Of a DNA stretch of 57,191 nt, positions 1-57,191 are shown one piece after another. The notes under the pieces are model-generated. The model did no database searches. It saw nothing but the letters and a program-made list of their open reading frames with translations, and was not told where the DNA came from. Positions within the stretch are counted from its first letter, which is position 1, and every line of letters begins with the position of its first letter. The position numbers and the translations under genes were made by a program. This stretch comes from Candidatus Omnitrophota bacterium. Lineage in GTDB: Bacteria; Omnitrophota; Gorgyraeia; 1-14-0-20-64-10. Location of the stretch: NCBI GenBank assembly GCA_023248155.1, contig JAHFFE010000002.1, positions 197,673 to 254,863 on the forward strand, in the 5' to 3' direction.

Positions 1-858
1 CTCTATGGCGAAATGGATGTTTCGACGATGACCGACCGTCCCGCCGGCCGCCAGCCGATCCGCACGCGCTGGGTCGATTCGACGCGGCGCGACGAAGTAT
101 TCGCTTCGGTTCGGAAGGAACTCGACGCCGGACGGCAGGCCTATGTCGTTTGTCCGCGCATCGGCAAGGAAAAAGAAAAAGCAAAAATAAAAAGCGAAAC
201 CCAGAACCAGTGGGATAAAACGTTCGCCGCGCCGGTAGAAGAAGAACCGCCCGAACCATCGGTGGCAACCGCCACGGCGATCTTCGCCGAGTATCAGAAG
301 ATTTTTTCCGGCTACCGGGTCGGGTTGTTGCACGGACGGATGCAGCCCGATGAACAGCGCCGCGTTTTTGCGGCGTTCCGTGAAAAAGAAATTCAGGTGT
401 TGGTGGCTACGCAGTTGATTGAAGTCGGCGTCGATATTCCCAACGCCACTGTGATGGTGATCGAGGGGGCCGAGCGGTTCGGCCTTTCGCAGCTGCATCA
501 GCTGCGCGGCCGCGTCGGCCGCGGCGAACACGAAGGGACCTGCATCCTCGTCGCGGAACCGAAATATCCGGACAGCGTCACGCGCATGCAGACAATGGTG
601 GAGCTGTCCGACGGATTCAAGATCGCCGAAGAAGATTTAAAACTGCGCGGCCCCGGCGAGATGCTGGGCAGCCGCCAGTCGGGCTTGCCCGATCTGAAAT
701 GTCTTGAATGGGCCACGCAGGGCAAATGGCTTGAGACGACCCGCGCCGAGGCCGAACAGTTATTGACGCAGGACCCCGGCCTCAGTCGATCCGAACACCG
801 GTTATTAAAAAAAGAAATCATCCTTCGTTTTCCGAGAATGCTGGAGACCACCGCGTGA
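1..858 (+). CDS. recG: ATP-dependent DNA helicase RecG, C-terminal part (5' end lies outside the window)
   Basis: Frame 1 is open to the window edge. Helicase C-terminal motifs VLVATQLIEVGVDIPNATVMVIEGAERFGLSQLHQLRGRVGRG are present. Confidence 0.85.
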   Translation, partial: LYGEMDVSTMTDRPAGRQPIRTRWVDSTRRDEVFASVRKELDAGRQAYVVCPRIGKEKEKAKIKSETQNQWDKTFAAPVEEEPPEPSVATATAIFAEYQKIFSGYRVGLLHGRMQPDEQRRVFAAFREKEIQVLVATQLIEVGVDIPNATVMVIEGAERFGLSQLHQLRGRVGRGEHEGTCILVAEPKYPDSVTRMQTMVELSDGFKIAEEDLKLRGPGEMLGSRQSGLPDLKCLEWATQGKWLETTRAEAEQLLTQDPGLSRSEHRLLKKEIILRFPRMLETTA

Positions 859-1424
859 GAATTACCGGCGGCGCTTATTCCGGACGGGTTCTTCGGGTTT
901 CTAAAACGCTGGAGTTGCGGCCTACTCAGGATTATGTGCGGCAGGCGCTCTTTAATATTTTAGGCGATGCCGTAGAGGGAAGCCGGATACTGGACCTGTT
1001 TGCCGGCACCGGCGCACTGGGCATTGAAGCGCTCAGCCGCGGCGCTGCCTCAGTTGATTTTGTCGAAAAAGATATTCCGGCCGTCCAGTCGATCCAAAAG
1101 AGTCTGGAACAGCTGGACTGGACCGAACTGGGGTCTAAAACCCGCATAATCCGCAAAGAAGCGCTGGCGGCGCTGGCGCAATTGGACCAGCAGGGATGCC
1201 GGTATCAGTTTGTCTTTTTAGACCCTCCGTACGGCGAGGATTGGCCCAGAAAAACCTTGAACGCCTTATCCCGCTATGCTATAGTTTCCCCCGGTGGCTG
1301 GGTGGTCGTAGAACAGGCTAAACGCGACCCGATTCCTGACCCCGATTTAGGGGAAAAGGGGCTTTTTTCACTCCGCCGAAAGCAATTGTACGGGGATACA
1401 GTCCTTCTTTTTTACCAGCAGTAA
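855..1424 (+). CDS. rsmD: 16S rRNA (guanine966-N2)-methyltransferase RsmD
   Basis: SAM-binding motif LDLFAGTGALGIEALSRGA and a DPPY motif. GTG start overlaps the recG stop by 4 nt. Confidence 0.85.
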   Translation: MRITGGAYSGRVLRVSKTLELRPTQDYVRQALFNILGDAVEGSRILDLFAGTGALGIEALSRGAASVDFVEKDIPAVQSIQKSLEQLDWTELGSKTRIIRKEALAALAQLDQQGCRYQFVFLDPPYGEDWPRKTLNALSRYAIVSPGGWVVVEQAKRDPIPDPDLGEKGLFSLRRKQLYGDTVLLFYQQ

Positions 1425-1459
1425 GGTCTTAACCCCCCAAAAAGGAGTTTGTTTGTCCG

Positions 1460-1963
1460 GTGAAACAGCGACGGTCCGCAGGATCCCGCATTGCGGTTTA
1501 TCCGGGCACCTTTGATCCCGTTACGAACGGTCATCTGGATTTAATCCGGCGCGCGGCCGAACTTTTCCCGCGCGTGATCGTCGGTGTTGCCGTGACCAAC
1601 AGCAAAGAGACGCTGTTTTCCGTCGAGGAGCGCGTTGAATTTCTGCGGCGGGCGACGCGGGCGATCAAGCCGGTGACGGTGCTTCCGATGGAAGGATTGG
1701 CCGTTAAATTCGCGCGCATTCACAAGGCTCCGGTCATTCTGCGCGGGTTGCGGATGTTGTCCGATTTTGAATATGAATTTCAGCTGGCATTGACCAACCG
1801 CCAGCTGGATCCGACGATTGAAACGGTTTTTTTGATGCCTTCCGCCGAATATTCGTATTTATCGTCGCGGTTGATTAAAGAGGCGGCGTCGCTGGGAGCG
1901 GATGTGCGCGGACTGATTCCAAAGTTCGTCGTTCCAAGGCTTCAGGAGAAGCTGGGCCGGTGA
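1460..1963 (+). CDS. coaD: phosphopantetheine adenylyltransferase
   Basis: YPGTFDPVTNGHLD nucleotidyltransferase motif. Length is 167 aa. Confidence 0.9.
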   Translation: MKQRRSAGSRIAVYPGTFDPVTNGHLDLIRRAAELFPRVIVGVAVTNSKETLFSVEERVEFLRRATRAIKPVTVLPMEGLAVKFARIHKAPVILRGLRMLSDFEYEFQLALTNRQLDPTIETVFLMPSAEYSYLSSRLIKEAASLGADVRGLIPKFVVPRLQEKLGR

Positions 1964-2373
1964 AGATTAAAGTCGCCGACATTCCGGAAGAGGAAAGCCT
2001 CACGCTTCAAGAATCGTTGCGGCCGGAGCCGCTGCGTTTGGAAACTCCGGTCTGGAAATTTTCGGGACCGCTGGAACTGACGGCATCGTTCCAGCGTACC
2101 GATGATGTCGTACTGGTTGCCGTGGAATTATCCGGTCCGACACAGCGCGTCTGCGCGCGGTGCCTGGAGCCGTACTCGGCCGATTACAGCGGCCGGTTTC
2201 ATTTGGATTATCAGCTGAACCCTTCGATGACGCTCGACATCACCGAAGATGTTCGGCAGGAAATTTTACTCAGTTATCCGGTTCGTCCGCTGTGCCGGGA
2301 CGATTGCCGGGGATTGTGTCCCCAGTGCGGGGCCAATTTGAATGAAAGGAGTTGTTCTCATGCCTCTTCCTAA
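1960..2373 (+). CDS. DUF177 / YceD-family protein
   Basis: Cys cluster CARCLEPY...CRDDCRGLCPQCGANLN. It sits in the conserved position directly upstream of rpmF-plsX. Confidence 0.8.
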   Translation: MKIKVADIPEEESLTLQESLRPEPLRLETPVWKFSGPLELTASFQRTDDVVLVAVELSGPTQRVCARCLEPYSADYSGRFHLDYQLNPSMTLDITEDVRQEILLSYPVRPLCRDDCRGLCPQCGANLNERSCSHASS

Positions 2374-2551
2374 GCGTCGATTCTCGCGTTCACGCCGTGA
2401 CAAGCGCAGAACGCAGATCCACTTAAAAGCTGCTTCCGTGACGAAGTGTTCTCAGTGTGCTTCGCCGTTGGTGACGCACCAGATCTGCACGGTCTGCGGT
2501 TATTACCGCGGCCGCGCCGTGGTTGCCGTTAAAACCAAGAAATCCGCGTAA
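2360..2551 (+). CDS. rpmF: 50S ribosomal protein L32
   Basis: PLPKRRFSRSRRDKRR N-terminus plus a CxxC...CxxC zinc ribbon. I moved the start from the track's 2342 to ATG 2360, which is preceded by GAAAGGAG. Confidence 0.9.
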   Translation: MPLPKRRFSRSRRDKRRTQIHLKAASVTKCSQCASPLVTHQICTVCGYYRGRAVVAVKTKKSA

Positions 2552-2559
2552 AAAACTCC

Positions 2560-3570
2560 ATGGTCCGGATCGGAGTCGACGGAATGGGCGGCGACCGCGC
2601 GCCCGGCGTCGTGGTAGATGGAGCCGTTGAAGCGGCCCGTTCACTGAAGGTCGAAATTGTTTTGATCGGTCCGAAAGATGTTATGGACCGTGAACTCAAA
2701 CGGCATTCGTCTGTCCCGTCCAACCTGCGCGTGCATCATGCGCCCGAGGTGATCGGAATGGCCGAATCTCCGGCTGCCAGCGTCCGCAAGAAACCGAACT
2801 CCTCCATCTGCCAGATGGTTGAATTGGCAAAAAACGGCGAGGTCGACGCGATCGTCAGCGCCGGAAACACCGGAGCCGTTGTCTGCGCCGCGACGATGGG
2901 ACTGGGTCTGCTCGAAGGAATCGAGCGGCCCGGCATTGCCGTCGTGATCCCCTCCGTGAAAGGACCTGTGGCCGTTCTCGATGTCGGCGCCAACATTGAT
3001 CCCAAACCGGCGCACCTGTTCCAGTACGGATTGATGGGATCAGTCTACATGCAGCATGTGCTCAACGTGGACAATCCATCGGTCGGTCTGCTGAATGTCG
3101 GCGAAGAAGAATCCAAAGGAACCGATTTCATGAAGCAGGTATTTAAACTGCTGGGCGATTCCGACCTGAACTTTATCGGCAATGTGGAAGGCCGCGACAT
3201 TTACCGCGGTAAATCGCATGTGGTGGTGACCGACGGCTTCGTCGGTAATGTGACGCTGAAAGTGTCGGAGGGAATCGTCTTCGCGCTGACCGAACTGCTC
3301 AAGCGGGAACTCAAACGAACCTGGCTCAATAAAATGGGCGCGTTGTTGCTGCTGCCGGCGTTCAAGCGGCTTAAAAAACAGCTCGATTACGCGCAGTACG
3401 GCGGGGCCCCTCTGCTGGGTGTGAAGGGTGCCTGTTTTATCGGGCACGGATCTTCGTCGGCGCATGCGATCCATAACGCGATCATCGCGGCCGTCACTTT
3501 TGTTTCACACGATGTGAACCGCGCCATTATCGAGAAGGTTCAACAACAACCAAAAGGGGCCGCGGTATGA
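2560..3570 (+). CDS. plsX: phosphate acyltransferase PlsX
   Basis: GVDGMGGD N-terminal motif, 336 aa, and rpmF-plsX-fabH synteny. Confidence 0.9.
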   Translation: MVRIGVDGMGGDRAPGVVVDGAVEAARSLKVEIVLIGPKDVMDRELKRHSSVPSNLRVHHAPEVIGMAESPAASVRKKPNSSICQMVELAKNGEVDAIVSAGNTGAVVCAATMGLGLLEGIERPGIAVVIPSVKGPVAVLDVGANIDPKPAHLFQYGLMGSVYMQHVLNVDNPSVGLLNVGEEESKGTDFMKQVFKLLGDSDLNFIGNVEGRDIYRGKSHVVVTDGFVGNVTLKVSEGIVFALTELLKRELKRTWLNKMGALLLLPAFKRLKKQLDYAQYGGAPLLGVKGACFIGHGSSSAHAIHNAIIAAVTFVSHDVNRAIIEKVQQQPKGAAV

Positions 3571-4547
3571 GCCGAGCTGTTGGATTTAAAGGTCTTGGTT
3601 TTTATCTGCCCGAACGGATCATGACCAACGATGATGTCGCAAAGATCGTTGATACCAATGATGAATGGATCCGTACGCGCACCGGCATCTCGACGCGGCG
3701 CATTGCCGCGGCGAATGAAAATACCAGCGACCTGGCCGTCAAGGCTGCGCAGGCCGCCATCGCCGACGCCGGCCTGACCGTTAATGACATCGATCTGATT
3801 CTTGTGGCGACAATGACGCCCGATATGCCGTGTCCGTCGACCGCCTGCCTGGTGCAGACCAAGCTGGGCGCTCCGACGATTGCGGCGACCGATGTATCGG
3901 CCGCCTGCTCCGGATTTGTTTACGGCGTCGTCGTGGGCCAGCAGTTTATCGCCAGCGGAACTTACAACCATGTGCTGGTAATCGGCGCCGAGGTGCTCTC
4001 GCGCGTCGTCGACTGGCAGGACCGTTCCACCTGTGTTTTATTCGGCGACGGCGCCGGCGCGGTGGTGTTGGGGCCGGTCGAAAGCGGCGGCATTTTATCG
4101 ACGGTGCTGGGCGCCAATGGCGCGCAGGCCGATCTGTTGAAAGTGCCCGGCGGCGGCACGGCTCAGCCGACTTCGCTGGCGTCGATCGAAGCCCGCGCCC
4201 ATTATTTGAAAATGAACGGCGGCGAAGTATTCAAGCATGCGGTGCGCGGCATGTCCGACGCGGCGTTGCTGGCGATCAAGAAGGCCGGCATTTCTCCCGA
4301 GAAAATCGCCTGCGTTGTTCCGCATCAGGCCAATATCCGCATCATCCAGTCGGTCGTCGAGCGCGCCGGAATTCCGATGGAAAAAGTTTATTTGAATGTT
4401 CACCGCTACGGCAACATGTCGGCCGCATCGACAGTGGTTGCGCTTTGTGAGGCCGTGAAAGAAGGCCGCATCAAGAAGGGCGATTACGCGCTGTTGGTCG
4501 CATTCGGCGCCGGTCTCACTTGGGGCGCTGCCGTAGTCCAGTGGTAG
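3567..4547 (+). CDS. fabH: 3-oxoacyl-ACP synthase III
   Basis: KAS III catalytic contexts SAACSGF (Cys), PHQANIRI (His) and YGNMSAAS (Asn). Confidence 0.9.
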   Translation: MSRAVGFKGLGFYLPERIMTNDDVAKIVDTNDEWIRTRTGISTRRIAAANENTSDLAVKAAQAAIADAGLTVNDIDLILVATMTPDMPCPSTACLVQTKLGAPTIAATDVSAACSGFVYGVVVGQQFIASGTYNHVLVIGAEVLSRVVDWQDRSTCVLFGDGAGAVVLGPVESGGILSTVLGANGAQADLLKVPGGGTAQPTSLASIEARAHYLKMNGGEVFKHAVRGMSDAALLAIKKAGISPEKIACVVPHQANIRIIQSVVERAGIPMEKVYLNVHRYGNMSAASTVVALCEAVKEGRIKKGDYALLVAFGAGLTWGAAVVQW

Positions 4548-5479
4548 CGCCGTACGCATTATTATTTCCGGGGCAGGGCGCGCAGTCCATCGGCATGGGC
4601 AAAGATCTGGCGGCCGCCTATCCTGCAGCCAAAGCCCGCTTTGACGAAGCCGACGCGATTCTGGGCTACTCGATTAGTCAACTCTGCTGGGAAGGTCCCG
4701 CCGATCAATTAACCCGCACCGAGCATTGCCAGCCGGCGCTCTATGTTTCTTCATTCGCGGCATTGGCCGCGCTGGAATCGGAATTGGGAAACAAAGCTCC
4801 TTTAAAACCATCGGCCGGCGCCGGGTTAAGTCTGGGTGAATATACGGCATTGGCGGCGGCCGGGGCGGTCTCATTTGCCGACGGATTGAAGCTGGTCCGT
4901 TTGCGCGGGCAGGCGATGCAGGAAGCGGCTCAGAAAACAGCCGGTGCGATGGCCAGCGTTTTGGGAATGGAACTCGACGCGCTTTCCGCGGTGTGCGCCG
5001 AGAGCGGCGCGCAGGTAGCCAATTTAAATTCACCGGGGCAGATCGTTATTTCCGGAACCGCCGAATCGGTTGCGGCCGCTTCCGCGAAAGCAAAAGAAAA
5101 AGGGGCCAAGCGGGTGATTCCGCTCGAGGTGGCCGGCGCGTTTCATTCCCGATTAATGGAGCCCGCTGCCGATAAGCTGCGGCAAGCGCTTCTTTCGGTC
5201 GGGGTTCAGAATGCCCACTATTCAGTCCTAAGTAACGTTACGGGGGTTTATCATGCCGATCCAGAGTCGATTCGAAAACGGTTAGTGGAGCAATTAACCC
5301 ATTCTGTAAATTGGATCGGCTGTGTTGAAACAATGGCTAAATCAGGCATTAAAACCTATTTTGAGCTGGGATCCGGCACCGTTCTCAAGGGGCTGGTCAA
5401 GAAGATTGATCCGGAAGCGGTGGTCTATTCCGTTGGAACTCCGGAGCAGGTAAAGGAAGTTGCGGGGTTGTGGGCTTAA
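4520..5479 (+). CDS. fabD: malonyl-CoA:ACP transacylase
   Basis: LFPGQGAQSIGMG and the active-site motif GLSLGEY. The start is uncertain: TTG 4520 from the track, or GTG about 4541. Confidence 0.9.
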   Translation: MGRCRSPVVAPYALLFPGQGAQSIGMGKDLAAAYPAAKARFDEADAILGYSISQLCWEGPADQLTRTEHCQPALYVSSFAALAALESELGNKAPLKPSAGAGLSLGEYTALAAAGAVSFADGLKLVRLRGQAMQEAAQKTAGAMASVLGMELDALSAVCAESGAQVANLNSPGQIVISGTAESVAAASAKAKEKGAKRVIPLEVAGAFHSRLMEPAADKLRQALLSVGVQNAHYSVLSNVTGVYHADPESIRKRLVEQLTHSVNWIGCVETMAKSGIKTYFELGSGTVLKGLVKKIDPEAVVYSVGTPEQVKEVAGLWA

Positions 5480-5542
5480 AGAACTTGACAAAAAAGACGG
5501 CATCGCTATACTGGCAAGATACAAATTTTTAGGAGGATTACA

Positions 5543-5791
5543 ATGAGCAATCTGATCGAGAAGGTAAAAGGAATTGTGGCGGAGCAGTTGGGTGTTAAGC
5601 CGGAAGAAGTGACGCCGGAAGCCAAGTTCATCGATGATTTGGGCGCCGATTCGCTCGATACCGTCGAATTGGTCATGGCTCTGGAAGAAGAGTTTGGTCT
5701 CGAGATCCCGGATGAAGAAGCCGAGAAGCTGGTTACCGTCGGCGACGCCATCAAGTACATCGAGACGAAAGCCGGCCAGAAGGCCTCTTAA
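5543..5791 (+). CDS. acpP: acyl carrier protein
   Basis: [20 protein letters not shown] phosphopantetheine-attachment motif. AGGAGG lies upstream. Confidence 0.95.
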
Positions 5792-5815
5792 AAAAACCGC
5801 AGGTTTCTCTCCCTC

Positions 5816-7063
5816 GTGGAAAAAAAACGCCGCGTTGTTGTCACCGGTTTGGGGGTTATTTCCCCTGTCGGGAACACCGTTTCTGAAGCGTGGGATTCGA
5901 TGGTCCACGGCAAGAGCGGTGTCGGTCCGCTTTCTTTGTTTGATGCTTCCCAATATCCGACGAGAATCGCGGCTGAGGTCAAAAATTTTGACCCCTCCGC
6001 GCATCTCTCCCATAAAGAGCTGAAGCATTCCGACCGGTTCGTCCAGTTTTCGGTGGTGGCCGCCAAACAGGCGGTTGCCGATGCCAAGCTGGACATGACC
6101 CAGCAGGATCCGACGCGCGTCGGCGTCTGGATCGGCACCGGCATGGGCGGCTTGGGAACGCTGGAAGAAGGATACCGCGATCTCTCGACGCGCGGACCGA
6201 GCAAGGTCCGCCCGTTTTTCATCCCGATGATTATCTGCAACATGGCGCCGGGCCAGGTTTCCATCAGCATCGGCGCCAAAGGTCCGAATTCTTGCACTGT
6301 CAGCGCCTGTGCTTCCGGCGCGCATGCCATCGGTGATGCCAAAGAAATCATTGAGCGCGGCGCGGCCGATGTCGTAGTTTGCGGCGGATCCGAATGCGCG
6401 ATCACGCCGCTGGGCGTGGCCGGTTTCTGCGCGCTGAAAGCGTTGTCAACGCGCAACGATGAGCCGTTGACGGCCAGCCGCCCGTTTGACAAAACGCGCG
6501 ACGGATTCGTGATCGCCGAAGGCGCGGCGATGATTGTATTGGAAGAGCTGGAGCATGCGAAAGCCCGAGGCGCGCACATTTACGGCGAGCTGGTCGGTTA
6601 CGGCATGACCGGCGACGCCTACCATATTACGGCGCCGGATCCGGATGGAACCGGTGCGGCCGGAGCAATGGCCGCGGCACTCAAGACCGCCGGCATCAAG
6701 GGCGATCAAATTTCCTATATTAACGCGCATGGAACTTCCACGCCGCTGAACGATAAAATTGAAACCAAAGCGATCAAGCAGGTATTTGGCGCGCAGGCGT
6801 ACAAAATACCGGTCAGCTCGACGAAGTCTACAACGGGCCATCTGCTGGGCGCCGCCGGCGCCATTGAATTCATGGCCTGCTGTCTGGCTCTGAAAGACCA
6901 GACCATTCCACCCACCATCAATTACAAAACGCCGGATCCGGAATGCGATCTCGATTATGTTCCGAATGAGGCGCGCCGCGTGAAACTCGACTATTTAATG
7001 AGCAACTCACTCGGCTTTGGCGGGCACAATGTCAGTTTGATCGTCAAGAAATTCGAAGGATAA
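5816..7063 (+). CDS. fabF: 3-oxoacyl-ACP synthase II
   Basis: KAS II motifs [22 protein letters not shown] and TGHLLGAAG. Confidence 0.95.
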
Positions 7064-7076
7064 ACCCGGAGAGCGC

Positions 7077-7844
7077 ATGCTTCTTCAAGGTAAAAAAGGA
7101 CTGGTGGTCGGCGTCGCGAATAAACGATCGATCGCCTGGGCGATCGCGCAGGCGGCCCACCGCGAGGGGGCCCAGCTGGCGTTTACCTATCAGGGCGAGC
7201 GGTTAAAAGAATCGGTGACCGAACTGGCCGCTTCGTTGGGCGGAACCAGCCCTTTGTTTGAGTGCGATGTCACCAATGACGCGCAGATTCAGCAGGCGAT
7301 CGACGGCGTCAAAGCGTCTTTCGGAACGATCGATTTCCTGGTCCACGCGGTGGCGTTCGCCAAGCGCGAGGAATTGGAAAACGAATTCGTGACCACTTCG
7401 CGCGAAGGGTTCAAGATGGCGCTTGATGTTTCCAGCTACAGTCTGGTGGCGCTGGCGCAGAAAGCGGCGCCGATCTTTTCCGAGGGGGCCAGCATTATCG
7501 CGCTGACCTACTACGGCGCAGAGAAGGTCATTCCCCGTTACAACGTCATGGGCGTGGCCAAAGCGGCGCTGGAAGCGGCGATCCGCTACCTGGCGTTCGA
7601 TCTGGGCGCCAAAAAGATCCGCGTCAACGGCGTCTCAGCCGGACCGGTGCAGACGCTGGCCGCGCGCGGAATTTCCGGTTTTACCGATATGATGAAAATT
7701 GTCGAGTCCCGCGCGCCGCTGCGGCGCAATGTGGAAATCGGCGAGGTCGCCAATGCAGCGGTGTTCCTGCTCTCTCCATTATCGTCGGGCATCACCGGTG
7801 AGATCCTCTACGTCGATTGCGGCTATAACATCGTCGGAATGTAA
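7077..7844 (+). CDS. fabI: enoyl-ACP reductase (NADH), FabI type
   Basis: GVANKRSIAWAIA N-terminus and the YNVMGVAKAALEA catalytic Tyr/Lys region. Length is 255 aa. Confidence 0.9.
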   Translation: MLLQGKKGLVVGVANKRSIAWAIAQAAHREGAQLAFTYQGERLKESVTELAASLGGTSPLFECDVTNDAQIQQAIDGVKASFGTIDFLVHAVAFAKREELENEFVTTSREGFKMALDVSSYSLVALAQKAAPIFSEGASIIALTYYGAEKVIPRYNVMGVAKAALEAAIRYLAFDLGAKKIRVNGVSAGPVQTLAARGISGFTDMMKIVESRAPLRRNVEIGEVANAAVFLLSPLSSGITGEILYVDCGYNIVGM

Positions 7845-7846
7845 CG

Positions 7847-8734
7847 ATGGCGCATGGTTGGCGTTCCCGCCAGCATCACTATAAACAAAAACTCCGCTCT
7901 GAAGTGGTTGTCTTCGCCGCCGGCGCGCTGATTCTCGGTTTCCTTTTTTCCGTCTGGGCCGATTCGCAAATGAAATCCAGTGCGTCATACCGTCACAGTT
8001 TAGCCGCGCCGTATTCCGCGCCGCGTCCCGCGTCCGATACATTCTCGGATATTTTGCAAAAACAAACCGTTGACACCGATTGGGATTCCTACACTCACGG
8101 GAAATCTTCTCCGGAATCGGAACCGCAAGCGGAAACAGGGCAGGAAACGCCCGCTTCAACTGAAACCCCGGCATCCCCGTCAGCGGTTGTCCCCGAACCA
8201 GCTGCGCCGACGATGCCCGCACTGTTTTCGGGGCCGGCCGCAGCCGCCTCGTATGACTGGGTCGAGATCCTTCTTCCGGCCGTGATGGAATCGACGATGC
8301 CGGTGGTGATGGATACCGCGATGCACCGGTTGACCAGCGCGATGGAAGCCGCCGGTGAACACTCACTGGCGCGCCGGTTCACCGAAGAAGAGTTCAACCG
8401 GTTCGTCGTCAATTATGTCAACCGTGAATCGGGCGGGCAGCTGCGGTCAATGCGCGTAGGGCTTCGGCCCGAAGGATTTTTATTCCAGGCCCAGGCGTTT
8501 GTTGGAAAAGATCAGTTTCCGGTCAGCGGGTTAATCCGTTTCTCTCTCTCCGATTTCACCCCAAAACTTTCGATCAAAGAATTGAAAATTGCTTCCCATG
8601 CGGTTTCCGATAAAACCTGCGGTCAACTCGAAAAACTGGTTAACCAGAAAATCGCCCAGAAAAATTATCCGCTGCAGGTTAAAGAGTTTCAGATGAAGGA
8701 TGGGGCGGTCTGGATGTCGGTCGAAACCGTCTAG
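7847..8734 (+). CDS. hypothetical membrane-anchored protein
   Basis: One N-terminal hydrophobic helix (VVVFAAGALILGFLFSVW), a Pro/Ser/Ala-rich linker and a C-terminal globular part. I recognise no family. It starts 3 nt after fabI. Confidence 0.5.
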   Translation: MAHGWRSRQHHYKQKLRSEVVVFAAGALILGFLFSVWADSQMKSSASYRHSLAAPYSAPRPASDTFSDILQKQTVDTDWDSYTHGKSSPESEPQAETGQETPASTETPASPSAVVPEPAAPTMPALFSGPAAAASYDWVEILLPAVMESTMPVVMDTAMHRLTSAMEAAGEHSLARRFTEEEFNRFVVNYVNRESGGQLRSMRVGLRPEGFLFQAQAFVGKDQFPVSGLIRFSLSDFTPKLSIKELKIASHAVSDKTCGQLEKLVNQKIAQKNYPLQVKEFQMKDGAVWMSVETV

Positions 8735-8812
8735 CCGTTTACCGAAAAAGGCCCATCTGCTCTCCCGCCACAACTATATGTAGGGGTTTTTATTTTAGGT
8801 TACCCCATGATA

Positions 8813-8840
8813 TTGATCTTAAGCACAACTACGGTATAAT
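8813..8840 (+). promoter_or_regulatory. putative sigma70-type promoter of smc
   Basis: TTGATC, a 16-nt spacer, then TATAAT about 33 nt upstream of the smc GTG, in an AT-rich spacer. Confidence 0.35.
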
Positions 8841-8872
8841 GAATCTAACTTTGGGAGAGAAGATAAAATCCT

Positions 8873-11800
8873 GTGCGTTTTAAAAAACTTGAACTGATCG
8901 GTTTTAAATCATTCGCGGATCCGACCGCGCTCATTTTTGAGCCGGGCGTGACTGCCGTAGTCGGTCCCAACGGCTGCGGAAAATCGAATGTGGCCGATGC
9001 CATCAAATGGGTGCTCGGCGAACAGTCGGCGCGCGAACTGCGCGGCGGCCGGATGGAAGATCTCATTTTCAGCGGCTCGGACCGGCGCGATCCGGTGCAT
9101 TACGCCGAAGTTTCCCTCACGCTCGACAACTCCCAGAAAAAACTTCCGGTCGATTACGAAGAAGTGACGATCTCCCGCCGGCTGTTCCGTTCCGGAGAGA
9201 GCGAATACCTTCTCAATAAAACAGTGGTCCGTCTGCGCGACATTCACGAAATGCTGATGGGCACCGGCGTCGGTACATCGGCCTATTCGCTGTTTGAGCA
9301 GGGGCGGATCGAGCAGATTATCAGCGCCAAGCCCGAAGACCGCCGCGCTGTGTTTGAAGAAGCGGCCGGCATTACCAAATTCAAATCGCAGAAACGCGAA
9401 GCGATGCGCCGCCTCGAGGAGACCGAAGAAAATCTTTCCCGCGTCACCGATATTGTCGTCGAAGTGCGCCGCCAACTGCAGTCGCTGGAGCGGCAGGTGC
9501 GCCGCGCCAAATCGTATCAGGACCAGTATGAACAGCTCAAGCAGATGGAAGTCCGTCTGGCGCGCGGCGAAACGGTCCGCCTCAATCTTTTGTGGAACGA
9601 GAAGCAATCGGTATTGGATTCGGCGCAGCGGCAGCTCGACTCAGCCGAATCGGAATCAGCCGAGCAGGAACAGCGCTTAAACCGCGCCCGGGCCGCGGCC
9701 GCGCAGGCCGAGCAATCGCTGGCGTCGGCGCGCGAGGCCTATTTGTCGGTGGTGCACCGGCAGGAAACCGTCGAGAGCGGTCTGCAGGTTCATCGCGAAC
9801 GGATTGCCGAAGCGCAGTCCCGTTCCGAAACACTGGTACAGGAAGTTTCGGAAGTGCAGCAGCGCCTGCTGGATTTGGACCGTCAGGAAAAAGAACTGGC
9901 GGAACTGCTGGCCCGCGAAGAATCGGTCCGGAATGAAAAGCAGGAGCGCATCAATCAATGGCAGGTTCGTTTAGAGCAGGAACTGCGTGTCGTCGAGGAA
10001 GCGCAGGGAGCGATTTCCCGCGCGCGGCAGTCACTGCTCGAAGCGACCCACGCTCAGGTGCAGGCAAAAAATGAATTGGCTCGTGTCCGTCAGGAATCGG
10101 TGCGGCTTGAAGCGCGTTCGTCGCGGCTGCAGATGGAGCTGTCCAAAGTATCGGCCGAAATTCAGCAGAGTCAGTCCCGGCTGGGCGGAATGGAAGCCGG
10201 TTTCTTCGAATTAAAAGCAGCGCTCGATCTTCTGGAAACGGACCGTCTGAAAAACCGCGAAAATCTTTCGGCGACCGAATCGCTGTTGATGATGGTTCAG
10301 CAGGAAGTGTTCGGCCTGGAACAGGAATGGACGCGATTCGGATCTCAGCTGGAAATGCTGCGCGGATTGCTGGCCAGCCATGAGGGTTACTCCAGCGGCG
10401 TCAAAGAATTTTTAACGGCCATCGATCAGGGGCGCCTTTCTCGCGACGGGATTTTCGGCGTTCTGGCCGAACTGATCCAGGTGGCGTCTTCGGAAACGGC
10501 CGCCGTCGACGCGGCGCTCGGACCCTGGTCCGAGGCGGTCGTGGTTGAGTCGTCCGAGGTGGCCGAGCGCTGCCGCGCTTATCTGGAGCAAACCAAAGCC
10601 GGCCGTGTTCTTTTTCTGATTCGCGATCGTCTTCCTCAAAATAATTTCTCCGGTTCAGCGGCTCATTCATTTGCGGACGCTGTTCTTTTGTCCGATAAAA
10701 TCACAACGGCTCCGGAACTGTCCGGATTGGTCCGTTTAATTCTGGCCGATACCTGGCTGATGGCCGACCGTTTTTCTGCGGAACGGGCGCTGGAATCGGC
10801 GCGCGAATTTCCGGCCGCTCGATTCGTCACCTCCGAAGGGGAATTGCTCACGCCCTGGAGCCGTCTGTTGGGGGCCTCTCCATCGACGGAAGGTTTGATA
10901 GTTGGCCGGACCAGCCGCGTGCAGGCGCTGGAAACCGCTTCGTTTCAGACGCAGGGAAAACTGGAAGATGCCCGCCGCCGGCTCGCCGTTCTTCAGCTGG
11001 AGAAAGAATCCCAGAACCAGACCGTTGCTTCGCTCGAGCGCGATTTCCAGTCCCGCTCCCAGGATTTAAACCGCGTCGATGCCAATACGGCCGCCGTGCG
11101 CGCCGACCTGGAAAAACTGACGCAGGAAAATCAGGTGCTGATCGCCGAGGAACAGCAGGTCTCGGCCGAACTGAAAACAATTTCCGAACAGGCCGATCAG
11201 TCTGAGCGCGAATCGTCCGGGTGCGAACAGCGCGTCGATTCGTTTCAGCAGGAAATTTTAAAGGCGCAGGAGTTGATTGCCGCCTCGAACCGGACCAAAG
11301 AGGAAATTTCCGTTCAACTGGCGACGGCCCGCGCCGAGATGGCGTCGTTCGATCAGGTATCGTCCAGCCGTTCTGCTTCGCTGCAAGTGTTGCAGGAATC
11401 GGTCCGTTCGGCGCAGGCCGGTATTGAATCCCGGCGGCAGGAAGGCAGCGCGCTCCGCCAAAAACAATCCGAATGGGAACAAATCTGCGAGCAGGCGGTC
11501 CGTCAGCTGGAGCAATTGAAATTGGAAAAAGAATCGGCGCAGGCCCAGGTCGGGCGCGCGCAGCAGGCCAAGGAACAGTCGGTGCAGGCCGCCGAATCGG
11601 AAGAGAAAGAGTTCGTGGCGTTGCGGCGCCGCCTGGAACAGCAGCAGACTGTTTTGCATACGCAGCAGATGGAACAGGCCCAAATTTCATTTCAGAAAGA
11701 GCAGCTATCGACCCGGTTGGTTCAGCTTTATCAGATTCGTCTTGAAGAGCTGCTGGCGGCTCCCGCCGAAACCGATGGTTCCGTCAATTTGGAACCGGCC

Positions 11801-12562
11801 GATTCCGCCGAGGATCCCGAAACACTGCGCGGCCGCATCGACGAACTTTCGTCTAAACTGCAGCGGCTGGGCCCGGTCAACCTCGGTTCCATCGAGGAAG
11901 AGCGCGAATTGCAGAACCGGTACGAATATTTGACCACGCAGCAAAATGACCTGGTCAAAGCCAAGGAAGACCTTCACGAAGCGCTCTCTAAAATCAACAA
12001 GACCACGCGCACGATGTTCCGTGAAACGTTCGTTGCGATTCAGGCGCAGTTTGCGATCACCTTCACGCAGCTGTTCGGCGGCGGAGAAGCCGAGCTGGTG
12101 CTGCTGGATGAAGGGGACATCCTCGAGAGCGGCGTTGAGATCATCGCGCGGCCGCCCGGCAAGCATCTGCAGTCGATTTCGCTGATGTCCGGCGGAGAAA
12201 AAGCGCTCACCACGATCGCGCTGCTGTTCGCGATCTTCCGCGTGAAGCCGAGCCCATTCTGTTTATTGGACGAAATTGACGCGCCGCTCGATGAGGCGAA
12301 TGTCGACCGGTTCACGCGCGCGCTGCGCGAATTCCTGAAAGATTCCCAGTTCATCATCATCACGCATAATAAAAAGACGATGTCGATGGCCGATGTAATG
12401 TATGGAATCACGATGCAGGAAGCCGGTATTTCGAGGATTGTTTCCGTGAAGTTTAAGAAAGACGGGCGCGTGGTTGATGCGCCTATTCCGCAGGCCCAGC
12501 CGGCCGATCCGTCGGCGGCTCCGTCACAACAGACGGCTGTTTCAGCTCCGACGAACGGTTAA
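8873..12562 (+). CDS. smc: chromosome partition protein SMC
   Basis: Walker A GPNGCGKSN, long coiled-coil arms and a hinge. The C-terminus carries the signature SGGEKALTTIALLFA and Walker B LLDEIDAPLD. Confidence 0.95.
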   Translation: MRFKKLELIGFKSFADPTALIFEPGVTAVVGPNGCGKSNVADAIKWVLGEQSARELRGGRMEDLIFSGSDRRDPVHYAEVSLTLDNSQKKLPVDYEEVTISRRLFRSGESEYLLNKTVVRLRDIHEMLMGTGVGTSAYSLFEQGRIEQIISAKPEDRRAVFEEAAGITKFKSQKREAMRRLEETEENLSRVTDIVVEVRRQLQSLERQVRRAKSYQDQYEQLKQMEVRLARGETVRLNLLWNEKQSVLDSAQRQLDSAESESAEQEQRLNRARAAAAQAEQSLASAREAYLSVVHRQETVESGLQVHRERIAEAQSRSETLVQEVSEVQQRLLDLDRQEKELAELLAREESVRNEKQERINQWQVRLEQELRVVEEAQGAISRARQSLLEATHAQVQAKNELARVRQESVRLEARSSRLQMELSKVSAEIQQSQSRLGGMEAGFFELKAALDLLETDRLKNRENLSATESLLMMVQQEVFGLEQEWTRFGSQLEMLRGLLASHEGYSSGVKEFLTAIDQGRLSRDGIFGVLAELIQVASSETAAVDAALGPWSEAVVVESSEVAERCRAYLEQTKAGRVLFLIRDRLPQNNFSGSAAHSFADAVLLSDKITTAPELSGLVRLILADTWLMADRFSAERALESAREFPAARFVTSEGELLTPWSRLLGASPSTEGLIVGRTSRVQALETASFQTQGKLEDARRRLAVLQLEKESQNQTVASLERDFQSRSQDLNRVDANTAAVRADLEKLTQENQVLIAEEQQVSAELKTISEQADQSERESSGCEQRVDSFQQEILKAQELIAASNRTKEEISVQLATARAEMASFDQVSSSRSASLQVLQESVRSAQAGIESRRQEGSALRQKQSEWEQICEQAVRQLEQLKLEKESAQAQVGRAQQAKEQSVQAAESEEKEFVALRRRLEQQQTVLHTQQMEQAQISFQKEQLSTRLVQLYQIRLEELLAAPAETDGSVNLEPADSAEDPETLRGRIDELSSKLQRLGPVNLGSIEEERELQNRYEYLTTQQNDLVKAKEDLHEALSKINKTTRTMFRETFVAIQAQFAITFTQLFGGGEAELVLLDEGDILESGVEIIARPPGKHLQSISLMSGGEKALTTIALLFAIFRVKPSPFCLLDEIDAPLDEANVDRFTRALREFLKDSQFIIITHNKKTMSMADVMYGITMQEAGISRIVSVKFKKDGRVVDAPIPQAQPADPSAAPSQQTAVSAPTNG

Positions 12563-14050
12563 CGCTGCCGCCAAAACAATTCCCGCCGCGACAATTCCAG
12601 ACGCCAGCCACCACGGCATTACGGCACGCGCAGGTTCTCTCGCTCCGCGCGCGTTTGCGTTGTAATAAATATAAGCCATTTCCGTTTCAGCCAGCGGCCG
12701 CAGGTGGAATGTGACGGCGGCTTGTTCCATGACCGGGTCGGCTTTGCCTTCGCGCGTTTTCAGCCAAATCACCAGTCGTGCCGGCCGGATAAGGGCATTC
12801 AACGGACGGTCGGCCATTTCGCGCAGCATCTGATTGGTGCAGGCGCGGCCGGTTAAACTGGAGAGCATCCCGCCCATGTAATTCAGATTGCAATAAATCA
12901 GTTCGTTGGGCCGCGTGTGCGCTTCAATCGTGCGGGTCAGTTCTTCGATGTAACGCGGGTGATAGAGCGATGTGGCGATCGCCGCGTGCGAATCCGTCCG
13001 GATCCCGGATAAAACAAGCGGCGTACTTTCGGCCCAGGAAATAGCCGGCCGACCATTTTTAAAAGTTACTGACGGACTGAAGATCACCAGTGCCGCCAGC
13101 AGTCCCAAAAAGATCAGGCGCGTTGTTTTTGCGCGCAATCTTTCCAGCGCGAACCCGGCCAGCATCAGCGCCGGAAAAATTCCCTGGCCGGTCCAGAACC
13201 GGTAGGGGTAAAAAAACACCATCGGAATAAAGGCGATCCAGAGCGCCGGCCATAACCGGGAAATGCCGCGCTCTTTCCAGGCCACGATTGCTCCAGCCAG
13301 ACCCAGTGCCAGCCAAACCAGCGGCAGTTCCAGCATGCGGTCCTGACCGCGCGGCTGCAGCGCGATCAATTGCCGATGTAGACCAATCTGCAGCAGCCAT
13401 GGAGCGGCCAGTAATAGGCCGAGCGCGATCGCGCCTACGGTTGTTTTCCGGTAAGCCGGTTCCACGACGGTGAATAGAACCAATCCCAATAAAAACAGCC
13501 AGGGTAGTCCCGCGTGCGACCAGAATGCCAGCCCGAGAAAAATTCCGGCCGGCACTGCTTTTTGCCGGTGCAGCGCCAGCGCCGTTCCGAGAAAAAACAC
13601 CAGTGCCAGCGTTGCCGGCGGATTATTGACGCAGGAGAGAAAAAAAGAATATGGAATTGAAACGGCCACCGCCGCCAGGACGGCCGGTTTCCATCCGCGG
13701 ATGCGCGATACCACCAGCAACAGACCGGCCAGCAGCGCCGGGAATAGGGCCCAACTCCAGAGTTTGGCCAGTGTAATCGGGTGGATGCCGGCGATCAGCC
13801 CCGGTAAAAAAAGAAGATGGAATAATGGCGGGTAAAGATGCGGGCGCCCCTGCGGAGCGCTTTCCCAGAACGCGTGCAGTGTCGGGCCTCCGGCCTGGCG
13901 GAACCCTTCAATCACCGAAAGATGGTAATAGCTGTCGAGAAAATAAGGCAGGTTGGGCCACTGCGCGGCCATCAAAATAACGGAAAATAAGAAGAGAATC
14001 AAACCGGCCAATTTCCAGGGCGATTCAATTTTCCATGAGGAATTTGTCAT
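12542..14050 (-). CDS. polytopic membrane protein, possibly a GT-C (ArnT/PMT-like) glycosyltransferase
   Basis: About 10 or more hydrophobic segments followed by a soluble C-terminal domain. I trimmed the start to ATG 14050 (MTNSSWKIE) because the track's upstream extension runs into repeat A. The 3' end overlaps smc convergently by 21 nt. Confidence 0.55.
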   Translation of the reverse strand: MTNSSWKIESPWKLAGLILFLFSVILMAAQWPNLPYFLDSYYHLSVIEGFRQAGGPTLHAFWESAPQGRPHLYPPLFHLLFLPGLIAGIHPITLAKLWSWALFPALLAGLLLVVSRIRGWKPAVLAAVAVSIPYSFFLSCVNNPPATLALVFFLGTALALHRQKAVPAGIFLGLAFWSHAGLPWLFLLGLVLFTVVEPAYRKTTVGAIALGLLLAAPWLLQIGLHRQLIALQPRGQDRMLELPLVWLALGLAGAIVAWKERGISRLWPALWIAFIPMVFFYPYRFWTGQGIFPALMLAGFALERLRAKTTRLIFLGLLAALVIFSPSVTFKNGRPAISWAESTPLVLSGIRTDSHAAIATSLYHPRYIEELTRTIEAHTRPNELIYCNLNYMGGMLSSLTGRACTNQMLREMADRPLNALIRPARLVIWLKTREGKADPVMEQAAVTFHLRPLAETEMAYIYYNANARGAREPARAVMPWWLASGIVAAGIVLAAALTVRRS

Positions 14051-14100
14051 GGTTTTATTATACTCCGGTGATTGACAAATCCGACGGGAAACGCTATTGT

Positions 14101-14382
14101 TAGAACCGGTCTCGTAAATCCCCGTGGCCGCGCTTAAGCAGAATGACAAGCCAGACAAGGCGCGAGGAGGCCGGCGGTGCCGAAGGAGCGCACCGTCAAC
14201 GACGAGCAACGAAGTATGGCGATGTCAGGCTGTTAAGCCCGAAGGGTTTCGGCGGCAGGCCATCGTCTCCTGCGGCGCTCTTCCTCGGCGGATTACTGTG
14301 AATACGCCGTCGTCATCGCTTCTTGGATCCGACGGCCTGGCGCTCGAAACGCGGCTCACGCGGATTTACGAGACCGGTTCTG
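14101..14382 (+). repeat. structured repeat family A, copy 1 (282 nt, closed by a perfect 19-bp terminal stem)
   Basis: About 94% identical without indels to 23146-23427 (hand alignment). Termini AGAACCGGTCTCGTAAATC / GATTTACGAGACCGGTTCT are exact inverted repeats. It ends 32 nt before the start codon at 14414. Confidence 0.9.
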
Positions 14383-14413
14383 TACCCGCAAGGACAACTC
14401 ACAAGGAGATTCA

Positions 14414-15817
14414 ATGTCTTTTTCCATGACGGCCGCGTCCAAAACATCGCTGTTCCGGCTCTACAATCCCGGAACCTGGGGCAACAGTTTTGCGCTGGAC
14501 GGTTTTCCGGCGCTGAAAGAGGGTAAGGCATGGCCGGTGCGGCTGGCCGAATTTATCGAGCTCAAAGGCGCCGCCTGCATGACCACCAACCAGACGCTGT
14601 TCCGGCAGCTGCTTGAGACCGGCACGCTCGATGACCGTCTGCGCGTATTTGTGCGCGAAGGCAAAACGGCGGCGCAGGTTTATCAGGCGCTTTACAATGA
14701 AGCGACCATGGAAGCAGCCCAAATTTTCTCGAGCATACACGAGCAGTGGCCGTGTGAAGGCCGCGTTTCACAGGAAGCCTCGGCGTTGTTGACTGAACTG
14801 GAACCCCTGCTCAACGAAGTCAGCCGTATTTCCGGGGCGATGGCCGGCGTAGGGGCTTTTACGAAAATTCCGAACCTGGCGGTGGGTCCACAGGCGGTCC
14901 GTCGTGCCGTCGCGACGGGGCGGATCAGCCCGAATGTGACGCTCGTTTTTTCTGACAAGCATTATCTGGACACGACCGAAGGCTATTTGCTCGGTCTCAA
15001 TGATCTGATTGAGCGGCTGCGCGGCGAGGGGATTTCCGCCGACGAGATCCGCAAAACAGCCAGCGCGATTCATTCGGTCAACTCGCTGTTTGTCAGCCGC
15101 GTCGATCGCGTGGTCGATCCCTGGATCGACGAAGCCGTTGCGCGCGAAACCGATCCGGCGAAGCAAAAAGCATTGAAGCTGCTCAAGGGCAAAGTGGCCG
15201 TGGCGCAGGCCAAAAAAGTCTACGCGTTGTTTGAAACGATTTTCCTCGGCAAACCGTTCTCCGACCCGGAAGGATTGTTCGCCGCCGAAATGCCGCGCAT
15301 CACGCGCATGAAAGAACTGTTCGCCCGTTTGAAAACGTTCGGCGCCAATCCACAGCGGCTGTTGATCGCTTCCAGCGGCGTGAAATCAGATCAGCCGTAT
15401 TCGCCGCTGCTCTATGTGCTTCCGTTTTTGGGGCCCTGGTCGGCCAACACAATGCCCGAGGCGACTTTCGAGGCGACGGTTTGTTTTGTCGCGTCATTGT
15501 CCGACGCGCAAGCGGCTGATTTGCGCGACCGCAATTTAATGGCCGAGCCGTTGCCGGAAATTCCGACCGACATTCAGCCGGCCGGAGAATGGGACCGGAT
15601 ATTACAGTTAACGCCGGCCCAGCGCGCGCAGCAGGGAATCGGCGCGCTGACAGCCGATCGGATTTTAAAACAGGCCCGGGACTGGGTGCTGACCCCGAAG
15701 AACAGTTCACTTCGCCAGATCGGCGATCAGCTGCGCGACAAAGGCGCCGAATCATTCTTTGCCGACGAGAAAGCGACTCTGCAGGCGATTGAAACCAAAT
15801 TGCAGCAGTTTCGGTAA
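14414..15817 (+). CDS. transaldolase-family protein (divergent, long form)
   Basis: [12 protein letters not shown] resembles the transaldolase SFFVSRID motif. FTKIP could carry the Schiff-base Lys. TTNQTLF stands where TSNPxIF is usual. AAGGAG lies 7 nt upstream of the ATG. Confidence 0.65.
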
Positions 15818-15826
15818 ATCCCCCCC

Positions 15827-17038
15827 ATGCTCAATTCAATACCTGAAATTCTAGACGAACTTAAATCCGGACGGATGGTCATCGTCGTTGATGACGAAGA
15901 CCGCGAGAATGAGGGCGATCTCGTTCTGGCCGCCCAGTTCGCCACGCCCGAGGCAATTAATTTTATGTCGAGCCAGGGCCGCGGCCTGGTCTGCGTTCCA
16001 ATGGAGCCGGAACGGCTTCAGGTCATGGATTTGAAACCGATGGTGATGGATAACCAAACTCCGTTGGCGACCGCATGGACCGTTTCGGTCGATGCGAAAA
16101 AAGGGGTGACCACCGGTATCTCAGCGCACGATCGCGCGAAAACAATCAGCACGCTGATTGATCCGGATGCCCGTCCGTCCGACCTGGTTCGTCCCGGCCA
16201 CACATTTCCGCTGCGCGCGCGCCACGGCGGTGTGTTGGTCCGCGCGGGGCATACCGAGGCCGCCGTCGATCTGATGCGAATGGCCGGTCTCTATCCGGCC
16301 GGCGTCATCTGTGAAATCATGAGCCCCGACGGGTCCATGGCCCGCATGCCGCAGCTGCTCGAGTTTTCAAAAAAACATCAATTGAAAATTTGCACGATCG
16401 CCGATTTGATCCGCTACCGCATGACGAAGGAGCGGTTTGTCCGGCGCGTGGCCAACACCAAACTGCCGACGCCGTACGGCGAATTTGATCTGATCGTTTA
16501 CGAATCGGACATCGACGGGCAGGCGCATATGGCGCTGGTGCTGGGGGATATCCGCCAGCCGCCGGTGCTGGTCCGCGTTCATTCGCAGTGCGTGACCGGC
16601 GACCTGTTCGGATCGTGGCGCTGTGATTGCGGTCCTCAACTGCAGGCCGCGCTCAAGCGGATCCAGCAGGAAGGCCGCGGCGTGATTCTTTATCTGCGTC
16701 AGGAAGGGCGCGGCATCGGCCTGGTCAACAAGGTGAAGGCCTACGCGCTGCAGGACCAGGGTCTCGATACGGTCCAGGCGAATGAAGCGCTTGGTTTTAA
16801 AGCCGACCTGCGCGATTACGGAATCGGCGCGCAGATTTTAGTCGATTTGGGATTGACGGAAATCCGGTTGATGACCAATAATCCGCGCAAGGTGGTGGGG
16901 CTGGAAGGGTTCGGACTGAAGCTGGCCGAGCGTGTTCCTCTGGAAATTCCGCCGACGCCGGCCAATGCGAAATATTTAAAGACCAAGCGCGAAAAACTGG
17001 GCCACATGTTACTGGAAACGCTGGACACCGATGAGTAG
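15827..17038 (+). CDS. ribBA: bifunctional 3,4-dihydroxy-2-butanone-4-phosphate synthase / GTP cyclohydrolase II
   Basis: The N-half has [14 protein letters not shown] and the C-half has [18 protein letters not shown]. Confidence 0.95.
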
Positions 17039-17447
17039 TAAATTTGCAGTGGTGTCCAGCCGTTTCAACAAAGAAATCACGCAGCGCCTTGCCGATGGCG
17101 CGGTCCGGTATCTGACCGGGCGCGGTGTGCGCGCGTCGGCGATCGACCGCCGCGAAGTTTCCGGCGCGTTTGAGCTTCCGGCCGCGGCAATGCGCCTGGC
17201 CCGCTCGCGAAAATACCGGGCGATTATCGCCGTGGGTGCTATTCTGGAAGGGGACACAAAACATTATGCGTATTTATCGCAGACAACAATGACAGGACTG
17301 ATGATGGTTTCCGTATTGACCGGCGTTCCGGTGACCTGCGGCGTGATTACCGCCAAAACCTGGAAACAGGCGCGGGCCCGTTCACTCGTCAAAGGCGTTA
17401 ACCGTGGCTGGGATGCGGCGCAGGCCGCCTGGGAGTTGGCGCAATGA
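17031..17447 (+). CDS. ribH: 6,7-dimethyl-8-ribityllumazine synthase
   Basis: Lumazine-synthase pattern SRFNKEIT...VSGAFELP...[19 protein letters not shown]. It overlaps ribBA by 8 nt. Confidence 0.9.
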
Positions 17448-17875
17448 AAGGCAAGCGGTCGCAGGCGCGCGAATCGGCGCTGAAAGCGTTGTATCAATTG
17501 GACATCACGCACGACGCTCCCGAAGAAGCGCTCCGCATTTTTTTCCGGCACCACCGCGTGCCGCCCTCGTCGCAGCCGTTTGTTTCGGGACTGGTCTGCG
17601 GTACCGTCGAGCGGATGAAAGAAATCGATACGCTGCTCTCGAAATATGCCACCAACTGGACGCTGGAACGGATGGCCATCGTCGACCGCAACATTCTGCG
17701 GCTGGGCGTTTATGAACTGTTGTACGGGCAGAAAACGCCGCCGAAGGTGGTCATCAACGAGGCCGTGGAACTGGCCAAGGGATACGGCACTTCCGATTCC
17801 GGAAAATTCGTCAACGGCGTCCTGGACGCGATTCATAAAGGACAGGCGGCCGTTTCCGAGACCTCCGAAGCTTGA
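17444..17875 (+). CDS. nusB: transcription antitermination factor NusB
   Basis: [13 protein letters not shown]...[11 protein letters not shown]...[11 protein letters not shown], 143 aa, in the classic ribH-nusB linkage. Confidence 0.9.
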
Positions 17876-18714
17876 ACGATTCCCGCTGCGTTGATCTGCA
17901 CCTGCACACCTGCCGTTCCGACGGAACTTTTACTCCGCAAGAATTAATTGAGCGGGCGCGCGCTCTCAATCTGGCGGCCATCAGTATTACCGACCATGAT
18001 ACCGTCGCTTCCGTTGCGGAGCTCGAGCAATGGCGTGTCTGGGCCGGCAGCGAGATGGAAATTATTTCCGGAATCGAACTGACGGTTTCATTCCGCAACC
18101 GCGAACTGCATTTACTCGGGTACGGTTTTTCGGTGGATGATGCGCCGCTGCTCGCGTTTCTGGAATCGGCGCATGCGCGCCGTCTTGAACGGCTGCGCGC
18201 GATGCTCGAACAGCTCCGCCAAAAAGGAGTTGTTCTTTCGTGGGATGAATTAATGGAGGTGGCTTCGGAGAGCCGTTCTCCGGGCCGTCCGCATCTGGCC
18301 GAGCTGCTGGTTCGCCGCCGCGTGGTCGGTTCGTTGAAAGAAGTTTATGACCGTTTCCTCGGAGATTCCGCTTCCTGTTTTGTCCGGATGGTCGATACGA
18401 CCGTCGAAGAAGCCTGCCGTCTGATCCGCCAGGCCGGCGGCGTTATTGTGCTGGCGCACCCGTTCCATTTGGTCCGCGATGAATGGTGTCCGGAATTGGC
18501 CGCGCAGGGTGTTCAGGGTGTGGAGGCGTACCATTCTGATCAGAGTTCTTCGGTGACGCTGTTCTACCAAAAAGTGGCCAGAGAATTAAATTGGATCGAT
18601 ACCGGCGGTTCCGACTGCCACGGATTTCGCAAGTCGAAAGGTCCGCTGATTGGAACGGTGCCGGTTCCGTACCGTTGTCTCGAAGCGATTCGTCAAGTGC
18701 AACATGCCGCATAA
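17872..18714 (+). CDS. PHP-domain phosphoesterase (TrpH/YciV-like)
   Basis: [12 protein letters not shown] and [12 protein letters not shown] metal-binding motifs, with C-terminal GGSDCHG. Confidence 0.8.
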
Positions 18715-19819
18715 CCCTGAATTGGTTTATATGAAAGAAGCGTTGCGGCTGGCCGCGAAAGCGCGCGGCAAGACTGCGCCCAATCCGATGGTCGGTGCCG
18801 TCGTTGTGAATGACGGAAAGATCGTCGGCCGTGGTTTTCACCCCAAAGCAGGGCAGCCGCATGCCGAAATTTTCGCGCTGCGCCAGGCCGGCAAAAAAGC
18901 GCGCGGCAGCACGCTGTATGTTTCGTTGGAGCCGTGCGCGCATACGGGGCGGACGCCGCCCTGTACCGATGCAATCCGCCGCGCCGGGGTTCGCCGCGTT
19001 ATTGCCGCGATGATCGATCCGAATCCCATTACGCGCGGCCGCGGTCTTGCGCAATTAAAACAGCAGGGAATTTTAACCCGGGTGGGTCTTCTAAAAAACA
19101 AAGCACAGCGCCTCAATGCCGATTTTATCCGCAGAATGAACCGGACTCGCCCCGAGGTGACGCTGAAGATCGCGCAATCACTGGATGGAAAAATCGCGAC
19201 GCGCACCGGACAGTCGCGCTGGATTACCGCTGCTCCGGCGCGGAACTGGACGCATCGGCTGCGTGCGCAGATGGATGCGATTTTAATCGGCATCGAAACC
19301 GTTTTAAAAGATGATCCGCGCCTGACCGTTCGCGGCGCGAAGTTCGGCGCGAAACCGGCGCGGATTGTTCTCGATTCCCGGCTGCGGATGCCGCTCTCCG
19401 CCCGGATGTTGAAGGATCGCGGCGGCCGCGTCTGGATTGCCGCTCTGCCGGGCGCTTCTCTGCAAAAAGAGAAACAGCTGCGCGCCGCCGGCGCCGAGAT
19501 ACTCCGCGTTCCGGCGCGACAGGGTCGGATTGACCTCACAAAATTAATGGAATTGCTGAATGCCCGCGGCATCCATCAGCTGTTGATTGAAGGCGGCGGC
19601 GAAACTGCTGCTTCGGCGCTCGATCAGAAACTGGTCGATCATCTGGTCTGGATCATTGCGCCTAAAATCATCGGCGGCCGCGCCGCGGTTCCGTCCGTCG
19701 GCGGACTCGGCGCCGCCACGCTCGAGAAAGCGGTTGTTTTACGCCGCTGGAAGATCCGTCCGCTGGGCCCGGATATTTTGGTGACAGCCGATTTCAGCGG
19801 TACAATAAGTAAGAGATGA
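18704..19819 (+). CDS. ribD: bifunctional riboflavin-biosynthesis deaminase / reductase RibD
   Basis: Deaminase zinc motifs HAEIFAL and PCAHTGRTPPC, plus a reductase C-half. I chose ATG 18704 as the start; the track's 18650 lies inside the PHP gene. Confidence 0.9.
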   Translation: MPHNPELVYMKEALRLAAKARGKTAPNPMVGAVVVNDGKIVGRGFHPKAGQPHAEIFALRQAGKKARGSTLYVSLEPCAHTGRTPPCTDAIRRAGVRRVIAAMIDPNPITRGRGLAQLKQQGILTRVGLLKNKAQRLNADFIRRMNRTRPEVTLKIAQSLDGKIATRTGQSRWITAAPARNWTHRLRAQMDAILIGIETVLKDDPRLTVRGAKFGAKPARIVLDSRLRMPLSARMLKDRGGRVWIAALPGASLQKEKQLRAAGAEILRVPARQGRIDLTKLMELLNARGIHQLLIEGGGETAASALDQKLVDHLVWIIAPKIIGGRAAVPSVGGLGAATLEKAVVLRRWKIRPLGPDILVTADFSGTISKR

Positions 19820-20709
19820 GGAATCCACGGATGAAAAACCGGTTTTGGCGATTCAGCGCTGTTGCGATCGTTGGTTTTCTCTGTTTGTCCGCTGTTCCGG
19901 CGCGTGCGGTGAATCCTGGGGCGGCAGACGCCTCCGATTCGGAACGGTTGAGAATTCTTGAAGAAAATACCCGCCGTCATATGGAAGAAACGCAGAAAAC
20001 CCTCGATGAGTTCAAGAAATCGCAGGAACTTCATCGCAAAACGCAATCCTGGGTGGATCAGATTTTCGCGTTGATCAAAGAAAAAAAATATGCCGAAGCC
20101 CGCCGCATCGTCGATCAATGGGCCAAGGAAGACCCTTCCGATACGCAGCCGTCGCTGTTGCGCAAAACGCTGATGCGTCTTGATTCCGAACCCGATGAGC
20201 AAAAGCGCCAGCAAATTTTAATGGACTACATCAACGATACGCTTTCCGGAATGAACGACTCAGTAGAAAAAATAAATTCCAATTTAGACAAGATCAACGA
20301 GAAAACGGCCGATTTTCAGCCCAAGAATGCCAATGAAGAATTGGGGCTGGCCGTCGCGTCGGGAGATAAGCCGCTGGTCCGAAAATTGCTGGCTCAGGGC
20401 GCCGATCCGAACGCGAAAGACCGATGGGGCATGATTCCGATAGAAACGGCCGCGCGCAACGGAGATGCCGAGGTGCTGCGGTGGTTCATCGAGCGGAAAG
20501 CCGATGTCAACGCAAAAGGAATGATGGGACTTACGCCGTTGATCTCCGCTGTCAGTTCCGGTTCGGAAGAAAAGGTCCGGATTCTTCTAAAAGCCGGCGC
20601 CGATCCCAACGCGAAAACCGAGACCGGAGTTACGGCGCTGAAACGGGCGCAAACGCTGGGACAGAACGCCATCGTCGAACTGCTTAGAAACGCCGGCGCG
20701 ACGGAATAA
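19816..20709 (+). CDS. exported ankyrin-repeat protein
   Basis: Signal peptide FSAVAIVGFLCLSAVPARA, a helical region, then about 4 ankyrin repeats (e.g. GMIPIETAARNGDAEVLRWFIERKADVNAK, GLTPLISAVSSGSEEKVRILLKAGADPNAK). An ATGA overlap joins it to the ribD stop. Confidence 0.8.
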   Translation: MRNPRMKNRFWRFSAVAIVGFLCLSAVPARAVNPGAADASDSERLRILEENTRRHMEETQKTLDEFKKSQELHRKTQSWVDQIFALIKEKKYAEARRIVDQWAKEDPSDTQPSLLRKTLMRLDSEPDEQKRQQILMDYINDTLSGMNDSVEKINSNLDKINEKTADFQPKNANEELGLAVASGDKPLVRKLLAQGADPNAKDRWGMIPIETAARNGDAEVLRWFIERKADVNAKGMMGLTPLISAVSSGSEEKVRILLKAGADPNAKTETGVTALKRAQTLGQNAIVELLRNAGATE

Positions 20710-20719
20710 TCGCTTCATC

Positions 20720-21295
20720 ATGTTTACCGGAATTATCCAATCGCTCGGCCGGGTTTCCTCGGCGAATAAGGGGCGATTGATCCTCGAACGGCCCTCCGGT
20801 TTTTCCGCTCTTTTATCCGGTGAAAGTATTGCCGTCAACGGCGTTTGTCTGACGCTGGAACGGGCCGATTCCAAAAAACTCTTTTTCCGATTACTGCCCG
20901 AAACGCTGCGCGCCACCACGCTGGGCCGGCTGAAACCGGGGCAGCCGGTCCACCTGGAACGGGCGCTAAAACTGGGCGATCGTCTGGGCGGGCACTGGCT
21001 TTTGGGTCATGTCGACGCGCAGGTGAAGTTGAATGCCGTCCGCTCGGCCGGCAGTTCAAAATCATTGGAAATTTCTTTTCCCGAATCGCTGCGGCCGTTT
21101 TTAGTTGCGAAAGGGCCGGTCGCGCTCGACGGCGTCAGCTTGACCGTGGGCGATTCCGTCGGAAAAAACCGATTTTCGGTCCACTTGGTGGCGCACACGC
21201 TTAAATCAACACGGCTGGGATCCAGGCGGACCGGTGATTTTTTGAATCTTGAATTGGATCTGATCGTGAAATATTTGCATGGAATACTGGCTTGA
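20720..21295 (+). CDS. ribE: riboflavin synthase (alpha chain)
   Basis: MFTGIIQSLGRV N-terminus and two lumazine-binding repeats (GESIAVNGVCLT / GPVALDGVSLTV). Confidence 0.9.
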   Translation: MFTGIIQSLGRVSSANKGRLILERPSGFSALLSGESIAVNGVCLTLERADSKKLFFRLLPETLRATTLGRLKPGQPVHLERALKLGDRLGGHWLLGHVDAQVKLNAVRSAGSSKSLEISFPESLRPFLVAKGPVALDGVSLTVGDSVGKNRFSVHLVAHTLKSTRLGSRRTGDFLNLELDLIVKYLHGILA

Positions 21296-21792
21296 AGCGT
21301 CAGCGCCTGCCGCGTTCGTGGATTGGCCTGGTGGCGCTTTTACTGGCGTTGGCCGGGCTCTGGCCTTCGGTATCGAAGCCGCAGCCCGTCGAGACGCAGC
21401 AGGCAGTCGTGCGGCGCGTCTCCGATGGAGACACCGTGGTCTTGATCGATGGCCGCCGGGTGCGGTACATTGGAATTGATACGCCGGAGCTGCACCATCC
21501 GACCAAGCCGGTCCAGTATTACGCGCGCGAGGCCGCCGAGTTCAACCGGCAGCTGGTCGAAGGAAAACAGGTCCGTATCGAATATGATCTTGAACGGAAA
21601 GACAAATACGGCCGGACATTGGCTTACCTCTATTTGCCCGACGGCACATTCGTCAACGCCGAACTGGTCCGGCAGGGGTACGCGCACACGCTGACGATTC
21701 CGCCGAACGTGCGGCACGCGGACGAATTTACGCAATTGCAGAGAGAAGCGCGTACGGCGCGCCGCGGATTATGGAACAAACAACGACAATGA
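21292..21792 (+). CDS. exported thermonuclease (SNase-fold) family protein
   Basis: N-terminal hydrophobic leader. SNase motifs VSDGDTVVL...VRYIGIDTPE...KDKYGRTLAYLYL...VNAELVRQGYA. The TTG start overlaps the ribE stop. Confidence 0.85.
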   Translation: MKRQRLPRSWIGLVALLLALAGLWPSVSKPQPVETQQAVVRRVSDGDTVVLIDGRRVRYIGIDTPELHHPTKPVQYYAREAAEFNRQLVEGKQVRIEYDLERKDKYGRTLAYLYLPDGTFVNAELVRQGYAHTLTIPPNVRHADEFTQLQREARTARRGLWNKQRQ

Positions 21793-23021
21793 ATAAAAAA
21801 ATTGCAGCGCTGATCATGGGGTATGGAATTCTCGCGGCCGGGCTGACCGGGTGCGTGAAGCGCGTCATTTTAATCGACTCCAAGCCGCCCGGCGCCGGCG
21901 TCTGGATCAATGAGCATTATGTCGGCAAGACGCCGGTTTCGCACGAATTCATCACGCACGGCCGGTATAAATTCCGCCTGGAAAAAACCGGTTTTCGCGA
22001 ACTGACCGCGCGCGAAATGATTAAGGCGCCGGTTTACGAATGGATTCCGTTCGATTTCTTTTTTGAGAACCTGATTCCGACGAAACTTGAAGAGAAACAT
22101 GCATTCCAATACGCGCTGGTTCCTCAGCCGCCGGCAGAATTGCTGGAGCCTGACACCGGTAAAGATCCCGCTCCGTGGGTGGCGCAATTGTCCGACGCGC
22201 GGCCGGCACTCCGCCGTGAGGCGGCTGTCGCGCTGGCCCGTTTGCGTGCGCCCTCCAGCGTTCCGGCTCTTGAGAAATCGACGCACGATGCAGAATCTTC
22301 CGTCCGAATCGCGGCAGTGGCCGCTTATCGGGCCGTGGCCGGGCCCAAGGCCGCTCCCCGCTTAATCGAGATGCTCGCCGCCGATCCTGATGCCGAGGTA
22401 CGTTGGCAGGCCGCCGCGCAGCTGGAAGCGCTCAAAGAACGGTCCACCGTTCCCGCGTTAATCGCCGCGCTCAATGATCATTCCGGCTTGGTGAGGGTTG
22501 GGGCGGTGGAAGCGCTCACGGCCATCGGCGACCCGGCCGCCGTTGAACCGCTGATCAAAACGCTCGCGGACAAAGATACGTCAGTTCGCCGTTCCTCCAC
22601 GATGGGATTGGGAAAACTGGGCGACCGCAGGGCCGTTCCTGGTTTGAAAACAGTTTTATTCCGCCATGATTTTGAGACGCGCCGCCGCGCCGTTAAATCG
22701 CTGGCGCGGCTGAAAGATCCGTCCTGCACGATCGCGCTGGTGCGCACTTTCGCCGACTACGATCCGGAAGTCCGCCAGAATGCCACCGACGCGTTGATCG
22801 AGTTCGGCGACCGTTCCCAAGCGGTGCCTCTGCTGATTCGCTATCTCCGTTCATGGCAGCCGGTCACGCGTCAACATGCGGCGATTGTATTGGGCGCCAT
22901 GAAAGATCCGCGCGCGCTGGCGCCGCTGCGCCGGCAGGTGGTCCGCGAATCCAACGAGGCTACCCGCGTTGCGATGGCCGAAGCGATCCGCCAGATCGAC
23001 GCCTCAGCCCACTCAACCTAG
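21789..23021 (+). CDS. lipoprotein with a PEGA-like N-domain and HEAT (PBS-lyase-type) repeats
   Basis: Lipobox LTGC. PEGA-like segment IDSKPPGAGVWINEHYVGKTP. There are at least 6 repeats of the form D.D..VR..AA.AL. An ATGA overlap joins it to the nuclease stop. Confidence 0.7.
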   Translation: MNKKIAALIMGYGILAAGLTGCVKRVILIDSKPPGAGVWINEHYVGKTPVSHEFITHGRYKFRLEKTGFRELTAREMIKAPVYEWIPFDFFFENLIPTKLEEKHAFQYALVPQPPAELLEPDTGKDPAPWVAQLSDARPALRREAAVALARLRAPSSVPALEKSTHDAESSVRIAAVAAYRAVAGPKAAPRLIEMLAADPDAEVRWQAAAQLEALKERSTVPALIAALNDHSGLVRVGAVEALTAIGDPAAVEPLIKTLADKDTSVRRSSTMGLGKLGDRRAVPGLKTVLFRHDFETRRRAVKSLARLKDPSCTIALVRTFADYDPEVRQNATDALIEFGDRSQAVPLLIRYLRSWQPVTRQHAAIVLGAMKDPRALAPLRRQVVRESNEATRVAMAEAIRQIDASAHST

Positions 23022-23061
23022 ACCGTCTAAACGCTATCTGATACAATACGGGTTCTATCTT

Positions 23062-23139
23062 CGGGGCGTGGCTCAGTTTGGCTAGAGCGCTGCGTTCGGG
23101 ACGCAGAGGTCGGAGGTTCAAATCCTCCCGCCCCGACCA
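23062..23139 (+). tRNA. tRNA-Pro (anticodon CGG), CCA encoded
   Basis: Hand-folded cloverleaf. Acceptor stem is CGGGGCG/CGCCCCG. Anticodon arm is CTGCG-TTCGGGA-CGCAG. T-arm is GGAGG-TTCAAAT-CCTCC. Discriminator is A, followed by CCA. Confidence 0.9.
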
Positions 23140-23145
23140 TTTCAC

Positions 23146-23427
23146 TAGAACCGGTCTCATAAATTCCCGTGGCCGCGCTTAAGCAGAATGACGAGCCAGA
23201 CAAGGCGCGAGGAGGCCGGCGGTGCCGAAGGAGAGCACCGTCAACGACGAGCAACGCCGTATGGCGAAGTCAGTCTGTTAAGCCCGGAGGGTTTCGGCGG
23301 CAGGCCGCCGTCTCCGTCGGCGCTCTTCCTCGGCGGATTACTGTGAATACGCCGTCGTCATCGCTTCTTGGATCCGATGGCCTGGCGCTCGAAACGCGGC
23401 TTACGCGAATTTATGAGACCGGTTCTA
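23146..23427 (+). repeat. structured repeat family A, copy 2 (282 nt)
   Basis: Begins 7 nt after tRNA-Pro and ends 16 nt before the sodC ATG. Termini AGAACCGGTCTCATAAATT / AATTTATGAGACCGGTTCT are again a perfect 19-bp inverted repeat. Confidence 0.9.
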
Positions 23428-23443
23428 ATCGGAGGGTCTTTCC

Positions 23444-23971
23444 ATGAAAAAAACGGCGTTCATTCTGGCACTCCTCGTGGCGTTCTCCGTTGGAACTGCA
23501 TCTGCCGCTCAAACGCGTATCAAGCCGGCCAAAGCCGTTTTAATCAACGCGCAGGGCGAGCCGGTCGGCTGGGCCACGCTGACGGAAGTTCCGGGCCGCG
23601 GCGTGCGCGTTCAACTGAAGGTGTCGAACCTTTCCTCCGGACGCCACGCGTTCCATATTCATGATGTCGGCAAGGCCGATGCCCCCGATTTCAAATCGGC
23701 CGGCGGACATTTCAATCCGCAGCACAAACAGCATGGACATAAGAACCCGGCCGGAGCGCATGCCGGAGATTTGCCGAACCTTTTAGTCGGTAAAGATGGA
23801 AAAGGCCGCGCCGATATCGTCGTTTCCGGCGTAACGCTGGGCGAAGGGGAAAACTCGCTGTTTCATGCGGGCGGGACCTCGTTGGTGGTTCATGCATCCG
23901 AAGACGATCAGAGAACCGATCCGTCTGGAAATGCCGGAGCCCGTGTCGCCTGCGGAGTAATTGAACGGTAG
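23444..23971 (+). CDS. sodC: periplasmic Cu/Zn superoxide dismutase
   Basis: Signal peptide, then metal-ligand contexts FHIHDVG, GGHFNPQHKQHGH, GDLPNL and LVVHASEDD, ending in ARVACGVI. Confidence 0.9.
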   Translation: MKKTAFILALLVAFSVGTASAAQTRIKPAKAVLINAQGEPVGWATLTEVPGRGVRVQLKVSNLSSGRHAFHIHDVGKADAPDFKSAGGHFNPQHKQHGHKNPAGAHAGDLPNLLVGKDGKGRADIVVSGVTLGEGENSLFHAGGTSLVVHASEDDQRTDPSGNAGARVACGVIER

Positions 23972-23973
23972 GC

Positions 23974-26288
<2,315 letters not shown>

Positions 26289-26819
26289 ATGAGAAATGCC
26301 ACCCGTCGTGTTTTTTCCTCTCTTTTAATTGGCTGGCTTCTTTTTGGGATGGTGGGATGCGGTCCGCAGTGGAAAAAGAAATTTGTCCGCAAGCGGGCCA
26401 AGGAAGCCCCGATTGCCCAGCCGATCCTGGAACTGCAGCCCGACATGAAAGCAGTCCTTCCGGCGGCCGATCGTTATCGCGAACATTACGCGTTCTGGAA
26501 AAGCTGGCATTCGGAGTTGCTGCTCTCGCTGGGGCAGATTCAGAAGCGCGACCAGCGCTACCTGGCCGGCTCCCTCAATGAACTGCGCGCGATGCAGGCG
26601 CTGTTAACCGGGGAACCTTCCGATAAGATGAAGATCATTCTGTTGGAGATGTCGGAAATCCAGCAGCAGTTTACAAACGCATCGCCGGCCTGGCATCCAT
26701 CCTCGTCGATCCGCACGCAGCTGGAACGGATCGAGCGCCAGGTCAACCGCGAATTTCAATATTCCAAAGTGAAAAAATCGCTGGTGGCTGACCCTGCCCA
26801 GGATAGTGAAGCCCGCTAA
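26289..26819 (+). CDS. hypothetical lipoprotein
   Basis: Lipobox LFGMVGC. The rest looks helical and I recognise no family. Confidence 0.5.
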   Translation: MRNATRRVFSSLLIGWLLFGMVGCGPQWKKKFVRKRAKEAPIAQPILELQPDMKAVLPAADRYREHYAFWKSWHSELLLSLGQIQKRDQRYLAGSLNELRAMQALLTGEPSDKMKIILLEMSEIQQQFTNASPAWHPSSSIRTQLERIERQVNREFQYSKVKKSLVADPAQDSEAR

Positions 26820-27729
26820 AAAGAAACCGGCAGAACTTTCCGATCTTTGGAAAGATCGGATCCAGCAGACGATGGATTTTCTGCTGTTGGAGCGGGGCCT
26901 CTCCACCAACACCATTTCCGCCTACCGCCGCGATTTAAAACAGTTCGCGCTCGCGGTCAAAAGCAAGGAACCTTCCGGCATTTCCCGCGCGGAGATTGTC
27001 GACCATTTGATGGAATTGCGCGACGGCGGCATGACCGCATCTTCGGTGGCGCGCAAACTGGTGGCGATTAAAGTGTTTTTCCGGTTTTTACTCTCGCAGA
27101 ATATTTTGCGCGAAGATCCGTCCGGCGCTATTGAGTCGCCGCGGTTAATGAAAGGCCTGCCCGATGTGCTCGACGTGGAAGAGGTCGCCCGTTTGCTGCA
27201 TGCCGCCGATGCCCGCGACGGGAAAAAAGCGCTGCGCGACCGCGCGATGCTGGAACTGATTTACGCGTCCGGACTGCGTGTTTCCGAGGCGGCAAACTTA
27301 AAAATCAGCGATTTAAACCGCGAGGCCGGATTTTTACGCTGTCTGGGCAAGGGCGGGAAGGAGCGGGTGGTTCCGGTCGGCCGCCACGCCCTCGACTGGA
27401 TCGAAAAATACCTCTCGAATGGCCGTGAATCGTTCAAGCCGAAAGCAGAGACCAAGCAATTGTTCGTTAACCGGTTCGGCCGGCCGATTTCGCGGCAGGC
27501 GATCTGGATGATGATCAAATATTACGCGAAAACGGCCCGCATTCGCAAAGAAGTCAAGCCGCATACGCTGCGGCACTCATTCGCCACCCATTTGTTGGAA
27601 GCCGGCGCCGATTTGCGCGTCGTGCAGGAGCTGCTGGGCCATGCCTCAATTGCCACAACGCAGATCTATACGCATGTCGACCGCGCCCGTCTCAAATCGA
27701 TCCATTCCCAGTTCCACCCCCGCGCCTAA
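26806..27729 (+). CDS. xerD: tyrosine recombinase XerD/XerC
   Basis: N-terminal SAM-like domain (LSTNTISAYRRDLKQF). Catalytic contexts GLRVSE, HTLRHSFATHLL and LLGHASIATTQIYTHV. Confidence 0.85.
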   Translation: MKPAKKKPAELSDLWKDRIQQTMDFLLLERGLSTNTISAYRRDLKQFALAVKSKEPSGISRAEIVDHLMELRDGGMTASSVARKLVAIKVFFRFLLSQNILREDPSGAIESPRLMKGLPDVLDVEEVARLLHAADARDGKKALRDRAMLELIYASGLRVSEAANLKISDLNREAGFLRCLGKGGKERVVPVGRHALDWIEKYLSNGRESFKPKAETKQLFVNRFGRPISRQAIWMMIKYYAKTARIRKEVKPHTLRHSFATHLLEAGADLRVVQELLGHASIATTQIYTHVDRARLKSIHSQFHPRA

Positions 27730-27746
27730 AACCGTTCGATATTTTC

Positions 27747-27776
27747 TTGGCATTTTTGCCCTTAATAATGTATAAT
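27747..27776 (+). promoter_or_regulatory. putative sigma70-type promoter of the giant-protein operon
   Basis: TTGGCA (27747-27752), an 18-nt spacer, then TATAAT (27771-27776) inside the AT-rich 135-nt xerD-27865 spacer. GGAAGG lies about 9 nt upstream of the TTG start. Confidence 0.4.
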
Positions 27777-27864
27777 TACTTTACATAAGTTAAGATATTC
27801 TTTACAAAAACAGGATAACCCGATCGACACCAAATACCTGACAAAAACTGGAAGGTTTATTTTT

Positions 27865-30800
27865 TTGTACCGCTTTTTTGCGGGCTTAATAATCCTTTCG
27901 CTAATCCTGCCGCCGCAGTCTGCCTGGGCTCTCCGCGCGGTCTCTGCGAAAGAATCGGCCGGCCTGAAACAGCTCGCCTCCGGATTGGAGGAGAGGATTG
28001 GTTCTCCGGATTCCGACGCTACTGATGCCGAGTTGCTTCGTCAGCTGGATAGTCATCCTCAAACGGATTCCGCCGGACATCCTTACATGAAGACCCTCAC
28101 AGATTTCCATTCGGCTGTGGCGGAACCGCTGTTGAAAAGAAACTCAGGTTTAACAGATTTAGACCGGGACCGCCTGATAAAAACGGTTCTGCCGGGGTTC
28201 AGAGGAGAGATCCGGTTGTTTGATTTAAGTTTTCTGGTGGTTCCCGTCCGCCTGAACACCGATGGATCGATTGACATCGCGCGCCAGGTTCTTGAGCAGG
28301 CGCCGGCCGATCTGTTAATCAATCTGTTTACAAGCTACGACACGGCGGCGCTTCTGCGCTGGGCGGAAATAAACTTGAAGCAAGTGACGCCGTCACCGGC
28401 CATCGGCCGTTTGGAGCGGTTTGTCGCCGGAGGCGCCGATCGCCAAGCAAAGAAAAAAAAGACAAGCCGTCCTTCGGAACCAAAATCCCGGCCGGCGGAT
28501 ACGCTTCCCGCGGCGGAGCAGTTGACTACGGATCTTTTCCTGGGAGATGGGGTAGATTTGGCGGATACGCTTTCCTCCGCCACGCTGGAACTCGGTTTGC
28601 AAGCGCTGCTAAGAGATTCTGATTTGCCGGAACCGCCGCCCGCCGCGGCGGCCGAGCCGGCGTTGCCGCCGCCGGTACCCGGGACGGTGATCAGTTCCTC
28701 TGGACAATTAAAAACGGAAATGGCGCGCCGCGTCCGGGATCTCCATGCCGGAATAATCCCGGACAATATGGTGGTAATGACCGGCAACGGTTTCGACCAG
28801 GACCAGATCAAAATCTCTGTTGGCGCTTTGCCGGGCGCGCCTATTCAGACCGAGGTATTGATTCTTCCGGGACTTTCTCAGCCGGGCGTGTTCCTGCCCG
28901 ACCCTAGAACCGGTTCCGCTTCATCCCTCCCATACCGGATTGTCTGGGATCCGAAGCCTGTTCTGGAGGCATTGAGAAAGAACGTTGTTTTAGAGGAAAT
29001 GAGGGGAATGATGCGGGGGGATATTCAGAGAGCGCAGGACAGCATGCCCTGGCTGAATCGGCTTCTCGATACCGCCGAGCGGCTGTTGGCCGATCAGGGT
29101 GAAGAAGCCCGGATTCAGAACGCCAGAGCGGCTCAGCCGAAGATCGATCAACTGCTGAAAGTTGTTTCGGAAAAAGAAGAGGAGTTTTATCGGCTCTACG
29201 GCCGGTTATCGAGCGTGCTGATCGAGCTGAAAGAACAGGCCGATGAAAATGGCGAAATCCCAAGTGAGTTGGCCCAGGCCCGTTTACAGGAGTTGGCCAC
29301 GCTGTTTTCGGCTTACCCGCGGGCCGAGTACGGCATTCTGGATATTGTCCGGACACTGCCGCAGCAAGATGCCGTATCGCTCCGCGATATTGAAAATGCG
29401 CTGTCGGGCACGAAGGTATTTCTTCAGCGGAATCATAAACAGGAGATTTCCGGCCAGCTTCCCGCCGAAATCATCCTGAATTTTTACCACGACGCGAAAC
29501 GGATTGCGAACAGGCGTTATCTTCAGCAATTGAAACTCCGTTTTCAAGCCGCCGGCGAGGACCCCTCCGACTCCGACCGGGAAGCTGTTTCTCAATTCGC
29601 GTTGGCGGTTTTGTCGGAGGAGACCGGCCATCTGATTTCTAATTGGATATCGAGCAGCCAGGATCGCGCAGGATCGCCGGCCCACCCTCTGCCGGTTTCC
29701 GTGCTGGGCGTGGGGTTTCTCAACGCTCAAAACCAGATGCGATTTATTCCGGGCGGGTTAGTGGAGTACGACATTCCGGCGCAAAGAGAGTTCCATTGGT
29801 CGGCGGACCGGGTTCTTCCCTCCTATCAGGCCGGCGACCGGATCGTGCTGATGCTTCCTTCGCATACCGGCGGGCTGACCCAGAATCAGTTCCACGCGTT
29901 CTTTGAGGGTTGGTTTTACCTGATGAACGAGAATCCGGAGATTCCCGAAATTCTGCTGGCGATCGCCGAAGAAGACGGATCGATCCGTTTGTTACGGCCG
30001 CGCATTCCCGAGCGAGGCAAAGAGGCCTGGGCCACCTTGGCCCGTATTTCAAATGAAATCAACGCCTGTTATCAAACTTCCGCGGAATGGATCAGCCGGA
30101 TGAAAAGTTCCGGATCGAATGCCTGGCTGGTTAACAACATGCGCGCGGCCGGCTCTCTTTTGTCGGTTGCCCAGAAGGCGCAGTCAAGCGATATGTCCGG
30201 AAGAGAATGGTGGATTCGCCGGTTCCGGGTCTCGGAACTCTTTCTCGCTGAGGTTTCTTCTCTTTTTGGGCCGGATGCCGCAGAGGCCGTCAGGGAACAG
30301 TGGAAGGCCGATCCTCGGCACGCAAAAACATTAGAAGATTTGCGTGACCGGCTTAACCTTCCGGATATCGAACAGAAAAGGCCCAGAGAAGTTGCCGCGA
30401 TTCGCCAGCGGGTCAGTTACATCGGCCGAACACCGGAAGATCTCGGTTATGTTTTCGCACCGTTGATTGATTTGGCGGTGGCCGTTGTTGAGGAACGGCA
30501 GGGGGTCGACCTGTTGAACACCCCCTGGATGTTTGAAGAGGTTCCGCTGTTTCCGAATGAGCCGAAACCGGAACAAAAGAAAAAAGATTGGTTTGCCGAA
30601 ACCTGGGCTCTATGGAAGAAAGAAGACCGGTTTCGAAAAAATCCAAGATTTGGCAAGGCAGAAGATGCCGAGCCATTTGCCCGAACCTGGGTGGCGGAGC
30701 GGGTCGCCAAAGCGGTTGATGGGAAAGATCCTGAATTTAAATGGATCGATTTTTCCAAAGCGCTGGAAGCCCACCGGAAGCAGGAGGCCCGGCGCCGGGA

Positions 30801-33800
30801 AGAGATGCGCCAGCGCGTGGAGCAGATGAAATCAGCCGCTGTTACGGCCGCGTCTCCTGAGTCGACCCCTGCTCAACAGACGGAGACGCTGGAACAGTGG
30901 GGCGTTTTGTCCGCCGAATTGACCTCTTCAGAAAGAGCGGAAGTCGAACCGGCGCTGGCCCCGGCGGCCCAGCGGCTGACGCGGCCGCATGGCGCCTGGG
31001 CGCTGGCCGGTTGGGCGCTTAATCATGGGCTGTTTGAACCGGAGTTGCCGGTTTCCAAACTGTTGACTCGGTTGGCATCGCAGTTTCCAACCGGTTCAAA
31101 AATCCGAGACCATGTTTTGATGCGCAGAAATATCGCAGACTTTAATGAAAAAGAAGCTGAGCGAAAAAGCCGCGACGGATCCTCATCGGCTTCGGTTGTT
31201 CCGGCAAAAAATCAAGTTCGGGTTCCTTCGGAAACGCTCGCCGATCTCCTGTTGCTGGCCGAGCAACAGTTGACCGATCTGGACCGCCTGCTTCAGCCAT
31301 TTCCAGAACAACAAGCGGTTATCCGGGAACAGCGCCATTGGGTGCGCAACCTCTGGACAGTGGAAGAGGTGGCTCGGTTGGGCCGCTCGGGCGTCGCTGT
31401 TGACGCCGGTTCGATTCGGATTACTTTCGGCTATTTGGATCGGTTTTCCGCTGATCTGGAACCGGATTTGTTGGAGGCCGTTCATCGATTATCGGGGAGA
31501 TCGGTCCGGCGATGGGTGGATCTCGATCAGAAAAGGATTCATGCGGCTGTTTCCGAATCGATGGCTGCCGGCGATATGCAGGCCGCCTATGCCGATTTGC
31601 TGGCATTGGATCAAACAATGGCAGCTGACGCCCAGATGCTTCGCCAACAGGGCTTTACTCAGGGGGCTTCTGTTTTGGAAACAGCGCGCGTTTCTCTGGC
31701 AATGGCGCTGGCGGCCACCGAAGGGATTCAGAAGAGCGAAGCTCTGGCGAGCCGAGTGACCGCCGATAGCGGTACCGCCGTTCATGCCGAATTGGAAGTC
31801 AACCAGCGGCTTCGTATTCAAGCTGGCCTGGGCTGGATCAGCCGCCTGAACGAAGCCCGCCGCCGCTTGCTGGACCGGTTCTCCGGGGAAGTCGAGCGGA
31901 CCGCTCGCGACCGAATGGCCTCTGTCAATTCGCTTTCCTTTGAACAGGCGGAGGCGCTAAATCGGTCGATCCAGGAAGGAATGGCGTCTCTATCCGAATT
32001 TTCCGACCTGGCTGGCCGCAGGACCGCGCTCTCGGAACTTCGTCAGCAGGTGCGCCGCCGCGCGCTGGCCAGCCCGCAGCAGCCGCCCGCGAAGGCCGCC
32101 CGATTTATTCTTGCGCAGGATGCGTTCCAGACGGCGTTAATCCAGGATAAGGATGTTCGCGCCTGGCTTCGTTCCGTGGCGGAAGGAGATTCCCCAAAAA
32201 ACACAGGAGTTCTTTTACCTCGCGTGACTCGCCAGAGAGCGAAGGGTTCCGGCATTACACAGGAATTCTACACGGCGGTGGAAAATCTGATGAACCCGTC
32301 CGCACCGGAGGCTGTTACCCCTGAAACGATTGTGGAACCAGAAACACCGCCGGAGTCATCAGCTATTTCCACGGAATCAGCGGCGATTGTTTCGGAGCCG
32401 GAACCCGAGCCGCCCGTAGTCATCGTTGCGCCGGTAGTACCCGAAATTTCATCGGCTGCCGTGGAACCGGTTGTGGTGCAAGAACTGGTGCCGGAGCCTG
32501 TTGTAACATCGGAACCGGAATCGCCCCCGGTTGTCATCGTATCGGCGCCCATTGTTGCCGTGCCGGTTTCTACAGCCGTTCTTCCCGCGTCCGAAACCAG
32601 GTGGAAATCCCAAGAAGTTACACTGTTGCCGGACAATTATGTTCGGATAACAACTGCAGATCCAACAGACCTCGTGCAGATGGAGTTTGGCGGCAGGGAA
32701 TGGCTGGGAGTGAAGACTTACCCGGTAGAAAGGATTAATGTAGTCACCTCAAAACATCTGATTCCGGTATCCGGCAATGAACTAGCGGCGGCCGCGCTGG
32801 CAACGGGAGACTGGCGGCAGGCTGCTTCTCTGTTAGGACGGGAGGAAAAACACCAAAAGGCTCACGAAGGGGAGTGGGTTAACAACTCGGTCTTGGTCTA
32901 TGCAGGGGTTGATGACAGGTTCGGCATTGAAAATGAGATTTACTTTCTTTCGCCGGAAGATCTTCAACGGATGCGAGAGGATTTAACTGTGATCACCGGC
33001 AGCCGTAAAACCGGAGCTCTCGGAAAGCAGCGCTTTTTTGAAGCGAGGGCTGTACGGCTCACCGTTCGGTTTAACTCTGAAGATCGGGTTGGAAGCGTCA
33101 TACCGGTGACCGTATTTAACTCGCGTCAACAGTACGGCAGCCCGGTGATTGGAACGGCAGACTCGCTTGGACCGCTTCCGCAATTGCCCAAAACAGTTTC
33201 GTCCCAGATGGTTTCAGCTTCATCGCCTGTTTCGGTCTCTGCGGCTGCGGTTGTGTCCCTATCGCCTACAAAACAAAAACAGCTGTCGAGAGCCGAGCAA
33301 ATAGCGGAGAACAATAATCGGCTCGAGCAATCCCGTGATCCTCAAGAAGTAGCCCAGGTACTGCTTTCCGACGCGCGGTTTTCCCCGGCGATCGATGAGA
33401 ATTTCCGGGTTCCTTCCGAGGACGGCGCGGGCAATCTCCGGTCGTGGCTGGAATCGGTTCGAGATCACAAGACCGATGTTAATCTTGCCAGACAGCTTCA
33501 AAGAACCCGGGCGGCCGTTGATTCGGTGGAAGGCAACAACCGTCAGTTGTTTTATCAGGCATTCGACAGTATGCTTCCATTCGCGTTACAGGAAGCGGGT
33601 GCCAGCGCCGCCGAAAATACTTCCGCTGGTCTGGAAGAAAAGACAATGCCGGTGGCGCAGTTTGAAGAGGAGTACGGAAAACTTTTGGCTGGGCTGAACG
33701 CGGAACATTTGGCCGACCTGAAACACGCGGGCGCCGACTCGGTTATCGTGATTCCGCTGACCGGACAACTGCCGCTTTATGTACAGGGATCGGATTTGTT

Positions 33801-34110
33801 GAAGGCTGTTCGCGATGAGTTTGCCGGCAAACTGGGTGGCGACCGGTTCGCTCCGGAATTAATTACCGAAACTATTGCGTGGCAGAAAATTGGATTGGTC
33901 TTGAAAGATGAAACGCTGGATGAACTCCCATTAAATCCAAACGCACTCCCTATCAGGGACAGTTCCGCTGATAAAATCAATGAGCTGGACCCCGTAGAAT
34001 TGTTGCTGGAGATTTTTAAATCCCATTTGCCGTCCGATTCCGTCCATATGGGTGAAATGCTGTTGACCGATCAATCGGGCCAAACCTATCTGGTTTTACT
34101 TTCCGCATGA
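27865..34110 (+). CDS. giant exported protein P1 (2,081 aa), AGxEE-delimited family, no recognisable catalytic domain
   Basis: Uninterrupted 6.2-kb ORF. Signal peptide ...LPPQSAWA|LRAVS and leader ending in SGLEE (27979-27993). A Pro/Glu/Val linker lies around 32290-32590. AGLEE (33625-33639) precedes a 156-aa terminal module. Confidence 0.8.
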   Translation: MYRFFAGLIILSLILPPQSAWALRAVSAKESAGLKQLASGLEERIGSPDSDATDAELLRQLDSHPQTDSAGHPYMKTLTDFHSAVAEPLLKRNSGLTDLDRDRLIKTVLPGFRGEIRLFDLSFLVVPVRLNTDGSIDIARQVLEQAPADLLINLFTSYDTAALLRWAEINLKQVTPSPAIGRLERFVAGGADRQAKKKKTSRPSEPKSRPADTLPAAEQLTTDLFLGDGVDLADTLSSATLELGLQALLRDSDLPEPPPAAAAEPALPPPVPGTVISSSGQLKTEMARRVRDLHAGIIPDNMVVMTGNGFDQDQIKISVGALPGAPIQTEVLILPGLSQPGVFLPDPRTGSASSLPYRIVWDPKPVLEALRKNVVLEEMRGMMRGDIQRAQDSMPWLNRLLDTAERLLADQGEEARIQNARAAQPKIDQLLKVVSEKEEEFYRLYGRLSSVLIELKEQADENGEIPSELAQARLQELATLFSAYPRAEYGILDIVRTLPQQDAVSLRDIENALSGTKVFLQRNHKQEISGQLPAEIILNFYHDAKRIANRRYLQQLKLRFQAAGEDPSDSDREAVSQFALAVLSEETGHLISNWISSSQDRAGSPAHPLPVSVLGVGFLNAQNQMRFIPGGLVEYDIPAQREFHWSADRVLPSYQAGDRIVLMLPSHTGGLTQNQFHAFFEGWFYLMNENPEIPEILLAIAEEDGSIRLLRPRIPERGKEAWATLARISNEINACYQTSAEWISRMKSSGSNAWLVNNMRAAGSLLSVAQKAQSSDMSGREWWIRRFRVSELFLAEVSSLFGPDAAEAVREQWKADPRHAKTLEDLRDRLNLPDIEQKRPREVAAIRQRVSYIGRTPEDLGYVFAPLIDLAVAVVEERQGVDLLNTPWMFEEVPLFPNEPKPEQKKKDWFAETWALWKKEDRFRKNPRFGKAEDAEPFARTWVAERVAKAVDGKDPEFKWIDFSKALEAHRKQEARRREEMRQRVEQMKSAAVTAASPESTPAQQTETLEQWGVLSAELTSSERAEVEPALAPAAQRLTRPHGAWALAGWALNHGLFEPELPVSKLLTRLASQFPTGSKIRDHVLMRRNIADFNEKEAERKSRDGSSSASVVPAKNQVRVPSETLADLLLLAEQQLTDLDRLLQPFPEQQAVIREQRHWVRNLWTVEEVARLGRSGVAVDAGSIRITFGYLDRFSADLEPDLLEAVHRLSGRSVRRWVDLDQKRIHAAVSESMAAGDMQAAYADLLALDQTMAADAQMLRQQGFTQGASVLETARVSLAMALAATEGIQKSEALASRVTADSGTAVHAELEVNQRLRIQAGLGWISRLNEARRRLLDRFSGEVERTARDRMASVNSLSFEQAEALNRSIQEGMASLSEFSDLAGRRTALSELRQQVRRRALASPQQPPAKAARFILAQDAFQTALIQDKDVRAWLRSVAEGDSPKNTGVLLPRVTRQRAKGSGITQEFYTAVENLMNPSAPEAVTPETIVEPETPPESSAISTESAAIVSEPEPEPPVVIVAPVVPEISSAAVEPVVVQELVPEPVVTSEPESPPVVIVSAPIVAVPVSTAVLPASETRWKSQEVTLLPDNYVRITTADPTDLVQMEFGGREWLGVKTYPVERINVVTSKHLIPVSGNELAAAALATGDWRQAASLLGREEKHQKAHEGEWVNNSVLVYAGVDDRFGIENEIYFLSPEDLQRMREDLTVITGSRKTGALGKQRFFEARAVRLTVRFNSEDRVGSVIPVTVFNSRQQYGSPVIGTADSLGPLPQLPKTVSSQMVSASSPVSVSAAAVVSLSPTKQKQLSRAEQIAENNNRLEQSRDPQEVAQVLLSDARFSPAIDENFRVPSEDGAGNLRSWLESVRDHKTDVNLARQLQRTRAAVDSVEGNNRQLFYQAFDSMLPFALQEAGASAAENTSAGLEEKTMPVAQFEEEYGKLLAGLNAEHLADLKHAGADSVIVIPLTGQLPLYVQGSDLLKAVRDEFAGKLGGDRFAPELITETIAWQKIGLVLKDETLDELPLNPNALPIRDSSADKINELDPVELLLEIFKSHLPSDSVHMGEMLLTDQSGQTYLVLLSA

Positions 34111-37100
34111 GGAAGATATCCGTTTTATTACTGGTCGCGTTTCTGGCCAATTCTATTCCTGCGTACGCATTGCGCGTCGAGCAGCCGGAACATCCTGCTT
34201 CCCAATTCACTCTGGCGCGACGACTTAATGACTCTTCCGGGTTGGAAGAAGTCAAACCTCTGTGGACCACTGATCTGGGAAAAAACCGGATTTGGCAAAC
34301 GAGTTTACTGCCTGGAGCCCAACGCCGGATCGCGGCCATCACAACAACATTTCTTCATATCGGAGATCTTCAGGAATCACCGGTGCCAGCGTTGAATTTG
34401 AAGACGGTTTCTTTGCAACTAAAGTCGTCCGAAAGTTATCGAGGCATGGTCGTCGGCCCTGTCACCGATTCCGGCAATCAATTTCTAGCCATGGGATCAA
34501 CCAGCGGCAGAGTGGTCGTCCGCGACCTGAATTCCGAGGATGCTCCTACTGTTGTTTTAGGCGACACCAGGAGTTTTCAGGCCAGCGGCAGTGTGGCGAT
34601 TGATCCCGACGGAAAAACTGTATTTGTCACAGGAATAAATTCTCGGGTTCACGCCTGGAATATGGAGACGCAGACAGCGGTTCCCAATCATCCGACAGCT
34701 TCTTTTTTTGAGCCGGACTCCAATGAAGCGAAATTCATTCAGGACTCGGACAAGCGGTTGACGGCGCTCACGGGCAAAAGCCAGATTCAGATATGGGATT
34801 CGCGAGATCAGACCGGATGGCGGTGGCGGCCGTCTAAGTTAGGGGATTTGTCTGTTTCGCAATTCAGCCGCACCGGAAAATTGATCGCGGTTGCTCAGAA
34901 CAATGTTATTCATCTTTTTCCCACGGATGACCGGGATAGAGTCAGGACTCTTAAAGAGGCGCGAATGGGGAAAGAAATAACCAGCCTTGCCTTCAGTCCT
35001 GATTCCGAGTATTTGATTGCGGGGGACAAACGGGGCATTCTTCACATGTGGAATATTGCGAGTTCGCGCGCGACGGAATCCAACGCCCAAATTCAGGCGC
35101 ACGAGGGGCCGATCTCTTCGTTGTTTTTTTATACCGACAAACTATCGGGCCGTACCGCCCTGGTTTCGTCCGGCCATGACGGCAATGTCAAAGCGTGGGA
35201 CTTGGCCGCCTTGATTTCCGCCGGGCTGGAAGAAGATCTGCCGGATGAATTAGTGAGGGCGACTTTTTCGGGGGAAAGAGTTCCTGTGCGGGTTCTCGAT
35301 CTGGCGAGGGATAGGCCGTTCTTCAACGCGGTTTACACCGCGCCCGATGAACAAGTTAAAGGGTTTGTCCCCATCGCTCGTCTTTTTCATGATCCTGGAG
35401 AGCGAATGCGAGTCAACCAAAAATGGGACCGTCTAATGGCCAACGGTGATGAGCCGATCATGGCCCGGGTTGATTTGCAGGGCGGAGAGTTGCATTTTTA
35501 TCCCGATCTGGAGCTGAACGCGCTGGACAGCGCGCTGAATCGCTTACTGACCGATGTGGAAAAGATGGTTGGCGCATCTCCTCTTGGTCTGCCTGCTCAG
35601 GTAGTTAAGCGGGTCACCGGAGGGAAAGGGGCCGAGGTCCTCTATCGGCTCGAAGATGGCAGTGGCCGCGGGGGGCGCGGCTACCTAACAGTTGCTGGAG
35701 ACTACTCCAACTGGCTCCAGCAGCAAATCGGACATGAGATCCGCGTCACTCCGGTAGGGGTCGACCGCGACAGGAGCGAACGGCAGGTGATTTTCCGGCC
35801 CGCCGGATTGCCGTTGAACAAAGGTGCTTTGCTGGAGCAGAAACTGCTTGAGAGATCGGTGCCATCCGATGAAATTGAGAGCTTTCTTGATCGGCAGTTA
35901 CTTCAGGACAGGGAACTGCCGAAACTGTTGATCCCGATTTACGAGCATAGCCGTTCCCGCGTATGGAGAAATATGACGCGTTCGCACCGGCTTGCGGTTT
36001 TGCGCTGGCTGGCAGGCAGAAGCGATTCCGCCGATGCCGACCTGGCCGGCTGGTTGTTCCACATGTTTGCTCGGGCCTCGAAGGATCCAATGCATGGGCG
36101 GACCATCCAGGCCTGGGCTCTGCGCGGCATGGCGGGTGCCGCTCGAGATGACGCGCAAACGGAAACCGCGCGGCAAAGCGTCGAAGCGTGGTTTCAGCGG
36201 ACGCCTCTTCCCGAACCGAAACACACGGCGATTCTGGATCCGGTCGTTTATGAATTGTTCGGGTGGCCCCAAGATGCCTACGCGCTTTCTTTGGATGTCC
36301 AAGCCCGTTTCTCCGCGGGCCAGGAAGAAAACACCGCGGCCTGGGACGCTCTGCAGGACAAGATCAATAAGGAGACTCCAATCAAAGTGCGTATTGGGGA
36401 GGTTCTCCACGCCAGTAAAAGTGTAGCCATCCGTTATAGCCATGATGGAGAAGATCTTCCTGGAGTAATGCCTTTTCCTGCTATAGAAAACCTTCCATCA
36501 TCTTACTTGGCGGATTTGTTCTTGCTTCAAAAAGGGCAGGAAATCGATGTTCTTCCAAAACAGATTATCATCGACGACTTAAACCGGAAGCAATTCACTG
36601 CTTTTGTGGGAATTGCTGAATTTGATTTTCTGGGTCAGCGCCTGCAGGCGATACGAGAAATTCAGCGGGCTGCGGCCAGTGGTGTGGAAATTGAAATGGA
36701 ATTATTAGGAGTAGTGAATAAAGAAAGAGGAGTTGTTGCATTCAAATATCAATCGTCTGCTGGAGACGTTGTTTTTAAAACCTATTTAAGCCGGTTTTTC
36801 TCAACAGGAGTAACTGGAAATTATCCTGTTCACACTGTGAATAGTTGGGTAGCGTATCATACCGGGAAGAGTAAAAGAGTAAAAATTATTCCGACGGAAT
36901 TTCAAAAGGGCGGCTCTTACCCGCAGGTTTATTTCAAGGTGAACCTGTCTAACGAGGAGCTGAATCAGGAAATTTGGCATGGACGGGCTGAGCTTAAGCA
37001 GAAGTTTGATCAAGGTCATACGGTCGATTTCGGAGTGGAATGGTTTTCTCATAACAGCGTGCAAGTCTTTTATATTGGAGAACAGGGATGGGCGCGAACG

Positions 37101-38735
37101 ATTGTTCCCATGAGTTTGCTGTTTGATGCTTCAGAGCAGGTTTCGCTGGATGATACCCAGGAGTGGGTTTTGCGGAGTGTCGGTGATTTATGGAGAGGGG
37201 TTCCATTGGTTTCCAACAGAGACGGTTCGGGCTATCCTATCGTTGGTAATCCCAAATTTTCTGCTCGTCGGGCATTAGATCAAGTAGAACCGGCTCTTCA
37301 AGAACTGCGCGAAATGGCTGGACGATCGGTTCCTCCGGAAATTACGGTCATCGCGCGAATGGCCAATTCCAATGGATTGGCCGTTCTTTATGAAGGGAAA
37401 AATGGTTCATGGAAAAGAGGATATATTGATATTCGCGAGGTTAAGCCAACCGGCGCAAGTCCTGAACAGCGTCGCCAGTGGATGAATCAAGCCATAGACC
37501 GCAAAATCCACGTTACGCTCAGAGCAATCAAAACCCCAGAATCTTCCACCAAGGTATATTTTTCCTGGCCGGACCCTGAGCGGGATTTGCACGATGATTT
37601 TGGCGCCGGGATACTTGGCGCCGGCCAGGAAGAAGCGTATGCCTATATGGGTCGCTTTATGGATAAAGATCCTTTGGTGCGCCGTGCCGCGCGCAATGAA
37701 TTGTTGAGACGGGGTGACGCCGCCATACCGATTGTCATCGAACTGTTTGGATTGATAAGTAATTCGCGTATTGAAATGGTTCAAACCGTTCGCGTGCTGG
37801 CCGCCGAAAATCCTTCATTTATTTCTCATGTCATAGAGCCGATCCGCCGGCATCTGGATGGAGATCCTGAATGGGGAAGTTATACTCCTTTGCGTAACGC
37901 ATTAATGACGCTCTCTGCGCTGAGTCCGGAGCAGGCTTCTGACGCGATTCCGTTGCTGGAGCGGTTGTTATCGAGAGAAGAACGCAACCGTGTTATAGGA
38001 TTCGATCCCGACTTTAGCAATCAAGGACATACCTGGTCGGTCTGGATATTTCCCTATGCGTTTCAGGCAATTCGCCAACTTTCTTCCAGTCGATATAATG
38101 AAATGCTTGCCCAATGGACTGTTTATAAAAATTCTGGGCCGGAAATTTACAGATTCTTGGTGAATTCTATTCTTGAAAATCTTGAACGGATCGATCAGGA
38201 AAGAGGCATTCCGCACGCCGATGCGTGGGCTTCCACGGAACCGTTGATTGAGGCGGCTGTTCAGCCGGTGCATCAGCTGGCCGAGCAGGAAAAGCCGCTG
38301 ATTGTACTGGTTAGATCCGATATGGTGCGCGGCGATCGGGAGGATATTCCTTGGGAACAAATTTCCAGACAGTTGTCGGAATTAACCGGCTATCCGTCGA
38401 TTCAGGTCGATGATTCTTCTTCATCTCGAGTGTTGGGATATCAGAGAAGCGGAAATACAATCATTCATCTGGTTCCGGAAGATTTTCCTGCAGGGTATGA
38501 GCGTGTTATGCTCAACACGGTCCGCGTGAAATTAGGCACGAATAAGGATGTTGAGAGGGACATGTTTAGTATTGAGCTGCATGCGTTACCGGGTGTCATT
38601 ACCGGTGCGTTGGCGCACTGGCAACAGTATCAAAACGAAGCACAAATTCCTGTTTTTAACGCAATTCCATATATGAATTTGAACCTGCTTTCCGCGGCCG
38701 ATGTCTGGCAGATTCTCGCCGATCAGTTTGCGTAA
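34107..38735 (+). CDS. giant exported protein P2 (1,542 aa): WD40-like propeller + S1/OB-like repeats + HEAT-like region, AGxEE-delimited family
   Basis: An ATGA overlap joins it to the P1 stop. Signal peptide ...NSIPAYA|LRVE with SGLEE at 34236-34250. WD-type blades are visible (e.g. GHDGNVKAWDL, GDKRGILHMWNI). About six S1-like modules follow, with AG[LQ]EE at 35220, 36315 and 37620. Confidence 0.8.
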   Translation: MRKISVLLLVAFLANSIPAYALRVEQPEHPASQFTLARRLNDSSGLEEVKPLWTTDLGKNRIWQTSLLPGAQRRIAAITTTFLHIGDLQESPVPALNLKTVSLQLKSSESYRGMVVGPVTDSGNQFLAMGSTSGRVVVRDLNSEDAPTVVLGDTRSFQASGSVAIDPDGKTVFVTGINSRVHAWNMETQTAVPNHPTASFFEPDSNEAKFIQDSDKRLTALTGKSQIQIWDSRDQTGWRWRPSKLGDLSVSQFSRTGKLIAVAQNNVIHLFPTDDRDRVRTLKEARMGKEITSLAFSPDSEYLIAGDKRGILHMWNIASSRATESNAQIQAHEGPISSLFFYTDKLSGRTALVSSGHDGNVKAWDLAALISAGLEEDLPDELVRATFSGERVPVRVLDLARDRPFFNAVYTAPDEQVKGFVPIARLFHDPGERMRVNQKWDRLMANGDEPIMARVDLQGGELHFYPDLELNALDSALNRLLTDVEKMVGASPLGLPAQVVKRVTGGKGAEVLYRLEDGSGRGGRGYLTVAGDYSNWLQQQIGHEIRVTPVGVDRDRSERQVIFRPAGLPLNKGALLEQKLLERSVPSDEIESFLDRQLLQDRELPKLLIPIYEHSRSRVWRNMTRSHRLAVLRWLAGRSDSADADLAGWLFHMFARASKDPMHGRTIQAWALRGMAGAARDDAQTETARQSVEAWFQRTPLPEPKHTAILDPVVYELFGWPQDAYALSLDVQARFSAGQEENTAAWDALQDKINKETPIKVRIGEVLHASKSVAIRYSHDGEDLPGVMPFPAIENLPSSYLADLFLLQKGQEIDVLPKQIIIDDLNRKQFTAFVGIAEFDFLGQRLQAIREIQRAAASGVEIEMELLGVVNKERGVVAFKYQSSAGDVVFKTYLSRFFSTGVTGNYPVHTVNSWVAYHTGKSKRVKIIPTEFQKGGSYPQVYFKVNLSNEELNQEIWHGRAELKQKFDQGHTVDFGVEWFSHNSVQVFYIGEQGWARTIVPMSLLFDASEQVSLDDTQEWVLRSVGDLWRGVPLVSNRDGSGYPIVGNPKFSARRALDQVEPALQELREMAGRSVPPEITVIARMANSNGLAVLYEGKNGSWKRGYIDIREVKPTGASPEQRRQWMNQAIDRKIHVTLRAIKTPESSTKVYFSWPDPERDLHDDFGAGILGAGQEEAYAYMGRFMDKDPLVRRAARNELLRRGDAAIPIVIELFGLISNSRIEMVQTVRVLAAENPSFISHVIEPIRRHLDGDPEWGSYTPLRNALMTLSALSPEQASDAIPLLERLLSREERNRVIGFDPDFSNQGHTWSVWIFPYAFQAIRQLSSSRYNEMLAQWTVYKNSGPEIYRFLVNSILENLERIDQERGIPHADAWASTEPLIEAAVQPVHQLAEQEKPLIVLVRSDMVRGDREDIPWEQISRQLSELTGYPSIQVDDSSSSRVLGYQRSGNTIIHLVPEDFPAGYERVMLNTVRVKLGTNKDVERDMFSIELHALPGVITGALAHWQQYQNEAQIPVFNAIPYMNLNLLSAADVWQILADQFA

Positions 38736-38768
38736 GGCTGTGCTATCATAGTCTATTCTGCGAGCTTT

Positions 38769-38842
38769 GCGCTCGTAGCTCAGCTGGATAGAGCACTAGC
38801 CTCCGAAGCTAGGGGTCGCGCGTTCAAATCGCGCCGAGCGCG
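38769..38842 (+). tRNA. tRNA-Arg (anticodon CCG)
   Basis: Hand-folded cloverleaf. Acceptor stem is GCGCTCG/CGAGCGC. Anticodon arm is CTAGC-CTCCGAA-GCTAG. T-arm is GCGCG-TTCAAAT-CGCGC. Discriminator is G with no CCA, followed by TTTTTT. Confidence 0.9.
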
Positions 38843-38848
38843 TTTTTT

Positions 38849-38926
38849 ATGTCATCCTGAGATCGTTTTTGCTCAGGATCTTGATAACAAATGCAAGATG
38901 CTGAACAAAAAATTTTCAGCATGACA
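38849..38926 (+). repeat. two-hairpin repeat family C, copy 1
   Basis: ATGTCAT-[ATCCTGAG..CTCAGGAT]-ATCTT..-[ATGCTGAA..TTCAGCAT]-GACA. The first ~36 nt align with 50256-50291. Confidence 0.6.
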
Positions 38927-38981
38927 AGGGTATTGATCGGGCAATAATCGATGGACATATTTGAATAGAGAGAAGGTTTTT

Positions 38982-39356
38982 ATGCCGGGAGATCGGTTAC
39001 AGCGTGTCGGAGAAGAAATCCGCAAAGAAGTCGCTCAAATTCTGCAGACGGAGCTAAAAGATCCTCGTGTCGGCGGGTTTGTGACGATCACGCATGTCCG
39101 CGTGACGCCCGACTTGCGGCAGGCCACCGTTTATTTCAGCCTGATGGGCGGCACCAAAACCCCCGAAGAAACCGAAGCCGGCCTGCAGAGCGCGCGCGGA
39201 TTTGTGCGCAAGTTAATCGGCGAACGGATCCGGATCAAGTTCAATCCCGAAATTTCTTTTAAGCACGATCCGTCGGTAGCCGAGTCGATCCGCATCGCGA
39301 AACTGCTGGGCTCTTTCAAGCCGGCGGAAGAATCGAAAGAGAAGAATGACAAATAA
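38982..39356 (+). CDS. rbfA: ribosome-binding factor A
   Basis: RLQRVGEEIRKEVAQIL...DPRVGGFVTITHVRVTPDLRQATVYFS. I chose ATG 38982 as the start; the track's TTG is at 38961. Confidence 0.85.
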   Translation: MPGDRLQRVGEEIRKEVAQILQTELKDPRVGGFVTITHVRVTPDLRQATVYFSLMGGTKTPEETEAGLQSARGFVRKLIGERIRIKFNPEISFKHDPSVAESIRIAKLLGSFKPAEESKEKNDK

Positions 39357-40338
39357 ACCCAAGCGCCATTCCATCAAACAGGTCGTCGAAACCATTCGCC
39401 GCCACAAGCGGTTTATGGTCTCGGCGCATGTGAATCCGGACCCCGACGCGCTGGGTTCCGGCCTGGCGCTGGCGTCTCTGCTCAAGCGGCTCGGCAAGCA
39501 GGTAATGGTGGTTACCGACGGCGGAATGCCCCCCGCGTTTAACTATTTCCCGAAACCGGTTCCCGTGCTGGACCGCCTTCCGAAAAATGCCCGAATTGAA
39601 GCGGCATTCACGACCGATGTGCCGATTTTAAGCCGCACCGGAAAAATGGCCGAAACCATCGCGGCCGTTCCGGTGGTCGTTAACATCGATCATCATATCA
39701 GCAACTACCTGTTTGGAACGGTCAACTGGCTCGATGTCAACGCGTCGGCCACGGGCGAGATGGTCTACTACCTGTTCGAGGCGTTCGGCAAGAAACCAAC
39801 GCGCGACGAAGCGTTCCTTCTTTATATGGCCATCGTGACCGACACCGGCTCTTTCCGCTACCGCAACAGCACGCCGGCGGTTCACCGGATCGCGGGCGAA
39901 TTAATCGCGGCGGGCGTTGATCCGCTCTATGTGTCGCAAAAGTTGTACGAGAAACATTCTGTCACCGATTTGAAATTTTTGGGCCATGTGCTGGCGCAGA
40001 TGCGCTACACGCCCGACAAGAAGATTGCCTGGCTCGAATTGCCGGTGTCGCTGCTCAAGCGGTGGAAGCCGGGCCCCGAGATCCGCGACGAGCTGGTCAA
40101 TTATCCGCGCTCAGTCGAATCGGTCGAGGCGGCGTTCGTGCTGCGGCAGGAATCGGTTGATCAAAAAGTGCGCGTCAGTTTTCGTTCGAAGGGGCGCGTC
40201 GATGTGAACGCGGTCGCGGCCCGGTTTGGCGGCGGGGGCCATTCGGCCGCCAGCGGTTGTACGATCATCGGGACGCTTCCGGCAGTCCGTTCGCGCGTTC
40301 TCGCTGCGGTTCGCCAAGCGGTTAAAAAGCTTAGATAG
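39346..40338 (+). CDS. nrnA: DHH/DHHA1 phosphoesterase (NrnA-like oligoribonuclease / pAp phosphatase)
   Basis: Motifs HVNPDPDALGS, NIDHH and GGGGHSAASG. Confidence 0.8.
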   Translation: MTNKPKRHSIKQVVETIRRHKRFMVSAHVNPDPDALGSGLALASLLKRLGKQVMVVTDGGMPPAFNYFPKPVPVLDRLPKNARIEAAFTTDVPILSRTGKMAETIAAVPVVVNIDHHISNYLFGTVNWLDVNASATGEMVYYLFEAFGKKPTRDEAFLLYMAIVTDTGSFRYRNSTPAVHRIAGELIAAGVDPLYVSQKLYEKHSVTDLKFLGHVLAQMRYTPDKKIAWLELPVSLLKRWKPGPEIRDELVNYPRSVESVEAAFVLRQESVDQKVRVSFRSKGRVDVNAVAARFGGGGHSAASGCTIIGTLPAVRSRVLAAVRQAVKKLR

Positions 40339-40345
40339 GACAACC

Positions 40346-41086
40346 ATGTCTTCTGTGCGCGTTCCATCCGCGACACCGGCTGAATACAGCGGCCTGCTTC
40401 TGATCGACAAACCGGCCGGAATCACTTCCCACGACGCGGTCGACCGTATCCGCCGCCGGTTCAAGATGCGCCGCGTCGGCCACGGCGGCACGCTCGATCC
40501 GGCCGCCACCGGGCTTTTAATCCTGCTGGTCGGCCGCGCCACGCGCTGCGCCCGGTTTTTGTTGAACGCCGACAAAACCTATTTCTCCACGCTTCGGCTC
40601 GGCCAGTCCACCGACACGCAGGACAGCGCCGGAAAAATCCTGGAAACCAAACCGGTCGCTGAACTTTCGCGCGAGCAGCTCGAGAAAATCTGTGAAGAAT
40701 TCCGCGGCGAGATTGAGCAGGAAATTCCCGCGTATTCGGCCGTCCGCGTCGAGGGCAAACGTTTTTATGAACTGGCCCGCGAGGGGAAAGCGGTTCCGCA
40801 GCGGTTCAGAAAAGTGAAAATCTATTCTTTAAAAATTGCCGAAATCCGTTTGCCGGAAGTGGACCTTGAGGTGACTTGCTCGAGCGGAACCTACATCCGC
40901 ACGCTGTGCGCCGACATCGGCAAGCGGTTGGGCTGCGGCGGACATTTAAGCCGGCTTTCCCGCGCGAGCGTCGGCCCATTTTCCATCGATAAAGCGGTCG
41001 CGCTTGATCAGGCCGGACCCGAGCATCTGCTGCCGATAGAGCAGGTGCTCTCGATCGGTCCGGTGTCGTCGCGTTCCGACCGCTGA
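40346..41086 (+). CDS. truB: tRNA pseudouridine-55 synthase
   Basis: LLIDKPAGITSHDAV and GHGGTLDP (catalytic Asp). I chose ATG 40346 as the start; the track's 40226 overlaps nrnA. Confidence 0.9.
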   Translation: MSSVRVPSATPAEYSGLLLIDKPAGITSHDAVDRIRRRFKMRRVGHGGTLDPAATGLLILLVGRATRCARFLLNADKTYFSTLRLGQSTDTQDSAGKILETKPVAELSREQLEKICEEFRGEIEQEIPAYSAVRVEGKRFYELAREGKAVPQRFRKVKIYSLKIAEIRLPEVDLEVTCSSGTYIRTLCADIGKRLGCGGHLSRLSRASVGPFSIDKAVALDQAGPEHLLPIEQVLSIGPVSSRSDR

Positions 41087-41095
41087 GGTTTGCCG

Positions 41096-41992
41096 ATGAA
41101 AACCATTTCTTCCGGAACGGTCGCGGTGCTGGGTGTTTTTGACGGCGTCCATCGCGGCCATCAAACCCTTTTGCGTAAAGCGGTTTCGCGCTCGCGCCGT
41201 TTAAAACTTCCGTCGGTCGCCGTCACTTTCAGTCCGCACCCGGCTGCCGTGCTGCACCCCGATAAGCCACGCCTGCTGCTTTCTCTCGATCAGCGTCTCG
41301 AGTATATCCGCGCGGCCGGCATTGACCGGGTTGTGGTAATTCCATTTACGCGCGCTTTTTCCCGCTGGCCTGCGCGCCGGTTCGTGCAGTCGGTGTTGAT
41401 TGACAGGCTGCGTGTCCGCGAACTGGTGGTTGGGCATGATTTCCGGTTCGGACATGACCGCGCCGGCAATGCCGTTTGGCTGGCCCGTCAGGGGAAACAG
41501 CACGGTTTTAAGACGTGGGTGATTGCTCCGGTTCGTTTGGGCGGCCGGCGTGTTTCTTCGCGGACAATCCGGGAATGGATTGCATCCGGCGAATTATCGC
41601 GCGCTAAAAAAGCTCTGGGCCGTTTTCCGTCGGTAGTCGGCCGCGTGATCCATGGCGGCCGGCGCGGACGGCAGCTCGGTTTTTCCACCGCGAATCTGCG
41701 GATCGAGGCCGGACTGTTGCCACCGAATGGTGTGTACGCGGCGTGGGCCAGGGTGGCGAACCGTCGGTACCGCGCGATGGTCAATATCGGTGTTCGTCCG
41801 ACTTTTTCTAAGAAAGAGGTTCGACCCCGGACGGAAGCGCATTTGCTCGATTTTAAAGCGTCGTTGTACGGCCGCCGGCTGGAATTGGAATTTATAAAGC
41901 GGCTGCGGGATGAAAAGAAGTTCGCTTCGCCGGCCGATTTGTCGGCTCAGCTCAAGAAGGACGCCCTCCGCACCCTCCATCTCCTGAGTTAG
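41096..41992 (+). CDS. ribF: bifunctional riboflavin kinase / FAD synthetase
   Basis: The N-half has GVFDGVHRGHQ. The C-half has GFSTANL...VNIGVRPTF...EAHLLDF. Confidence 0.9.
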   Translation: MKTISSGTVAVLGVFDGVHRGHQTLLRKAVSRSRRLKLPSVAVTFSPHPAAVLHPDKPRLLLSLDQRLEYIRAAGIDRVVVIPFTRAFSRWPARRFVQSVLIDRLRVRELVVGHDFRFGHDRAGNAVWLARQGKQHGFKTWVIAPVRLGGRRVSSRTIREWIASGELSRAKKALGRFPSVVGRVIHGGRRGRQLGFSTANLRIEAGLLPPNGVYAAWARVANRRYRAMVNIGVRPTFSKKEVRPRTEAHLLDFKASLYGRRLELEFIKRLRDEKKFASPADLSAQLKKDALRTLHLLS

Positions 41993-42029
41993 TAACCAGG
42001 ATTTCGAGTCGGCTCGGGCACTCGGGTTT

Positions 42030-42358
42030 TTCGAGAGCCGCAAAGGGGTATTGCTCCCGCATCGTTCGTCTCGCTCCACCGTGCTCGCCTCACTCCGGGT
42101 TTCGCCCTCACTCGTCCCGCCAAAGAACTCTGTCGGGACACCATGGCCGTTCGGGCTCTTCACGGTGCGGGTATCAAACCCCTTCGTGGCTCTCACTCTA
42201 GCTCAACCGTGGTTGGGTAAGAGGCGGATCGGGATATGGGGCAAGTGGACCTTGGCGGAGGCCGAAACGAATTGTCTTTCGGCAAGGCCGGAGACAGAGC
42301 GACGGAATGGGTATTCCATTCCGAGCGTGTCCACGGCTCCCATGCCCGGACCGACTCT
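42030..42358 (+). repeat. structured repeat family B, copy 1 (long form, ~329 nt)
   Basis: It shares a ~40-nt 5' block and a ~95-nt 3' block with 56919-57135. It lies in the 464-nt ribF-rpsO spacer. Outer imperfect inverted repeat: GAGTCGGCTCGGGCA (42006-42020) / TGCCCGGACCGACTC. Confidence 0.75.
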
Positions 42359-42456
42359 GAAAAAACGCCTTGCCTGCACGGAATCGCGCCTGCTTTCTCC
42401 TTTACAGCCCCGCGGCCGGGTGGTAGAATAAACACAATATAGAGGAAGAAGATAAA

Positions 42457-42726
42457 ATGACTTTAGTGAAAGAGCAAAAAGAGAAGGTAATTCAAACCTA
42501 TAAGAAGCATGGAACCGACACCGGTTCCGCGCAGGTGCAGGTGGCCATTCTGACCGAGCGAATCAACGAGTTGACCGCGCATTTTAAGGCCAATCCGAAG
42601 GATCATCACTCCCGCCGGGGGCTTTTAAAGATGGTCAGTTTGCGCCGTAAATTACTGGAGTACCTCAAGTCGACGGATCGAACCGAATACAAGAGTTTGA
42701 TCGATCGTCTCAACCTCCGGAAATAA
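42457..42726 (+). CDS. rpsO: 30S ribosomal protein S15
   Basis: GSAQVQVAILTERINELTAHFK..HKKDHHSRRGLLKMV pattern, 89 aa, upstream of pnp. Confidence 0.95.
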   Translation: MTLVKEQKEKVIQTYKKHGTDTGSAQVQVAILTERINELTAHFKANPKDHHSRRGLLKMVSLRRKLLEYLKSTDRTEYKSLIDRLNLRK

Positions 42727-42747
42727 CCGGTCGATTTTTCGATCCGG
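42727..42747 (+). promoter_or_regulatory. hairpin directly after the rpsO stop (possible attenuator or processing site in the rpsO-pnp spacer)
   Basis: CCGGTCGA-TTTT-TCGA(T)CCGG forms an 8-bp stem with one bulge. No U-tract follows, so it is not a clear intrinsic terminator. Confidence 0.3.
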
Positions 42748-42856
42748 CTCATCTTACCCCGGTGCTACGATGGGTATACACCCCTTCCAAATGCGCGATG
42801 AACATTCCGCGAAGGTCCAATACAACAGAAGAAAAGGAAAATAAACAGGTGATTTC

Positions 42857-45277
42857 ATGACAACAGCAGCAGCGCGCCGCGTTCAGGCGCAGTACGGAAA
42901 AGAGCAATTGATTTTGGAAACAGGCCGGTTGGCCAAGCAGGCCGACGGCGCCGTGTTGGCGCAGTACGGCGGGACCGCAGTACTCGTCTCAGTGGTGATC
43001 TCCAAAGAGCCGAAAGAAGGCATTGATTTTCTGCCGCTGACGGTCGAGTACCAGGAACGAACTTACGCCGCGGGCAAGATCCCGGGCGGATTTTTCAAGC
43101 GCGAAGGACGGCCTTCCGAGAAAGAGATTCTGACGTCACGGCTGATTGACCGCCCGATCCGTCCTCTGTTCGCGAAGGGATTCGTGAATGAAGTGCAGGT
43201 GATCGCGTTCGTGCTGTCGCACGACAAGGTGAACGATCCGGATGTCGTCGCGATCAACGCCGCTTCCGCGGCGCTGGCTGTTGCCGGCGCTCCGGTTGCC
43301 CGCATCGCCGCTTGCCGCGTCGGGCGTGTGGATGGGCAGTTCATTCTGAACCCGGCTTATGAAGAGATGGAAAAGGGCGACCTGGACCTGGTGGTCGTTG
43401 CGACCAAAGACGGCATCATCATGGTCGAGTCGGGCGCCAAGGAAATTCCGGAAGATGTGATGGTTGAGGCGTTGAAGTTCGGCCAGGAACATTGCCAGCA
43501 GTCGATCGCGCTGCAGCAGGAATTGGCGGCTCAGGTTGGAAAGCCGGAGCGCCAGGTTCCGTTGCGCAAGACGGATGATGAACTATTGAAGAAAGTTCAG
43601 CAGATCGCCGGACCCCGCCTGGAAGAAGGCATCCGCGCGCGCAGCGAGAAAGAGGGCGGCGACGATGGAAAGAAGGCGCTGATCCAGGAAATTCTCGGGC
43701 AGGTGAATCCGAATCCGGATAAGCCGGTCTTTACCGCGGTCCATGTGGCCGAGGCGATCGGAACGCTCGAAAAGAAAATCATCCGCGGCAACATCGCGGA
43801 GCGCGGACAGCGCGTGGACGGCCGTGATTTAACGACGGTCCGCCCGATCAGCTGCGAAGTGGGCATTTTGCAGCGCACGCACGGCACCGGCCTCTTCCAG
43901 CGCGGACAGACGCAGAGTCTCTGCGCCGTGACGCTGGGCACCGGCTCCGACGAGCAGATGATCGACTCGCTCACCGGCAAGTGGAACAAATCGTTTATGC
44001 TGCATTACAATTTCCCGCCGTTCTCGGTGGGTGAAACGCGCCCGATGCGCGGTCCGGGCCGTCGTGAAATCGGCCACGGTGCTTTGGCGGAGCGCGCGCT
44101 GCGCGCGGTAGTCCCGACCAAAGAGCAGTTCCCCTACACGATCCGGCTGGTTTCCGAAATTCTGGAATCCAACGGATCCTCGTCGATGGCGACGGTGTGC
44201 GGCGGTACGCTAGCATTGCTCGATGCGGGTGTCCCGCTGAAGGCGCCGGTTGCCGGCATCGCGATGGGTCTGATCAAGGAAAACAATCAGTACACGGTTC
44301 TAACCGACATCATCGGCCTCGAGGACCATTACGGCGACATGGACTTCAAAGTGGCCGGCACGGCGCAGGGCATCACGGCGCTGCAGCTGGATTTGAAGGT
44401 GGCGGGTGTCCCGGTGGAAATTCTGGCCAAGGCGATCGCGCAGTCGAAACCGGCGCGCGAAATGATTCTGCAGAAAATTGCCGAGACGATTGCTTCGCCT
44501 CGCGCGGAGCTCTCGCAGTACGCGCCGCGAATTGCCGTGATCAAGATTGACCCGGAGAAGATTGGCGCGTTGATCGGTCCGGGCGGCAAGGTCATTCGCC
44601 GCATCACGCAGGAAACGGGCGCCACAATTGATGTGGAAGACGACGGTACCGTGCGCATCGCCTGTTCCGATCCGGTCGGCGCGAAGAAAGCGTTCGATTT
44701 CGTGACAGGGCTCACCGAAGAAGTTCAGGTCGGCAAGGTCTATCAGGGCACCGTCAAGCGGCTCATGAATTTCGGCGCGTTCTGCGAAATTCTGCCGGGC
44801 AAAGAAGGCTTGTGCCATGTGTCCGAATTGTCGGACCAGTTCGTTCCGCGCGTCGAGGATGTGGTCAAGGTCGGCGACCCGATTGAAGTGAAAGTAGTCG
44901 AGGTCGATACGATGGGCCGCATCAACTTGAGCCATCGCCAGACGCTGGCGTCGTATGTTCCGTCGGCCGAAGGTGAAAGATCCGGCGGGCAGGGTGGTGG
45001 AGATCGCGGACCGCGCAGCGGCGGTGATCGCGGCCCACGGGGCGGCGGAGATCGCGGACCGCGCAGCGGCGGTGGAGATCGCGGAGGGCGCGGTGGATTT
45101 GGCGGCCGTGATCGCGGCCCAAGGAGCGGCGGAGATCGCGGTCCTCGCGGCGGCGGTGCTCGTCAGCCCGGATCAGAGTCCTCACGGGCTCCCCGGACGC
45201 ATGAGCATGCGGCCGAAGCAGCACCGAGTCTTCCACCGGAAGCCATTGAGGAAGATTTCTCACACCCAGAGGCCTAA
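42857..45277 (+). CDS. pnp: polyribonucleotide nucleotidyltransferase (PNPase) with an Arg/Gly-rich C-terminal extension
   Basis: Two RNase PH domains, a KH domain (GPGGKVIRRITQETG) and an S1 domain (GKVYQGTVKRLMNFGAFCEI), followed by a ~111-aa tail. Confidence 0.95.
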   Translation: MTTAAARRVQAQYGKEQLILETGRLAKQADGAVLAQYGGTAVLVSVVISKEPKEGIDFLPLTVEYQERTYAAGKIPGGFFKREGRPSEKEILTSRLIDRPIRPLFAKGFVNEVQVIAFVLSHDKVNDPDVVAINAASAALAVAGAPVARIAACRVGRVDGQFILNPAYEEMEKGDLDLVVVATKDGIIMVESGAKEIPEDVMVEALKFGQEHCQQSIALQQELAAQVGKPERQVPLRKTDDELLKKVQQIAGPRLEEGIRARSEKEGGDDGKKALIQEILGQVNPNPDKPVFTAVHVAEAIGTLEKKIIRGNIAERGQRVDGRDLTTVRPISCEVGILQRTHGTGLFQRGQTQSLCAVTLGTGSDEQMIDSLTGKWNKSFMLHYNFPPFSVGETRPMRGPGRREIGHGALAERALRAVVPTKEQFPYTIRLVSEILESNGSSSMATVCGGTLALLDAGVPLKAPVAGIAMGLIKENNQYTVLTDIIGLEDHYGDMDFKVAGTAQGITALQLDLKVAGVPVEILAKAIAQSKPAREMILQKIAETIASPRAELSQYAPRIAVIKIDPEKIGALIGPGGKVIRRITQETGATIDVEDDGTVRIACSDPVGAKKAFDFVTGLTEEVQVGKVYQGTVKRLMNFGAFCEILPGKEGLCHVSELSDQFVPRVEDVVKVGDPIEVKVVEVDTMGRINLSHRQTLASYVPSAEGERSGGQGGGDRGPRSGGDRGPRGGGDRGPRSGGGDRGGRGGFGGRDRGPRSGGDRGPRGGGARQPGSESSRAPRTHEHAAEAAPSLPPEAIEEDFSHPEA
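44981..45156 (+). repeat. in-frame tandem ~24-nt repeats encoding (G)GDRGPR(S/G)G units in the pnp tail
   Basis: Five DRGPR units and one DRGGR unit are readable in SGGQGGGDRGPRSGGDRGPRGGGDRGPRSGGGDRGGRGGFGGRDRGPRSGGDRGPRGGG. Confidence 0.85.
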
Positions 45278-45280
45278 CCG

Positions 45281-47620
45281 TTGACACGGACAAAGAAGAA
45301 TAGCGCATCCTGGCTCACTCCCCAGCGTTTGAATGAACTCTGGGGAGTTCTTCTTCTCGCGGCCAGCGTTTTCGTGCTGATGAGCCTTGTTTCATACCAC
45401 CGCGACGATTTATCGTTCTTCACGTCGGATCCGTCGCCGGAGGTTCGCAACGCGTGCGGCGTCGTCGGCGCGTTCGTGGCCGAAGTGCTGCGCTCCAGCA
45501 TCGGCTGGTCGGCCTTTTTTCTGCCATTCCTAGGCTTTTTCTGGGCGGTGGCCTGTTTCAGCGGCAAACCGGTCCAGCGATTCAAAATCAAAGTCATCAG
45601 CGCCATCCTGTTCACACTTTCATTCAGCAGTTTCATCGCGATTATCGTTGACTCTTCTGCTGCCGCCAGCATTGAGCGCGGCGGAATCGTCGGGCAGATG
45701 CTCGGAAAACAGATGCTTCAATATTGCGACTGGTGGGGAGCTGTCATCGTGCTGATGACAGTGGCGGTGCTGTCGCTGATTCTCTCGACGGAATTGGTAG
45801 TTTGGCCGCTGCTGAAAGCGTTCGGCGATTGGGCGCTTAAGAGTTTTCGGGCCGGCTGGGCTGGTGTTTCCAATGCGATTGCGCATTTGGGAAAGAAACA
45901 GCCGGCATCCCGCGCCTACACAATTCAGAAACCGGCTGTAAAACCGTCTGCCGCTCAAGCGGCAGTGGTTACGAAACCGGCCATAAAACCAAAAATAGAA
46001 ATTAAAATGCCGGAACCGGCTCCCAAAGTAAAAACAATTTCTTCGGTACCGGCTCCGTCGGTTTCGACACCGAAACCGGCCGCGCCCGCCAAGGCCGTTC
46101 GAGTCGAGTCATCCGAAACGAAAAAGCCGGAAGAGATCAAGCCGCCCTATCAACTGCCGTCGCTTGATTTATTGAATCCGCCGGTGCCCGGCACCGAGAC
46201 GGTCAGCCAGAGCAAAGAAAATTTACAGGCCAGCGCGAAAGTTCTCGAAGATACGCTGCGCGAGTTCGGCATCGACGCGCGCGTGGCCGAAGTGGAATTG
46301 GGCCCCGTCATTACGCGCTACGAAGTAGAGCCGGCGCCCGGCGTGAAGGTGCAGAAAATCACGACGCTGTCCGACGATCTGGCGCTGGCGATGAAGGCGA
46401 CTTCGGTCCGCATCATCGCGCCGATCCCCGGCAAATCGCGCGTCGGCATCGAAGTCCCGAATTCATCCTCTACGAAAGTGATGCTGCGCGAAGTGCTGGA
46501 GTCGCCCGAATTCCAGAACTCGAAATCCAAGCTGACGATCGCGCTGGGCAAAGATTCCGCGGGGCATCCGCTGATTGCCGATCTGGCGACCATGCCGCAC
46601 CTGTTGATCGCCGGCGCGACCGGATCCGGGAAAACGGTCTGCATGAACTCGCTGATCATGTCGCTGCTGTTCCGCGCTTCGCCGGATGAAGTCCGGTTTT
46701 TGATGGTCGATCCGAAAATGGTTGAGTTGGTCCCGTTTAATATGCTGCCGCACCTGGTGATGCCGGTAATGACCAACGCGAAAAAAGTTCCGGCCGCGCT
46801 CAACTGGGCGATTGAAGAGATGGAAAGCCGCTACCGGCTGTTCGCGAAACTGGGCGTGCGCAACATTGACGGCTACAATCAGAAACTGGCGGCCGGCCAG
46901 CTTCCTGCCGAAGAAATTCCGGAACATCTGCCGTATATCGTCATCATCATTGATGAGCTGGCCGACCTGATGATGGTGGCGCAGGCCGAAATCGAAAAAA
47001 CGATCTGCCGCCTGGCACAGTTGTCGCGCGCCGTCGGAATCCATATGGTGCTGGCCACGCAGAGGCCGTCGGTCGATGTGCTGACCGGCGTCATCAAGGC
47101 GAACCTGCCGGCCCGTATTTCGTTCCAGGTGGCATCGCGCGTCGATTCGCGCACAGTGCTCGACGCTATCGGCGCCGAGAAATTATTGGGCAAGGGCGAT
47201 TTGTTGTTTATGCCGCCGGGCGCTTCCAAATTTACGCGCGGGCAGGGCACGCTAATCACCGATCCCGAGATCGACAAGGTCACGCAGTTTATCAAGGCCC
47301 AGCGCGGTCCGGCCTATGACGGCACAATTTTGAATGAAATGGAAAGCAAAGCCGCGGTCCGCATCGAGAATACAAAAGACGAACTGTATGATGAGGCGGT
47401 GCGCGTTGTGGTTGAGGGCGGTCAGGCGTCGGTGTCGCTGCTGCAGCGGCGTATGCGCCTGGGCTATGGACGGGCGGCCCGCATTGTCGATATGATGGAA
47501 GCGGAAGGGATCGTCGGTCCCGTGCGCGGCGCCAAACCGCGCGAGGTATATCAGAAAGATCTTCCCGACAGCAATGCTCCGGCTGGACAGACCGCCGGTC
47601 GTGACGAGGAGGAATCGTAA
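45281..47620 (+). CDS. ftsK: DNA translocase FtsK
   Basis: N-terminal TM segments and a Pro/Ala/Lys linker. Walker A GATGSGKT, Walker B IIIDELADL, and a gamma winged-helix domain (LLQRRMRLGYGRAARIVDMME). Confidence 0.9.
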   Translation: MTRTKKNSASWLTPQRLNELWGVLLLAASVFVLMSLVSYHRDDLSFFTSDPSPEVRNACGVVGAFVAEVLRSSIGWSAFFLPFLGFFWAVACFSGKPVQRFKIKVISAILFTLSFSSFIAIIVDSSAAASIERGGIVGQMLGKQMLQYCDWWGAVIVLMTVAVLSLILSTELVVWPLLKAFGDWALKSFRAGWAGVSNAIAHLGKKQPASRAYTIQKPAVKPSAAQAAVVTKPAIKPKIEIKMPEPAPKVKTISSVPAPSVSTPKPAAPAKAVRVESSETKKPEEIKPPYQLPSLDLLNPPVPGTETVSQSKENLQASAKVLEDTLREFGIDARVAEVELGPVITRYEVEPAPGVKVQKITTLSDDLALAMKATSVRIIAPIPGKSRVGIEVPNSSSTKVMLREVLESPEFQNSKSKLTIALGKDSAGHPLIADLATMPHLLIAGATGSGKTVCMNSLIMSLLFRASPDEVRFLMVDPKMVELVPFNMLPHLVMPVMTNAKKVPAALNWAIEEMESRYRLFAKLGVRNIDGYNQKLAAGQLPAEEIPEHLPYIVIIIDELADLMMVAQAEIEKTICRLAQLSRAVGIHMVLATQRPSVDVLTGVIKANLPARISFQVASRVDSRTVLDAIGAEKLLGKGDLLFMPPGASKFTRGQGTLITDPEIDKVTQFIKAQRGPAYDGTILNEMESKAAVRIENTKDELYDEAVRVVVEGGQASVSLLQRRMRLGYGRAARIVDMMEAEGIVGPVRGAKPREVYQKDLPDSNAPAGQTAGRDEEES

Positions 47621-48333
47621 TGTCGGCTGGTGCTAAACTAAAAGCCGCCCGCGAGGCGAAAAAACTTACTCTGGAAGAAGCCTGTCTGCGCACGAAAATT
47701 CAGCGCCGCACCATTGAAGCGCTGGAAGAAGACCGTTTGGGTGATCTGCTCGATCCGGCCTACTCCAAGATTTTTCTTAAAAAATATGCGGTTTTTCTCG
47801 GCCTCGATCCTATTTCGTTAATGGAACCTTCCTCCGTCGCCGGCGGCGCGATGGCGGTCGAAACGGAAGTGATCCGTACCGTCGATCCGAAGGCGGCTCC
47901 CGCGTTGACGAAATTTGCGGTTCCCGCGCTGGCGCTTCTGGCCGCGTTGATCGGGGTCGGATTCCTGGGTTATCTGGTTACCGATCTGGTTCATAATTTA
48001 AGCAAGCCCGGATCGCCGGCCGTTGAATCATCCAGAAAGAAAACCGAAGAGCTTTCCGAAAAACAGCCGGTGGTCGCGCTGTCCAAACCGCTGAAGCTGA
48101 CCATTCAAACCACCGCCGAAGTCTGGATGCAGATCAAGGCTGACGGCACCGTCGTTTTTCAGAATGTTTTGCCTGCCAATTCCAAGGAAACCTGGACCGC
48201 TAAAAAAGGGTTTGAACTCTGGACCGGTAATGCCGGTGCCATGCAGGCTCTCTTAAACGGGAAACCGCTCGAGGGTCTTGGCCGCGGCGTTAAAAAAGGA
48301 ATCCGGATTACCCACTCGGGTATCGAGAGTTGA
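47620..48333 (+). CDS. RodZ-like cytoskeleton protein (HTH + TM + DUF4115-like C-domain)
   Basis: HTH segment LKAAREAKKLTLEEACLRTKIQRRTIEALEED, a central TM helix, and a C-terminal beta-rich domain (VWMQIKADG...ELWTGNAGA). Confidence 0.7.
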   Translation: MSAGAKLKAAREAKKLTLEEACLRTKIQRRTIEALEEDRLGDLLDPAYSKIFLKKYAVFLGLDPISLMEPSSVAGGAMAVETEVIRTVDPKAAPALTKFAVPALALLAALIGVGFLGYLVTDLVHNLSKPGSPAVESSRKKTEELSEKQPVVALSKPLKLTIQTTAEVWMQIKADGTVVFQNVLPANSKETWTAKKGFELWTGNAGAMQALLNGKPLEGLGRGVKKGIRITHSGIES

Positions 48334-49676
48334 AAATTCATGTTTTAAGTTTGGGTTGCGCCCGCGCGCTGGTCGATTCGGAAGGATTGGCCGGCCTGCT
48401 GAAAGAAGCGGGGCACTCGCTCAGCCATGAACCGCAGTCGGCCGATTGCGTCGTCGTAAATACCTGCTCATTCATCCGCGAAGCCGAAGAAGAATCGGTC
48501 GCGACGATCCTCGATTTAGCCGAACTTAAAAAGACCGGAAAAATCCGCCGCCTTTATGTGGCCGGATGCCTTCCGCAAAAACGCCGCAATGAGAAAGAAG
48601 ATATGCTCTCGCTGCTGCCTGAAGTAGATGGCTTTCTGGGCCCCGGTGATCTCTCAAAACTGCCGATGCTGATCGAGCGGCAGGAATCGGGCAAGCCCGA
48701 CCGTTTTTTTGTGACGTCGCCGGTCCCGACCTTATTATTCGAGTCGACGGCGCCGCGCCAGCGGTTGACGCCCAAACATTTCGCTTATGTGAAAGTCTCT
48801 GAAGGCTGCGACCATGCCTGCACCTTCTGTTCCATTCCGCAGTTCCGCGGCGCGCACCGTTCACGGTCCATCGAAGATATTTCGGCCGAGGTTCGCCAGC
48901 TGGTTTCCGAAGGGGTAAAAGAATTCAACCTGATCGGGCAGGACAGCTCCTATTACGGCGCCGATATTTACGGCAAGCCGTGCCTGCCGAAATTGCTGCG
49001 CGCGCTTTCTGAGATTCCGGACGTGCGATGGATCCGTATTTTATACGCGCACCCGGCGCATGTGACCGACGATCTGATCGCCGCGATTCGCGACTGCAAG
49101 CCGGTCGTTAAATACATCGACATTCCGTTGCAGCATATCAACGACCGGTTGCTGCGCGCGATGCGCCGCGAAACCGACGGCGATTACATCCGCCGCCTGG
49201 TTCGCAAATTCCGCGAGCAGGTTCCCGGCATGGTGATCCGCAGTACGTTCATCGTCGGGTTCCCCGGGGAGACCGATGCCGATGCCGACGAGCTCGAGGC
49301 ATTTCTCGGCGAGGCCCGTTTCGAGAGGGTCGGCATGTTCCCGTTTTCACCGGAACCGAAAACACCGTCCGAGAAAATGGCGGAACAGGTTCCCGACGAC
49401 GTAAAGAAAAAACGGCTCGACCAGTTAATGCGCCGCCAGCAGGAGATTTCGTACAGCATTAATCAGGGCTGGATCGGCCGCGAGATGGAAGTGCTTATCG
49501 AGGAGCCCGATTCCGAAGACAAAACTCTTTTTATGGGCCGCAGCTATGCCGATGCGCCCGAGGTGGATGGACAGGTGTTCGTGAAATCACCGGCGCCGCT
49601 TGCGGTGGGCGAACTGGTCCGCGTGAAGATCACCGATGCGTATGAATACGATCTGTTCGGCGAGGTGATTCCGTAA
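48330..49676 (+). CDS. rimO: ribosomal protein S12 methylthiotransferase RimO (MiaB-family radical SAM)
   Basis: MTTase N-domain (LSLGCARALVDSE...NTCSFI), radical-SAM motif CDHACTFC and a C-terminal TRAM domain. Confidence 0.75.
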   Translation: MKIHVLSLGCARALVDSEGLAGLLKEAGHSLSHEPQSADCVVVNTCSFIREAEEESVATILDLAELKKTGKIRRLYVAGCLPQKRRNEKEDMLSLLPEVDGFLGPGDLSKLPMLIERQESGKPDRFFVTSPVPTLLFESTAPRQRLTPKHFAYVKVSEGCDHACTFCSIPQFRGAHRSRSIEDISAEVRQLVSEGVKEFNLIGQDSSYYGADIYGKPCLPKLLRALSEIPDVRWIRILYAHPAHVTDDLIAAIRDCKPVVKYIDIPLQHINDRLLRAMRRETDGDYIRRLVRKFREQVPGMVIRSTFIVGFPGETDADADELEAFLGEARFERVGMFPFSPEPKTPSEKMAEQVPDDVKKKRLDQLMRRQQEISYSINQGWIGREMEVLIEEPDSEDKTLFMGRSYADAPEVDGQVFVKSPAPLAVGELVRVKITDAYEYDLFGEVIP

Positions 49677-50251
49677 TGAATCTGCCGAACCAATTAACAC
49701 TGCTGCGCATCGTCCTCAGTTTTGTATTGATCGGCTGCATGCTGATGCCCGGCATTGGTTTTAAGACGGCGGCGGTGGTTGTTTTCGCGCTGGCGGCGTT
49801 GACAGATCTTTTAGACGGGAAATTGGCGCGCGAAAAAGGGCTGATCACCGATTTTGGAATTTTAATGGATCCGATCGCCGATAAAGTGCTGGTGCTCGGA
49901 TCGTTTATGGCGCTGATCCAGCTGGATATTGTTCCGGCCTGGATGGTGGTGCTGATTGCCATGCGCGAATTTTTGCTGACCGGCATCCGTCTGGTGGCGT
50001 TGAACCGCGGACAGGTTCTGGCGGCCGAGCGTTCCGGTAAGAATAAAACCGTGATGCAGATGGTGACGATCGCGCTGGCATTGATCTATTTGGCGCTGCG
50101 TGAAACAGGGTGGGGCGTTTCATCAGGTGCTGAGTCGATCCGGATGATTCGATCGGGGCTCGATTTATTTGTCTGGCTGACGATGATCTTAACCATCACC
50201 AGCGGCATCAGCTTCTTCTGGAATAACCGGAAAGTGATTCTCTCATTCTGA
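49676..50251 (+). CDS. pgsA: CDP-diacylglycerol--glycerol-3-phosphate 3-phosphatidyltransferase
   Basis: CDP-alcohol phosphatidyltransferase motif DLLDGKLAR...GILMDPIADK. Confidence 0.9.
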   Translation: MNLPNQLTLLRIVLSFVLIGCMLMPGIGFKTAAVVVFALAALTDLLDGKLAREKGLITDFGILMDPIADKVLVLGSFMALIQLDIVPAWMVVLIAMREFLLTGIRLVALNRGQVLAAERSGKNKTVMQMVTIALALIYLALRETGWGVSSGAESIRMIRSGLDLFVWLTMILTITSGISFFWNNRKVILSF

Positions 50252-50255
50252 AAAA

Positions 50256-50321
50256 ATGTCATTCCGAGATGGTACTTGCTCGGAATCTTAGATCCTGAGC
50301 AGAAACAATCTCAGGATGACA
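50256..50321 (+). repeat. two-hairpin repeat family C, copy 2
   Basis: ATGTCAT-[TCCGAG..CTCGGA]-ATCTTAG-[ATCCTGAG..CTCAGGAT]-GACA, located in the pgsA-pgpA spacer. Confidence 0.6.
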
Positions 50322-50341
50322 GCGTGGGGTGCCTGATCTCC

Positions 50342-50782
50342 ATGATTACAAAGATGATTGCCACATTCTTCGGGATTGGCTATTTTCCGGCTGCGCCGGG
50401 AACCGCCGCATCGGCGGTGGCGGCGTTACTGGCCTGGTTTGTTTTTGGGCTGCCATTGAATCCTCTAATCTTTCCTTTCTTTTTGGCCGCCATCGGAATT
50501 TGGAGTTCCGATTGTTTTTCGAAACAGATCAACCAAAAAGATCCGCACTGCATTGTGATCGACGAAGTCGCCGGCATGGCGCTGGCTGTTGCCGGACTGC
50601 CGCGCAGCTGGCAGGTTTACTTGGCTGCGTTTGTGCTGTTCCGTCTGCTCGATATTGTCAAGCCGGGCCCGATCCGGAGAGCGGAACAGCTTCCCGGAGG
50701 GTGGGGGATCATGACAGATGATCTTTTGGCCGGCCTGGCGGCGAACATGCTGATCCGCGGATTTTTGTTGTTCGCCCATTGA
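50342..50782 (+). CDS. pgpA: phosphatidylglycerophosphatase A
   Basis: FFGIGYFPAAPGTAAS...IVIDEVAGM...FRLLDIVKPGPI. I chose ATG 50342 as the start because the track's 50276 runs through repeat C. Confidence 0.8.
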   Translation: MITKMIATFFGIGYFPAAPGTAASAVAALLAWFVFGLPLNPLIFPFFLAAIGIWSSDCFSKQINQKDPHCIVIDEVAGMALAVAGLPRSWQVYLAAFVLFRLLDIVKPGPIRRAEQLPGGWGIMTDDLLAGLAANMLIRGFLLFAH

Positions 50783-50788
50783 AAAACT

Positions 50789-53700
50789 ATGATTTATATG
50801 CTAAAATTATTTAACAATAACATGTCTCGCCAGAATTTTTCTTTTGCCCGCTTTTTTGCGGCTTTATTAGCCGTTGCGCAGATCTTTTGCGTAACCGTGA
50901 CGCCTTCCTACGCGCTGCGCGCTGTTTCTCCGTCGGAATCTCGCCCTGATTTGCAAACCCGCCTCTCGGGGCAGGAAGAGCCAGTCAGGGTTTTTGACGC
51001 GTTTAGGCGGTCGGAGGTCAATCCGGAAATCGGGGCCCGCGTCGCAAATTTTCTGATTGGAACGGGCGCGCAAATGCGTGTAGCGCAGGTCGAGATGAAT
51101 CAAACTCTGCCCATTTATTCCAATCCGCACGACGAATATTATTTGATTCTGTCCGGCCGGGGGCTTCTTCAGACGGGCACTCTCGCCGGCAAGGTGGGCT
51201 CTGGAGATTTAATCCGGATTCCGGCCGGATCACCCCATACTATTACGGCTGTTGGCGAGGAATCTCTGACGCTGGCCTTTTTCTATCGGGGTTCGTACCA
51301 GAGAGCCTTGAGGCCGGAAGTTCCGGTTCTTTCCGGCGAAACGCCCGCCGGCCGCGGCCGCTATTTTCTGGAAATCGCCAAGCTCAATGGAGACAGCGAG
51401 AGTGAACTGTTTGTTGGAGAACGGCTCTCGATCCGTTTGTATCAAAAGCGGGGTCGCGTTAACCGTTCTTTTACTCCAGACCGCCAAACCCTCTTGTATG
51501 TAACGACAGGCGAAATGGAACTTGCATTCAATGCAAGTGGTCAACAGTTTTCGTTGAGAAAAGAAAGCGGAATAGTTATTCCGGCCGGCATGATTGTTCA
51601 TTTATCCGGTAAGCATAGTGCTCGCTTTCTTTTAATTTCTGCGTTGGATCGTTTGACGGTTGGAAATTATCGCGAACTTGCCGTGGTGTTGCAGCGTTAT
51701 CACGGCCTGCCGCTTGAAAATCCGCCGGCCAATTCTCCAGCGTATGAGCGCCTGCGCAGTTTGGATAATTATTCCGGCACCAATGGAATTTATCAGTTAA
51801 CAGCCGATCTTCAGGCGGCCAGGGATGCCGGATTATTGCGAATCACAAATCTTTTAGAACAGGACTTGAATCCCCAAAATTTCTACGATGGTTTGCCGGC
51901 ATCTATAAAACGCGATAGAGAATTTCCCGCTCCGAAACTGTCGTGGAAAGACTATTTCAACATTCAGGTTCTTTTGCGGAACTCTCCTGAGCTCTATCGA
52001 GACCCGGAGGGACTTCGAAAACTTGCGGATCAGCAAGAAATAGCACCGGCCGCACTTTGGCATACATTTCATTCCGAGTTTGGTGAACAACTTGGCTGGG
52101 GAGCTATCGCTCAATTCAGAACCGTTCGTCAAGCGGCGGCCACCGCCGGCATGGAAGAGGCGAAGGTGGAAGATTTCTTCGACGAGATTCCGGCGGCCGA
52201 TGCGAACGAGTTCAAGGTGGCAGTGATGGTGCCGGTCAGTGATGCCACGATTGATCGGCTCAGCAAAGAGGGGTATCACATCTACCGCATAAAACCTCAG
52301 AAGGAACCGCTGGGAATTATCGGCGCTGAGAGAACGCGCGCGCTCATTCAAAAAATAAACCCAGATTACCTGATGATCTTTGTGAATGATTCTGTCGATG
52401 AAGAACTTTTGAAGCCGGAGGTGACGCCGAATCTGAAAGGGATTGCCCACATGGGCCTTGGTTTTGGCAATATCACAAAAGCTGCGCGCAAACTTGCCGC
52501 TGAGCGGAAAATCCAGCTTTCCTATGCCGGTGATCCGAGGGTCAGCCGCAATGTGCTTTATAATGCCACTGCCGAGATGGCCGAAACACTGTTGCTGACC
52601 CGCTGGTATGATTTGCTCCGGAATGTCCATCCAAAGATTGGGGTTTTTTCTGAAGGCCAAATCTTGGGAGTTCAACTCCAGGCCTACATTGCCTCTGCCG
52701 GAGGAAATGTTTCCGAGTTAGAGCGGCGAGAGATTCAAGTAGCCGATTTGTTGTGGGCGCAGATGTTTCGGCAGATGAAGCGAGTCGATGCGGCGGTTGA
52801 GTTAGCTCGACAGGGCAAATTTCTCGGAGCAGGGAACGGGGCTGATCGCACGGTCCGAAATTATCAGCTGACAAGACAGCGGGAATTGGGAAAGGCGCCC
52901 AGCCTGGGAATGGTGGGATCTCTGACGATGATTCGCCGCTGGGCCTCGCTTGCCGCCACGCATGGTCTGGATGATCTCTATTATGCTGATCCCAGCGGCG
53001 ACCGGTTCCCGGAACGGGAGGCGTTTCAAATGGGTTTGTCCGTCGGAACTGTGGAGGAAGTGGCGCTGAGTTCCGATTTTCTGTTGCTGGCTCCGGGCAC
53101 GGGCACTGTTTTAACGGCGGATCTGCAGGTGGCTCAAGCGCTGTCCAGAAAGAATCCCGTTTTAAGAGTGGATCCTGCCCAATGGATCTGGACCGGCCCT
53201 GATCTGCAGCTGTTTCTGCCGGACCGGTCGTTGCAAAATCAAACCATCGGTTTTTACGGTTTGGGAACCATCGGCGGAACAGCGGCCTCATTTTTAAAAC
53301 GATTCGGCGCGAATATCATCGCCGTGGTTCGTCATCCCGACGATTACAGGTCCATTGGAGAACGGCTGAATGTCTCGTTTGTTTCTCCGGAACAGATCTG
53401 GCGGAAGGCGCGGCTGGTGTTGTTGTCTCTGCCTGCGGATGCGGGGCAGGTGGTGACGCCTGAGATTTTAGATGACCCAACGACAATCACGGAATTAATC
53501 GGCAACATCGGCCGTGGAGACGCGGTTGCGGGTACTCTTTCAGAAGAAGAAAGCTTCGTGCAGGCGTTGCTTAGAACCGGCAGGGCGTACTCCACGGATG
53601 TTCTTCCGAATGAAAAACTGGAATGGCAGAAACAGCCGTTGAGGGCGCTCGTAGAAAGCGGGCAGGCCATTGTGAGCTCTCATATTGCCAGCAACGCCGA

Positions 53701-54331
53701 GAACCCGCTGACAAAAATCAGCGTGCGCGGCTTGATGGAAGGCACCGCTGTGAACAACCTGCTGGTGATGCGGCATAATCAGTTGCAGCCTGGTGACCCC
53801 AGACCATTACCCAATCCGATTCCTGCGCCGGCCGGCCAGGAGGAAGTTGCTGCTGCGGAACAGCGGGTAGCGGCTGTTATCGATCAGCTTGTCAGAAAAT
53901 CGCAATTTTCCGTTAAGCAAAAGGTGGTAGCGATCGGTCCCAGCGTCTATCAATCAAAAGACTACGACTTCCTGCCGGCTTTTGTTGAAACATATTTTGG
54001 CCCTGTTCAAGAACGAATATTTTTTGATCCGGTGAATCCGCAGAACAGAGAATCTGTCTGGGATACTCAATTTGATTGGAATGCCGGTGACGGGGAATAT
54101 GGAAAACGGGTTGATTTGGTGAGCTATCTGGGGTCTAGCGATGAACAATCTGATTTTAATCGGTGGGCGCAAACTCACTTGCAGGTCAATTTTTCCACAT
54201 TGCATTGGCAAAAAGAGCCGGCGAAATTTTTGCATGAGCTGCTCAGGGAGCTGGCCCTTCCTTTCAACATCCTTTCTGTTAATGAGGATCAACAACTGCA
54301 GGCCGACCTGGAGCTTCTCGTTTCCTCTTAA
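50789..54331 (+). CDS. giant exported protein P3 (1,180 aa): tandem cupins + D-2-hydroxyacid-dehydrogenase-like NAD domain, AGxEE-delimited family
   Basis: Signal peptide ...VTVTPSYA|LRAVS with SGQEE at 50966-50980. Cupin motifs (HDEYYLILSGRG...IRIPAGSPH; LLYVTTGEMEL...VIPAGMIVH). AGMEE is at 52145. The Rossmann region has GLGTIGGTAASFLKRFGANIIAVVRHPD plus NIGRG, DVLPNE and SSH. AGQEE is at 53831. Met12 (50822) is an alternative start. Confidence 0.8.
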   Translation: MIYMLKLFNNNMSRQNFSFARFFAALLAVAQIFCVTVTPSYALRAVSPSESRPDLQTRLSGQEEPVRVFDAFRRSEVNPEIGARVANFLIGTGAQMRVAQVEMNQTLPIYSNPHDEYYLILSGRGLLQTGTLAGKVGSGDLIRIPAGSPHTITAVGEESLTLAFFYRGSYQRALRPEVPVLSGETPAGRGRYFLEIAKLNGDSESELFVGERLSIRLYQKRGRVNRSFTPDRQTLLYVTTGEMELAFNASGQQFSLRKESGIVIPAGMIVHLSGKHSARFLLISALDRLTVGNYRELAVVLQRYHGLPLENPPANSPAYERLRSLDNYSGTNGIYQLTADLQAARDAGLLRITNLLEQDLNPQNFYDGLPASIKRDREFPAPKLSWKDYFNIQVLLRNSPELYRDPEGLRKLADQQEIAPAALWHTFHSEFGEQLGWGAIAQFRTVRQAAATAGMEEAKVEDFFDEIPAADANEFKVAVMVPVSDATIDRLSKEGYHIYRIKPQKEPLGIIGAERTRALIQKINPDYLMIFVNDSVDEELLKPEVTPNLKGIAHMGLGFGNITKAARKLAAERKIQLSYAGDPRVSRNVLYNATAEMAETLLLTRWYDLLRNVHPKIGVFSEGQILGVQLQAYIASAGGNVSELERREIQVADLLWAQMFRQMKRVDAAVELARQGKFLGAGNGADRTVRNYQLTRQRELGKAPSLGMVGSLTMIRRWASLAATHGLDDLYYADPSGDRFPEREAFQMGLSVGTVEEVALSSDFLLLAPGTGTVLTADLQVAQALSRKNPVLRVDPAQWIWTGPDLQLFLPDRSLQNQTIGFYGLGTIGGTAASFLKRFGANIIAVVRHPDDYRSIGERLNVSFVSPEQIWRKARLVLLSLPADAGQVVTPEILDDPTTITELIGNIGRGDAVAGTLSEEESFVQALLRTGRAYSTDVLPNEKLEWQKQPLRALVESGQAIVSSHIASNAENPLTKISVRGLMEGTAVNNLLVMRHNQLQPGDPRPLPNPIPAPAGQEEVAAAEQRVAAVIDQLVRKSQFSVKQKVVAIGPSVYQSKDYDFLPAFVETYFGPVQERIFFDPVNPQNRESVWDTQFDWNAGDGEYGKRVDLVSYLGSSDEQSDFNRWAQTHLQVNFSTLHWQKEPAKFLHELLRELALPFNILSVNEDQQLQADLELLVSS

Positions 54332-54476
54332 TTCTAGTTGTTAGCAGAAACTATTTCTACATATCCTATTGACGCGGACTCCTTTGTAGTAGATACTTCC
54401 ACTGACGGCAACCAACTCCTTTCGGTTTGCTTATTTTTTTAGAGTATTCCTGGGGAGTTTTAAAAAGAGGTGACTA

Positions 54477-55613
54477 ATGAAACTGTCCATGTTCCTAACG
54501 CGAGTAATGGTGATTGGAGCGGCCAGTTTTCTTGCGGTCTCCTTCGGGTATGCTGACGGTGATGGAGTTAACACGGCGACGGGTCCTGTCCTTGTGGAGA
54601 GTGCCGTGATTGTGGGAAATGCGTCCTCCGGCGACTCGGTTGCCACCGTTAACTTCTTAATAGCGCTTACTAATGCAGTTGAAGCAACGACAACGGTGGG
54701 TTCCACTGGTATCACGCCTCCGCCAATGCCTTCGCCGCCTCCCATAGAGGGAGAGGAGCCAATCCCCACGGGGCCTCCTATTCCATTGGATGAGGATGGG
54801 ATTCCTATCCTGCCGACATCGCCGCCCTTTCCAACGGAAGATGCTCCTGTTCCGGTGGATGGAAACGGCAATCCGATTTTCGTGCCATTCCCATTACCGA
54901 TACCCTCTAGTGGACCCTCGGTTCCCGGTCCCGGAGAGCCCAACCCAGGACCTCTTGATCCGCCAGAAATGCCTTTACCGGATGTGGATCCCAACGATAC
55001 ACCTTCTCCCCCTCCGGTAGAAGAGATTCCGCCGCTGGGTGTTCCGCCGGAACCGGAGCCGGCCGTGATTACAGCGGTTCCGACCGTGCCGACTCTGGAA
55101 GCAATCATCGTCTCTACGTCATTCGCGTCGCTGGCGGTAGATGGAGAAGGTAATCCACTAGGGCCGGTTGATTCGGAGGAAGTAGAGGAAGCGATCGACA
55201 TTGCAGAAGAGCTGGAGAATGAGCCCGAGGATACGACAGATCCGAATGATTCGCTGGGTGAAGGCTGCGATGATCTCGAGGATGAGAATTGTATAGAAAC
55301 AGACGGTCCACTCGATCCTATACCAGATCCGGGTCCGCTGGTTACAAATCCAGAGGAGGATGCAACTCCGATTGATTCGCTGATCGAGACAGATGAAGAA
55401 GCGGTAGAGGAAACGGCCTCCGTGCCCGGGCCGGATGAGGAGGAAGCGATCGATCCCAATGATTCGCTCGGTGAAGGTCAAGGTGAAGAGGATGTTGATG
55501 TGGATGGTTCTGAGGAGATCATTATCAATCTGGCAGACGACAATGATGCGCCCCCGCCGGATTCTTTGATTAGTGTCGAAGAAGAAATGAAGGAAGCGGC
55601 AGGGATTAAATGA
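54477..55613 (+). CDS. exported Pro-rich, highly acidic protein P4 (378 aa)
   Basis: AGAGGTG lies upstream of the ATG. Signal peptide MKLSMFLTRVMVIGAASFLAVSFGYA. Long PxP/acidic low-complexity sequence. The C-terminus contains NLADDNDAPPPD. Confidence 0.7.
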   Translation: MKLSMFLTRVMVIGAASFLAVSFGYADGDGVNTATGPVLVESAVIVGNASSGDSVATVNFLIALTNAVEATTTVGSTGITPPPMPSPPPIEGEEPIPTGPPIPLDEDGIPILPTSPPFPTEDAPVPVDGNGNPIFVPFPLPIPSSGPSVPGPGEPNPGPLDPPEMPLPDVDPNDTPSPPPVEEIPPLGVPPEPEPAVITAVPTVPTLEAIIVSTSFASLAVDGEGNPLGPVDSEEVEEAIDIAEELENEPEDTTDPNDSLGEGCDDLEDENCIETDGPLDPIPDPGPLVTNPEEDATPIDSLIETDEEAVEETASVPGPDEEEAIDPNDSLGEGQGEEDVDVDGSEEIIINLADDNDAPPPDSLISVEEEMKEAAGIK

Positions 55614-56257
55614 AACTGTCCATGTTCCTAACGCGGGTGATGGTGATTGGAGCGGCCAGTCTTCTTGCGGTCTCCTCCGGGTATGCTGACGGTAGTGATG
55701 GGTTTACGACAGTCTGCACTGAAATGGTTGAAAACGCGGTGACGGATGGGACGTCTGTCAAGATTCCCTCATCGATGTTGGCTGCCGCTGCCGCAATGGA
55801 TGCTGCGCCTGTTGGTTTTAAACCTTCTGTACAACCTGCAGGTCCCACTGCATTAGGAGTTGCTTTGGGGATTTTCATTGCTAGCCCGAAGCCGCCGCCC
55901 GCGCCGCCATTTGTACCCCCGACGGCACCTCCGCCGGTGGTACCTCCGGTGGTGCTTCCGACGGCACCTCCATCGGTATCGTTGCCCCCGCCAATGCCTT
56001 TGCCGATTGTTGCGACACCTCTTCCGTTTTTTGCTCCATCGGCAACCTCTGTTCCACCGGAACCTCCTGAACCTCCGAAACCCATCCCGGTTATTTCTCT
56101 GGATGACGATCCGACGCTTCCCATGTTTCCTCCGCCGGCGCCGGATGAGCTTCCAGCGGAAGAAGCACCTCCGCCGCCGGATGAAATCATGCTTCCTGCT
56201 CCTGACGGGTCGATCATGAATCTCGGAGACGACGATGATGCGCCCCCACCGGACTAG
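55610..56257 (+). CDS. exported Pro-rich protein P5 (215 aa), tandem paralogue of P4
   Basis: An ATGA overlap joins it to the P4 stop. The signal peptide is nearly identical (MKLSMFLTRVMVIGAASLLAVSSGYA). The C-terminus is NLGDDDDAPPPD. Confidence 0.7.
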   Translation: MKLSMFLTRVMVIGAASLLAVSSGYADGSDGFTTVCTEMVENAVTDGTSVKIPSSMLAAAAAMDAAPVGFKPSVQPAGPTALGVALGIFIASPKPPPAPPFVPPTAPPPVVPPVVLPTAPPSVSLPPPMPLPIVATPLPFFAPSATSVPPEPPEPPKPIPVISLDDDPTLPMFPPPAPDELPAEEAPPPPDEIMLPAPDGSIMNLGDDDDAPPPD

Positions 56258-56277
56258 GATGACGACGAAGAATAAAT

Positions 56278-56862
56278 TTATTCAGAAATAGAAGGCGTAA
56301 CGGTTTTCCCGAGCAGGAATTGCGCCAGGGGCCGGTAGATCGGTCCCTGGCGCGTTAATTCGGAATGAAACAGTGTGACCGATTCAATCGGCCACGGACT
56401 TTTTCCGCGAAATGAAATTCCCTCGATCTGTTTGACCAGCCGTTTGTGTCCGCGCATCGAACGGACCCGCCCGATTGTCAAATGTGCCTTGAACGGTTTC
56501 TCTTCCATCGGAAAACCGAGCGGGCCGCATGCTTTGTCGACGGCCAGCGCCAGGTTTTTCAGATCTTCTTTTCCATGGCTCATGCCGACCCAAATTACGC
56601 GCGCGACCTCGATGGTGGGGAAGCCGCCCGCACCGCGCAGCGCAATTTTAAACGGGTCCACCGTCGAGAGCCGGGAAATCATCGCCTGTTTGATCTCACC
56701 GGCCTGTTCCTTCGTTGTTTCGCCCAGGAATTTTAGAGTCAGGTGCAAGTTTTCGGGGGCTGTCCAGGTGATGTCGGCGCCGCTGGTTTGAAGGTGTTTC
56801 TGCAGTTCACCGATCTGTTCGCGCAGTTCCTGCGTAATCGCAATTCCCAAGAATGCTCTCAT
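56278..56862 (-). CDS. thpR: RNA 2',3'-cyclic phosphodiesterase (2H family, ThpR/LigT)
   Basis: Two H-x-T-x motifs: HLTLKF and HLTIGR. Length is 194 aa. Confidence 0.85.
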   Translation of the reverse strand: MRAFLGIAITQELREQIGELQKHLQTSGADITWTAPENLHLTLKFLGETTKEQAGEIKQAMISRLSTVDPFKIALRGAGGFPTIEVARVIWVGMSHGKEDLKNLALAVDKACGPLGFPMEEKPFKAHLTIGRVRSMRGHKRLVKQIEGISFRGKSPWPIESVTLFHSELTRQGPIYRPLAQFLLGKTVTPSISE

Positions 56863-56918
56863 AATTCCATTCTAACATTTTTGAAGCTCTTTCGCGCTTC
56901 CGTGCAGGCAAGGCATTG

Positions 56919-57135
56919 TTCGAGAGCCGCAAAGGGGTGTTGCTCTCGCACCGTTCGTTTCAGGCGTCTTCGGGTCCTGCCGCTCGGGGACACTCTCCGC
57001 CGTCCGTGCTCGCTTCGCTGCGCGCGTGGCGGCGAAGGCCGAATCGAATTATTATTCGGCAAGGCCGGAGACAGAGCAACGGAATTGGTAGTCAATTCCT
57101 AGCGTGTCCACGGCTCCCATGCCCGGCTCGACTCT
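56919..57135 (+). repeat. structured repeat family B, copy 2 (short form, ~217 nt)
   Basis: Same 5' block (TTCGAGAGCCGCAAAGGGGT.TTGCTC.CGCA.CGTTCGT) and 3' block (..TTCGGCAAGGCCGGAGACAGAGC.ACGGAAT...GTGTCCACGGCTCCCATGCCCGG) as 42030-42358. It lies upstream of thpR near the window edge. Confidence 0.75.
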
Positions 57136-57191
57136 TGTAGCTTTTAGTTTCCTTCGCCGTGAGAAGCGGGATGCTCGGCCAGCTTGTTCAT

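Follow-up and report, generated by a model that had tools for sequence, protein, structure and literature searches.

Probable IS402-type MITE copies with a conserved Y-shaped fold precede sodC and a transaldolase-like/rib operon in an Omnitrophota genome

The two structured repeats that precede a transaldolase-like/rib operon (c1) and sodC (c2) in a stretch of 57,191 nucleotides from a Candidatus Omnitrophota bacterium, referred to here as the window, are very probably copies of a non-coding MITE of IS402 type and not a redox-sensing RNA. The terminal inverted repeats (TIRs) of the element appear to belong to the type found on small IS5-family insertion sequences, which are 800-930 bp long with two overlapping transposase ORFs (IS402/IS427 type). 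A transposase of this type, acting in trans, would cut at the GA(G/A)C...G(C/T)TC ends and insert the element at T(A/T)A, duplicating this 3-bp triplet. The TAA and TTA triplets that can be hit harmlessly in compact GC-rich genomes would be mostly stop codons, so that copies would come to sit on the stops of upstream genes, where the insertion would re-create TAG (flank TA plus the first G of the element) or keep TAA. The 240-nt core, which is not of insertion sequence origin, folds with the paired ends to give a long closing stem topped by two long hairpin arms. Copies are probably co-transcribed with their neighbours, and the fold may have a role at the RNA level. The compact 30-bp stem would then join the upstream stop to the downstream start, limit polarity and be a likely RNase III substrate.

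The two window copies and their family

The two repeats (window 14101-14382 and 23146-23427) have the same orientation and align without indels at 94% identity with 17-18 differences, as the original prediction had described. The ends of each copy form 20-21 perfect pairs, longer than the 19 bp first given, and about 30 bp in all past one bulge. The differences in the left arm (G/A and C/T) are mirrored in the right arm (C/T and G/A) at pairs 14/276 and 20/270, just as had been claimed. Three inner changes had also been read as G-C to G-U conversions; two of them fall on pairs of the consensus fold (26/264 and 167/238), whereas the third (CCGAA to CCGGA) sits in the mini-hairpin loop and is unpaired in that fold. 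The plus strand folds at -149.8 kcal/mol (z -8.5 against shuffles) and the minus strand nearly equally at -147.6 kcal/mol (z -8.0). The pairing and the likeness of both copies are real and far beyond chance, and the claim of a strong structure with compensatory changes is borne out.

Both copies are 278 bp long and lie on the plus strand. Copy c1 (14103..14380, core GAACC...GGTTC) is a member of a 13-copy family and has a divergent gene on one side and the transaldolase-like/rib operon on the other, and copy c2 (23148..23425) lies between tRNA-Pro and sodC. The left TIR of c1, GAACCGGTCTCGTAAATCC (14103..14121, plus strand), is of IS402 type and forms the outer part of the closing stem P1 with the right TIR, GGATTTACGAGACCGGTTC (14362..14380, plus strand). 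The corresponding TIRs of c2 are GAACCGGTCTCATAAATTC (23148..23166, plus strand) and GAATTTATGAGACCGGTTC (23407..23425, plus strand). The target-site duplication of c1 is represented by the left flank TTA (14100..14102), and its right copy (14381-14383) has degenerated to TGT. Copy c2 is flanked by CTA on the left (23145..23147) and TAA on the right (23426-23428), which have TA in common, and the family consensus is TWA...TWA. Three parts on the plus strand make up the Y-shaped core. Arm A of c1 (14132..14238; 23177-23283 in c2) contains helices 2-6, which show covariation, and is a hairpin with the purine-rich internal loops GCGAGGAGG and GACGACGAGCAACG. It is followed by the junction mini-hairpin CCCGAAGGG (14239..14245; 23284-23290 in c2), which reads CCCTTCGGG in other genera, and by arm B (14246..14350; 23291-23395 in c2), a hairpin with pyrimidine-rich internal loops that contains helices 8-11.

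A sigma-70-like promoter called by consensus match only (TTGACA-17-TATTGT, 10/12; 14072..14100, plus strand) lies directly before c1, and its -10 box ends exactly at the insertion point. By this arrangement, the insertion of c1 appears to have separated the -10 box from the original transcription start, and c1 would be the leader of the transaldolase-like/rib operon, since the promoter abuts it. Copy c2 begins 8 nt downstream of tRNA-Pro(CGG) (23062..23139, plus strand), which has a promoter-like site upstream (23019-23047), and no terminator was found between this tRNA gene and c2 or onward to sodC. The transcribed-leader position given in the original prediction agrees with these predicted signals. 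The next genes, both on the plus strand, start 33 nt after c1 (transaldolase-like gene, 14414..15817, PF00923) and 18 nt after c2 (Cu/Zn superoxide dismutase gene sodC, 23444..23971, PF00080). Elsewhere in the window, TAGAACCGGTTCCGCTTCATCC (28905-28925) carries a 13-mer that resembles a terminus, and no right end to match it lies within 2 kb; it is either a solo remnant or a chance match.

Further copies were collected by BLAST, nhmmer and pattern scans. The window's own genome (G000), a MAG of 1.9 Mb in 37 contigs, contains 13 full copies, 12 of which are at 86-94% identity. The thirteenth full-length copy is more diverged (C24:161674-161951). The copy near ilvB is a diverged member of the MITE family. 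The family is found in 12 of the 22 genomes of the order, with 1-13 copies each at 66-89% identity, and many copies in the relatives lie at contig ends. The pattern scan of named genomes gave repeated matches only in Candidatus Omnitrophota MAGs. A pattern with 22 specified bases gave many chance matches in high-GC genomes, and a 31-base pattern gave 23 clean metagenome loci. From G000, its relatives and metagenome contigs, 49 distinct full-length copies of 276-283 bp were assembled. No conserved reading frame was found in these copies. A coding element was rejected, since no frame is open throughout (the best frame is open in 26 of the 49 copies) and the length differences are not multiples of 3.

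No orthologous insertion sites were found among the genomes of the order, and the flanking genes differ between genomes. Two related metagenome contigs carry copies in opposite orientation 33 nt apart in the same intergenic region (L194:876-1153 and L196:534-813), which indicates repeated independent insertion into one region. The c2 insertion is present in all other assemblies with an identical SodC, and no empty site at the c2 locus was found among them. Three of four independent contigs at this locus (L228-L231) terminate inside c2. The repeat thus breaks short-read assemblies, and copy numbers from MAGs are underestimates. The genes that follow the copies in G000 are transaldolase-like, sodC, folE, a TPR membrane protein gene, lysC, an M28-like peptidase gene, gspE, a redoxin gene, mgtE and a hypothetical gene. 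These genes are unrelated and do not form a regulon.

Solo-end remnants are also present in G000. One left end (C24:142585-142620) reads TA|GAACCGGTTCCAACAATCCCCGTGGCCGC|TAA directly before an ispD-like start, and another (C24:168659-168680), TAGAACCGGTCCCCTAAA, lies before a Shine-Dalgarno sequence. These remnants indicate that copies decay by internal deletion. At C20:212536-212549 of G000, the perfect palindrome TAGAACCGGTTCTA is identical to the outermost 7-mers from the two ends of the element fused at ACCGGT. A deletion or excision may have left it as a footprint, a reading that is uncertain because the upstream ORF reads through the palindrome.

Element ends, target-site duplication and parent insertion sequences

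The first four bases are GA(G/A)C and the last four G(C/T)TC in all 49 copies, and the triplet immediately outside is mostly T(A/T)A on each side. Both flanks are TAA or TTA in 20 copies, comprising 11 TAA/TAA pairs, 8 TTA/TTA pairs and 1 inverted pair. The ratio of 19 direct to 1 inverted flank pairs (binomial estimate of about 2e-5) indicates a genuine 3-bp target-site duplication, since a mere extension of the palindrome would give inverted flanks. The first base of the left duplication copy has been less well preserved, and it usually serves as third position in the final sense codon of the gene upstream. The original prediction had offered a mobile MITE-like hairpin as an alternative and had named numerous copies with target-site duplications as its mark; this alternative is the one that the copies support.

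In the outer stem formed by the TIRs (columns 1-20 with 275-294), pairing reaches 98.6% across 31 copies. Compensatory changes in the closing stem would largely follow from the need of both ends to stay matched inverted repeats for the transposase.

The order was searched for Pfam DDE_Tnp_1 (PF01609) to find the parent insertion sequence. Small IS5-family elements were identified in G018, a genome of the same family as G000, and two of them are described here. The element at L209:906-1784 (879 bp) has the ends GAGCCCATTTCAAAACC and TTA/TTA flanks, and the element at L217:50-846 (797 bp) has the ends GAGCTCATTTCACAAC and TAA/TAA flanks. Both look intact and have GAGC... inverted repeats and two overlapping ORFs, a layout that has been reported for IS427-group IS5 elements (PMC3281130). 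Their transposase ORFs match NCBIfam transpos_IS5_3 and Pfam DUF4096 plus DDE_Tnp_1. Both elements are candidate mobilisers of the MITE. A phylum-wide search identified two more Omnitrophota insertion sequences with the ends GAAGCGGTTTCATAAGT and GAAGTTATCCCATAAATTC (GAAG..TCATAA), which resemble the GAACCGGTCTCATAAAT ends of the G000 subfamily. The nearest annotated relatives of the Omnitrophota insertion sequences are IS402-family transposases, and an IS402 copy on a Burkholderia plasmid, 914 bp long, is flanked by a TAA/TAA duplication and has the ends GAGACGGTTTCAAAAAG.

Over the outer 17-20 bp of the closing stem, 14-15 of 17 positions agree with IS402-type TIRs, a score that none of 2000 shuffles reaches, and unrelated insertion sequence ends from the same order match the MITE ends at a mean of 3.6-6.6 of 17. 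Beyond the TIR, no similarity was found between the element core and the interiors of the insertion sequences. The element is therefore highly likely to be a MITE of IS402/IS427 type with a core of separate origin.

No PF01609 or IS402-like transposase match was found in G000, which is weak evidence of absence because the assembly is a MAG. The presence of DDE_Tnp_1 (PF01609) does not track the element across the 22 genomes, and MAGs usually lose insertion sequence copies. Either the G000 copies are now stranded or the insertion sequence was lost in assembly and binning. The search of G000 for a longer element with the same ends gave only a 397-bp non-coding element and solo ends, with no transposase. 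A regex search for a small GIY-YIG ORF likewise gave no relevant match. This 397-bp element (C20:362289-362685) has inverted ends of 23-26 bp that start with GAGCCGGCCCGGGCATTCAAC. It has the GAGCC terminus as in the MITE and a different interior, and it may represent another family that uses the same transposase type.

Conserved fold, placement beside genes and rival explanations

The consensus fold was obtained with RNAalifold from 31 copies of 8 genomes. It consists of four parts: the closing stem (about 30 bp), a pair of long arms and the mini-hairpin. Among 2850 cells, 97.5% are paired, compared with 85.2% after shuffling and 31-38% with slid partners. Changes on both sides are found in 56 of 92 pairs, and none of 500 shuffles reaches any of these measures. 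The 240-nt core, unrelated to insertion sequences, is conserved across genera at 70-77% identity. Its conservation exceeds that of the TIRs, and strong covariation is seen in its internal helices. The outer stem varies almost only by full Watson-Crick swaps; in the inner stem and the arms the sequence is kept, with some G.U pairs. The interiors of the arms are conserved yet pair poorly; there, arm A has runs rich in purines and arm B has runs rich in pyrimidines. These internal loops (alignment A5, columns 57-72, 103-116, 186-197 and 219-231) show 3-nt periodicity, and their runs are GAGGAGGAGG and GACGACGAGC in arm A and CTCCTCCTCG and CGTCGTCGTCG in arm B. The runs of arm A are complementary to those of arm B, so an alternative pairing between the arms or a pseudoknot is possible.

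Inherited and private substitutions show different patterns. On the plus strand, G.U occurs in 68 cells and A.C in 30, with three sites carrying much of the excess. Variants common to many copies include only G.U, at three pairs, and no persistent A.C. Private substitutions are equally frequent in paired and unpaired columns, with 11 G.U against 10 A.C, and this lack of stem depletion and of G.U bias is what DNA copies in neutral decay are expected to show. Roughly half of the private stem changes have a compensating change in the copy that carries them, and the closing stem is complementary even where positions vary freely among copies. In our reading, recent changes are neutral decay, and pairing is restored or selected in the lineages that are still transposing. 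The compensated private stem changes need either selection for pairing or templated correction. Quasi-palindrome template switching can correct the arms of a hairpin. For the pairing of the core, either the folded single strand may matter or such template switching may correct the arms.

The placement of the copies was assessed with gene starts and stops taken from crude ORFs. In 21 of the 49 copies, an upstream ORF in the same direction terminates between -1 and +5 nt from the element's 5' end, compared with only 5 copies in which a gene reads likewise into the 3' end (p 0.0025). The commonest stop-codon junctions are TAG, formed by the flank TA and the first G of the element, and a TAA that abuts the element. 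This stop-codon placement is explained by the TWA target in GC-rich, tightly packed genomes. Both neighbours are in the sense orientation in 20 copies and antisense in 7 (p 0.019). This orientation bias is not explained by TWA targeting, since the target and the ends are symmetric. It must have its basis in strand-specific selection or in a replication-linked bias that is inseparable here from gene direction. In 6 of the 6 copies followed by a downstream start within 6 nt, the final 13 nt of the element include a Shine-Dalgarno-like run, as do those of only 6 of the 17 other copies (p 0.014). The run beside near starts fits a stem that keeps the stop and the start adjacent for coupling.

The strong conservation and covariation of the core are not required of a passive MITE and stand against a plain one. 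There is an outside chance that the Y-core is an RNA device under selection, through which the transposon does no harm within operons. The closing stem would put the upstream stop against the downstream start, and the ribosome that terminates there would open 12-13 bp at the outer end of the stem, which would release the Shine-Dalgarno-like run in the 3' arm. Translational coupling would in this way survive the 280-nt insertion, and the folded arms would block Rho loading. Such an intercistronic adaptor would account for the bias towards sense, for the position on stop codons and for the way the core covaries. Another proposal, that the element is a portable intercistronic or leader RNA module that the host selects and that spread or was retained for its RNA action, is improbable. 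In that proposal, the 30-bp stem would hold the stop near the start, a terminating ribosome would open the outer stem and so uncover the run in the 3' arm, and the Y-core would shield the untranslated RNA against Rho or nucleases or serve as a protein-binding site. The conserved, paired fold, the identity of the core across genera, the bias towards sense and stop-codon positions, the Shine-Dalgarno-like run and the inherited G.U pairs all speak for it. However, the insertion sites are not conserved between genera and the downstream genes are unrelated, the private changes show neither stem depletion nor a preference of G.U over A.C, three sites supply a large part of the G.U excess, folding of the minus strand is nearly as good, and the remnants show that copies are lost.

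The fold and its covariation would also suit a REP/REPIN or IS200/IS605-type hairpin element of single-strand DNA, whose Y1 (HUH) transposase would recognise the strand in its folded form. The lagging-strand template would then be the source of the orientation bias, which would match the replication direction if genes are co-oriented with the fork. Elements moved by Y1 transposases have neither target-site duplications nor TIRs and use a fixed 5' target motif, whereas this element has a 3-bp TWA duplication and TIRs of 17-20 bp that match DDE-type IS402-like ends, which makes a Y1 origin very improbable. Least credible of all is the redox or oxidative-stress riboswitch-like leader proposed in the original prediction, which would control the pentose-phosphate/riboflavin operon together with sodC. 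The element does occupy the leader of both window genes, and one more copy precedes the redoxin gene. Those two window loci are only 2 of the 13 full copies in G000, and another ten are antisense or stand before folE, lysC, gspE, mgtE and further genes. The gene association is not conserved in the relatives, an Rfam scan of window positions 13000-25000 with E up to 1 matched only the tRNA, and the element has target-site duplications and insertion sequence-type ends. The list of unrelated downstream genes refutes shared redox control. The MITE of IS402 type is the reading that we retain.

Significance and comparison with known systems

No paper that links Omnitrophota with MITEs was found in our literature search. 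The copies described here form an undescribed Omnitrophota repeat family that, judged by its ends and duplication, is now assigned by parent insertion sequence type to IS5 of the IS402/IS427 type. New in this work are the statistics of the 3-bp duplication, the IS5/IS402 parent type, the membership of the ilvB copy and the substitution analysis, and a false riboswitch or sRNA candidate is removed. The family also has practical consequences because it breaks assemblies, misleads gene callers and makes new stop codons, and its copies occupy operon junctions of essential genes. If the fold is an RNA adaptor that preserves operon expression, the family would represent a mobile element evolving towards host neutrality, and the RNA-device reading, if true, would make it a transposon that carries its own intercistronic adaptor.

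The closest likeness is to IS402 and the small IS5-family insertion sequences (IS427 type, transpos_IS5_3). The MITE TIR GAGCCGGTTTCAAAACC resembles both the IS402 ends and those of the Omnitrophota insertion sequences, and the 3-bp TAA/TTA target duplication is common to insertion sequences and MITE. Unlike those insertion sequences, the MITE has no transposase gene, is 278 bp long instead of 800-930 bp, and has an unrelated interior with a conserved Y-shaped fold. This conserved, branched core is the unusual feature of the element, and its position on upstream stops and its sense bias are also somewhat out of the ordinary.

The Correia elements (NEMIS) of Neisseria are likewise short, non-coding, bounded by TIRs, adjacent to genes and flanked by a TA-containing duplication. 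Bacterial MITEs have been reported to form stable transcript folds that RNase III cleaves at the TIRs, and Correia elements are co-transcribed with their TIR hairpin cut by this enzyme (PMC10969869). Correia elements differ in their length of 100-155 bp, their 2-bp TA duplication and their transposase, whereas the Omnitrophota family is larger, with a 3-bp TWA duplication and IS402-type ends, and its helix of about 30 bp is a predicted RNase III substrate. ERIC sequences are also imperfect palindromes in transcribed intergenic regions, and their RNA fold is conserved. This fold can alter mRNA stability (PMC10969869). ERIC sequences are about 127 bp long and have no identified parent insertion sequence, in contrast to the clear parent type and duplication found here.

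Tourist-type MITEs of eukaryotes, which belong to PIF/Harbinger, have a 3-bp TWA (TAA/TTA) duplication, and the DDE transposase of PIF/Harbinger is related to IS5. The Omnitrophota element is similar to them in both the duplication and the transposase type. It differs in its hosts and TIR sequences, and we know of no conserved branched core in Tourist MITEs. RUP of Streptococcus pneumoniae, a MITE that depends on IS630-Spn1, is also non-autonomous, bounded by TIRs and flanked by a TA-containing duplication. IS630 duplicates TA only, unlike the 3-bp direct repeat of the Omnitrophota MITE, which is found in 19 of the 20 informative copies. Parentage of the IS630/TA type was rejected, since this repeat and the match to IS402-type TIRs indicate that the parent family is IS5 and not IS630.

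Follow-up and report, generated by a model that had tools for sequence, protein, structure and literature searches.

A family of cysteine-poor, signal-peptide-bearing modular proteins in Candidatus Omnitrophota with a recurrent pentapeptide at module junctions

Omnitrophota are widespread, ultra-small and apparently host-dependent bacteria, and they are conspicuous for very long multi-domain proteins with signal peptides. Among the known systems with which such proteins can be compared, RTX/T1SS substrates carry Gly/Asp-rich nonapeptide repeats and a C-terminal secretion signal and have no N-terminal signal peptide. In T9SS, which is characteristic of Bacteroidota, PorU removes a conserved C-terminal domain from the cargo, a beta-sandwich of ~80 aa. 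The prohead proteases of giant phages cut at S/A/G-x-E sites.

As far as the searchable text of two preprints goes (bioRxiv 10.1101/2023.11.21.568195; bioRxiv 10.64898/2026.06.07.730766), the long Omnitrophota proteins described there and the family presented here come from the same phylum, have an N-terminal signal peptide, tile WD40, HEAT, methyltransferase-like, HATPase_c, ROK and hydrolase modules on one chain, and evolve fast, forming mostly singleton clusters. They differ in size, the published catalogues starting at 10 kAA and our family spanning 0.2-6.3 kAA. On the same partial basis, the Omnitrophota 'giant genes' are defined by a length of at least 10-30 kAA together with dockerin, TSP3, C39-peptidase and SecA-like domains, and dockerin-type giant proteins occur in the phylum. 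Their cleavage into several products has been proposed from C39 peptidase domains, which our family lacks (accessible text of bioRxiv 10.1101/2023.11.21.568195). Neither West-Roberts et al. (2023) nor Nielsen & Lui (2026), in their searchable text, speaks of a leader that is conserved, a pentapeptide between modules, a C-terminal domain common to the proteins or a depletion of cysteine.

Here, we describe two adjacent genes, p1 and p2, and a third, p3, in a 57,191-nt stretch of DNA from a Candidatus Omnitrophota bacterium (the window). The landmarks of the two loci are as follows.

Up to 27729, xerD (Pfam Phage_integrase), upstream neighbour of p1
27747-27776, + strand, promoter-like TTGGCA-18-TATAAT in the 135-nt xerD-p1 spacer, a consensus match only
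27850-27855, + strand, Shine-Dalgarno-like GGAAGG, read from the sequence, 9 nt ahead of the p1 TTG
27865-34110, + strand, p1 open reading frame, TTG start, 2,081 aa
34107-34110, + strand, ATGA overlap of p1 stop and p2 start, context gcATGAgg
34107-38735, + strand, p2 open reading frame, ATG start, 1,542 aa
38768-38843, + strand, tRNA-Arg(CCG), 32 nt past the p2 stop
50789-54331, + strand, p3, the third family member in the window, 1,180 aa, with motifs at 50966, 52145 and 53831

The original prediction saw p1 and p2 as an orphan operon of two translationally coupled giant proteins, placed into otherwise syntenic DNA. That the genes are real and translationally coupled is borne out by the ATGA overlap and by their recurrence on independent assemblies. 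Gene calls on three contigs, drawn from at least two different assemblies (ENA ERZ27280021, Logan SRR14366787), give a p2 protein of identical sequence, and in L094, a related contig, the two genes recur in this arrangement with an identical GCATGAG junction. The pair is therefore no assembly artefact. 'Orphan', by contrast, has to be abandoned: p1 has positional orthologues between xerD and tRNA-Arg on five related Omnitrophota contigs (L003, L092, L093, L094 and L095), p2 has an orthologue in L094, and an exhaustive search finds 60 relatives. Nor is a placement of the unit into this DNA supported, since the site itself is conserved and always occupied, and its content alone varies. On six more related contigs this site is taken by a family member 1,142 to 6,251 aa long; the locus holds one gene in L003, L092, L093 and L095, where tRNA-Arg(CCG) again lies downstream, and two in the window and L094, and each polypeptide has a single leader and a single C-terminal domain in either arrangement. 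'Giant' is a relative term, given that proteins of 10-147 kAA have been recorded in Omnitrophota (bioRxiv 10.64898/2026.06.07.730766). The near-consensus promoter holds up in part: it matches at 11 of 12 positions and is the best site between 26500 and 39500, but the 13 kb scanned contain eight promoter-like matches against 6.8 +/- 2.7 in shuffles, which is no excess. The 3' stem of the tRNA and the T-run after it look like a terminator.

Relatives were collected by an exhaustive HMMER search of 1.84 billion representatives (E <= 1e-3). Two of the family members are 'hypothetical proteins' of Omnitrophota MAGs at NCBI (MBI1953088.1, MBI4313322.1), and the family is known so far only from Candidatus Omnitrophota. 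In the window itself, the PNPase gene has its best match, at 71% identity, in a Candidatus Omnitrophota MAG. Complete members of the family open with a signal-peptide-like segment. Leu-Arg comes next, either at once or behind a short insert, and then a polar stretch of 6-30 aa and one or two copies of the pentapeptide [SA]-G-[L/M/Q/V]-E-E. This leader (hydrophobic segment, L-R and the motif within ~30 aa) is found in p1, p2, p3 and most full-length matches. Downstream lie variable passenger modules, among them WD40, cupin, dehydrogenase, hydrolase and kinase-like ATPase, with the same pentapeptide at their junctions. In most members the last copy stands 133-180 aa before the C-terminus, directly ahead of a conserved C-terminal domain. 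Minimal members such as P0018 (215 aa) consist of leader and C-terminal domain without a passenger. Family genes keep to fixed places among housekeeping genes, and at these places their length and module content turn over fast; P0012, for example, is the positional counterpart of p3 between pgpA and ligT.

p1 comprises a leader, a single passenger of 1,877 aa, AGLEE and a type-1 C-terminal domain.

27865-27930, + strand, p1 signal-peptide-like segment MYRFFAGLIILSLILPPQSAWA, aa 1-22, KD 1.64
27931-27993, + strand, p1 leader LRAVSAKESAGLKQLA plus SGLEE, aa 23-43, motif at 27979-27993
p1 aa 196-199, KKKK patch
29137-30060, + strand, conserved mid-block domain, aa ~425-732, containing FFEGWFYL...RPRIP
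32302-32595, + strand, Pro/Glu/Val-rich linker, aa 1480-1577, 98 aa, including the hydrophobic PVVIVSAPIVAVPVSTAVL
33625-33639, + strand, second motif, AGLEE, aa 1921-1925, abutting the C-terminal domain
33640-34107, + strand, type-1 C-terminal domain, aa 1926-2081, ending LVLLSA

The lysine patch and the linker of ~100 aa described in the original prediction are thus present, and its failure to recognise any domain in p1 is matched by the absence of hits in Pfam, NCBIfam, PADLOC, PHROGs and PDB sequences. The A-W-A|L-R junction is common to other members. p1 is homologous to the L003 gene product in three colinear blocks; identity reaches 72% in the leader, measured over the 36 aa of p1 aa 8-43 and so including part of the signal peptide, and is 25-33% elsewhere, which suggests that the leader is under selection. 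The mid-block domain matches L003 at E 6e-13 and 15 other long proteins, occurs in three copies in P0008 and has no Pfam match. Where p1 has AGLEE before its C-terminal domain, L003 has AGVEE and P0004 has AGQEE.

p2 comprises a leader, a WD40 module, modules B, C and D, and a type-2 C-terminal tail.

34107-34250, + strand, p2 signal-like segment (aa 1-21, ...IPAYA), leader (LRVEQPEHP...) and SGLEE at 34236-34250
34404-35216, + strand, WD40 beta-propeller, aa ~100-370
35220-35234, + strand, AGLEE, aa 372-376, at the end of the propeller
36315-36329, + strand, AGQEE, aa 737-741, between modules B and C
37620-37634, + strand, AGQEE, aa 1172-1176, before module D and the C-terminal tail, which ends ILADQFA

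The propeller is recognised by Pfam (PF00400, 41.8 bits against a cut-off of 27; PF12894, 23.3 against 22.9) and by many beta-propeller families; it did not figure in the original prediction. A weak HEAT_2 match lies just past the AGQEE at aa 1172-1176. The orthologue of p2 is the second gene of L094 (2,753 aa), to which it aligns in blocks of 64%, 73% and 46% identity. One block begins exactly at the AGLEE of aa 372-376, and module C (aa 737-1171) corresponds motif to motif to aa 1108-1552. The last motif copy of p2 is 370 aa from its end and that of the orthologue 148 aa; the copy before the type-2 tail of p2 is therefore read as degenerated.

p3, with a leader, a cupin module, a 2-hydroxyacid-dehydrogenase-like module and a type-3 C-terminal domain, was predicted to form one architectural family with p1 and p2, and the common leader and nine [SA]G[LQM]EE copies establish this. 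Those nine copies compare with 0.05 expected (P = 4e-18), and the other + strand open reading frames of the window contain none. Across the family, the motif occurs 124 times in 79.6 kaa against 10 times in 763 kaa of unrelated loci, an enrichment of ~120-fold. Its flanking residues are not conserved. BLAST blocks, whether between p3 and P0006 or between p2 and its L094 orthologue, start and end at motif copies, and extra modules are inserted exactly between copies, so the motif marks the points where modules have been inserted or duplicated between orthologues, as judged from these alignments. At the DNA level all five codons vary synonymously: GAA:GAG is 19:19 and 14:24 against a background of 48:52, Gly codons occur at background frequencies, and Leu is also encoded by CTT and CTC. 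The constraint, to go by codon usage, is on the peptide rather than on the DNA.

The family is also poor in cysteine. p1 has one in 2,081 aa, p2 none, and the L094 orthologue of p2 none in 2,753 aa; the proteins in and near the window are almost free of it, with one cysteine in ~4,760 mature residues against 0.89% in the other genes of the window (P = 2e-17). Depletion is weaker in some members, such as P0009 (12 in 3,274 aa) and P0008 (9 in 3,459).

The C-terminal domain comes in several types, nearly all with Ala or Ser as the last residue. The modules of p1 and p3 type are always at the extreme C-terminus, in proteins of 88-6,251 aa, with homology down to E 1.9e-78 and E 1.9e-38, respectively; the last motif copy lies 160 aa from the end in p1 and 165 aa in p3. 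Type 1 is matched in 29 further proteins (88-5,476 aa). The final 160 aa of p2 match only P0054 (E 1.7e-4) and the L094 orthologue, and homology between types 1 and 3 is not demonstrable (hhalign probability 2%). Structure prediction and fold search, which the original prediction had proposed, were run on the type-1 domain. AF2 returned a confident model (pLDDT 89.6, pTM 0.80), predicting a 155-aa alpha/beta fold of five helices packed with strands, for which neither PDB nor BFVD offers a match (best PDB E 0.13, TM 0.3-0.5); Pfam and PDB sequence searches also gave none. Its alignment contains no invariant candidate nucleophile, the near-invariant residues being L, G, N, P and L. In the same AF2 model, AGLEE falls inside a low-confidence stretch, and the confident fold begins at the very next residue.

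We conclude that p1 and p2 are members of an undescribed family of cysteine-poor, signal-peptide-bearing modular Omnitrophota proteins. The view that no such system has been described stands for the layout of leader, AGLEE and C-terminal domain, of which Pfam, NCBIfam and the searchable literature hold no description. It does not extend to long multi-enzyme Omnitrophota proteins with signal peptides or to the idea of their cleavage, both of which appear in the accessible text of an earlier preprint (bioRxiv 10.1101/2023.11.21.568195).

The Sec-type signal peptides that had been read at the start of p1 and p2 are upheld as signal-peptide-like N-termini by manual criteria (a basic n-region, an h-region of 10-15 residues and A-x-A at -3/-1): both proteins have a basic residue, ~12-15 hydrophobic residues and A-W-A or A-Y-A. 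The presumed cleavage site is followed by an invariant Arg at +2, which is atypical of Sec substrates and, going by E. coli export studies, disfavours export. No Tat motif (S/T-R-R-x-F-L-K) is present, p1 having MYR, p2 MRK and p3 a single R, and the Pfam and NCBIfam Tat-signal models do not match. Some relatives do have RRF; in P0004 it forms part of TRRFIFL, whose counterpart in p1, TGRFIFL, lies ahead of the start codon and is not translated.

The reading we favour, though we hold it at a little under an even chance, is that p1 and p2 are exported modular precursors (pre-pro-polyproteins) in which the pentapeptide would serve as a processing or recognition site. The N-terminal segment would carry the protein across the inner membrane via Sec, and signal peptidase I would cleave after A-x-A. 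A processing enzyme dedicated to the task, an endopeptidase or else a transpeptidase of the sortase kind, would recognise the pentapeptide, trim off the short propeptide, part the modules from one another and release the C-terminal domain, which would itself be a sorting, docking or assembly module rather than an enzyme. The freed modules, WD40 scaffolds and cofactor-dependent enzymes, may work at the cell surface or inside a host cell, which would accord with the dependence on hosts proposed for Omnitrophota. Some observations sit uneasily with this. Many passengers are NAD-, SAM- or ATP-dependent folds (2-hydroxyacid-dehydrogenase-like, HATPase_c, ROK, FBPase) without obvious use outside the cytoplasm, which counts against export. 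The C-terminal domain cannot be solely a sorting tag, because minimal members such as P0018 have no passenger, and there is little to cut in p1, because only two motif copies surround its passenger. No candidate protease was found in the window or in any of the fetched neighbourhoods, all of which contain housekeeping genes only.

That last point suits a second, somewhat unlikely explanation, in which the proteins are exported and stay intact as long multi-domain scaffolds, either periplasmic or on the surface, the pentapeptide being an uncleaved docking motif or conserved linker element and the C-terminal domain an anchor or oligomerisation module. A surface scaffold, a chaperone or an outer-membrane secretion component can be imagined as docking partners. 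Many leaders have tandem copies 10-14 aa apart, which point to multivalent binding no less than to redundant cleavage; members reduced to leader and C-terminal domain would suit a self-assembling subunit; and in the type-3 domain the motif continues straight into what by eye seems to be a helix, AGLEEVAAARERV, so it could be structural. Against this, five strict residues with unconserved flanks in flexible P/S/A-rich linkers at module junctions have the classic look of a processing site, and a copy 6-30 aa past the signal peptide leaves a very short N-terminal piece that is hard to see as a docking element.

It is more doubtful that the N-terminal segment is an uncleaved membrane anchor, which would tether multi-enzyme proteins whose bulk is cytoplasmic and make the motif a cytoplasmic linker or processing site. 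The cytoplasmic character of the cofactor-dependent passengers and the Arg at +2 speak for it. So does a figure in the accessible text of one preprint (bioRxiv 10.64898/2026.06.07.730766), where a membrane anchor and a cytoplasmic bulk are predicted for 46% of the Omnitrophota proteins that reach 10 kAA. However, a basic n-region before the hydrophobic stretch would put the N-terminus inside and the remainder outside, P-x-x-A-x-A closing that stretch is a standard signal peptidase I site, near-absence of cysteine is unexpected for cytoplasmic enzymes, and each protein has a single hydrophobic segment, apart from the additional Pro-rich stretch of p1.

Membership of a characterised class of large exported proteins (RTX/T1SS substrates, autotransporters, Bap/LapA-type adhesins, S-layer proteins, polymorphic or MARTX toxins, T9SS cargo) is very improbable, the resemblance being general: a signal peptide, variable passenger and conserved C-terminal domain as in T5SS and T9SS, and MARTX-like modularity. 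No Pfam or NCBIfam match was obtained to RTX repeats, autotransporter barrels, T9SS C-terminal domains, SLH, the CPD peptidase or adhesin repeats, and the 155-aa domain has no PDB neighbour. T9SS cargo shares one N-terminal signal, an extreme C-terminal domain of several types, unrelated passengers and a processing point before the domain, but in the AGLEE family the motif also stands in the leader and between passenger modules, and the domain is predicted to be alpha/beta, not a beta-sandwich. Neither the type A nor the type B model of the T9SS sorting domain matches any C-terminal module. An autotransporter would have a beta-barrel and a terminal aromatic residue of the OMP type, neither of which is seen in the C-terminal modules (Pfam; inspection of the C-terminus). 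RTX/T1SS substrates were rejected on the missing HemolysinCabind match and the N-terminal signal-like segment. MARTX toxins and viral or phage polyproteins likewise have several functional modules on one chain split by a short conserved site, and G-[LMQV]-E would presumably fit an S/A/G-x-E|-type site, a lead only; unlike them, the family carries a Sec-type signal, no cysteine protease, prohead protease or phage context was found, and its cleavage is hypothetical. MARTX-type autoprocessing was set aside, p1, p2 and p3 having no peptidase domain and no cysteine able to act as nucleophile. Cellulosomal enzymes are similar in joining diverse passengers to a small common C-terminal module, possibly docking onto a scaffold, but no dockerin (PF00404) match was found, and the family domain is twice as long with another predicted fold. 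The 'giant genes' of the Archaeovorin and Dockerin types are excluded by the lengths of p1 and p2 and by a Pfam search that did not find their defining domains.

Equally improbable is a nucleic-acid signal, in which an internal Shine-Dalgarno-like GGAGGAG (contained in CTG-GAG-GAG) pauses or restarts translation or the repeat is a module-shuffling recombination site: third-residue codons (L, M, Q, V) mostly end in G and type-1 domains have a Met 3-4 residues past the motif, but the codon usage given above largely refutes the idea, a Met follows within six residues in just 7 of 38 copies, and the commonest form in the window, GGAAGAA, pairs poorly with the anti-SD.

Returning to exported, processed polyproteins, a broader claim is possible, although we place it well short of an even chance: that a new Omnitrophota processing and sorting system, which exports and cuts multi-enzyme polyproteins, recognises its substrates by [SA]-G-[LMQV]-E-E, the A-L-R leader and the Ala-terminated C-terminal domains. 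If true, this system would be comparable in rank to sortase/LPXTG, exosortase/PEP-CTERM and PorU/T9SS-CTD, and could serve the much longer Omnitrophota proteins as well. Their route of export, and the question of whether they work whole or in fragments, have so far been argued solely from protease domains. The motif enriched at junctions, the conserved leader and the new C-terminal domains are handles on that question and could make it testable whether long Omnitrophota proteins are cut into pieces: metaproteomes can be mined for non-tryptic termini at the motif, expression constructs can be made with the motif mutated, and the enzyme that recognises it can be traced by phylogenetic profiling. 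The motif also provides a rule for dividing unannotatable proteins into functional units, and its family marks fixed sites, xerD|tRNA-Arg and pgpA|ligT, with rapid module turnover.

The two large overlapping reading frames of the original prediction, p1 and p2, were confirmed, with the stop codon of p1 overlapping the start codon of p2 in the ATGA at 34107-34110. Together with a third large gene, p3, they are placed as follows.

27747-27776: promoter-like site in the spacer 5' of p1, TTGGCA-18-TATAAT
27865-34110, + strand: p1, TTG start, 2,081 aa
34107-38735, + strand: p2, ATG start, 1,542 aa
38768-38843: tRNA-Arg(CCG)
50789-54331, + strand: p3, 1,180 aa

On its 5' side, p1 is preceded by ligA, a small ORF and xerD (ending at 27729), and the tRNA gene 3' of p2 is followed by rbfA, a DHH phosphoesterase gene, truB, ribF, rpsO and pnp. 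The promoter-like site matches at 11 of 12 positions and is the top-scoring site in the 13 kb scanned, where the count of such matches is not above that of shuffled sequence, and GGAAGG lies 9 nt 5' of the p1 start. The remaining genes of the window are housekeeping genes (recG, plsX, fab genes, smc, rib genes, sodC, ftsK, rodZ, pgsA and pgpA). At 36000-39000 (3' half of p2) and 50000-55000 (p3), the G+C content falls to 0.48-0.53, versus 0.56-0.60 in the flanking housekeeping genes. Three contigs, drawn from at least two independent assemblies (ENA ERZ27280021 and Logan SRR14366787), carry an identical p2 protein, so the genes are no assembly artefact; a chimera is also ruled out by the recurrence of the two-gene arrangement and its junction in a related contig, L094.

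Several other genes of the window deserve mention. The small ORF between ligA and xerD (26289-26819, + strand, 176 aa) has a lipoprotein-type N-terminus (LLFGMVGC), overlaps the xerD start and has no Pfam or NCBIfam match; in the related contigs L003 and L092-L095 an unannotated ORF of 174-194 aa, similar to it in size, occupies this position. Directly 3' of p3, a 378-aa protein (54477-55613, + strand) begins like a signal peptide and continues as an extremely acidic body rich in Pro, Glu and Asp; it is without a Pfam match or the leader described below. An ankyrin-repeat protein (19816-20709, + strand) and a PEGA/HEAT-repeat protein (21771-23021, + strand) lie amid the riboflavin-synthesis genes; the PEGA-HEAT gene is also present in contig L095, and contig L089 has a HEAT-repeat gene 5' of pgsA.

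Recognizable domains are unevenly distributed among the three proteins, which show no homology to one another along their length. Searched whole or in 500-aa pieces, p1 had no match in Pfam, NCBIfam, PADLOC, PHROGs or PDB sequences. Its KKKK patch is at residues 196-199 and its 98-aa Pro/Glu/Val stretch at residues 1480-1577. Inside this linker, the segment PVVIVSAPIVAVPVSTAVL (32527-32583; residues 1555-1573; Kyte-Doolittle 2.13) belongs to a pair of PPVVIV..AP.V repeats; it may cross the membrane or simply be hydrophobic linker, and the p1 orthologue in L003 has no similar stretch. In p2, residues ~100-370 form a WD40 beta-propeller, outside which there is only a weak HEAT match; the sole PADLOC match for p1 and p2 falls in the propeller region (PDLC02919 HEAT-ARM_XIII, residues 158-369). 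The PHROGs search gave no match, and Rfam nothing beyond the tRNA. By eye, p2 residues 384-1158 could be divided into six S1/OB-like repeats, but the units scored weakly in a leave-one-out HMM comparison, where only two of the six beat all 300 shuffles; comparison with 60 PNPase S1 domains by hhalign yielded a probability of 0.6%, and a three-sequence profile of p2 module C had no match in the PDB. This reading was therefore dropped. A single-sequence AlphaFold2 model of residues 372-1542 (pLDDT 37) was left unused. The p3 protein contains cupin domains and a 2-hydroxyacid-dehydrogenase-type NAD-binding domain.

What the three proteins share is a leader, a pentapeptide and a scarcity of cysteine. 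Each leader consists of a hydrophobic signal-like segment ending in A-[WY]-A, then Leu-Arg, 14-20 further residues and SG[LQ]EE. The pentapeptide [SA]G[LQM]EE occurs nine times (p1 residues 39 and 1921; p2 44, 372, 737 and 1172; p3 60, 453 and 1015), where 0.05 copies would be expected from amino-acid composition (P = 4e-18), and is absent from the other + strand ORFs of the window; the second copy in p2 stands right at the end of the propeller. There is one cysteine in ~4,760 mature residues, compared with a cysteine content of 0.89% for 33 of the window's other genes (P = 2e-17). The Leu-Arg that follows the presumed signal peptidase site is invariant in the family (p1 residues 23-24, p2 22-23, p3 42-43). 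In the second gene of L094 it is 17 residues further from the hydrophobic segment (within contig positions 18453-18700), and thus behaves as a separate element. An arginine at +2 is unusual for Sec substrates. Export by Tat is ruled out for the proteins of the window, as there is no twin arginine.

The original prediction had called the operon an orphan, which is not borne out, and had grouped p1, p2 and p3 in one architectural family; this grouping holds, and public data raise the membership to ~60 proteins. Word-index searches with p1, with p2 residues 372-1542 and with a four-leader profile gave self matches or nothing, because long queries crowd the list of candidates and, with 5.8 billion sequences to search, a profile of 40 aa is too short to become significant. 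When five conserved blocks of p1, p2 and p3 were joined into one query and run with HMMER exhaustively over 1.84 billion representative proteins, 60 proteins were found at E <= 1e-3. Apart from p1, 29 proteins (88-5,476 aa) end in ~160 residues that match the p1 C-terminal module; apart from p3, 11 proteins end in ~165 residues that match the p3 module. The p1 mid block has matches in 15 long proteins, with three copies in one. A metagenome scan with the alignment of p1 and its L003 orthologue returned nothing, and one with a four-sequence alignment of the C-terminal domain returned three loci. The clusters looked up have at most five members each, and two of the family proteins are listed at NCBI as 'hypothetical proteins' from Omnitrophota MAGs.

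So far found only in Omnitrophota, the family keeps one fixed layout, with a leader, modules separated by the motif and a C-terminal domain. Most full-length members begin with a basic and hydrophobic segment ending in P-x-x-A-[YWH]-A, followed by Leu-Arg, 6-30 polar residues and AGLEE, often doubled at a spacing of 10-14 residues; more copies follow down the chain, the final one 133-180 residues before the end. The 60 proteins (79.6 kaa) contain 124 copies, including AGLEE (67), AGMEE (14), SGLEE (13) and AGQEE (8), with unconserved flanks and a mere preference for P/S at -2 and A/S/T at -1. Six-frame ORFs of 79 unrelated loci (763 kaa) contain 10 copies, giving an enrichment of ~120-fold in the family. 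The smallest complete member, of 215 aa, is a leader, two AGLEE copies and a C-terminal domain.

The genomic sites of the family are fixed and their content changes fast. The best match of the window's PNPase gene is in a Candidatus Omnitrophota MAG (71% identity); other Omnitrophota come next, with 53-58%. The contig of this closest match, L003, has the same gene order as the window, with xerD, a 1,443-aa ORF, tRNA-Arg(CCG) and rbfA. The ORF is a fast-evolving p1 orthologue that aligns in three colinear blocks, namely the leader (72% identity, 36 aa, E 1e-10), a mid block (25%, 323 aa, E 6e-13) and the C-terminal 170 aa (33%, 171 aa, E 8e-17). The leader is therefore as conserved as PNPase, and the body has diverged almost past recognition; both p1 motif positions are retained (AGLEE and AGVEE). 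A family member is present at this site in every related contig fetched.

Family proteins between xerD and tRNA-Arg-rbfA.
L095: 1,142 aa
L003: 1,443 aa
Window: 2,081 + 1,542 aa
L092: 3,459 aa
L094: 4,666 + 2,753 aa, with the same GCATGAG overlap
L093: 6,251 aa, with the leader upstream in frame, missed by the database start call

A second site, between pgpA and ligT, holds p3 in the window and elsewhere P0012 (1,962 aa), which has WD40 passengers and the same tail as p3; a further member, P0009, lies between ispG and proS in another MAG. One-gene and two-gene loci alike have exactly one leader and one C-terminal domain per polypeptide. No peptidase or secretion gene recurs beside these loci. 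Near family members, we also noted a PIN and RHH toxin-antitoxin pair (L093, 1542-2176) and, by eye, a ribbon-helix-helix-like and MazF-like ORF pair (contig L087, 1964-2544).

Comparison of members places the motif in linkers and at the junctions between modules. Between p3 and the 2,160-aa member P0006, the ends of four match blocks are motif copies.

Match blocks of p3 and P0006.
Block 1: leader to first motif copy
Block 2: p3 61-438, P0006 380-754
Block 3: p3 452-1022, P0006 993-1555
Block 4: p3 1015-1180, P0006 1995-2160

The two additional modules of P0006, an alpha/beta hydrolase (69-378) and a module of no recognized type (1553-1994), lie exactly between motif copies. The second gene of L094 (2,753 aa, without any cysteine) matches p2 736-1169 from motif to motif at 73% (1107-1555), and its residues 1553-2403 match p2 372-1214 at 46%, with a motif copy at the start in both; this second match is a duplicated module pair. 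The passengers, i.e. the variable modules between leader and C-terminal domain, include WD40, cupin, dehydrogenase, alpha/beta hydrolase, HATPase_c and, by eye, a methyltransferase-like segment.

Selection on the pentapeptide acts on the peptide. Among 38 copies compared at the DNA level, all codon positions vary: the glutamate codons GAG and GAA are used 19:19 and 24:14 against a background of 52:48, the glycine codons follow background frequencies, and leucine is encoded by TTG, CTG, CTT and CTC. Variable codons at near-background usage indicate a constraint on peptide rather than nucleic acid. A methionine follows within six residues in 7 of the 38 copies, and codon usage does not support an internal Shine-Dalgarno or a recombination site.

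Of the C-terminal domains, that of p1 (type 1) could be modelled with AlphaFold2 from a 28-sequence alignment (pLDDT 89.6, pTM 0.80). The predicted fold is alpha/beta, in the order b-a-a-b-b-a-b-b-b-a-a-b-b; AGLEE occupies positions 15-19 in a low-confidence N-terminal stretch, and the confident fold begins at position 20. Foldseek found nothing at E <= 1e-3 in the PDB or BFVD, the best PDB match having an E-value of 0.13, with TM scores of 0.3-0.5 to small flavodoxin-like or PTS-IIB domains. Profiles of type 1 and of the p3-type domain (type 3) had no match among PDB sequences, and homology between these two is unsupported (hhalign probability 2%). The near-invariant residues of type 1 (L, G, N-P, L, L, L) include no possible catalytic nucleophile, which makes an enzymatic role, including self-cleavage, unlikely. 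Nearly all tail types end in alanine, or serine in p3 (LVLFSA, LLIQA, LRFSA, LEQAA, LLKAA, ADQFA), the exceptions being P0009 and the ...DQFV tail of the second L094 gene.

From this layout we infer export and processing at the motif. The proteins would be exported by Sec, and a dedicated enzyme recognizing the pentapeptide would cut off a short propeptide, part the modules from one another and release the C-terminal domain. That domain would serve in sorting, docking or assembly. It is a tentative proposal, which we hold at rather less than even confidence, that the family represents the substrates of a new system for protein processing and sorting. Several points weaken the inference of export and processing: p1 has only two motif copies around a single 1,877-aa passenger, no candidate processing enzyme was found among the loci examined, the arginine at +2 is atypical for Sec, and cofactor-dependent enzyme modules make little sense outside the cytoplasm unless delivered into a host cell. 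The strongest alternative is a scaffold that stays uncleaved, with the motif serving for docking or as part of a linker; a membrane-tethered cytoplasmic topology is a lesser one.

The layout of the family resembles T9SS cargo in logic (signal peptide, variable passenger and removable C-terminal domain), as it does MARTX toxins and viral polyproteins (modules with short sites between them), but the defining domains of all three are absent from the family proteins. We looked in vain for the leader, the pentapeptide and these C-terminal domains in Pfam, NCBIfam and the searchable literature; the latter also held nothing relevant on the motif or on an Omnitrophota sorting or processing signal. The closest known kind is the long multi-domain signal-peptide-bearing proteins of Omnitrophota (bioRxiv 10.1101/2023.11.21.568195; 10.64898/2026.06.07.730766).

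Three genes adjoining family members (L093, 1-1501; contig L096, 1-2648; contig L091, 9526-10848) have the motif ~140-175 aa before an alanine-terminated C-terminus; one encodes 2,222 aa (hydrolase, ROK, epimerase), another 2,229 aa (FBPase, transaldolase) and the third 440 aa. ROK, epimerase, FBPase and transaldolase are also among the passengers of long genes nearby that share the motif and tail, and the layout may be general for the long proteins of this clade, including enzymes of central metabolism. It has been suggested that the long proteins of Omnitrophota are cut into several products (bioRxiv 10.1101/2023.11.21.568195), and processing at the pentapeptide would fit and sharpen this suggestion.

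Follow-up and report, generated by a model that had tools for sequence, protein, structure and literature searches.

Conserved peptides at module junctions of long, leader-bearing proteins of Candidatus Omnitrophota: candidate recognition, possibly cleavage, sites

The giant proteins of Omnitrophota tile many unrelated, often cytoplasm-type enzyme domains in a single open reading frame behind a signal peptide, and C39 domains are reported to be common in them (10.1101/2023.11.21.568195; 10.64898/2026.06.07.730766). It is an open question whether the products of these giant and long multi-enzyme reading frames work as one intact chain or are processed into many separate proteins. Post-translational cleavage has been suspected for them; according to the main giant-protein paper, one of these two, the cleavage points are unknown, and the missing information blocked even computational segmentation. 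Junction peptides are not described in either paper (West-Roberts et al. 2023, 10.1101/2023.11.21.568195; 2026 preprint, 10.64898/2026.06.07.730766), and in one of them the words 'motif', 'linker', 'cleavage' and 'polyprotein' never occur. We analysed a stretch of 57,191 nt (the window) from a Candidatus Omnitrophota bacterium (GCA_023248155.1, contig JAHFFE010000002.1, positions 197,673–254,863, forward strand), which encodes three long proteins, P1 (27865–34110, 2081 aa), P2 (34107–38735, 1542 aa) and P3 (50789–54331, 1180 aa), all on the + strand. Like the Omnitrophota long proteins, P2 and P3 tile unrelated domains behind a putative signal peptide, and the organism-named relatives of the P3 modules (P0149, P0130, P0137) are from Candidatus Omnitrophota, to which the modular family probably belongs. 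Unlike the giants, P1–P3 measure only 1.2–2.1 kaa instead of at least 10,000 aa, and may be regarded as small versions of the architecture; the window is also without a C39 or S8 peptidase domain.

The original prediction was that a pentapeptide, [SA]G[LQM]EE, recurs nine times in the window, only in the three giant proteins and always at module boundaries. A six-frame regex scan recovered exactly nine matches, at the predicted positions (given below) and all in P1, P2 and P3, with none in any other frame of the window. The number expected from residue composition is 0.05 in 4,803 aa, in agreement with the earlier estimate of well under one, and 20,000 shuffles gave at most 2 matches. Neither this pattern nor its relaxed form [SATGV]G[LMQAV]E[EQD] matched anywhere in the 12,643 aa encoded by the other 35 genes of the window (Fisher p = 9e-6). 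The pattern was defined post hoc, and its validation comes from independent related proteins (see below). The segments separating the nine sites are unrelated to one another. A wider consensus, [A/S/T]-[A/S/T/G]-G-[L/M/Q/A/V]-E-[E/Q], referred to here as the junction peptide, includes the pentapeptide as its local version. The information in its logo is limited to six positions, with [A/S/T/G] in 94% and Gly in 100% of the sequences at the second and third, and none upstream of position −1; the 15 residues preceding the peptide are enriched in Pro (11% versus 6% background).

P1 consists of a leader, an 1882-aa module without internal motif and a terminal module of ~160 aa. The leader (27865–27978) contains a hydrophobic segment, A-W-A-L-R and a 15-residue spacer, followed by the first junction peptide (SGLEE, residues 39–43, 27979–27993) at the junction of leader and cargo. 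The second (AGLEE, residues 1921–1925, 33625–33639) lies behind a sequence rich in small residues and would mark the start of the terminal module, a boundary that is itself inferred. P1 gave no Pfam or NCBIfam match, and among 5.8e9 proteins its only homologue was P1 itself. Apart from the N-terminal segment, its only hydrophobic region is a Val/Pro-rich stretch at residues 1554–1576. The stop codon of P1 overlaps the start of P2 (ATGA). The P2 leader (34107–34235; MRK, a hydrophobic segment, A-Y-A-L-R and a 21-residue spacer) is separated by SGLEE (residues 44–48, 34236–34250) from a WD40 propeller, the only part of P2 for which homologues were found. Pfam WD40 families match as far as residue 371, and AGLEE (residues 372–376, 35220–35234) begins one residue further on. 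Two modules of unknown family and a terminal region follow, with AGQEE at residues 737–741 (36315–36329), a sequence match between modules without homologues, and at residues 1172–1176 (37620–37634), just upstream of a faint HEAT_2 match (E = 0.07). Outside the WD40 part there was no Pfam match, and two labels given earlier to P2 modules found no confirmation: the 'S1-like' block drew nothing from Pfam, and 'HEAT' had that HEAT_2 hit as its best.

P3 is composed of a leader, two cupins with a helical module, a split 2-hydroxyacid-dehydrogenase-like module and a C-terminal module (Pfam matches Cupin_2, 2-Hacid_dh and 2-Hacid_dh_C). Its leader (50789–50965; hydrophobic segment, S-Y-A-L-R, spacer) is orthologous to that of the closest relative, P0115, and alignment with Met1 of P0115 suggests that the true start may be Met12 (nt 50822); the products from 50789 and from 50822 are both absent from the gene-position collection. 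At the leader/cupin junction (SGQEE, residues 60–64, 50966–50980), the block common to P3 and P0115 begins at GQEE in both proteins. Around AGMEE (residues 453–457, 52145–52159), between the helical and dehydrogenase-like modules, homology blocks end at 439–456 and start at 449–461, and the P0115 block 993–1555 begins at TGMEE. Around AGQEE (residues 1015–1019, 53831–53845), which precedes the C-terminal module, they end at 1019–1025 and start at 1004–1013. Overall, six of the nine sites are independently supported as module boundaries: three stand behind leaders, P2-372 follows the WD40 part, and P3-453 and P3-1015 coincide with homology-block ends. The claim that the peptide is always at a boundary therefore stands for these six; the remaining three (P1-1921, P2-737 and P2-1172) lack such support because their modules have no homologues.

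AF2 models were used to place the motif relative to folded domains. At the P3-453 site, residues 1–4 of the model have pLDDT < 50 and residues 1–7 are coil. At P3-1015 the upstream linker has a low pLDDT (block means 37, 41 and 51; residues 1–20 < 50), the A-G of AGQEE is coil, and a helix begins at Q, with x-E-E as its first turn. At both sites modelled, the motif lies in a linker, as the original prediction required, and outside the folded core, at a transition from linker to helix. In general the peptide stands where a linker rich in Pro and small residues ends and the next module begins. The confident model at P3-1015 and the linker-like upstream sequence are what one would expect of a purely structural punctuation without a reader, in which Gly ends the linker and x-E-E N-caps the next helix, insulating the folding of the modules; the uniformity within a genome would then arise from modules being copied along with their own N-terminal cap. 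Motif-like copies in P0118 may likewise map to helix starts in its terminal module, in a weak alignment (hhalign probability 0.75%). Against this, helix starts are ubiquitous, yet the motif is absent from the other proteins of the window. Moreover, orthologous modules carry differing third residues in the motif, other lineages use SP[AS]G or RSEAR, which are not helix caps, the motif residues of the dehydrogenase-like module are modelled as coil, and the unrelated orphan modules of P1 and P2 share the peptide with P3. We consider the structural explanation unlikely.

It is the peptide, and not the DNA, that is under selection. The codons quoted in the original prediction are correct and differ between sites, and all nine 15-mers encoding the pentapeptide are different. 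Synonymous codons follow the usage of the genome: GAA accounts for 61% of the Glu codons in the three long ORFs and also for most of those in the sites, while in GC-rich relatives GAG accounts for 69% and again predominates in the sites. These relatives have rather uniform sites that read GCC GGG GCG GAG GAG and thus contain GGAGGAG, and several other junction peptides can be encoded with GGAGG (back-translation); together with the gain and loss of modules bounded by motif copies, this could suggest that the peptide is a by-product of a nucleic-acid signal, either a Shine-Dalgarno-like sequence (GGAGG) inside the gene, at which ribosomes would pause or initiate internally, or a short site of recombination through which modules are shuffled. 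However, GGAGG is present in only two of the nine window sites, the other seven reading GAA GAA or GAA GAG, and no in-frame start codon is found at a consistent distance downstream of the sites. The real genes of the window mostly lack a strong Shine-Dalgarno sequence, and the site codons match background usage in both genomes. A signal at the nucleic-acid level is very improbable and, for the window, largely refuted.

Relatives were collected by an exhaustive search with P3 as query. Modules of P3 recur in shuffled order in ~20 other long proteins that have the same type of leader, are poor in Cys and carry the same junction peptide. In a set of 24 related proteins (31,352 aa; P1–P3 and 21 others, which supply most of the copies), [SATG]G[LMQAV]EE was found 72 times versus 1.4 expected. 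At two loci of relatives, L005 and L006, the long ORF carries 8–11 motif copies and the other real genes have no strict match. The ends of BLASTP blocks lie at a median distance of 21 aa from the nearest motif, compared to 119 aa for randomised motif positions, and in all 500 randomisations the median was 75 aa or more. Four collinear blocks with a motif copy at their start or end are common to P3 and P0115, and the three extra whole modules of P0115 each have motif copies at both bounds. The alignments show that a motif and its module are gained, lost and shuffled together, as one unit. The module types across the family include an NAD-dependent dehydrogenase and a kinase-like ATPase, as well as a methyltransferase-like module read by eye only. 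Since the pattern was chosen after seeing the data, it could have been a chance or compositional artefact; this has next to no probability and is refuted by the shuffles, by the independent replication in the 21 other proteins and by the coincidence of motif positions with block ends. The junction peptide is confined to leader-bearing long modular proteins, and the earlier claim that it is conserved at junctions of unrelated modules in such proteins holds beyond the window as well.

The family has a common leader, a signal peptide ending in A-[HWYF]-A-L-R, and only one hydrophobic segment is present at the N-terminus of each long protein, where it ends in A-x-A. In P1–P3 the first junction peptide stands 15–21 residues past the A-x-A-L-R with which the signal peptide ends. 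Judged from these features, the three proteins carry a Sec-type leader and are putatively exported. The Cys content is 0.14% in the long proteins of the P1–P3 type versus 0.89% in the other proteins of the window; P1 has a single Cys and P2 none. A signal peptidase I site follows the −3, −1 rule, and the junction peptide resembles a signal-peptide c-region in its [AST]-x-G, the Pro a few residues upstream and the acidic early 'mature' region. In contrast to such a site, the internal junctions are not preceded by a hydrophobic h-region, and the leader brings an A-x-A site of its own.

The C-terminal module of P3 (53846–54328, ~160 aa, alpha/beta; AF2 pLDDT 82, pTM 0.73) is also the C-terminal module of P0115, P0134, P0139, P0141, P0142 and P0183, always after a junction peptide. 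It has no Pfam family, no significant PDB sequence match and no PDB fold match. The secreted multi-domain precursors RgpA, Kgp and HagA of Porphyromonas gingivalis also combine an N-terminal signal with a conserved C-terminal domain and are cut into several products. The P3-type proteins have in common with this cargo a conserved domain at the extreme C-terminus. The gingipain precursors contain a protease domain that cuts them at plain Arg or Lys sites, and their C-terminal domain is a beta-sandwich T9SS signal, whereas the junction site described here is a six-residue consensus and the P3 module is alpha/beta without a CTD Pfam family. The minimal members of the family, P0119 and P0121, consist of leader, motif, one cargo, motif and C-terminal module, so that a lone cargo, with no second one to be joined to, is still flanked by the motif.

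Within a single genome the same peptide is found in unrelated proteins, and between lineages the peptides differ: more distant relatives use RSEAR, ARLA or SP[AS]G, and in P0131 the cupin module (214–448) is flanked by RSEAR at 213 and 453. This points to a trans-acting, genome-encoded reader. In the explanation that we favour, the junction peptide separates independently evolving modules of Cys-poor proteins with a Sec leader, and the reader, most likely an endopeptidase, segments the precursors; we hold this tentatively, at somewhat less than even probability. A long multi-module precursor would be exported through Sec and then cut in trans at each junction peptide, which would release the cargo modules, cut away both the conserved C-terminal module and a short pro-segment at the N-terminus, and result in a cellular polyprotein. 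The frequent Pro after E-E argues against a cut directly behind these residues; the sequences would allow a cut behind the invariant Gly.

In viral polyproteins, a short peptide is likewise repeated at the module junctions of one ORF (picornavirus 3C and potyvirus NIa-Pro sites). The junction peptide shares with these its position between unrelated modules, its uniformity within a genome and its divergence between lineages. It differs in that the window is part of a cellular chromosome with housekeeping neighbours, and in the Sec-type leader, the conserved non-protease C-terminal module and the lack of an identified protease. The double-glycine leaders cut by peptidase C39 (bacteriocin/PCAT type) have a small residue and Gly at P2-P1, which is reminiscent of the A/S/T/G before the invariant Gly, a likeness that counts only if the cut follows Gly. 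In contrast to those leaders, the junction peptide lacks the hydrophobic pattern at −4, −7 and −12, has conserved acidic residues after Gly, and occurs at internal sites that follow a Sec signal instead of replacing one.

The sequence comparisons do not discriminate among the three functions suggested in the original prediction, a protease processing site, a cross-linking or attachment site, and a linker or docking element. Peptidases were sought in the proteins and at the loci. Genes for a protease or a transpeptidase are lacking in the window, P1–P3 and the other window genes are devoid of peptidase domains, C39 domains are equally absent from the seven relatives scanned, and no peptidase gene adjoins the homologues in L005 and L006, whose neighbours are housekeeping genes. 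The relative P0183 carries a Peptidase_M48 module. Several observations speak against cleavage. GLEE, RSEAR, ARLA and SP[AS]G have no chemistry in common, so that one conserved protease family could read them all only after large shifts in specificity. The position of x-E-E in the first helical turn would also allow a purely structural role at the helix start. In P0117 and P0118, motif-like copies are found three times inside the ~150-aa C-terminal module, including one that lies ~12 residues before the C-terminus; this makes it unsafe to take every copy as a linker site and fits a binding or structural role better.

These copies, and the tandem copies in the leaders of P0142, P0139, P0118 and P0183, are explained by an uncleaved recognition or docking element. 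A partner (a chaperone, an export or assembly factor, a scaffold, or an enzyme modifying the Glu pair) would bind the peptide, and the protein would stay intact as beads on a string. Docking accounts equally for the genome-wide uniformity and the lineage specificity, and would agree with the lack of a nearby protease. Less easily reconciled with it are the single cargos of P0119 and P0121, still motif-flanked on both sides, and the modules themselves, unrelated enzymes without an evident need for tethering; no candidate partner was identified. We rate docking as rather improbable, though a serious competitor to cleavage. For the cleavage reading, the exported location is surprising, because the modules are cytoplasm-type enzymes.

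Either way, the junction peptides give the giant multi-enzyme proteins of Omnitrophota their first definite candidate sites for cutting or docking, and show that modules are shuffled as motif-bounded cassettes. They give a rule for splitting long proteins before structure prediction, define what N-terminomics could look for in existing metaproteomes, and offer a handle for finding the reader through co-variation across complete genomes. The analysis also defines the uncharacterised leader (…A-[HWYF]-A-L-R) and the ~160-aa C-terminal module. It is conceivable, if still doubtful, that lineage-specific junction peptides form a proteome-wide punctuation code in Omnitrophota and relatives, with co-evolving endopeptidases cutting exported precursors up to the giants of 10–100 kaa; if true, this cellular polyprotein strategy would explain how giant ORFs yield functional products and would allow the products to be predicted from sequence.

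An ankyrin-repeat protein elsewhere in the window (19816–20709, + strand) has a leader that resembles those of the long proteins (…PARAVNPGAADASDSERLRILEE), with R-I in place of S-G. From this resemblance, seen by eye and in an alignment only, it is possibly a small degenerate relative of the system.

The pentapeptide [SA]G[LQM]EE was searched for in all six reading frames of the 57-kb window. The nine copies of the original prediction were recovered at exactly the positions claimed, and all were confined to three long ORFs with an N-terminal leader: P1 (27865-34110, 2081 aa), P2 (34107-38735, 1542 aa) and P3 (50789-54331, 1180 aa). From the residue composition, 0.05 matches are expected in the 4,803 residues of P1-P3, and 20,000 shuffles of these proteins gave at most two matches. 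Nine of their ten G-x-E-E tetrapeptides are instances of the motif, and the 35 other genes of the window (12,643 aa) contain no match, the relaxed pattern [SATGV]G[LMQAV]E[EQD] included (Fisher p = 9e-6). Set against these counts, a chance origin of the pattern is practically inconceivable.

The nine 15-mers encoding the motif all differ from one another, and the codons cited earlier for these sites were right on checking. Synonymous positions match the background codon usage of the P1-P3 ORFs: Glu is encoded by GAA in 13 of 18 codons (61% GAA in the ORFs) and all four Gly codons are in use. The GC-rich relatives at the metagenome loci L005 and L006 (64% GC) have mostly GAG and GGG at their sites, which are the preferred codons of those genomes. 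Since the site codons track the codon usage of each genome, the peptide itself is conserved. A signal at the level of the nucleic acid is very improbable; on the same codon data a DNA recombination site was rejected. Internal initiation from an internal Shine-Dalgarno sequence (…GAG GAG) was also rejected for this organism, as GGAGG is present in only two of the nine window sites, which are not followed by start codons at any constant spacing. A repeated domain was rejected as well, the segments between the motifs having no significant similarity to each other.

The N-termini of P1-P3 are alike, with positive charge, a single hydrophobic segment and then A/S-[W/Y]-A-L-R; the first junction peptide lies 15-21 residues further on. 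No other transmembrane-like segment was seen in the three proteins, except for a Val/Pro-rich stretch in P1. They contain 1, 0 and 1 Cys, respectively, that of P3 being within the leader. P1 matches no family in Pfam or NCBIfam, and a search of 5.8 billion proteins returned nothing homologous but P1 itself. The WD40 propeller of P2 ends at residue 371, one residue ahead of a motif copy; homologue searches with P2 retrieve WD40 proteins only, and outside the propeller it is orphan sequence. P3 combines two cupins with a 2-hydroxyacid-dehydrogenase-like domain that is interrupted by a large insertion. Scans of GTDB genomes with P1 and with an alignment of the dehydrogenase-like module gave no matches. 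The stop codon of P1 and the start codon of P2 overlap (ATGA, 34107-34110), and the two genes are probably translationally coupled. Upstream of P1 are ligA and a xerC-like gene; downstream of P2 are rbfA, an nrnA-like gene, truB, ribF, rpsO, pnp, ftsK, rodZ, miaB, pgsA and pgpA, with no peptidase among these housekeeping neighbours.

Relatives of P3 were retrieved by an exhaustive HMMER search against 1.84 billion representative proteins. The matches come module by module, and the alignments end at motif positions. The cupin module (residues ~53-295) and the helical module (~288-456) are present in other long proteins, the dehydrogenase-like module (~451-1022) in about a dozen of them, and the C-terminal module (~1011-1179) forms the extreme C-terminus of other proteins. 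Most relatives have the same leader (…A-[H/W/Y/F]-A-L-R) and x-G-x-E-E between modules. The pentapeptide observation is thereby confirmed and generalises past the window: [SATG]G[LMQAV]EE is matched 72 times in 24 proteins (31,352 aa), for 1.4 expected. A logo of 82 sites carries information at six positions only, [AST]-[ASTG]-G-[LMAQ]-E-[EQ]; in the 15 residues upstream Pro (11% versus 6%) and small residues are enriched, and the downstream residues are background-like. Cys makes up 0.14% of P1-P3 and 21 relatives, compared with 0.89% of the other window proteins, and the few Cys residues are often within the leader; this depletion is consistent with real export of what are normally cytoplasmic enzymes. 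Past the presumed signal-peptidase site of the relatives' leader, L-R is conserved, often with Q three residues on (A-L-R-x-x-Q). Tandem junction peptides, 10-25 residues apart, directly follow A-x-A-L-R in P0142, P0139, P0118 (L006 8216-8272), P0183 and P0140.

The position of the motif relative to module boundaries was assessed from BLASTP block ends, which lie at a median of 21 aa from the nearest motif, compared with 119 aa for randomised motif positions (no median below 75 aa in 500 randomisations). P3 and its closest relative, P0115, are 52% identical overall and 57% in the dehydrogenase-like block. They have four collinear blocks in common, running from the leader to SG[Q/M]EE, from GQEE through the helical module, from [T/S][A/T]GMEE to AGQEE and from [A/S]GQEE to the C-terminus, and the three extra modules of P0115 are each placed precisely between two copies of the motif. 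Judged from these alignments, the motif together with a module is the evolutionary unit. The minimal members P0119 and P0121 consist of leader, motif, one cargo, motif and C-terminal module. At three JGI metagenome loci a homologous long gene is found between murJ-uvrC and prfB-secA-lnt, with 7, 8 or 11 copies of the relaxed motif (the ORF with 7 copies runs off the end of its locus); the strict motif is absent from the remaining real genes of these loci. In L005 (13956-15032) and L006 (13192-14274) the long gene is directly 5' of prfB and secA and the order murJ-uvrC-long gene-prfB-secA-lnt is conserved; the association with secA could be a coincidence.

More distant matches carry a different, strongly over-represented short peptide: RSEAR in P0131 (6 copies), RSE[AM]R in P0177 (12 copies), [GAS]AR[LM][AS] in P0149 (22 copies) and SP[AS]G in P0148 (10 copies). 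The cupin module of P0131 that matches P3 (214-448) has RSEAR on both sides, at 213 and 453. A single junction peptide dominates each of the long modular relatives; P0135, P0137 and P0130 also belong to those with differing peptides, and xDGG and S[AS]ASS are possibly further recurring ones. All relatives that carry an organism name (P0149, P0130, P0137) are from Candidatus Omnitrophota, and the window itself probably belongs to this phylum or a close relative. Because unrelated proteins of one genome share one peptide and lineages differ, a trans-acting, genome-encoded reader is the simplest explanation.

Of the functions suggested in the original prediction, we tentatively favour, at a little below an even chance, an endopeptidase that would segment the exported precursor at the junction peptides. 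Unrelated enzymes make up the modules and recur in differing combinations from protein to protein, cargo is bracketed by the motif even where a protein has just one, and the first copy is just past the signal peptide and the last just ahead of the conserved terminal module; viral polyproteins show a matching pattern. Pro often follows E-E directly (SGQEE-P in P3 and several relatives), which argues against a cut right after E-E; a hypothetical cut behind the invariant Gly would make the junction similar to small-Gly sites. However, no protease was found among the window genes, P1-P3 and the neighbours at L005 and L006, and cleavage is a prediction. Seven scanned relatives lack a C39 domain; one relative, P0183, carries a Peptidase_M48 module. 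The junction peptides of the lineages lack a common chemistry, and P0117 and P0118 carry three motif-like copies in their last ~150 residues. An uncleaved docking or modification site would also be served by a reader, and we consider this distinctly less probable than an endopeptidase. The earlier interpretation is supported in part: a junction peptide under selection at the peptide level is established, with the functions above as candidates.

A five-sequence alignment gave a model of the dehydrogenase-like module of moderate confidence (pLDDT 64), in which AGMEEAK at the N-terminus is coil and the last 20 residues, ending in AGQEE, are unstructured. The C-terminal module with 30 upstream residues gave a pLDDT of 82 and a pTM of 0.73. 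The Pro-rich linker upstream of it has low pLDDT (block means of 37, 41 and 51, with values below 50 over residues 1-20); the A-G of AGQEE is modelled as coil, the first helix beginning at its Q. The proposed location in linkers rather than folded cores was borne out in these two P3 modules, and the junction peptide is predicted to mark a linker-to-helix transition outside the core. The helix start at x-E-E in the confident model counts against an endopeptidase; a structural cap that needs no reader is rather unlikely.

The C-terminal module of P3 (53846-54328) is an alpha/beta module of ~160 aa, which is also present in P0115, P0134, P0138, P0139, P0141-P0143, P0146 and P0183. Located at the extreme C-terminus, it is in every case immediately preceded by a junction peptide (…G-x-E-E-V-A-A-A-x-x-R-V…), and its final residues are …L-L-[IV]-x-A. 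It belongs to no Pfam family and has no significant sequence or fold match in the PDB, and was thus rejected as a protease or known sorting domain. A word-indexed protein search with its alignment returned two proteins only, and the terminal modules of P1 and P0118 were rejected as members of its family (hhalign probabilities of 2.8% and 0.75%, respectively). Ala is the C-terminal residue in 17 of the 24 family proteins, so that recognition of this end by a tail-specific (PDZ) protease is conceivable.

Post-translational cleavage of Omnitrophota giant proteins has been proposed by West-Roberts et al. (bioRxiv 10.1101/2023.11.21.568195), who point to C39 and S8 domains embedded in these proteins; by their account, even computational segmentation was held back for want of cleavage points. 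P1-P3 are small versions (1-2 kaa) of this architecture, below the 10-kaa criterion for 'giant'. 'Multi-enzyme metabolic cluster' proteins are described in a 2026 preprint (10.64898/2026.06.07.730766) that covers 176 complete genomes of Omnitrophota; the words motif, linker, cleavage and polyprotein are absent from its text. Literature searches that paired these peptides with Omnitrophota, or that targeted secreted polyproteins of bacteria and conserved motifs for their cleavage, gave nothing relevant. The junction peptide thus appears undescribed in the literature searched; the nearest known kinds are polyprotein or linker punctuation. It could represent a new, phylum-wide system, and it makes the question of whether such proteins are cut directly testable.

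Further features of the window were noted. Directly 3' of P3 are two adjacent genes (54477-55613 and 55610-56257) for secreted-looking products with near-identical N-termini (MKLSMFLTRVMVIGAAS.LAVS.GYADG) and no Pfam match; the pair is also 3' of P3 in contigs from two further samples or runs that contain the same strain (ERZ27276474, SRR14366787). An ankyrin-repeat protein (19816-20709) has a leader like that of the long proteins (…PARAVNPGAADASDSERLRILEE), with R-I replacing S-G; it may represent a small relative whose junction peptide has degenerated. tRNA genes (Rfam RF00005) are at 23062-23136 and, just 3' of P2, at 38769-38842. A non-coding element of 281 bp without Rfam match is present in two copies (14101-14381 and 23146-23426, 93.6% identical); terminal inverted repeats of ~24 bp (AGAACCGGTCTCGTAAATCC… / …GGATTTACGAGACCGGTTCT) give it a MITE-like appearance. 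A transaldolase-like gene lies downstream of one copy, and the other copy is between a tRNA gene and a Cu/Zn superoxide dismutase gene.

What the first reader, a model, noticed from the sequence alone, without database searches (positions are those of the whole stretch)
27865..27993. Shared N-terminal leader A-x-A|LR(A)V(S)...~17 aa...SG[LQ]EE behind the signal peptides of all three giants
P1 reads ..PPQSAWA|LRAVSAKESAGLKQLASGLEE (27865-27993). P3 reads ..VTPSYA|LRAVSPSESRPDLQTRLSGQEE (50789-50980). P2 reads ..NSIPAYA|LRVEQPEHPASQFTLARRLNDSSGLEE (34107-34250). Each has the hydrophobic core and A-x-A site of a signal-peptidase-I substrate. Each is followed by the same LR(A)V start and a short acidic pro-region closed by the first SGxEE. 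The exported ankyrin protein at 19816 has a weaker look-alike (..SAVPARA|VNPGAADASDSERLRILEE) with the same R-to-LEE spacing. A conserved post-signal-peptide segment suggests a sorting or pro-peptide signal that is read after Sec export. It is analogous in logic to, but different in sequence from, the known N- or C-terminal sorting tags.
Basis: seen in the sequence. Interest (0 to 1): 0.75.

Follow-up and report, generated by a model that had tools for sequence, protein, structure and literature searches.

The report
Shared export leader of modular polyproteins
Three very long proteins of an uncultivated groundwater bacterium (Omnitrophota) start with the same export leader, and the short motif that ends the leader also marks every boundary between their swappable modules, so they look like secreted polyproteins with built-in processing sites.

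Summary
P1 (27865), P2 (34107) and P3 (50789/50822) each begin with a Sec-type signal peptide ending [AS]-[YW]-A|L-R. A short spacer follows, then S-G-[LQ]-E-E.

A profile of the three leaders, searched against 1.84 billion representative proteins, found 10 further carriers. More turned up in related Omnitrophota loci, giving 22 leaders in all, 20 of them with [AS]-x-A|L-[RK].

[AS]-G-[LQM]-E-E is not specific to the leader. It occurs 9 times in the window, only in the three giants (0.05 expected). It lies exactly where homology blocks between family members start and stop. It therefore delimits cargo cassettes, which include WD40, cupin, 2-hydroxyacid dehydrogenase, GNAT, PLP enzyme, amylase, ACP and HATPase domains. 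Congeneric genomes gain, lose and reorder these cassettes at the same chromosomal sites.

The leader is "cassette zero". The ankyrin look-alike is not a member, and the ~17-aa spacing is not conserved (0-33 aa).

My best reading is Sec export, signal-peptidase cleavage before L-R, then junction-specific proteolysis that releases the modules. Cleavage is inferred, not shown, and no protease partner was found. No Pfam or NCBIfam model and no paper in the library describes this.

The parts
27747..27776 (+). Near-consensus sigma-70-type promoter (TTGGCA-18-TATAAT, 11 of 12) in the AT-rich spacer upstream of P1
   Evidence: This is a consensus match only.
27865..27930 (+). P1 signal peptide, aa 1-22: n-region (Y-R), h-region FFAGLIILSLIL, c-region PPQSAWA
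   Evidence: The start is TTG. The ortholog P0006 starts 8 aa further upstream, so an upstream CTG at 27838 is possible.
27928..27936 (+). P1 A-L-R motif. The predicted signal-peptidase site lies between A22 and L23.
   Evidence: [AT]-L-[RK] is present in all 22 leaders.
27937..27978 (+). P1 spacer AVSAKESAGLKQLA. It contains a degenerate junction copy, SAGLK.
27979..27993 (+). P1 junction motif 1 (S-G-L-E-E): the end of the leader cassette
27994..33624 (+). P1 cargo cassette (~1,880 aa). It has no Pfam or PDB match, and is 22-24% identical to cassettes of P0006 and P0011.
33625..33639 (+). P1 junction motif 2 (A-G-L-E-E)
   Evidence: The homology block with P0006 starts here.
33640..34107 (+). 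P1 C-terminal cassette, class a. It is 75% identical to the C-terminus of P0006.
34107..34169 (+). P2 signal peptide, aa 1-21 (MRK / ISVLLLVAFLA / NSIPAYA). The ATG overlaps the P1 stop codon (ATGA).
34167..34175 (+). P2 A-L-R motif
34236..34250 (+). P2 junction 1 (S-G-L-E-E), followed by the WD40 propeller cassette
35220..35234 (+). P2 junction 2 (A-G-L-E-E)
   Evidence: The block P2 371-743 equals P0011 4747-5121.
36315..36329 (+). P2 junction 3 (A-G-Q-E-E)
37620..37634 (+). P2 junction 4 (A-G-Q-E-E), followed by a cassette without a listed Pfam hit and then the class-c C-terminal module
50822..50914 (+). P3 signal peptide, counted from the probable start M12 (the ORF opens at 50789): MSRQNFSFAR / FFAALLAVAQIFCVTV / TPSYA
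50912..50920 (+). P3 A-L-R motif
50966..50980 (+). P3 junction 1 (S-G-Q-E-E), followed by the double-cupin cassette
52145..52159 (+). P3 junction 2 (A-G-M-E-E), followed by the 2-hydroxyacid-dehydrogenase cassette
53831..53845 (+). P3 junction 3 (A-G-Q-E-E), followed by the class-b C-terminal cassette (53846-54328)

Best explanation
The segment 27865-27993, and its counterparts at 34107-34250 and 50822-50980, encodes the N-terminal 'leader cassette' of a family of modular exported proteins. The family is specific to one lineage of high-GC groundwater Omnitrophota.

The architecture is:
1. A Sec-type signal peptide ending [AS]-[YWFL]-A|L-[RK].
2. A short, mostly acidic spacer of 0-33 aa.
3. [AS]-G-[LQM]-E-E.
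4. n cargo cassettes, each closed by the same [AS]-G-[LQM]-E-E.
5. A C-terminal cassette.

Proposed mechanism:
- The hydrophobic leader targets the nascent chain to Sec, probably co-translationally.
- Signal peptidase I cuts before L-R.
- A dedicated, still unidentified endopeptidase then recognises the junction motif. It removes the short pro-peptide and separates the cassettes. The products are therefore secreted pre-pro-polyproteins whose cargo can be exchanged cassette by cassette.

Shown here: the leader and junction grammar, its conservation in relatives, its restriction to this family, and the coincidence of junction motifs with the boundaries of evolutionary cassettes.

Inferred: export, signal-peptide cleavage, and above all proteolysis at the junctions.
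For: 1. **Leader anatomy.** The n-region carries 1-6 K/R. The h-region is an uncharged run of 9-21 residues. A Pro lies 4-7 residues before the site. [AS]-x-A|L-[RK] is present in 20 of 22 leaders. The N-terminal h-region is the only TM-like segment in P2, P3 and most relatives.

2. **Conservation.** The 3-sequence leader HMM found 10 further N-terminal matches in 1.84e9 proteins. Independent hits came from Omnitrophota genome and metagenome loci L006, L007, L009, L017, L087 (two) and L092. Codons differ synonymously.

3. **Junction statistics.** There are 9 [AS]G[LQM]EE sites in the three giants. Shuffling predicts 0.05. The other 12,678 aa of window genes have none. The rate is 1.87 per 1000 aa, against 0.012 in 590,000 aa of control ORFs.

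4. **Junction equals cassette border.** BLASTP blocks between members begin and end on the motif.
   - P2 371-743 matches P0011 4747-5121.
   - P1 1920-2081 matches P0006 4505-4666.
   - P3 and P0003 share four blocks. P0003 has three extra cassettes, each flanked by motifs.

5. **Not a generic inter-domain linker.** Cassettes of 1,900-3,200 aa with several domains (WD40, Ig) carry no internal motif.

6. **Tandem motifs with 5-10 aa between them occur in leaders.** Examples are AGLEELQQSLAGLEEE and SGLEENLSAPAAGLEEL. Redundant processing sites would look like this; a structural hinge would not.

7. **Limiting forms exist.** There is a leader-only relic of 66 aa (L006), and a minimal member made of leader plus C-terminal cassette (P0008, 222 aa).

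8. **Conserved loci, changing cargo.** In a congener (LigA 84% nt identity) the same three loci (xerD-P1-P2 and pgsA-pgpA-P3) hold proteins of 4666, 2753 and 2160 aa built from other cassette sets. P0007, L017 and L007 occupy the pgpA site in other relatives.

9. **Fit with the literature.** West-Roberts et al. 2023 (bioRxiv 10.1101/2023.11.21.568195) propose post-translational cleavage of Omnitrophota giant proteins but state that cleavage points are unknown.
Against: - No peptidase is encoded in the window or in the sequenced flanks of relatives. No peptidase domain was detected in any family member.
- Cleavage at any site is untested, and the scissile bond is unknown.
- Many cargo domains are cytoplasm-type enzymes that need NAD, ATP, acetyl-CoA or PLP: 2-hydroxyacid dehydrogenase, HATPase_c, GNAT, PALP and ACP. 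Their use outside the cell is unexplained.
- A basic residue at +2 of a Sec substrate is unusual (established knowledge from E. coli export studies).
- In two members (L007, L092) the L-R motif is displaced 10-17 residues from the h-region. L-R may therefore be more than, or something other than, the +1/+2 of the signal-peptidase site.
- No SignalP-type predictor was available.
- The attempt to show that junctions lie in disordered linkers failed (AF2 pLDDT 33).
Confidence: 0.5

Rival explanations
1. The proteins function intact as exported multi-enzyme or multi-adaptor scaffolds. [AS]G[LQM]EE is then a non-cleaved connector: a short linear motif bound by a common partner, or a hinge or capping element that makes cassettes structurally interchangeable. 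The leader is simply a signal peptide plus the first connector.
For: - No protease was found.
- Nothing is conserved after E-E, and little is conserved before position -2, as for many short linear motifs.
- Omnitrophota giant proteins are described as membrane-associated multi-enzyme assemblies.
- The 10 residues upstream of junctions are modestly enriched in P/S/T/G/A/Q: 0.49 against 0.39 overall.
Against: - Multi-domain cassettes lack the motif at their internal domain borders, so it is not needed for linking domains.
- Tandem motifs in leaders have no domain between them.
- A motif sits directly after the signal peptide, where no connector is required.
- Strict invariance of a 5-mer between unrelated folds is more typical of an enzyme recognition site.
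Confidence: 0.22
2. The leader is only an ordinary Sec signal peptide that the three genes share through paralogy (duplication of an N-terminal cassette). On this view A-L-R reflects the taste of this lineage's signal peptidase and has no separate sorting or pro-peptide function.
For: - P1 and P0006, and P3 and P0003, are orthologous pairs with nearly identical h-regions.
- P1 and P3 share a 13-nt identical stretch coding R-F-F-A.
Against: - Other exported proteins of the same genome use A-S-A|AQ, A-R-A|VN and G-Y-A|DG, and lack L-R.
- [AT]-L-[RK] is invariant in 22 leaders whose h-regions and spacers have diverged. They come from genomes of 53-64% GC.
- L-R is retained even when displaced from the h-region (L007, L092), and it is duplicated in P0003.
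Confidence: 0.13
3. The N-terminus is an uncleaved signal anchor (N-in). The proteins are tethered to the cytoplasmic membrane with their bulk outside. A-L-R plus the acidic spacer forms a stalk.
For: - The P3 h-region has 16 hydrophobic residues.
- DeepTMHMM surveys class 93.6% of 916 long Omnitrophota proteins as carrying a TM helix or a signal peptide.
Against: - The hydrophobic cores of P1 and P2 are 11-12 residues, too short for a membrane span (one search lists uncharged runs of 14, 11 and 11 for P1, P2 and P3).
- They are followed by a Pro-containing c-region and a textbook small -3/-1 pair in 20 of 22 leaders.
Confidence: 0.1
4. The resemblance is chance or a compositional artefact.
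For: None beyond the shortness of the motifs.
Against: - Shuffle expectation is 0.05 sites against 9 observed. The Fisher test of giants against other genes gives P=9e-6.
- The HMM hits are at E 1e-5 to 1e-20 in 1.84e9 proteins.
Confidence: 0.01

Closest known systems
Secreted bacterial pre-pro-polyproteins processed into several mature proteins (Porphyromonas gingivalis RgpA/Kgp/HagA gingipain polyproteins; Staphylococcus Atl autolysin). From established knowledge, not tested here.
   Same: An N-terminal Sec signal peptide, a short pro-region, several functional modules in one chain and a distinct C-terminal domain. Maturation is by endoproteolysis at defined inter-module sites.
   Different: Those are single conserved architectures cut at Arg/Lys, or at one or two sites. 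Here a 5-residue acidic motif flanks freely exchangeable, unrelated cassettes. No T9SS CTD or any peptidase was detected. Cleavage is unproven.
MARTX toxins of Vibrio and relatives (multi-effector toxins autoprocessed between effector domains by an internal cysteine protease domain). From established knowledge.
   Same: One giant exported chain carries a strain-variable set of effector modules. The modules are exchanged by recombination and released by cleavage in the inter-module linkers.
   Different: MARTX toxins use a C-terminal type I secretion signal, RTX-like repeats and a Peptidase_C80 domain. None of these is present here. The MARTX site is a simple Leu-X. Here there is an N-terminal Sec leader and the motif [AS]G[LQM]EE.
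Polymorphic toxin systems (CdiA with its VENN motif, Rhs with PxxxxDPxGL, and similar). From established knowledge.
   Same: A short conserved peptide motif marks the junction where variable cassettes are swapped. The loci are recombination hot spots with relics and neighbouring toxin-antitoxin genes.
   Different: There is one junction per protein, not up to seven. The cargo is a toxin paired with an immunity gene. No RHS, PT-VENN or toxin domains, and no immunity-like small ORFs, were detected here.
Multi-copy precursor peptides with flanking recognition sequences (yeast prepro-alpha-factor with KR-EAEA spacers; cyanobactin PatE, whose N-terminal protease site I recall as G(L/V)E(A/P)S). From memory, so a lead rather than a test.
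   Same: The grammar of signal or leader, then recognition site, cargo, recognition site, cargo. Sites also occur in tandem. The G-L-E core resembles the PatA site.
   Different: In those systems the cargo is a peptide of 6-13 residues. Here it is folded modules of 150-3,200 aa. No subtilisin-like PatA/Kex2 homologue was found nearby.
Giant proteins of Omnitrophota (bioRxiv 10.1101/2023.11.21.568195; bioRxiv 10.64898/2026.06.07.730766)
   Same: The same phylum. These are long proteins carrying a signal peptide and packed with metabolic and regulatory enzyme domains. Post-translational cleavage has been proposed for them.
   Different: Those papers describe proteins of 10,000-147,000 aa, mostly with many TM helices and with C39/S8 peptidase domains. 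Term searches of both texts found no mention of a conserved leader, and the one hit for 'cleavage site' in the 2023 preprint was not inspected; the 2023 preprint says cleavage points are unknown. The family here is 0.2-5.5 kaa with a signal peptide only, and has an explicit junction motif.

Membership tests
Sec / signal peptidase I (type I) signal peptide | Positively charged n-region | tested here: met
   1-6 K/R lie before the h-region in all 22 leaders. P1 has only one, R3, if the TTG at 27865 is the start.
Sec / signal peptidase I (type I) signal peptide | Uncharged hydrophobic h-region shorter than a membrane span | tested here: met
   The hydrophobic cores are FFAGLIILSLIL (P1, 12), ISVLLLVAFLA (P2, 11) and FFAALLAVAQIFCVTV (P3, 16). 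One search lists uncharged runs of 14, 11 and 11 for P1, P2 and P3. The Kyte-Doolittle peak is only at the N-terminus.
Sec / signal peptidase I (type I) signal peptide | c-region with a helix breaker and small neutral residues at -3 and -1 | tested here: met
   The c-regions are PPQSAWA|L, NSIPAYA|L and TPSYA|L. [AS]-x-A is present in 20 of 22 leaders.
Sec / signal peptidase I (type I) signal peptide | Cleavage predicted by a trained predictor, or observed experimentally | not testable with these tools
   No SignalP or DeepTMHMM was available, and there are no proteomic data.
Tat signal peptide | Twin-arginine motif (S/T)-R-R-x-F-L-K before the h-region | tested here: not met
   A single R precedes F-F/F-L: Y-R-F-F in P1 and A-R-F-F in P3. 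P2 has R-K-I-S. Only P0004 has R-R-F-L.
Lipoprotein (signal peptidase II) signal | Lipobox ending in an invariant Cys at +1 | tested here: not met
   Position +1 is Leu in all 22 leaders. True lipoboxes are seen elsewhere in the window, at 21771 (LTGC) and 26289 (MVGC).
Curated sorting tags (PEP-CTERM, LPXTG, GlyGly-CTERM, T9SS CTD, YSIRK, KxYKxGKxW and others) | A match to the NCBIfam or Pfam model of the tag | tested here: not met
   P1 has no NCBIfam or Pfam hit. P2 and P3 hit only cargo domains at E<=0.1.
MARTX toxins | Internal cysteine protease domain (Peptidase_C80), RTX-type repeats and a C-terminal T1SS signal | tested here: not met
   No such Pfam hits in P1-P3 or in the seven relatives scanned.
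Polymorphic toxins (CdiA / Rhs type) | Pre-toxin junction domain (PT-VENN, RHS core), a C-terminal toxin and an adjacent immunity gene | tested here: not met
   No RHS, PT-VENN or toxin families were detected. The downstream genes are housekeeping or TA pairs.
Double-glycine leader / C39 peptidase substrates | A leader without an h-region that ends in GG/GA/GS, with a C39 peptidase-ABC transporter partner | tested here: not met
   The N-termini have a classical h-region. There is no Peptidase_C39 in the window. The internal [AS]-G| could still fit a GG-type site, so this is not excluded as the way the junctions are read.
A-L-R / AGLEE leader family (defined here) | Signal peptide, then [AT]-L-[RK], then at least one [AS]-G-[LQM]-E-E within about 40 aa, plus the same motif at internal cassette borders | tested here: met
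   Met by P1, P2 and P3. Not met by the ankyrin protein at 19816.

The most novel reading that the evidence does not exclude
[AS]-G-[LQM]-E-E is the recognition site of a dedicated, still unknown processing enzyme. These Omnitrophota would then run a 'plug-and-play' secreted-polyprotein platform. A fixed leader cassette at fixed chromosomal sites exports whatever cassettes recombination places behind it, including cytoplasm-type enzymes. The junction protease then releases them outside the cell, perhaps onto or into prey or host cells. This would be the first explicit set of cleavage points for the long proteins of this phylum, and a bacterial counterpart of viral and prohormone polyproteins.
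Probability: 0.35. Interest if true: 0.85.

Novelty: new variant of a known kind. Interest (0 to 1): 0.68.

Why it matters
Omnitrophota are abundant, uncultivated, probably predatory or parasitic nanobacteria known for very long proteins. Whether those proteins act whole or are cut into pieces is an open question. The 2023 preprint says explicitly that cleavage points are unknown.

This family offers a small, tractable model. The proteins are 0.2-5.5 kaa with a defined leader, a strict 5-residue junction motif and clear cassette borders. Closely related genomes carry different cassette sets at the same loci.

This makes the question directly testable in three ways:
- Search existing groundwater metaproteomes for termini at the motif.
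- Assay synthetic junction peptides.
- Use the leader and junction as a bait profile to find the co-varying enzyme.

If processing is confirmed, the leader-plus-junction grammar would be a new sorting and processing signal. It would also be a natural system for exporting arbitrary cargo.

Tried and rejected
1. **RNA/DNA-level reading.** I considered an in-frame Shine-Dalgarno-like GGAGGAG, internal starts or a recombination site. This is rejected. Gly, Leu and Glu codons vary synonymously among the nine sites, and the flanks are not conserved.

2. **Tat signal.** Rejected, because there is no twin arginine.

3. **Ankyrin protein as a weak member.** Rejected.

4. **Word-index homology searches.** These returned almost nothing. 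P1 found only itself. The leader profile found two fragments. The C-terminal profile found P0008 and one fragment. They failed to return long members known to exist.

5. **Genome and metagenome scans.** P2 has no relative in the GTDB species representatives. The narrower leader pattern found only 2 loci in the JGI metagenomes.

6. **A universal C-terminal domain.** The three C-terminal cassette classes (a, b, c) show no detectable homology by hhalign (Prob <1%). The class-c AF2 model has pLDDT 80 in one of five models and is an alpha/beta sandwich. It has no Foldseek PDB match better than E=0.09. None of the classes has a conserved Cys/His/Ser set that would suggest an autoprotease.

7. **AF2 of whole P3, to ask whether junctions lie in disordered linkers.** The model was unusable (mean pLDDT 33).

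8. **A protease partner.** None is in the window, in family members or in the flanks of relatives. An HExxH in P0005 has no Pfam or PDB support.

9. **Walking along the 350-kb source contig.** This failed. The look-ups returned only short contigs or nothing.

10. **Literature.** No paper with the motif strings was found. No Omnitrophota paper mentions polyproteins. Neither of the two giant-protein preprints mentions a conserved leader.
Full report
**1. What is at the coordinates**

The window is a piece of bacterial chromosome with 56% GC, full of housekeeping genes. These include SMC, LigA, a XerC/D-type recombinase, PNPase, FtsK, RodZ, a MiaB-like enzyme, PgsA, PgpA and riboflavin genes.

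Three long ORFs stand out:
- P1, 27865-34110, 2081 aa.
- P2, 34107-38735, 1542 aa. Its start overlaps the P1 stop codon.
- P3, 50789-54331, 1180 aa. The probable start is ATG 50822.

- ..FFAGLIILSLILPPQSAWA|LRAVSAKESAGLKQLASGLEE
- MRKISVLLLVAFLANSIPAYA|LRVEQPEHPASQFTLARRLNDSSGLEE
- ..FARFFAALLAVAQIFCVTVTPSYA|LRAVSPSESRPDLQTRLSGQEE

Each has the n/h/c anatomy of a type I signal peptide, with a Pro-containing c-region and small residues at -3 and -1. Other exported proteins of the window end their signal peptides differently and have neither L-R nor the G-x-E-E motif. These are SodC, a nuclease, the ankyrin protein, two lipoproteins and a pair of unknown paralogues. A near-consensus sigma-70 promoter lies upstream of P1.

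**2. Is it more than chance?**

Yes. I built a profile from the three leaders alone and ran it against 1.84 billion representative proteins. It returned 12 hits below E=1e-3: P1, P2 and ten others (P3 itself is not listed, probably because P0003 represents its cluster). Every match was at the N-terminus of the hit.

Their sequences all show a basic n-region, an h-region, P-x-[AS]-[YF]-A-L-[RK], a short spacer and then AGLEE or SGMEE. The motif is often present twice.

A 13-sequence leader HMM was then searched locally against 10,945 ORF segments from the window plus 87 fetched loci. It hit only the three giants in the window. It also gave independent hits in related loci: L017 at 5e-9, L006 at 2.5e-9, L087 twice, L009 and L007. 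Noise began at E=0.31.

The ankyrin protein at 19816 does not hit.

Across 22 leaders, [AT]-L-[RK] is invariant and [AS]-x-A precedes it in 20. The distance to the first junction motif ranges from 0 to 33 residues, so the '~17 aa' spacing is not a feature of the family.

The DNA of the three window leaders differs synonymously at the conserved residues. The constraint therefore acts on the protein.

**3.

A six-frame scan for [AS]-G-x-E-E finds 11 sites in the whole window:
- 9 are [AS]-G-[LQM]-E-E, all in the three giants: P1 at aa 39 and 1921; P2 at aa 44, 372, 737 and 1172; P3 at aa 60, 453 and 1015.
- One is SGSEE inside an ankyrin repeat.
- One lies in an antisense frame.

Shuffling the giants predicts 0.05 [AS]-G-[LQM]-E-E sites. 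The other 12,678 residues of window genes have none (Fisher P=9e-6). In 590,000 residues of control ORFs from unrelated loci the rate is 0.012 per 1000 aa, against 1.87 in the giants. Codon usage at the nine sites varies freely. That excludes an RNA or DNA signal such as an internal Shine-Dalgarno sequence.

In 53 distinct sites across the family the logo is -1 A/S (47 of 53), then G, then L/Q/M (37/11/5), then E, E. There is a weak preference for A/S/T/L at -2, and nothing is conserved downstream.

**4. What the motif marks**

Pfam places the motifs between domains.
- In P3, the double cupin lies between sites 1 and 2. The 2-hydroxyacid dehydrogenase lies between sites 2 and 3. An unknown module follows site 3.
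- In P2, the WD40 propeller lies between sites 1 and 2.

BLASTP between family members shows that homology blocks start and stop on the motif.
- P2 371-743 equals P0011 4747-5121 at 75% identity. The sites are at 373/738 and 4749/5116.
- P1 1920-2081 equals P0006 4505-4666. The sites are at 1922 and 4507.
- P3 and P0003 share the leader and three cassettes. P0003 carries three further cassettes, each bounded by motifs. One of them is an alpha/beta hydrolase.

The P2 ortholog on L092 has the same cassettes in a different order and number.

The motif is not a generic domain linker. Cassettes of 1,900-3,200 aa containing several domains have no internal copy.

Cargo cassettes in relatives include GNAT, a PLP-dependent enzyme, alpha-amylase, HATPase_c and an ACP-like domain. 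Limiting forms also exist:
- P0008 (222 aa) is a leader plus a C-terminal cassette only.
- L006 has a 66-aa leader-only relic at the pgpA site, followed by a toxin-antitoxin pair.

It is a signal peptide, A-L-R and a spacer, closed by the first junction.

**5. Who has it**

The window's MiaB-like protein is 60-69% identical to those of Candidatus Omnitrophota MAGs from groundwater. Some of these are labelled Planctomycetia. Carriers were found only in that clade and in groundwater-type metagenomes.

The loci are conserved while the content is not.
- In a congener (LigA 84% nucleotide identity), SodC-AcyP-LigA-lipoprotein-XerD is followed by a 4666-aa and a 2753-aa carrier. PgsA-PgpA is followed by the 2160-aa P0003.
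- In other relatives the pgpA site holds P0007 (HATPase_c cargo), a 526-aa carrier (L017) or an 807-aa carrier (L007).
- In L006, L008, L011, L012 and L013 no full-length carrier follows pgpA (L006 keeps only a 66-aa leader relic), and L010 ends before the site.

P1's large cassette has no detectable homologue outside the family.

**6. How it most likely works**

*Shown:* a family-specific leader and junction grammar under purifying selection, and junctions that coincide with cassette borders.

*Inferred, with my estimate of overall confidence 0.5:*
- Sec targeting through the hydrophobic leader.
- Signal peptidase I cleavage before L-R.
- Recognition of [AS]-G-[LQM]-E-E by a dedicated endopeptidase that trims the short pro-peptide and separates the cassettes.

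Arguments for proteolysis rather than a passive connector:
- A strictly invariant 5-mer sits between unrelated folds.
- It is absent from domain borders inside cassettes.
- It is present directly behind the signal peptide, where no connector is needed.
- Tandem copies a few residues apart occur in leaders.

The scissile bond is unknown. The pattern of small residues at -3 and -1 before G|L would fit a signal-peptidase-like or double-glycine-type cut. The E-E would fit a Glu-specific enzyme.

Arguments against:
- No peptidase was found in the window, in any family member or in the flanks.
- The cargo is largely cytoplasm-type enzymes.
- An Arg at +2 is unusual for Sec substrates.
- In L007 and L092 the L-R motif sits 10-17 residues downstream of the h-region, behind a shared PE.SRR insert. 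P0003 has A-L-R twice. L-R may therefore be a signal in its own right.

Rivals are an intact exported scaffold with a non-cleaved connector motif (0.22), plain paralogy of an ordinary signal peptide (0.13), an uncleaved signal anchor (0.10) and chance (0.01).

**7. Comparison with what is known**

No Pfam or NCBIfam model covers the leader or the junction. Tat, lipoprotein, curated sorting tags, MARTX, polymorphic-toxin and double-glycine-leader memberships each fail a defining feature (see the membership table).

In logic the system resembles several known kinds:
- Secreted bacterial pre-pro-polyproteins, such as gingipains and Atl.
- MARTX multi-effector toxins.
- The junction motifs of polymorphic toxins.
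- Multi-copy precursors such as prepro-alpha-factor or cyanobactin PatE.

These comparisons rest on established knowledge, not on tests made here.

Within Omnitrophota, two preprints describe giant proteins that carry signal peptides and many enzyme domains, and they propose cleavage. One states that cleavage points are unknown. Term searches of the two texts returned no mention of a conserved leader; one 'cleavage site' hit in the 2023 preprint was not inspected. Searches for the motif strings and for Omnitrophota polyproteins found nothing.

**8. Verdict**

There is a conserved element after the signal peptide with carriers in relatives. Its closing motif, however, is the general cassette junction of a modular polyprotein family, and no reader enzyme is known.
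- I rate it a new variant of a known kind: secreted polyproteins and cassette-junction motifs.
- Interest is 0.68. It gives a concrete, testable handle on whether and where the long proteins of Omnitrophota are processed.

Dead ends are listed under 'tried and rejected'.

Noticed in passing
window 54477-55613 and 55610-56257: Two tandem paralogous ORFs with near-identical signal peptides (MKLSMFLTRVMVIGAAS..GYA|DG) and no Pfam match. A 225-aa homologue sits between P0003 and LigT in a congener (L093 7989-8666). A long antisense ORF (54431-55459) overlaps the first one.
   Followed up: partly
window 18650-23021: A signal-peptide-bearing ankyrin-repeat gene (19816) is inserted inside the riboflavin operon, between ribD and ribE. 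It is followed by a secreted staphylococcal-nuclease homologue and a PEGA+HEAT lipoprotein. The same arrangement is seen on contig L001.
   Followed up: partly
L006 12437-13300; L002 2495-3159 and 6533-7418; L087 1912-2537: The pgpA-downstream carrier site and other carrier loci in relatives hold toxin-antitoxin pairs (PIN, AbiEii-like, AbrB/RelE-like) next to the carriers, or next to a 66-aa leader-only relic. This is typical of a variable island.
   Followed up: partly
window 32330-32600 (P1 aa ~1490-1580): A Pro/Val/Glu-rich low-complexity stretch (PEPEPPVVIVAPVVPE...) lies inside the large P1 cassette. It is the only other strongly hydrophobic segment of P1 by Kyte-Doolittle, and is probably not a TM helix.
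   Followed up: no
window 27838-27865 and 50789-50822: The start codons are uncertain. The P1 ortholog P0006 starts 8 aa upstream (MKTRRFIFLYRFF). The window has the in-frame equivalent but only a CTG at 27838. P3 probably starts at the ATG at 50822, not at 50789, by comparison with P0003.
   Followed up: partly
L009 18487-20813: The carrier ORF appears to continue in another reading frame from about 20274 (..PSKPAGLEEVESL..). This is either a frameshift or an assembly error near a junction motif.
   Followed up: no
L092 18453-18680 and L007 12850-13050: Two carriers have a shared insert (..PE.SRR[AT]-LR) between the h-region and the L-R motif. P0003 carries A-L-R twice. This hints that L-R is recognised independently of the signal-peptidase site.
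   Followed up: partly
P0006 aa 736-816 and aa ~950-3400; P0011 likewise: The 4.7-5.5-kaa relatives contain Ig I-set domains and two to three tandem copies of a ~1,000-aa unknown module. This module is distantly related (22-24% identity) to the large P1 cassette.
   Followed up: no
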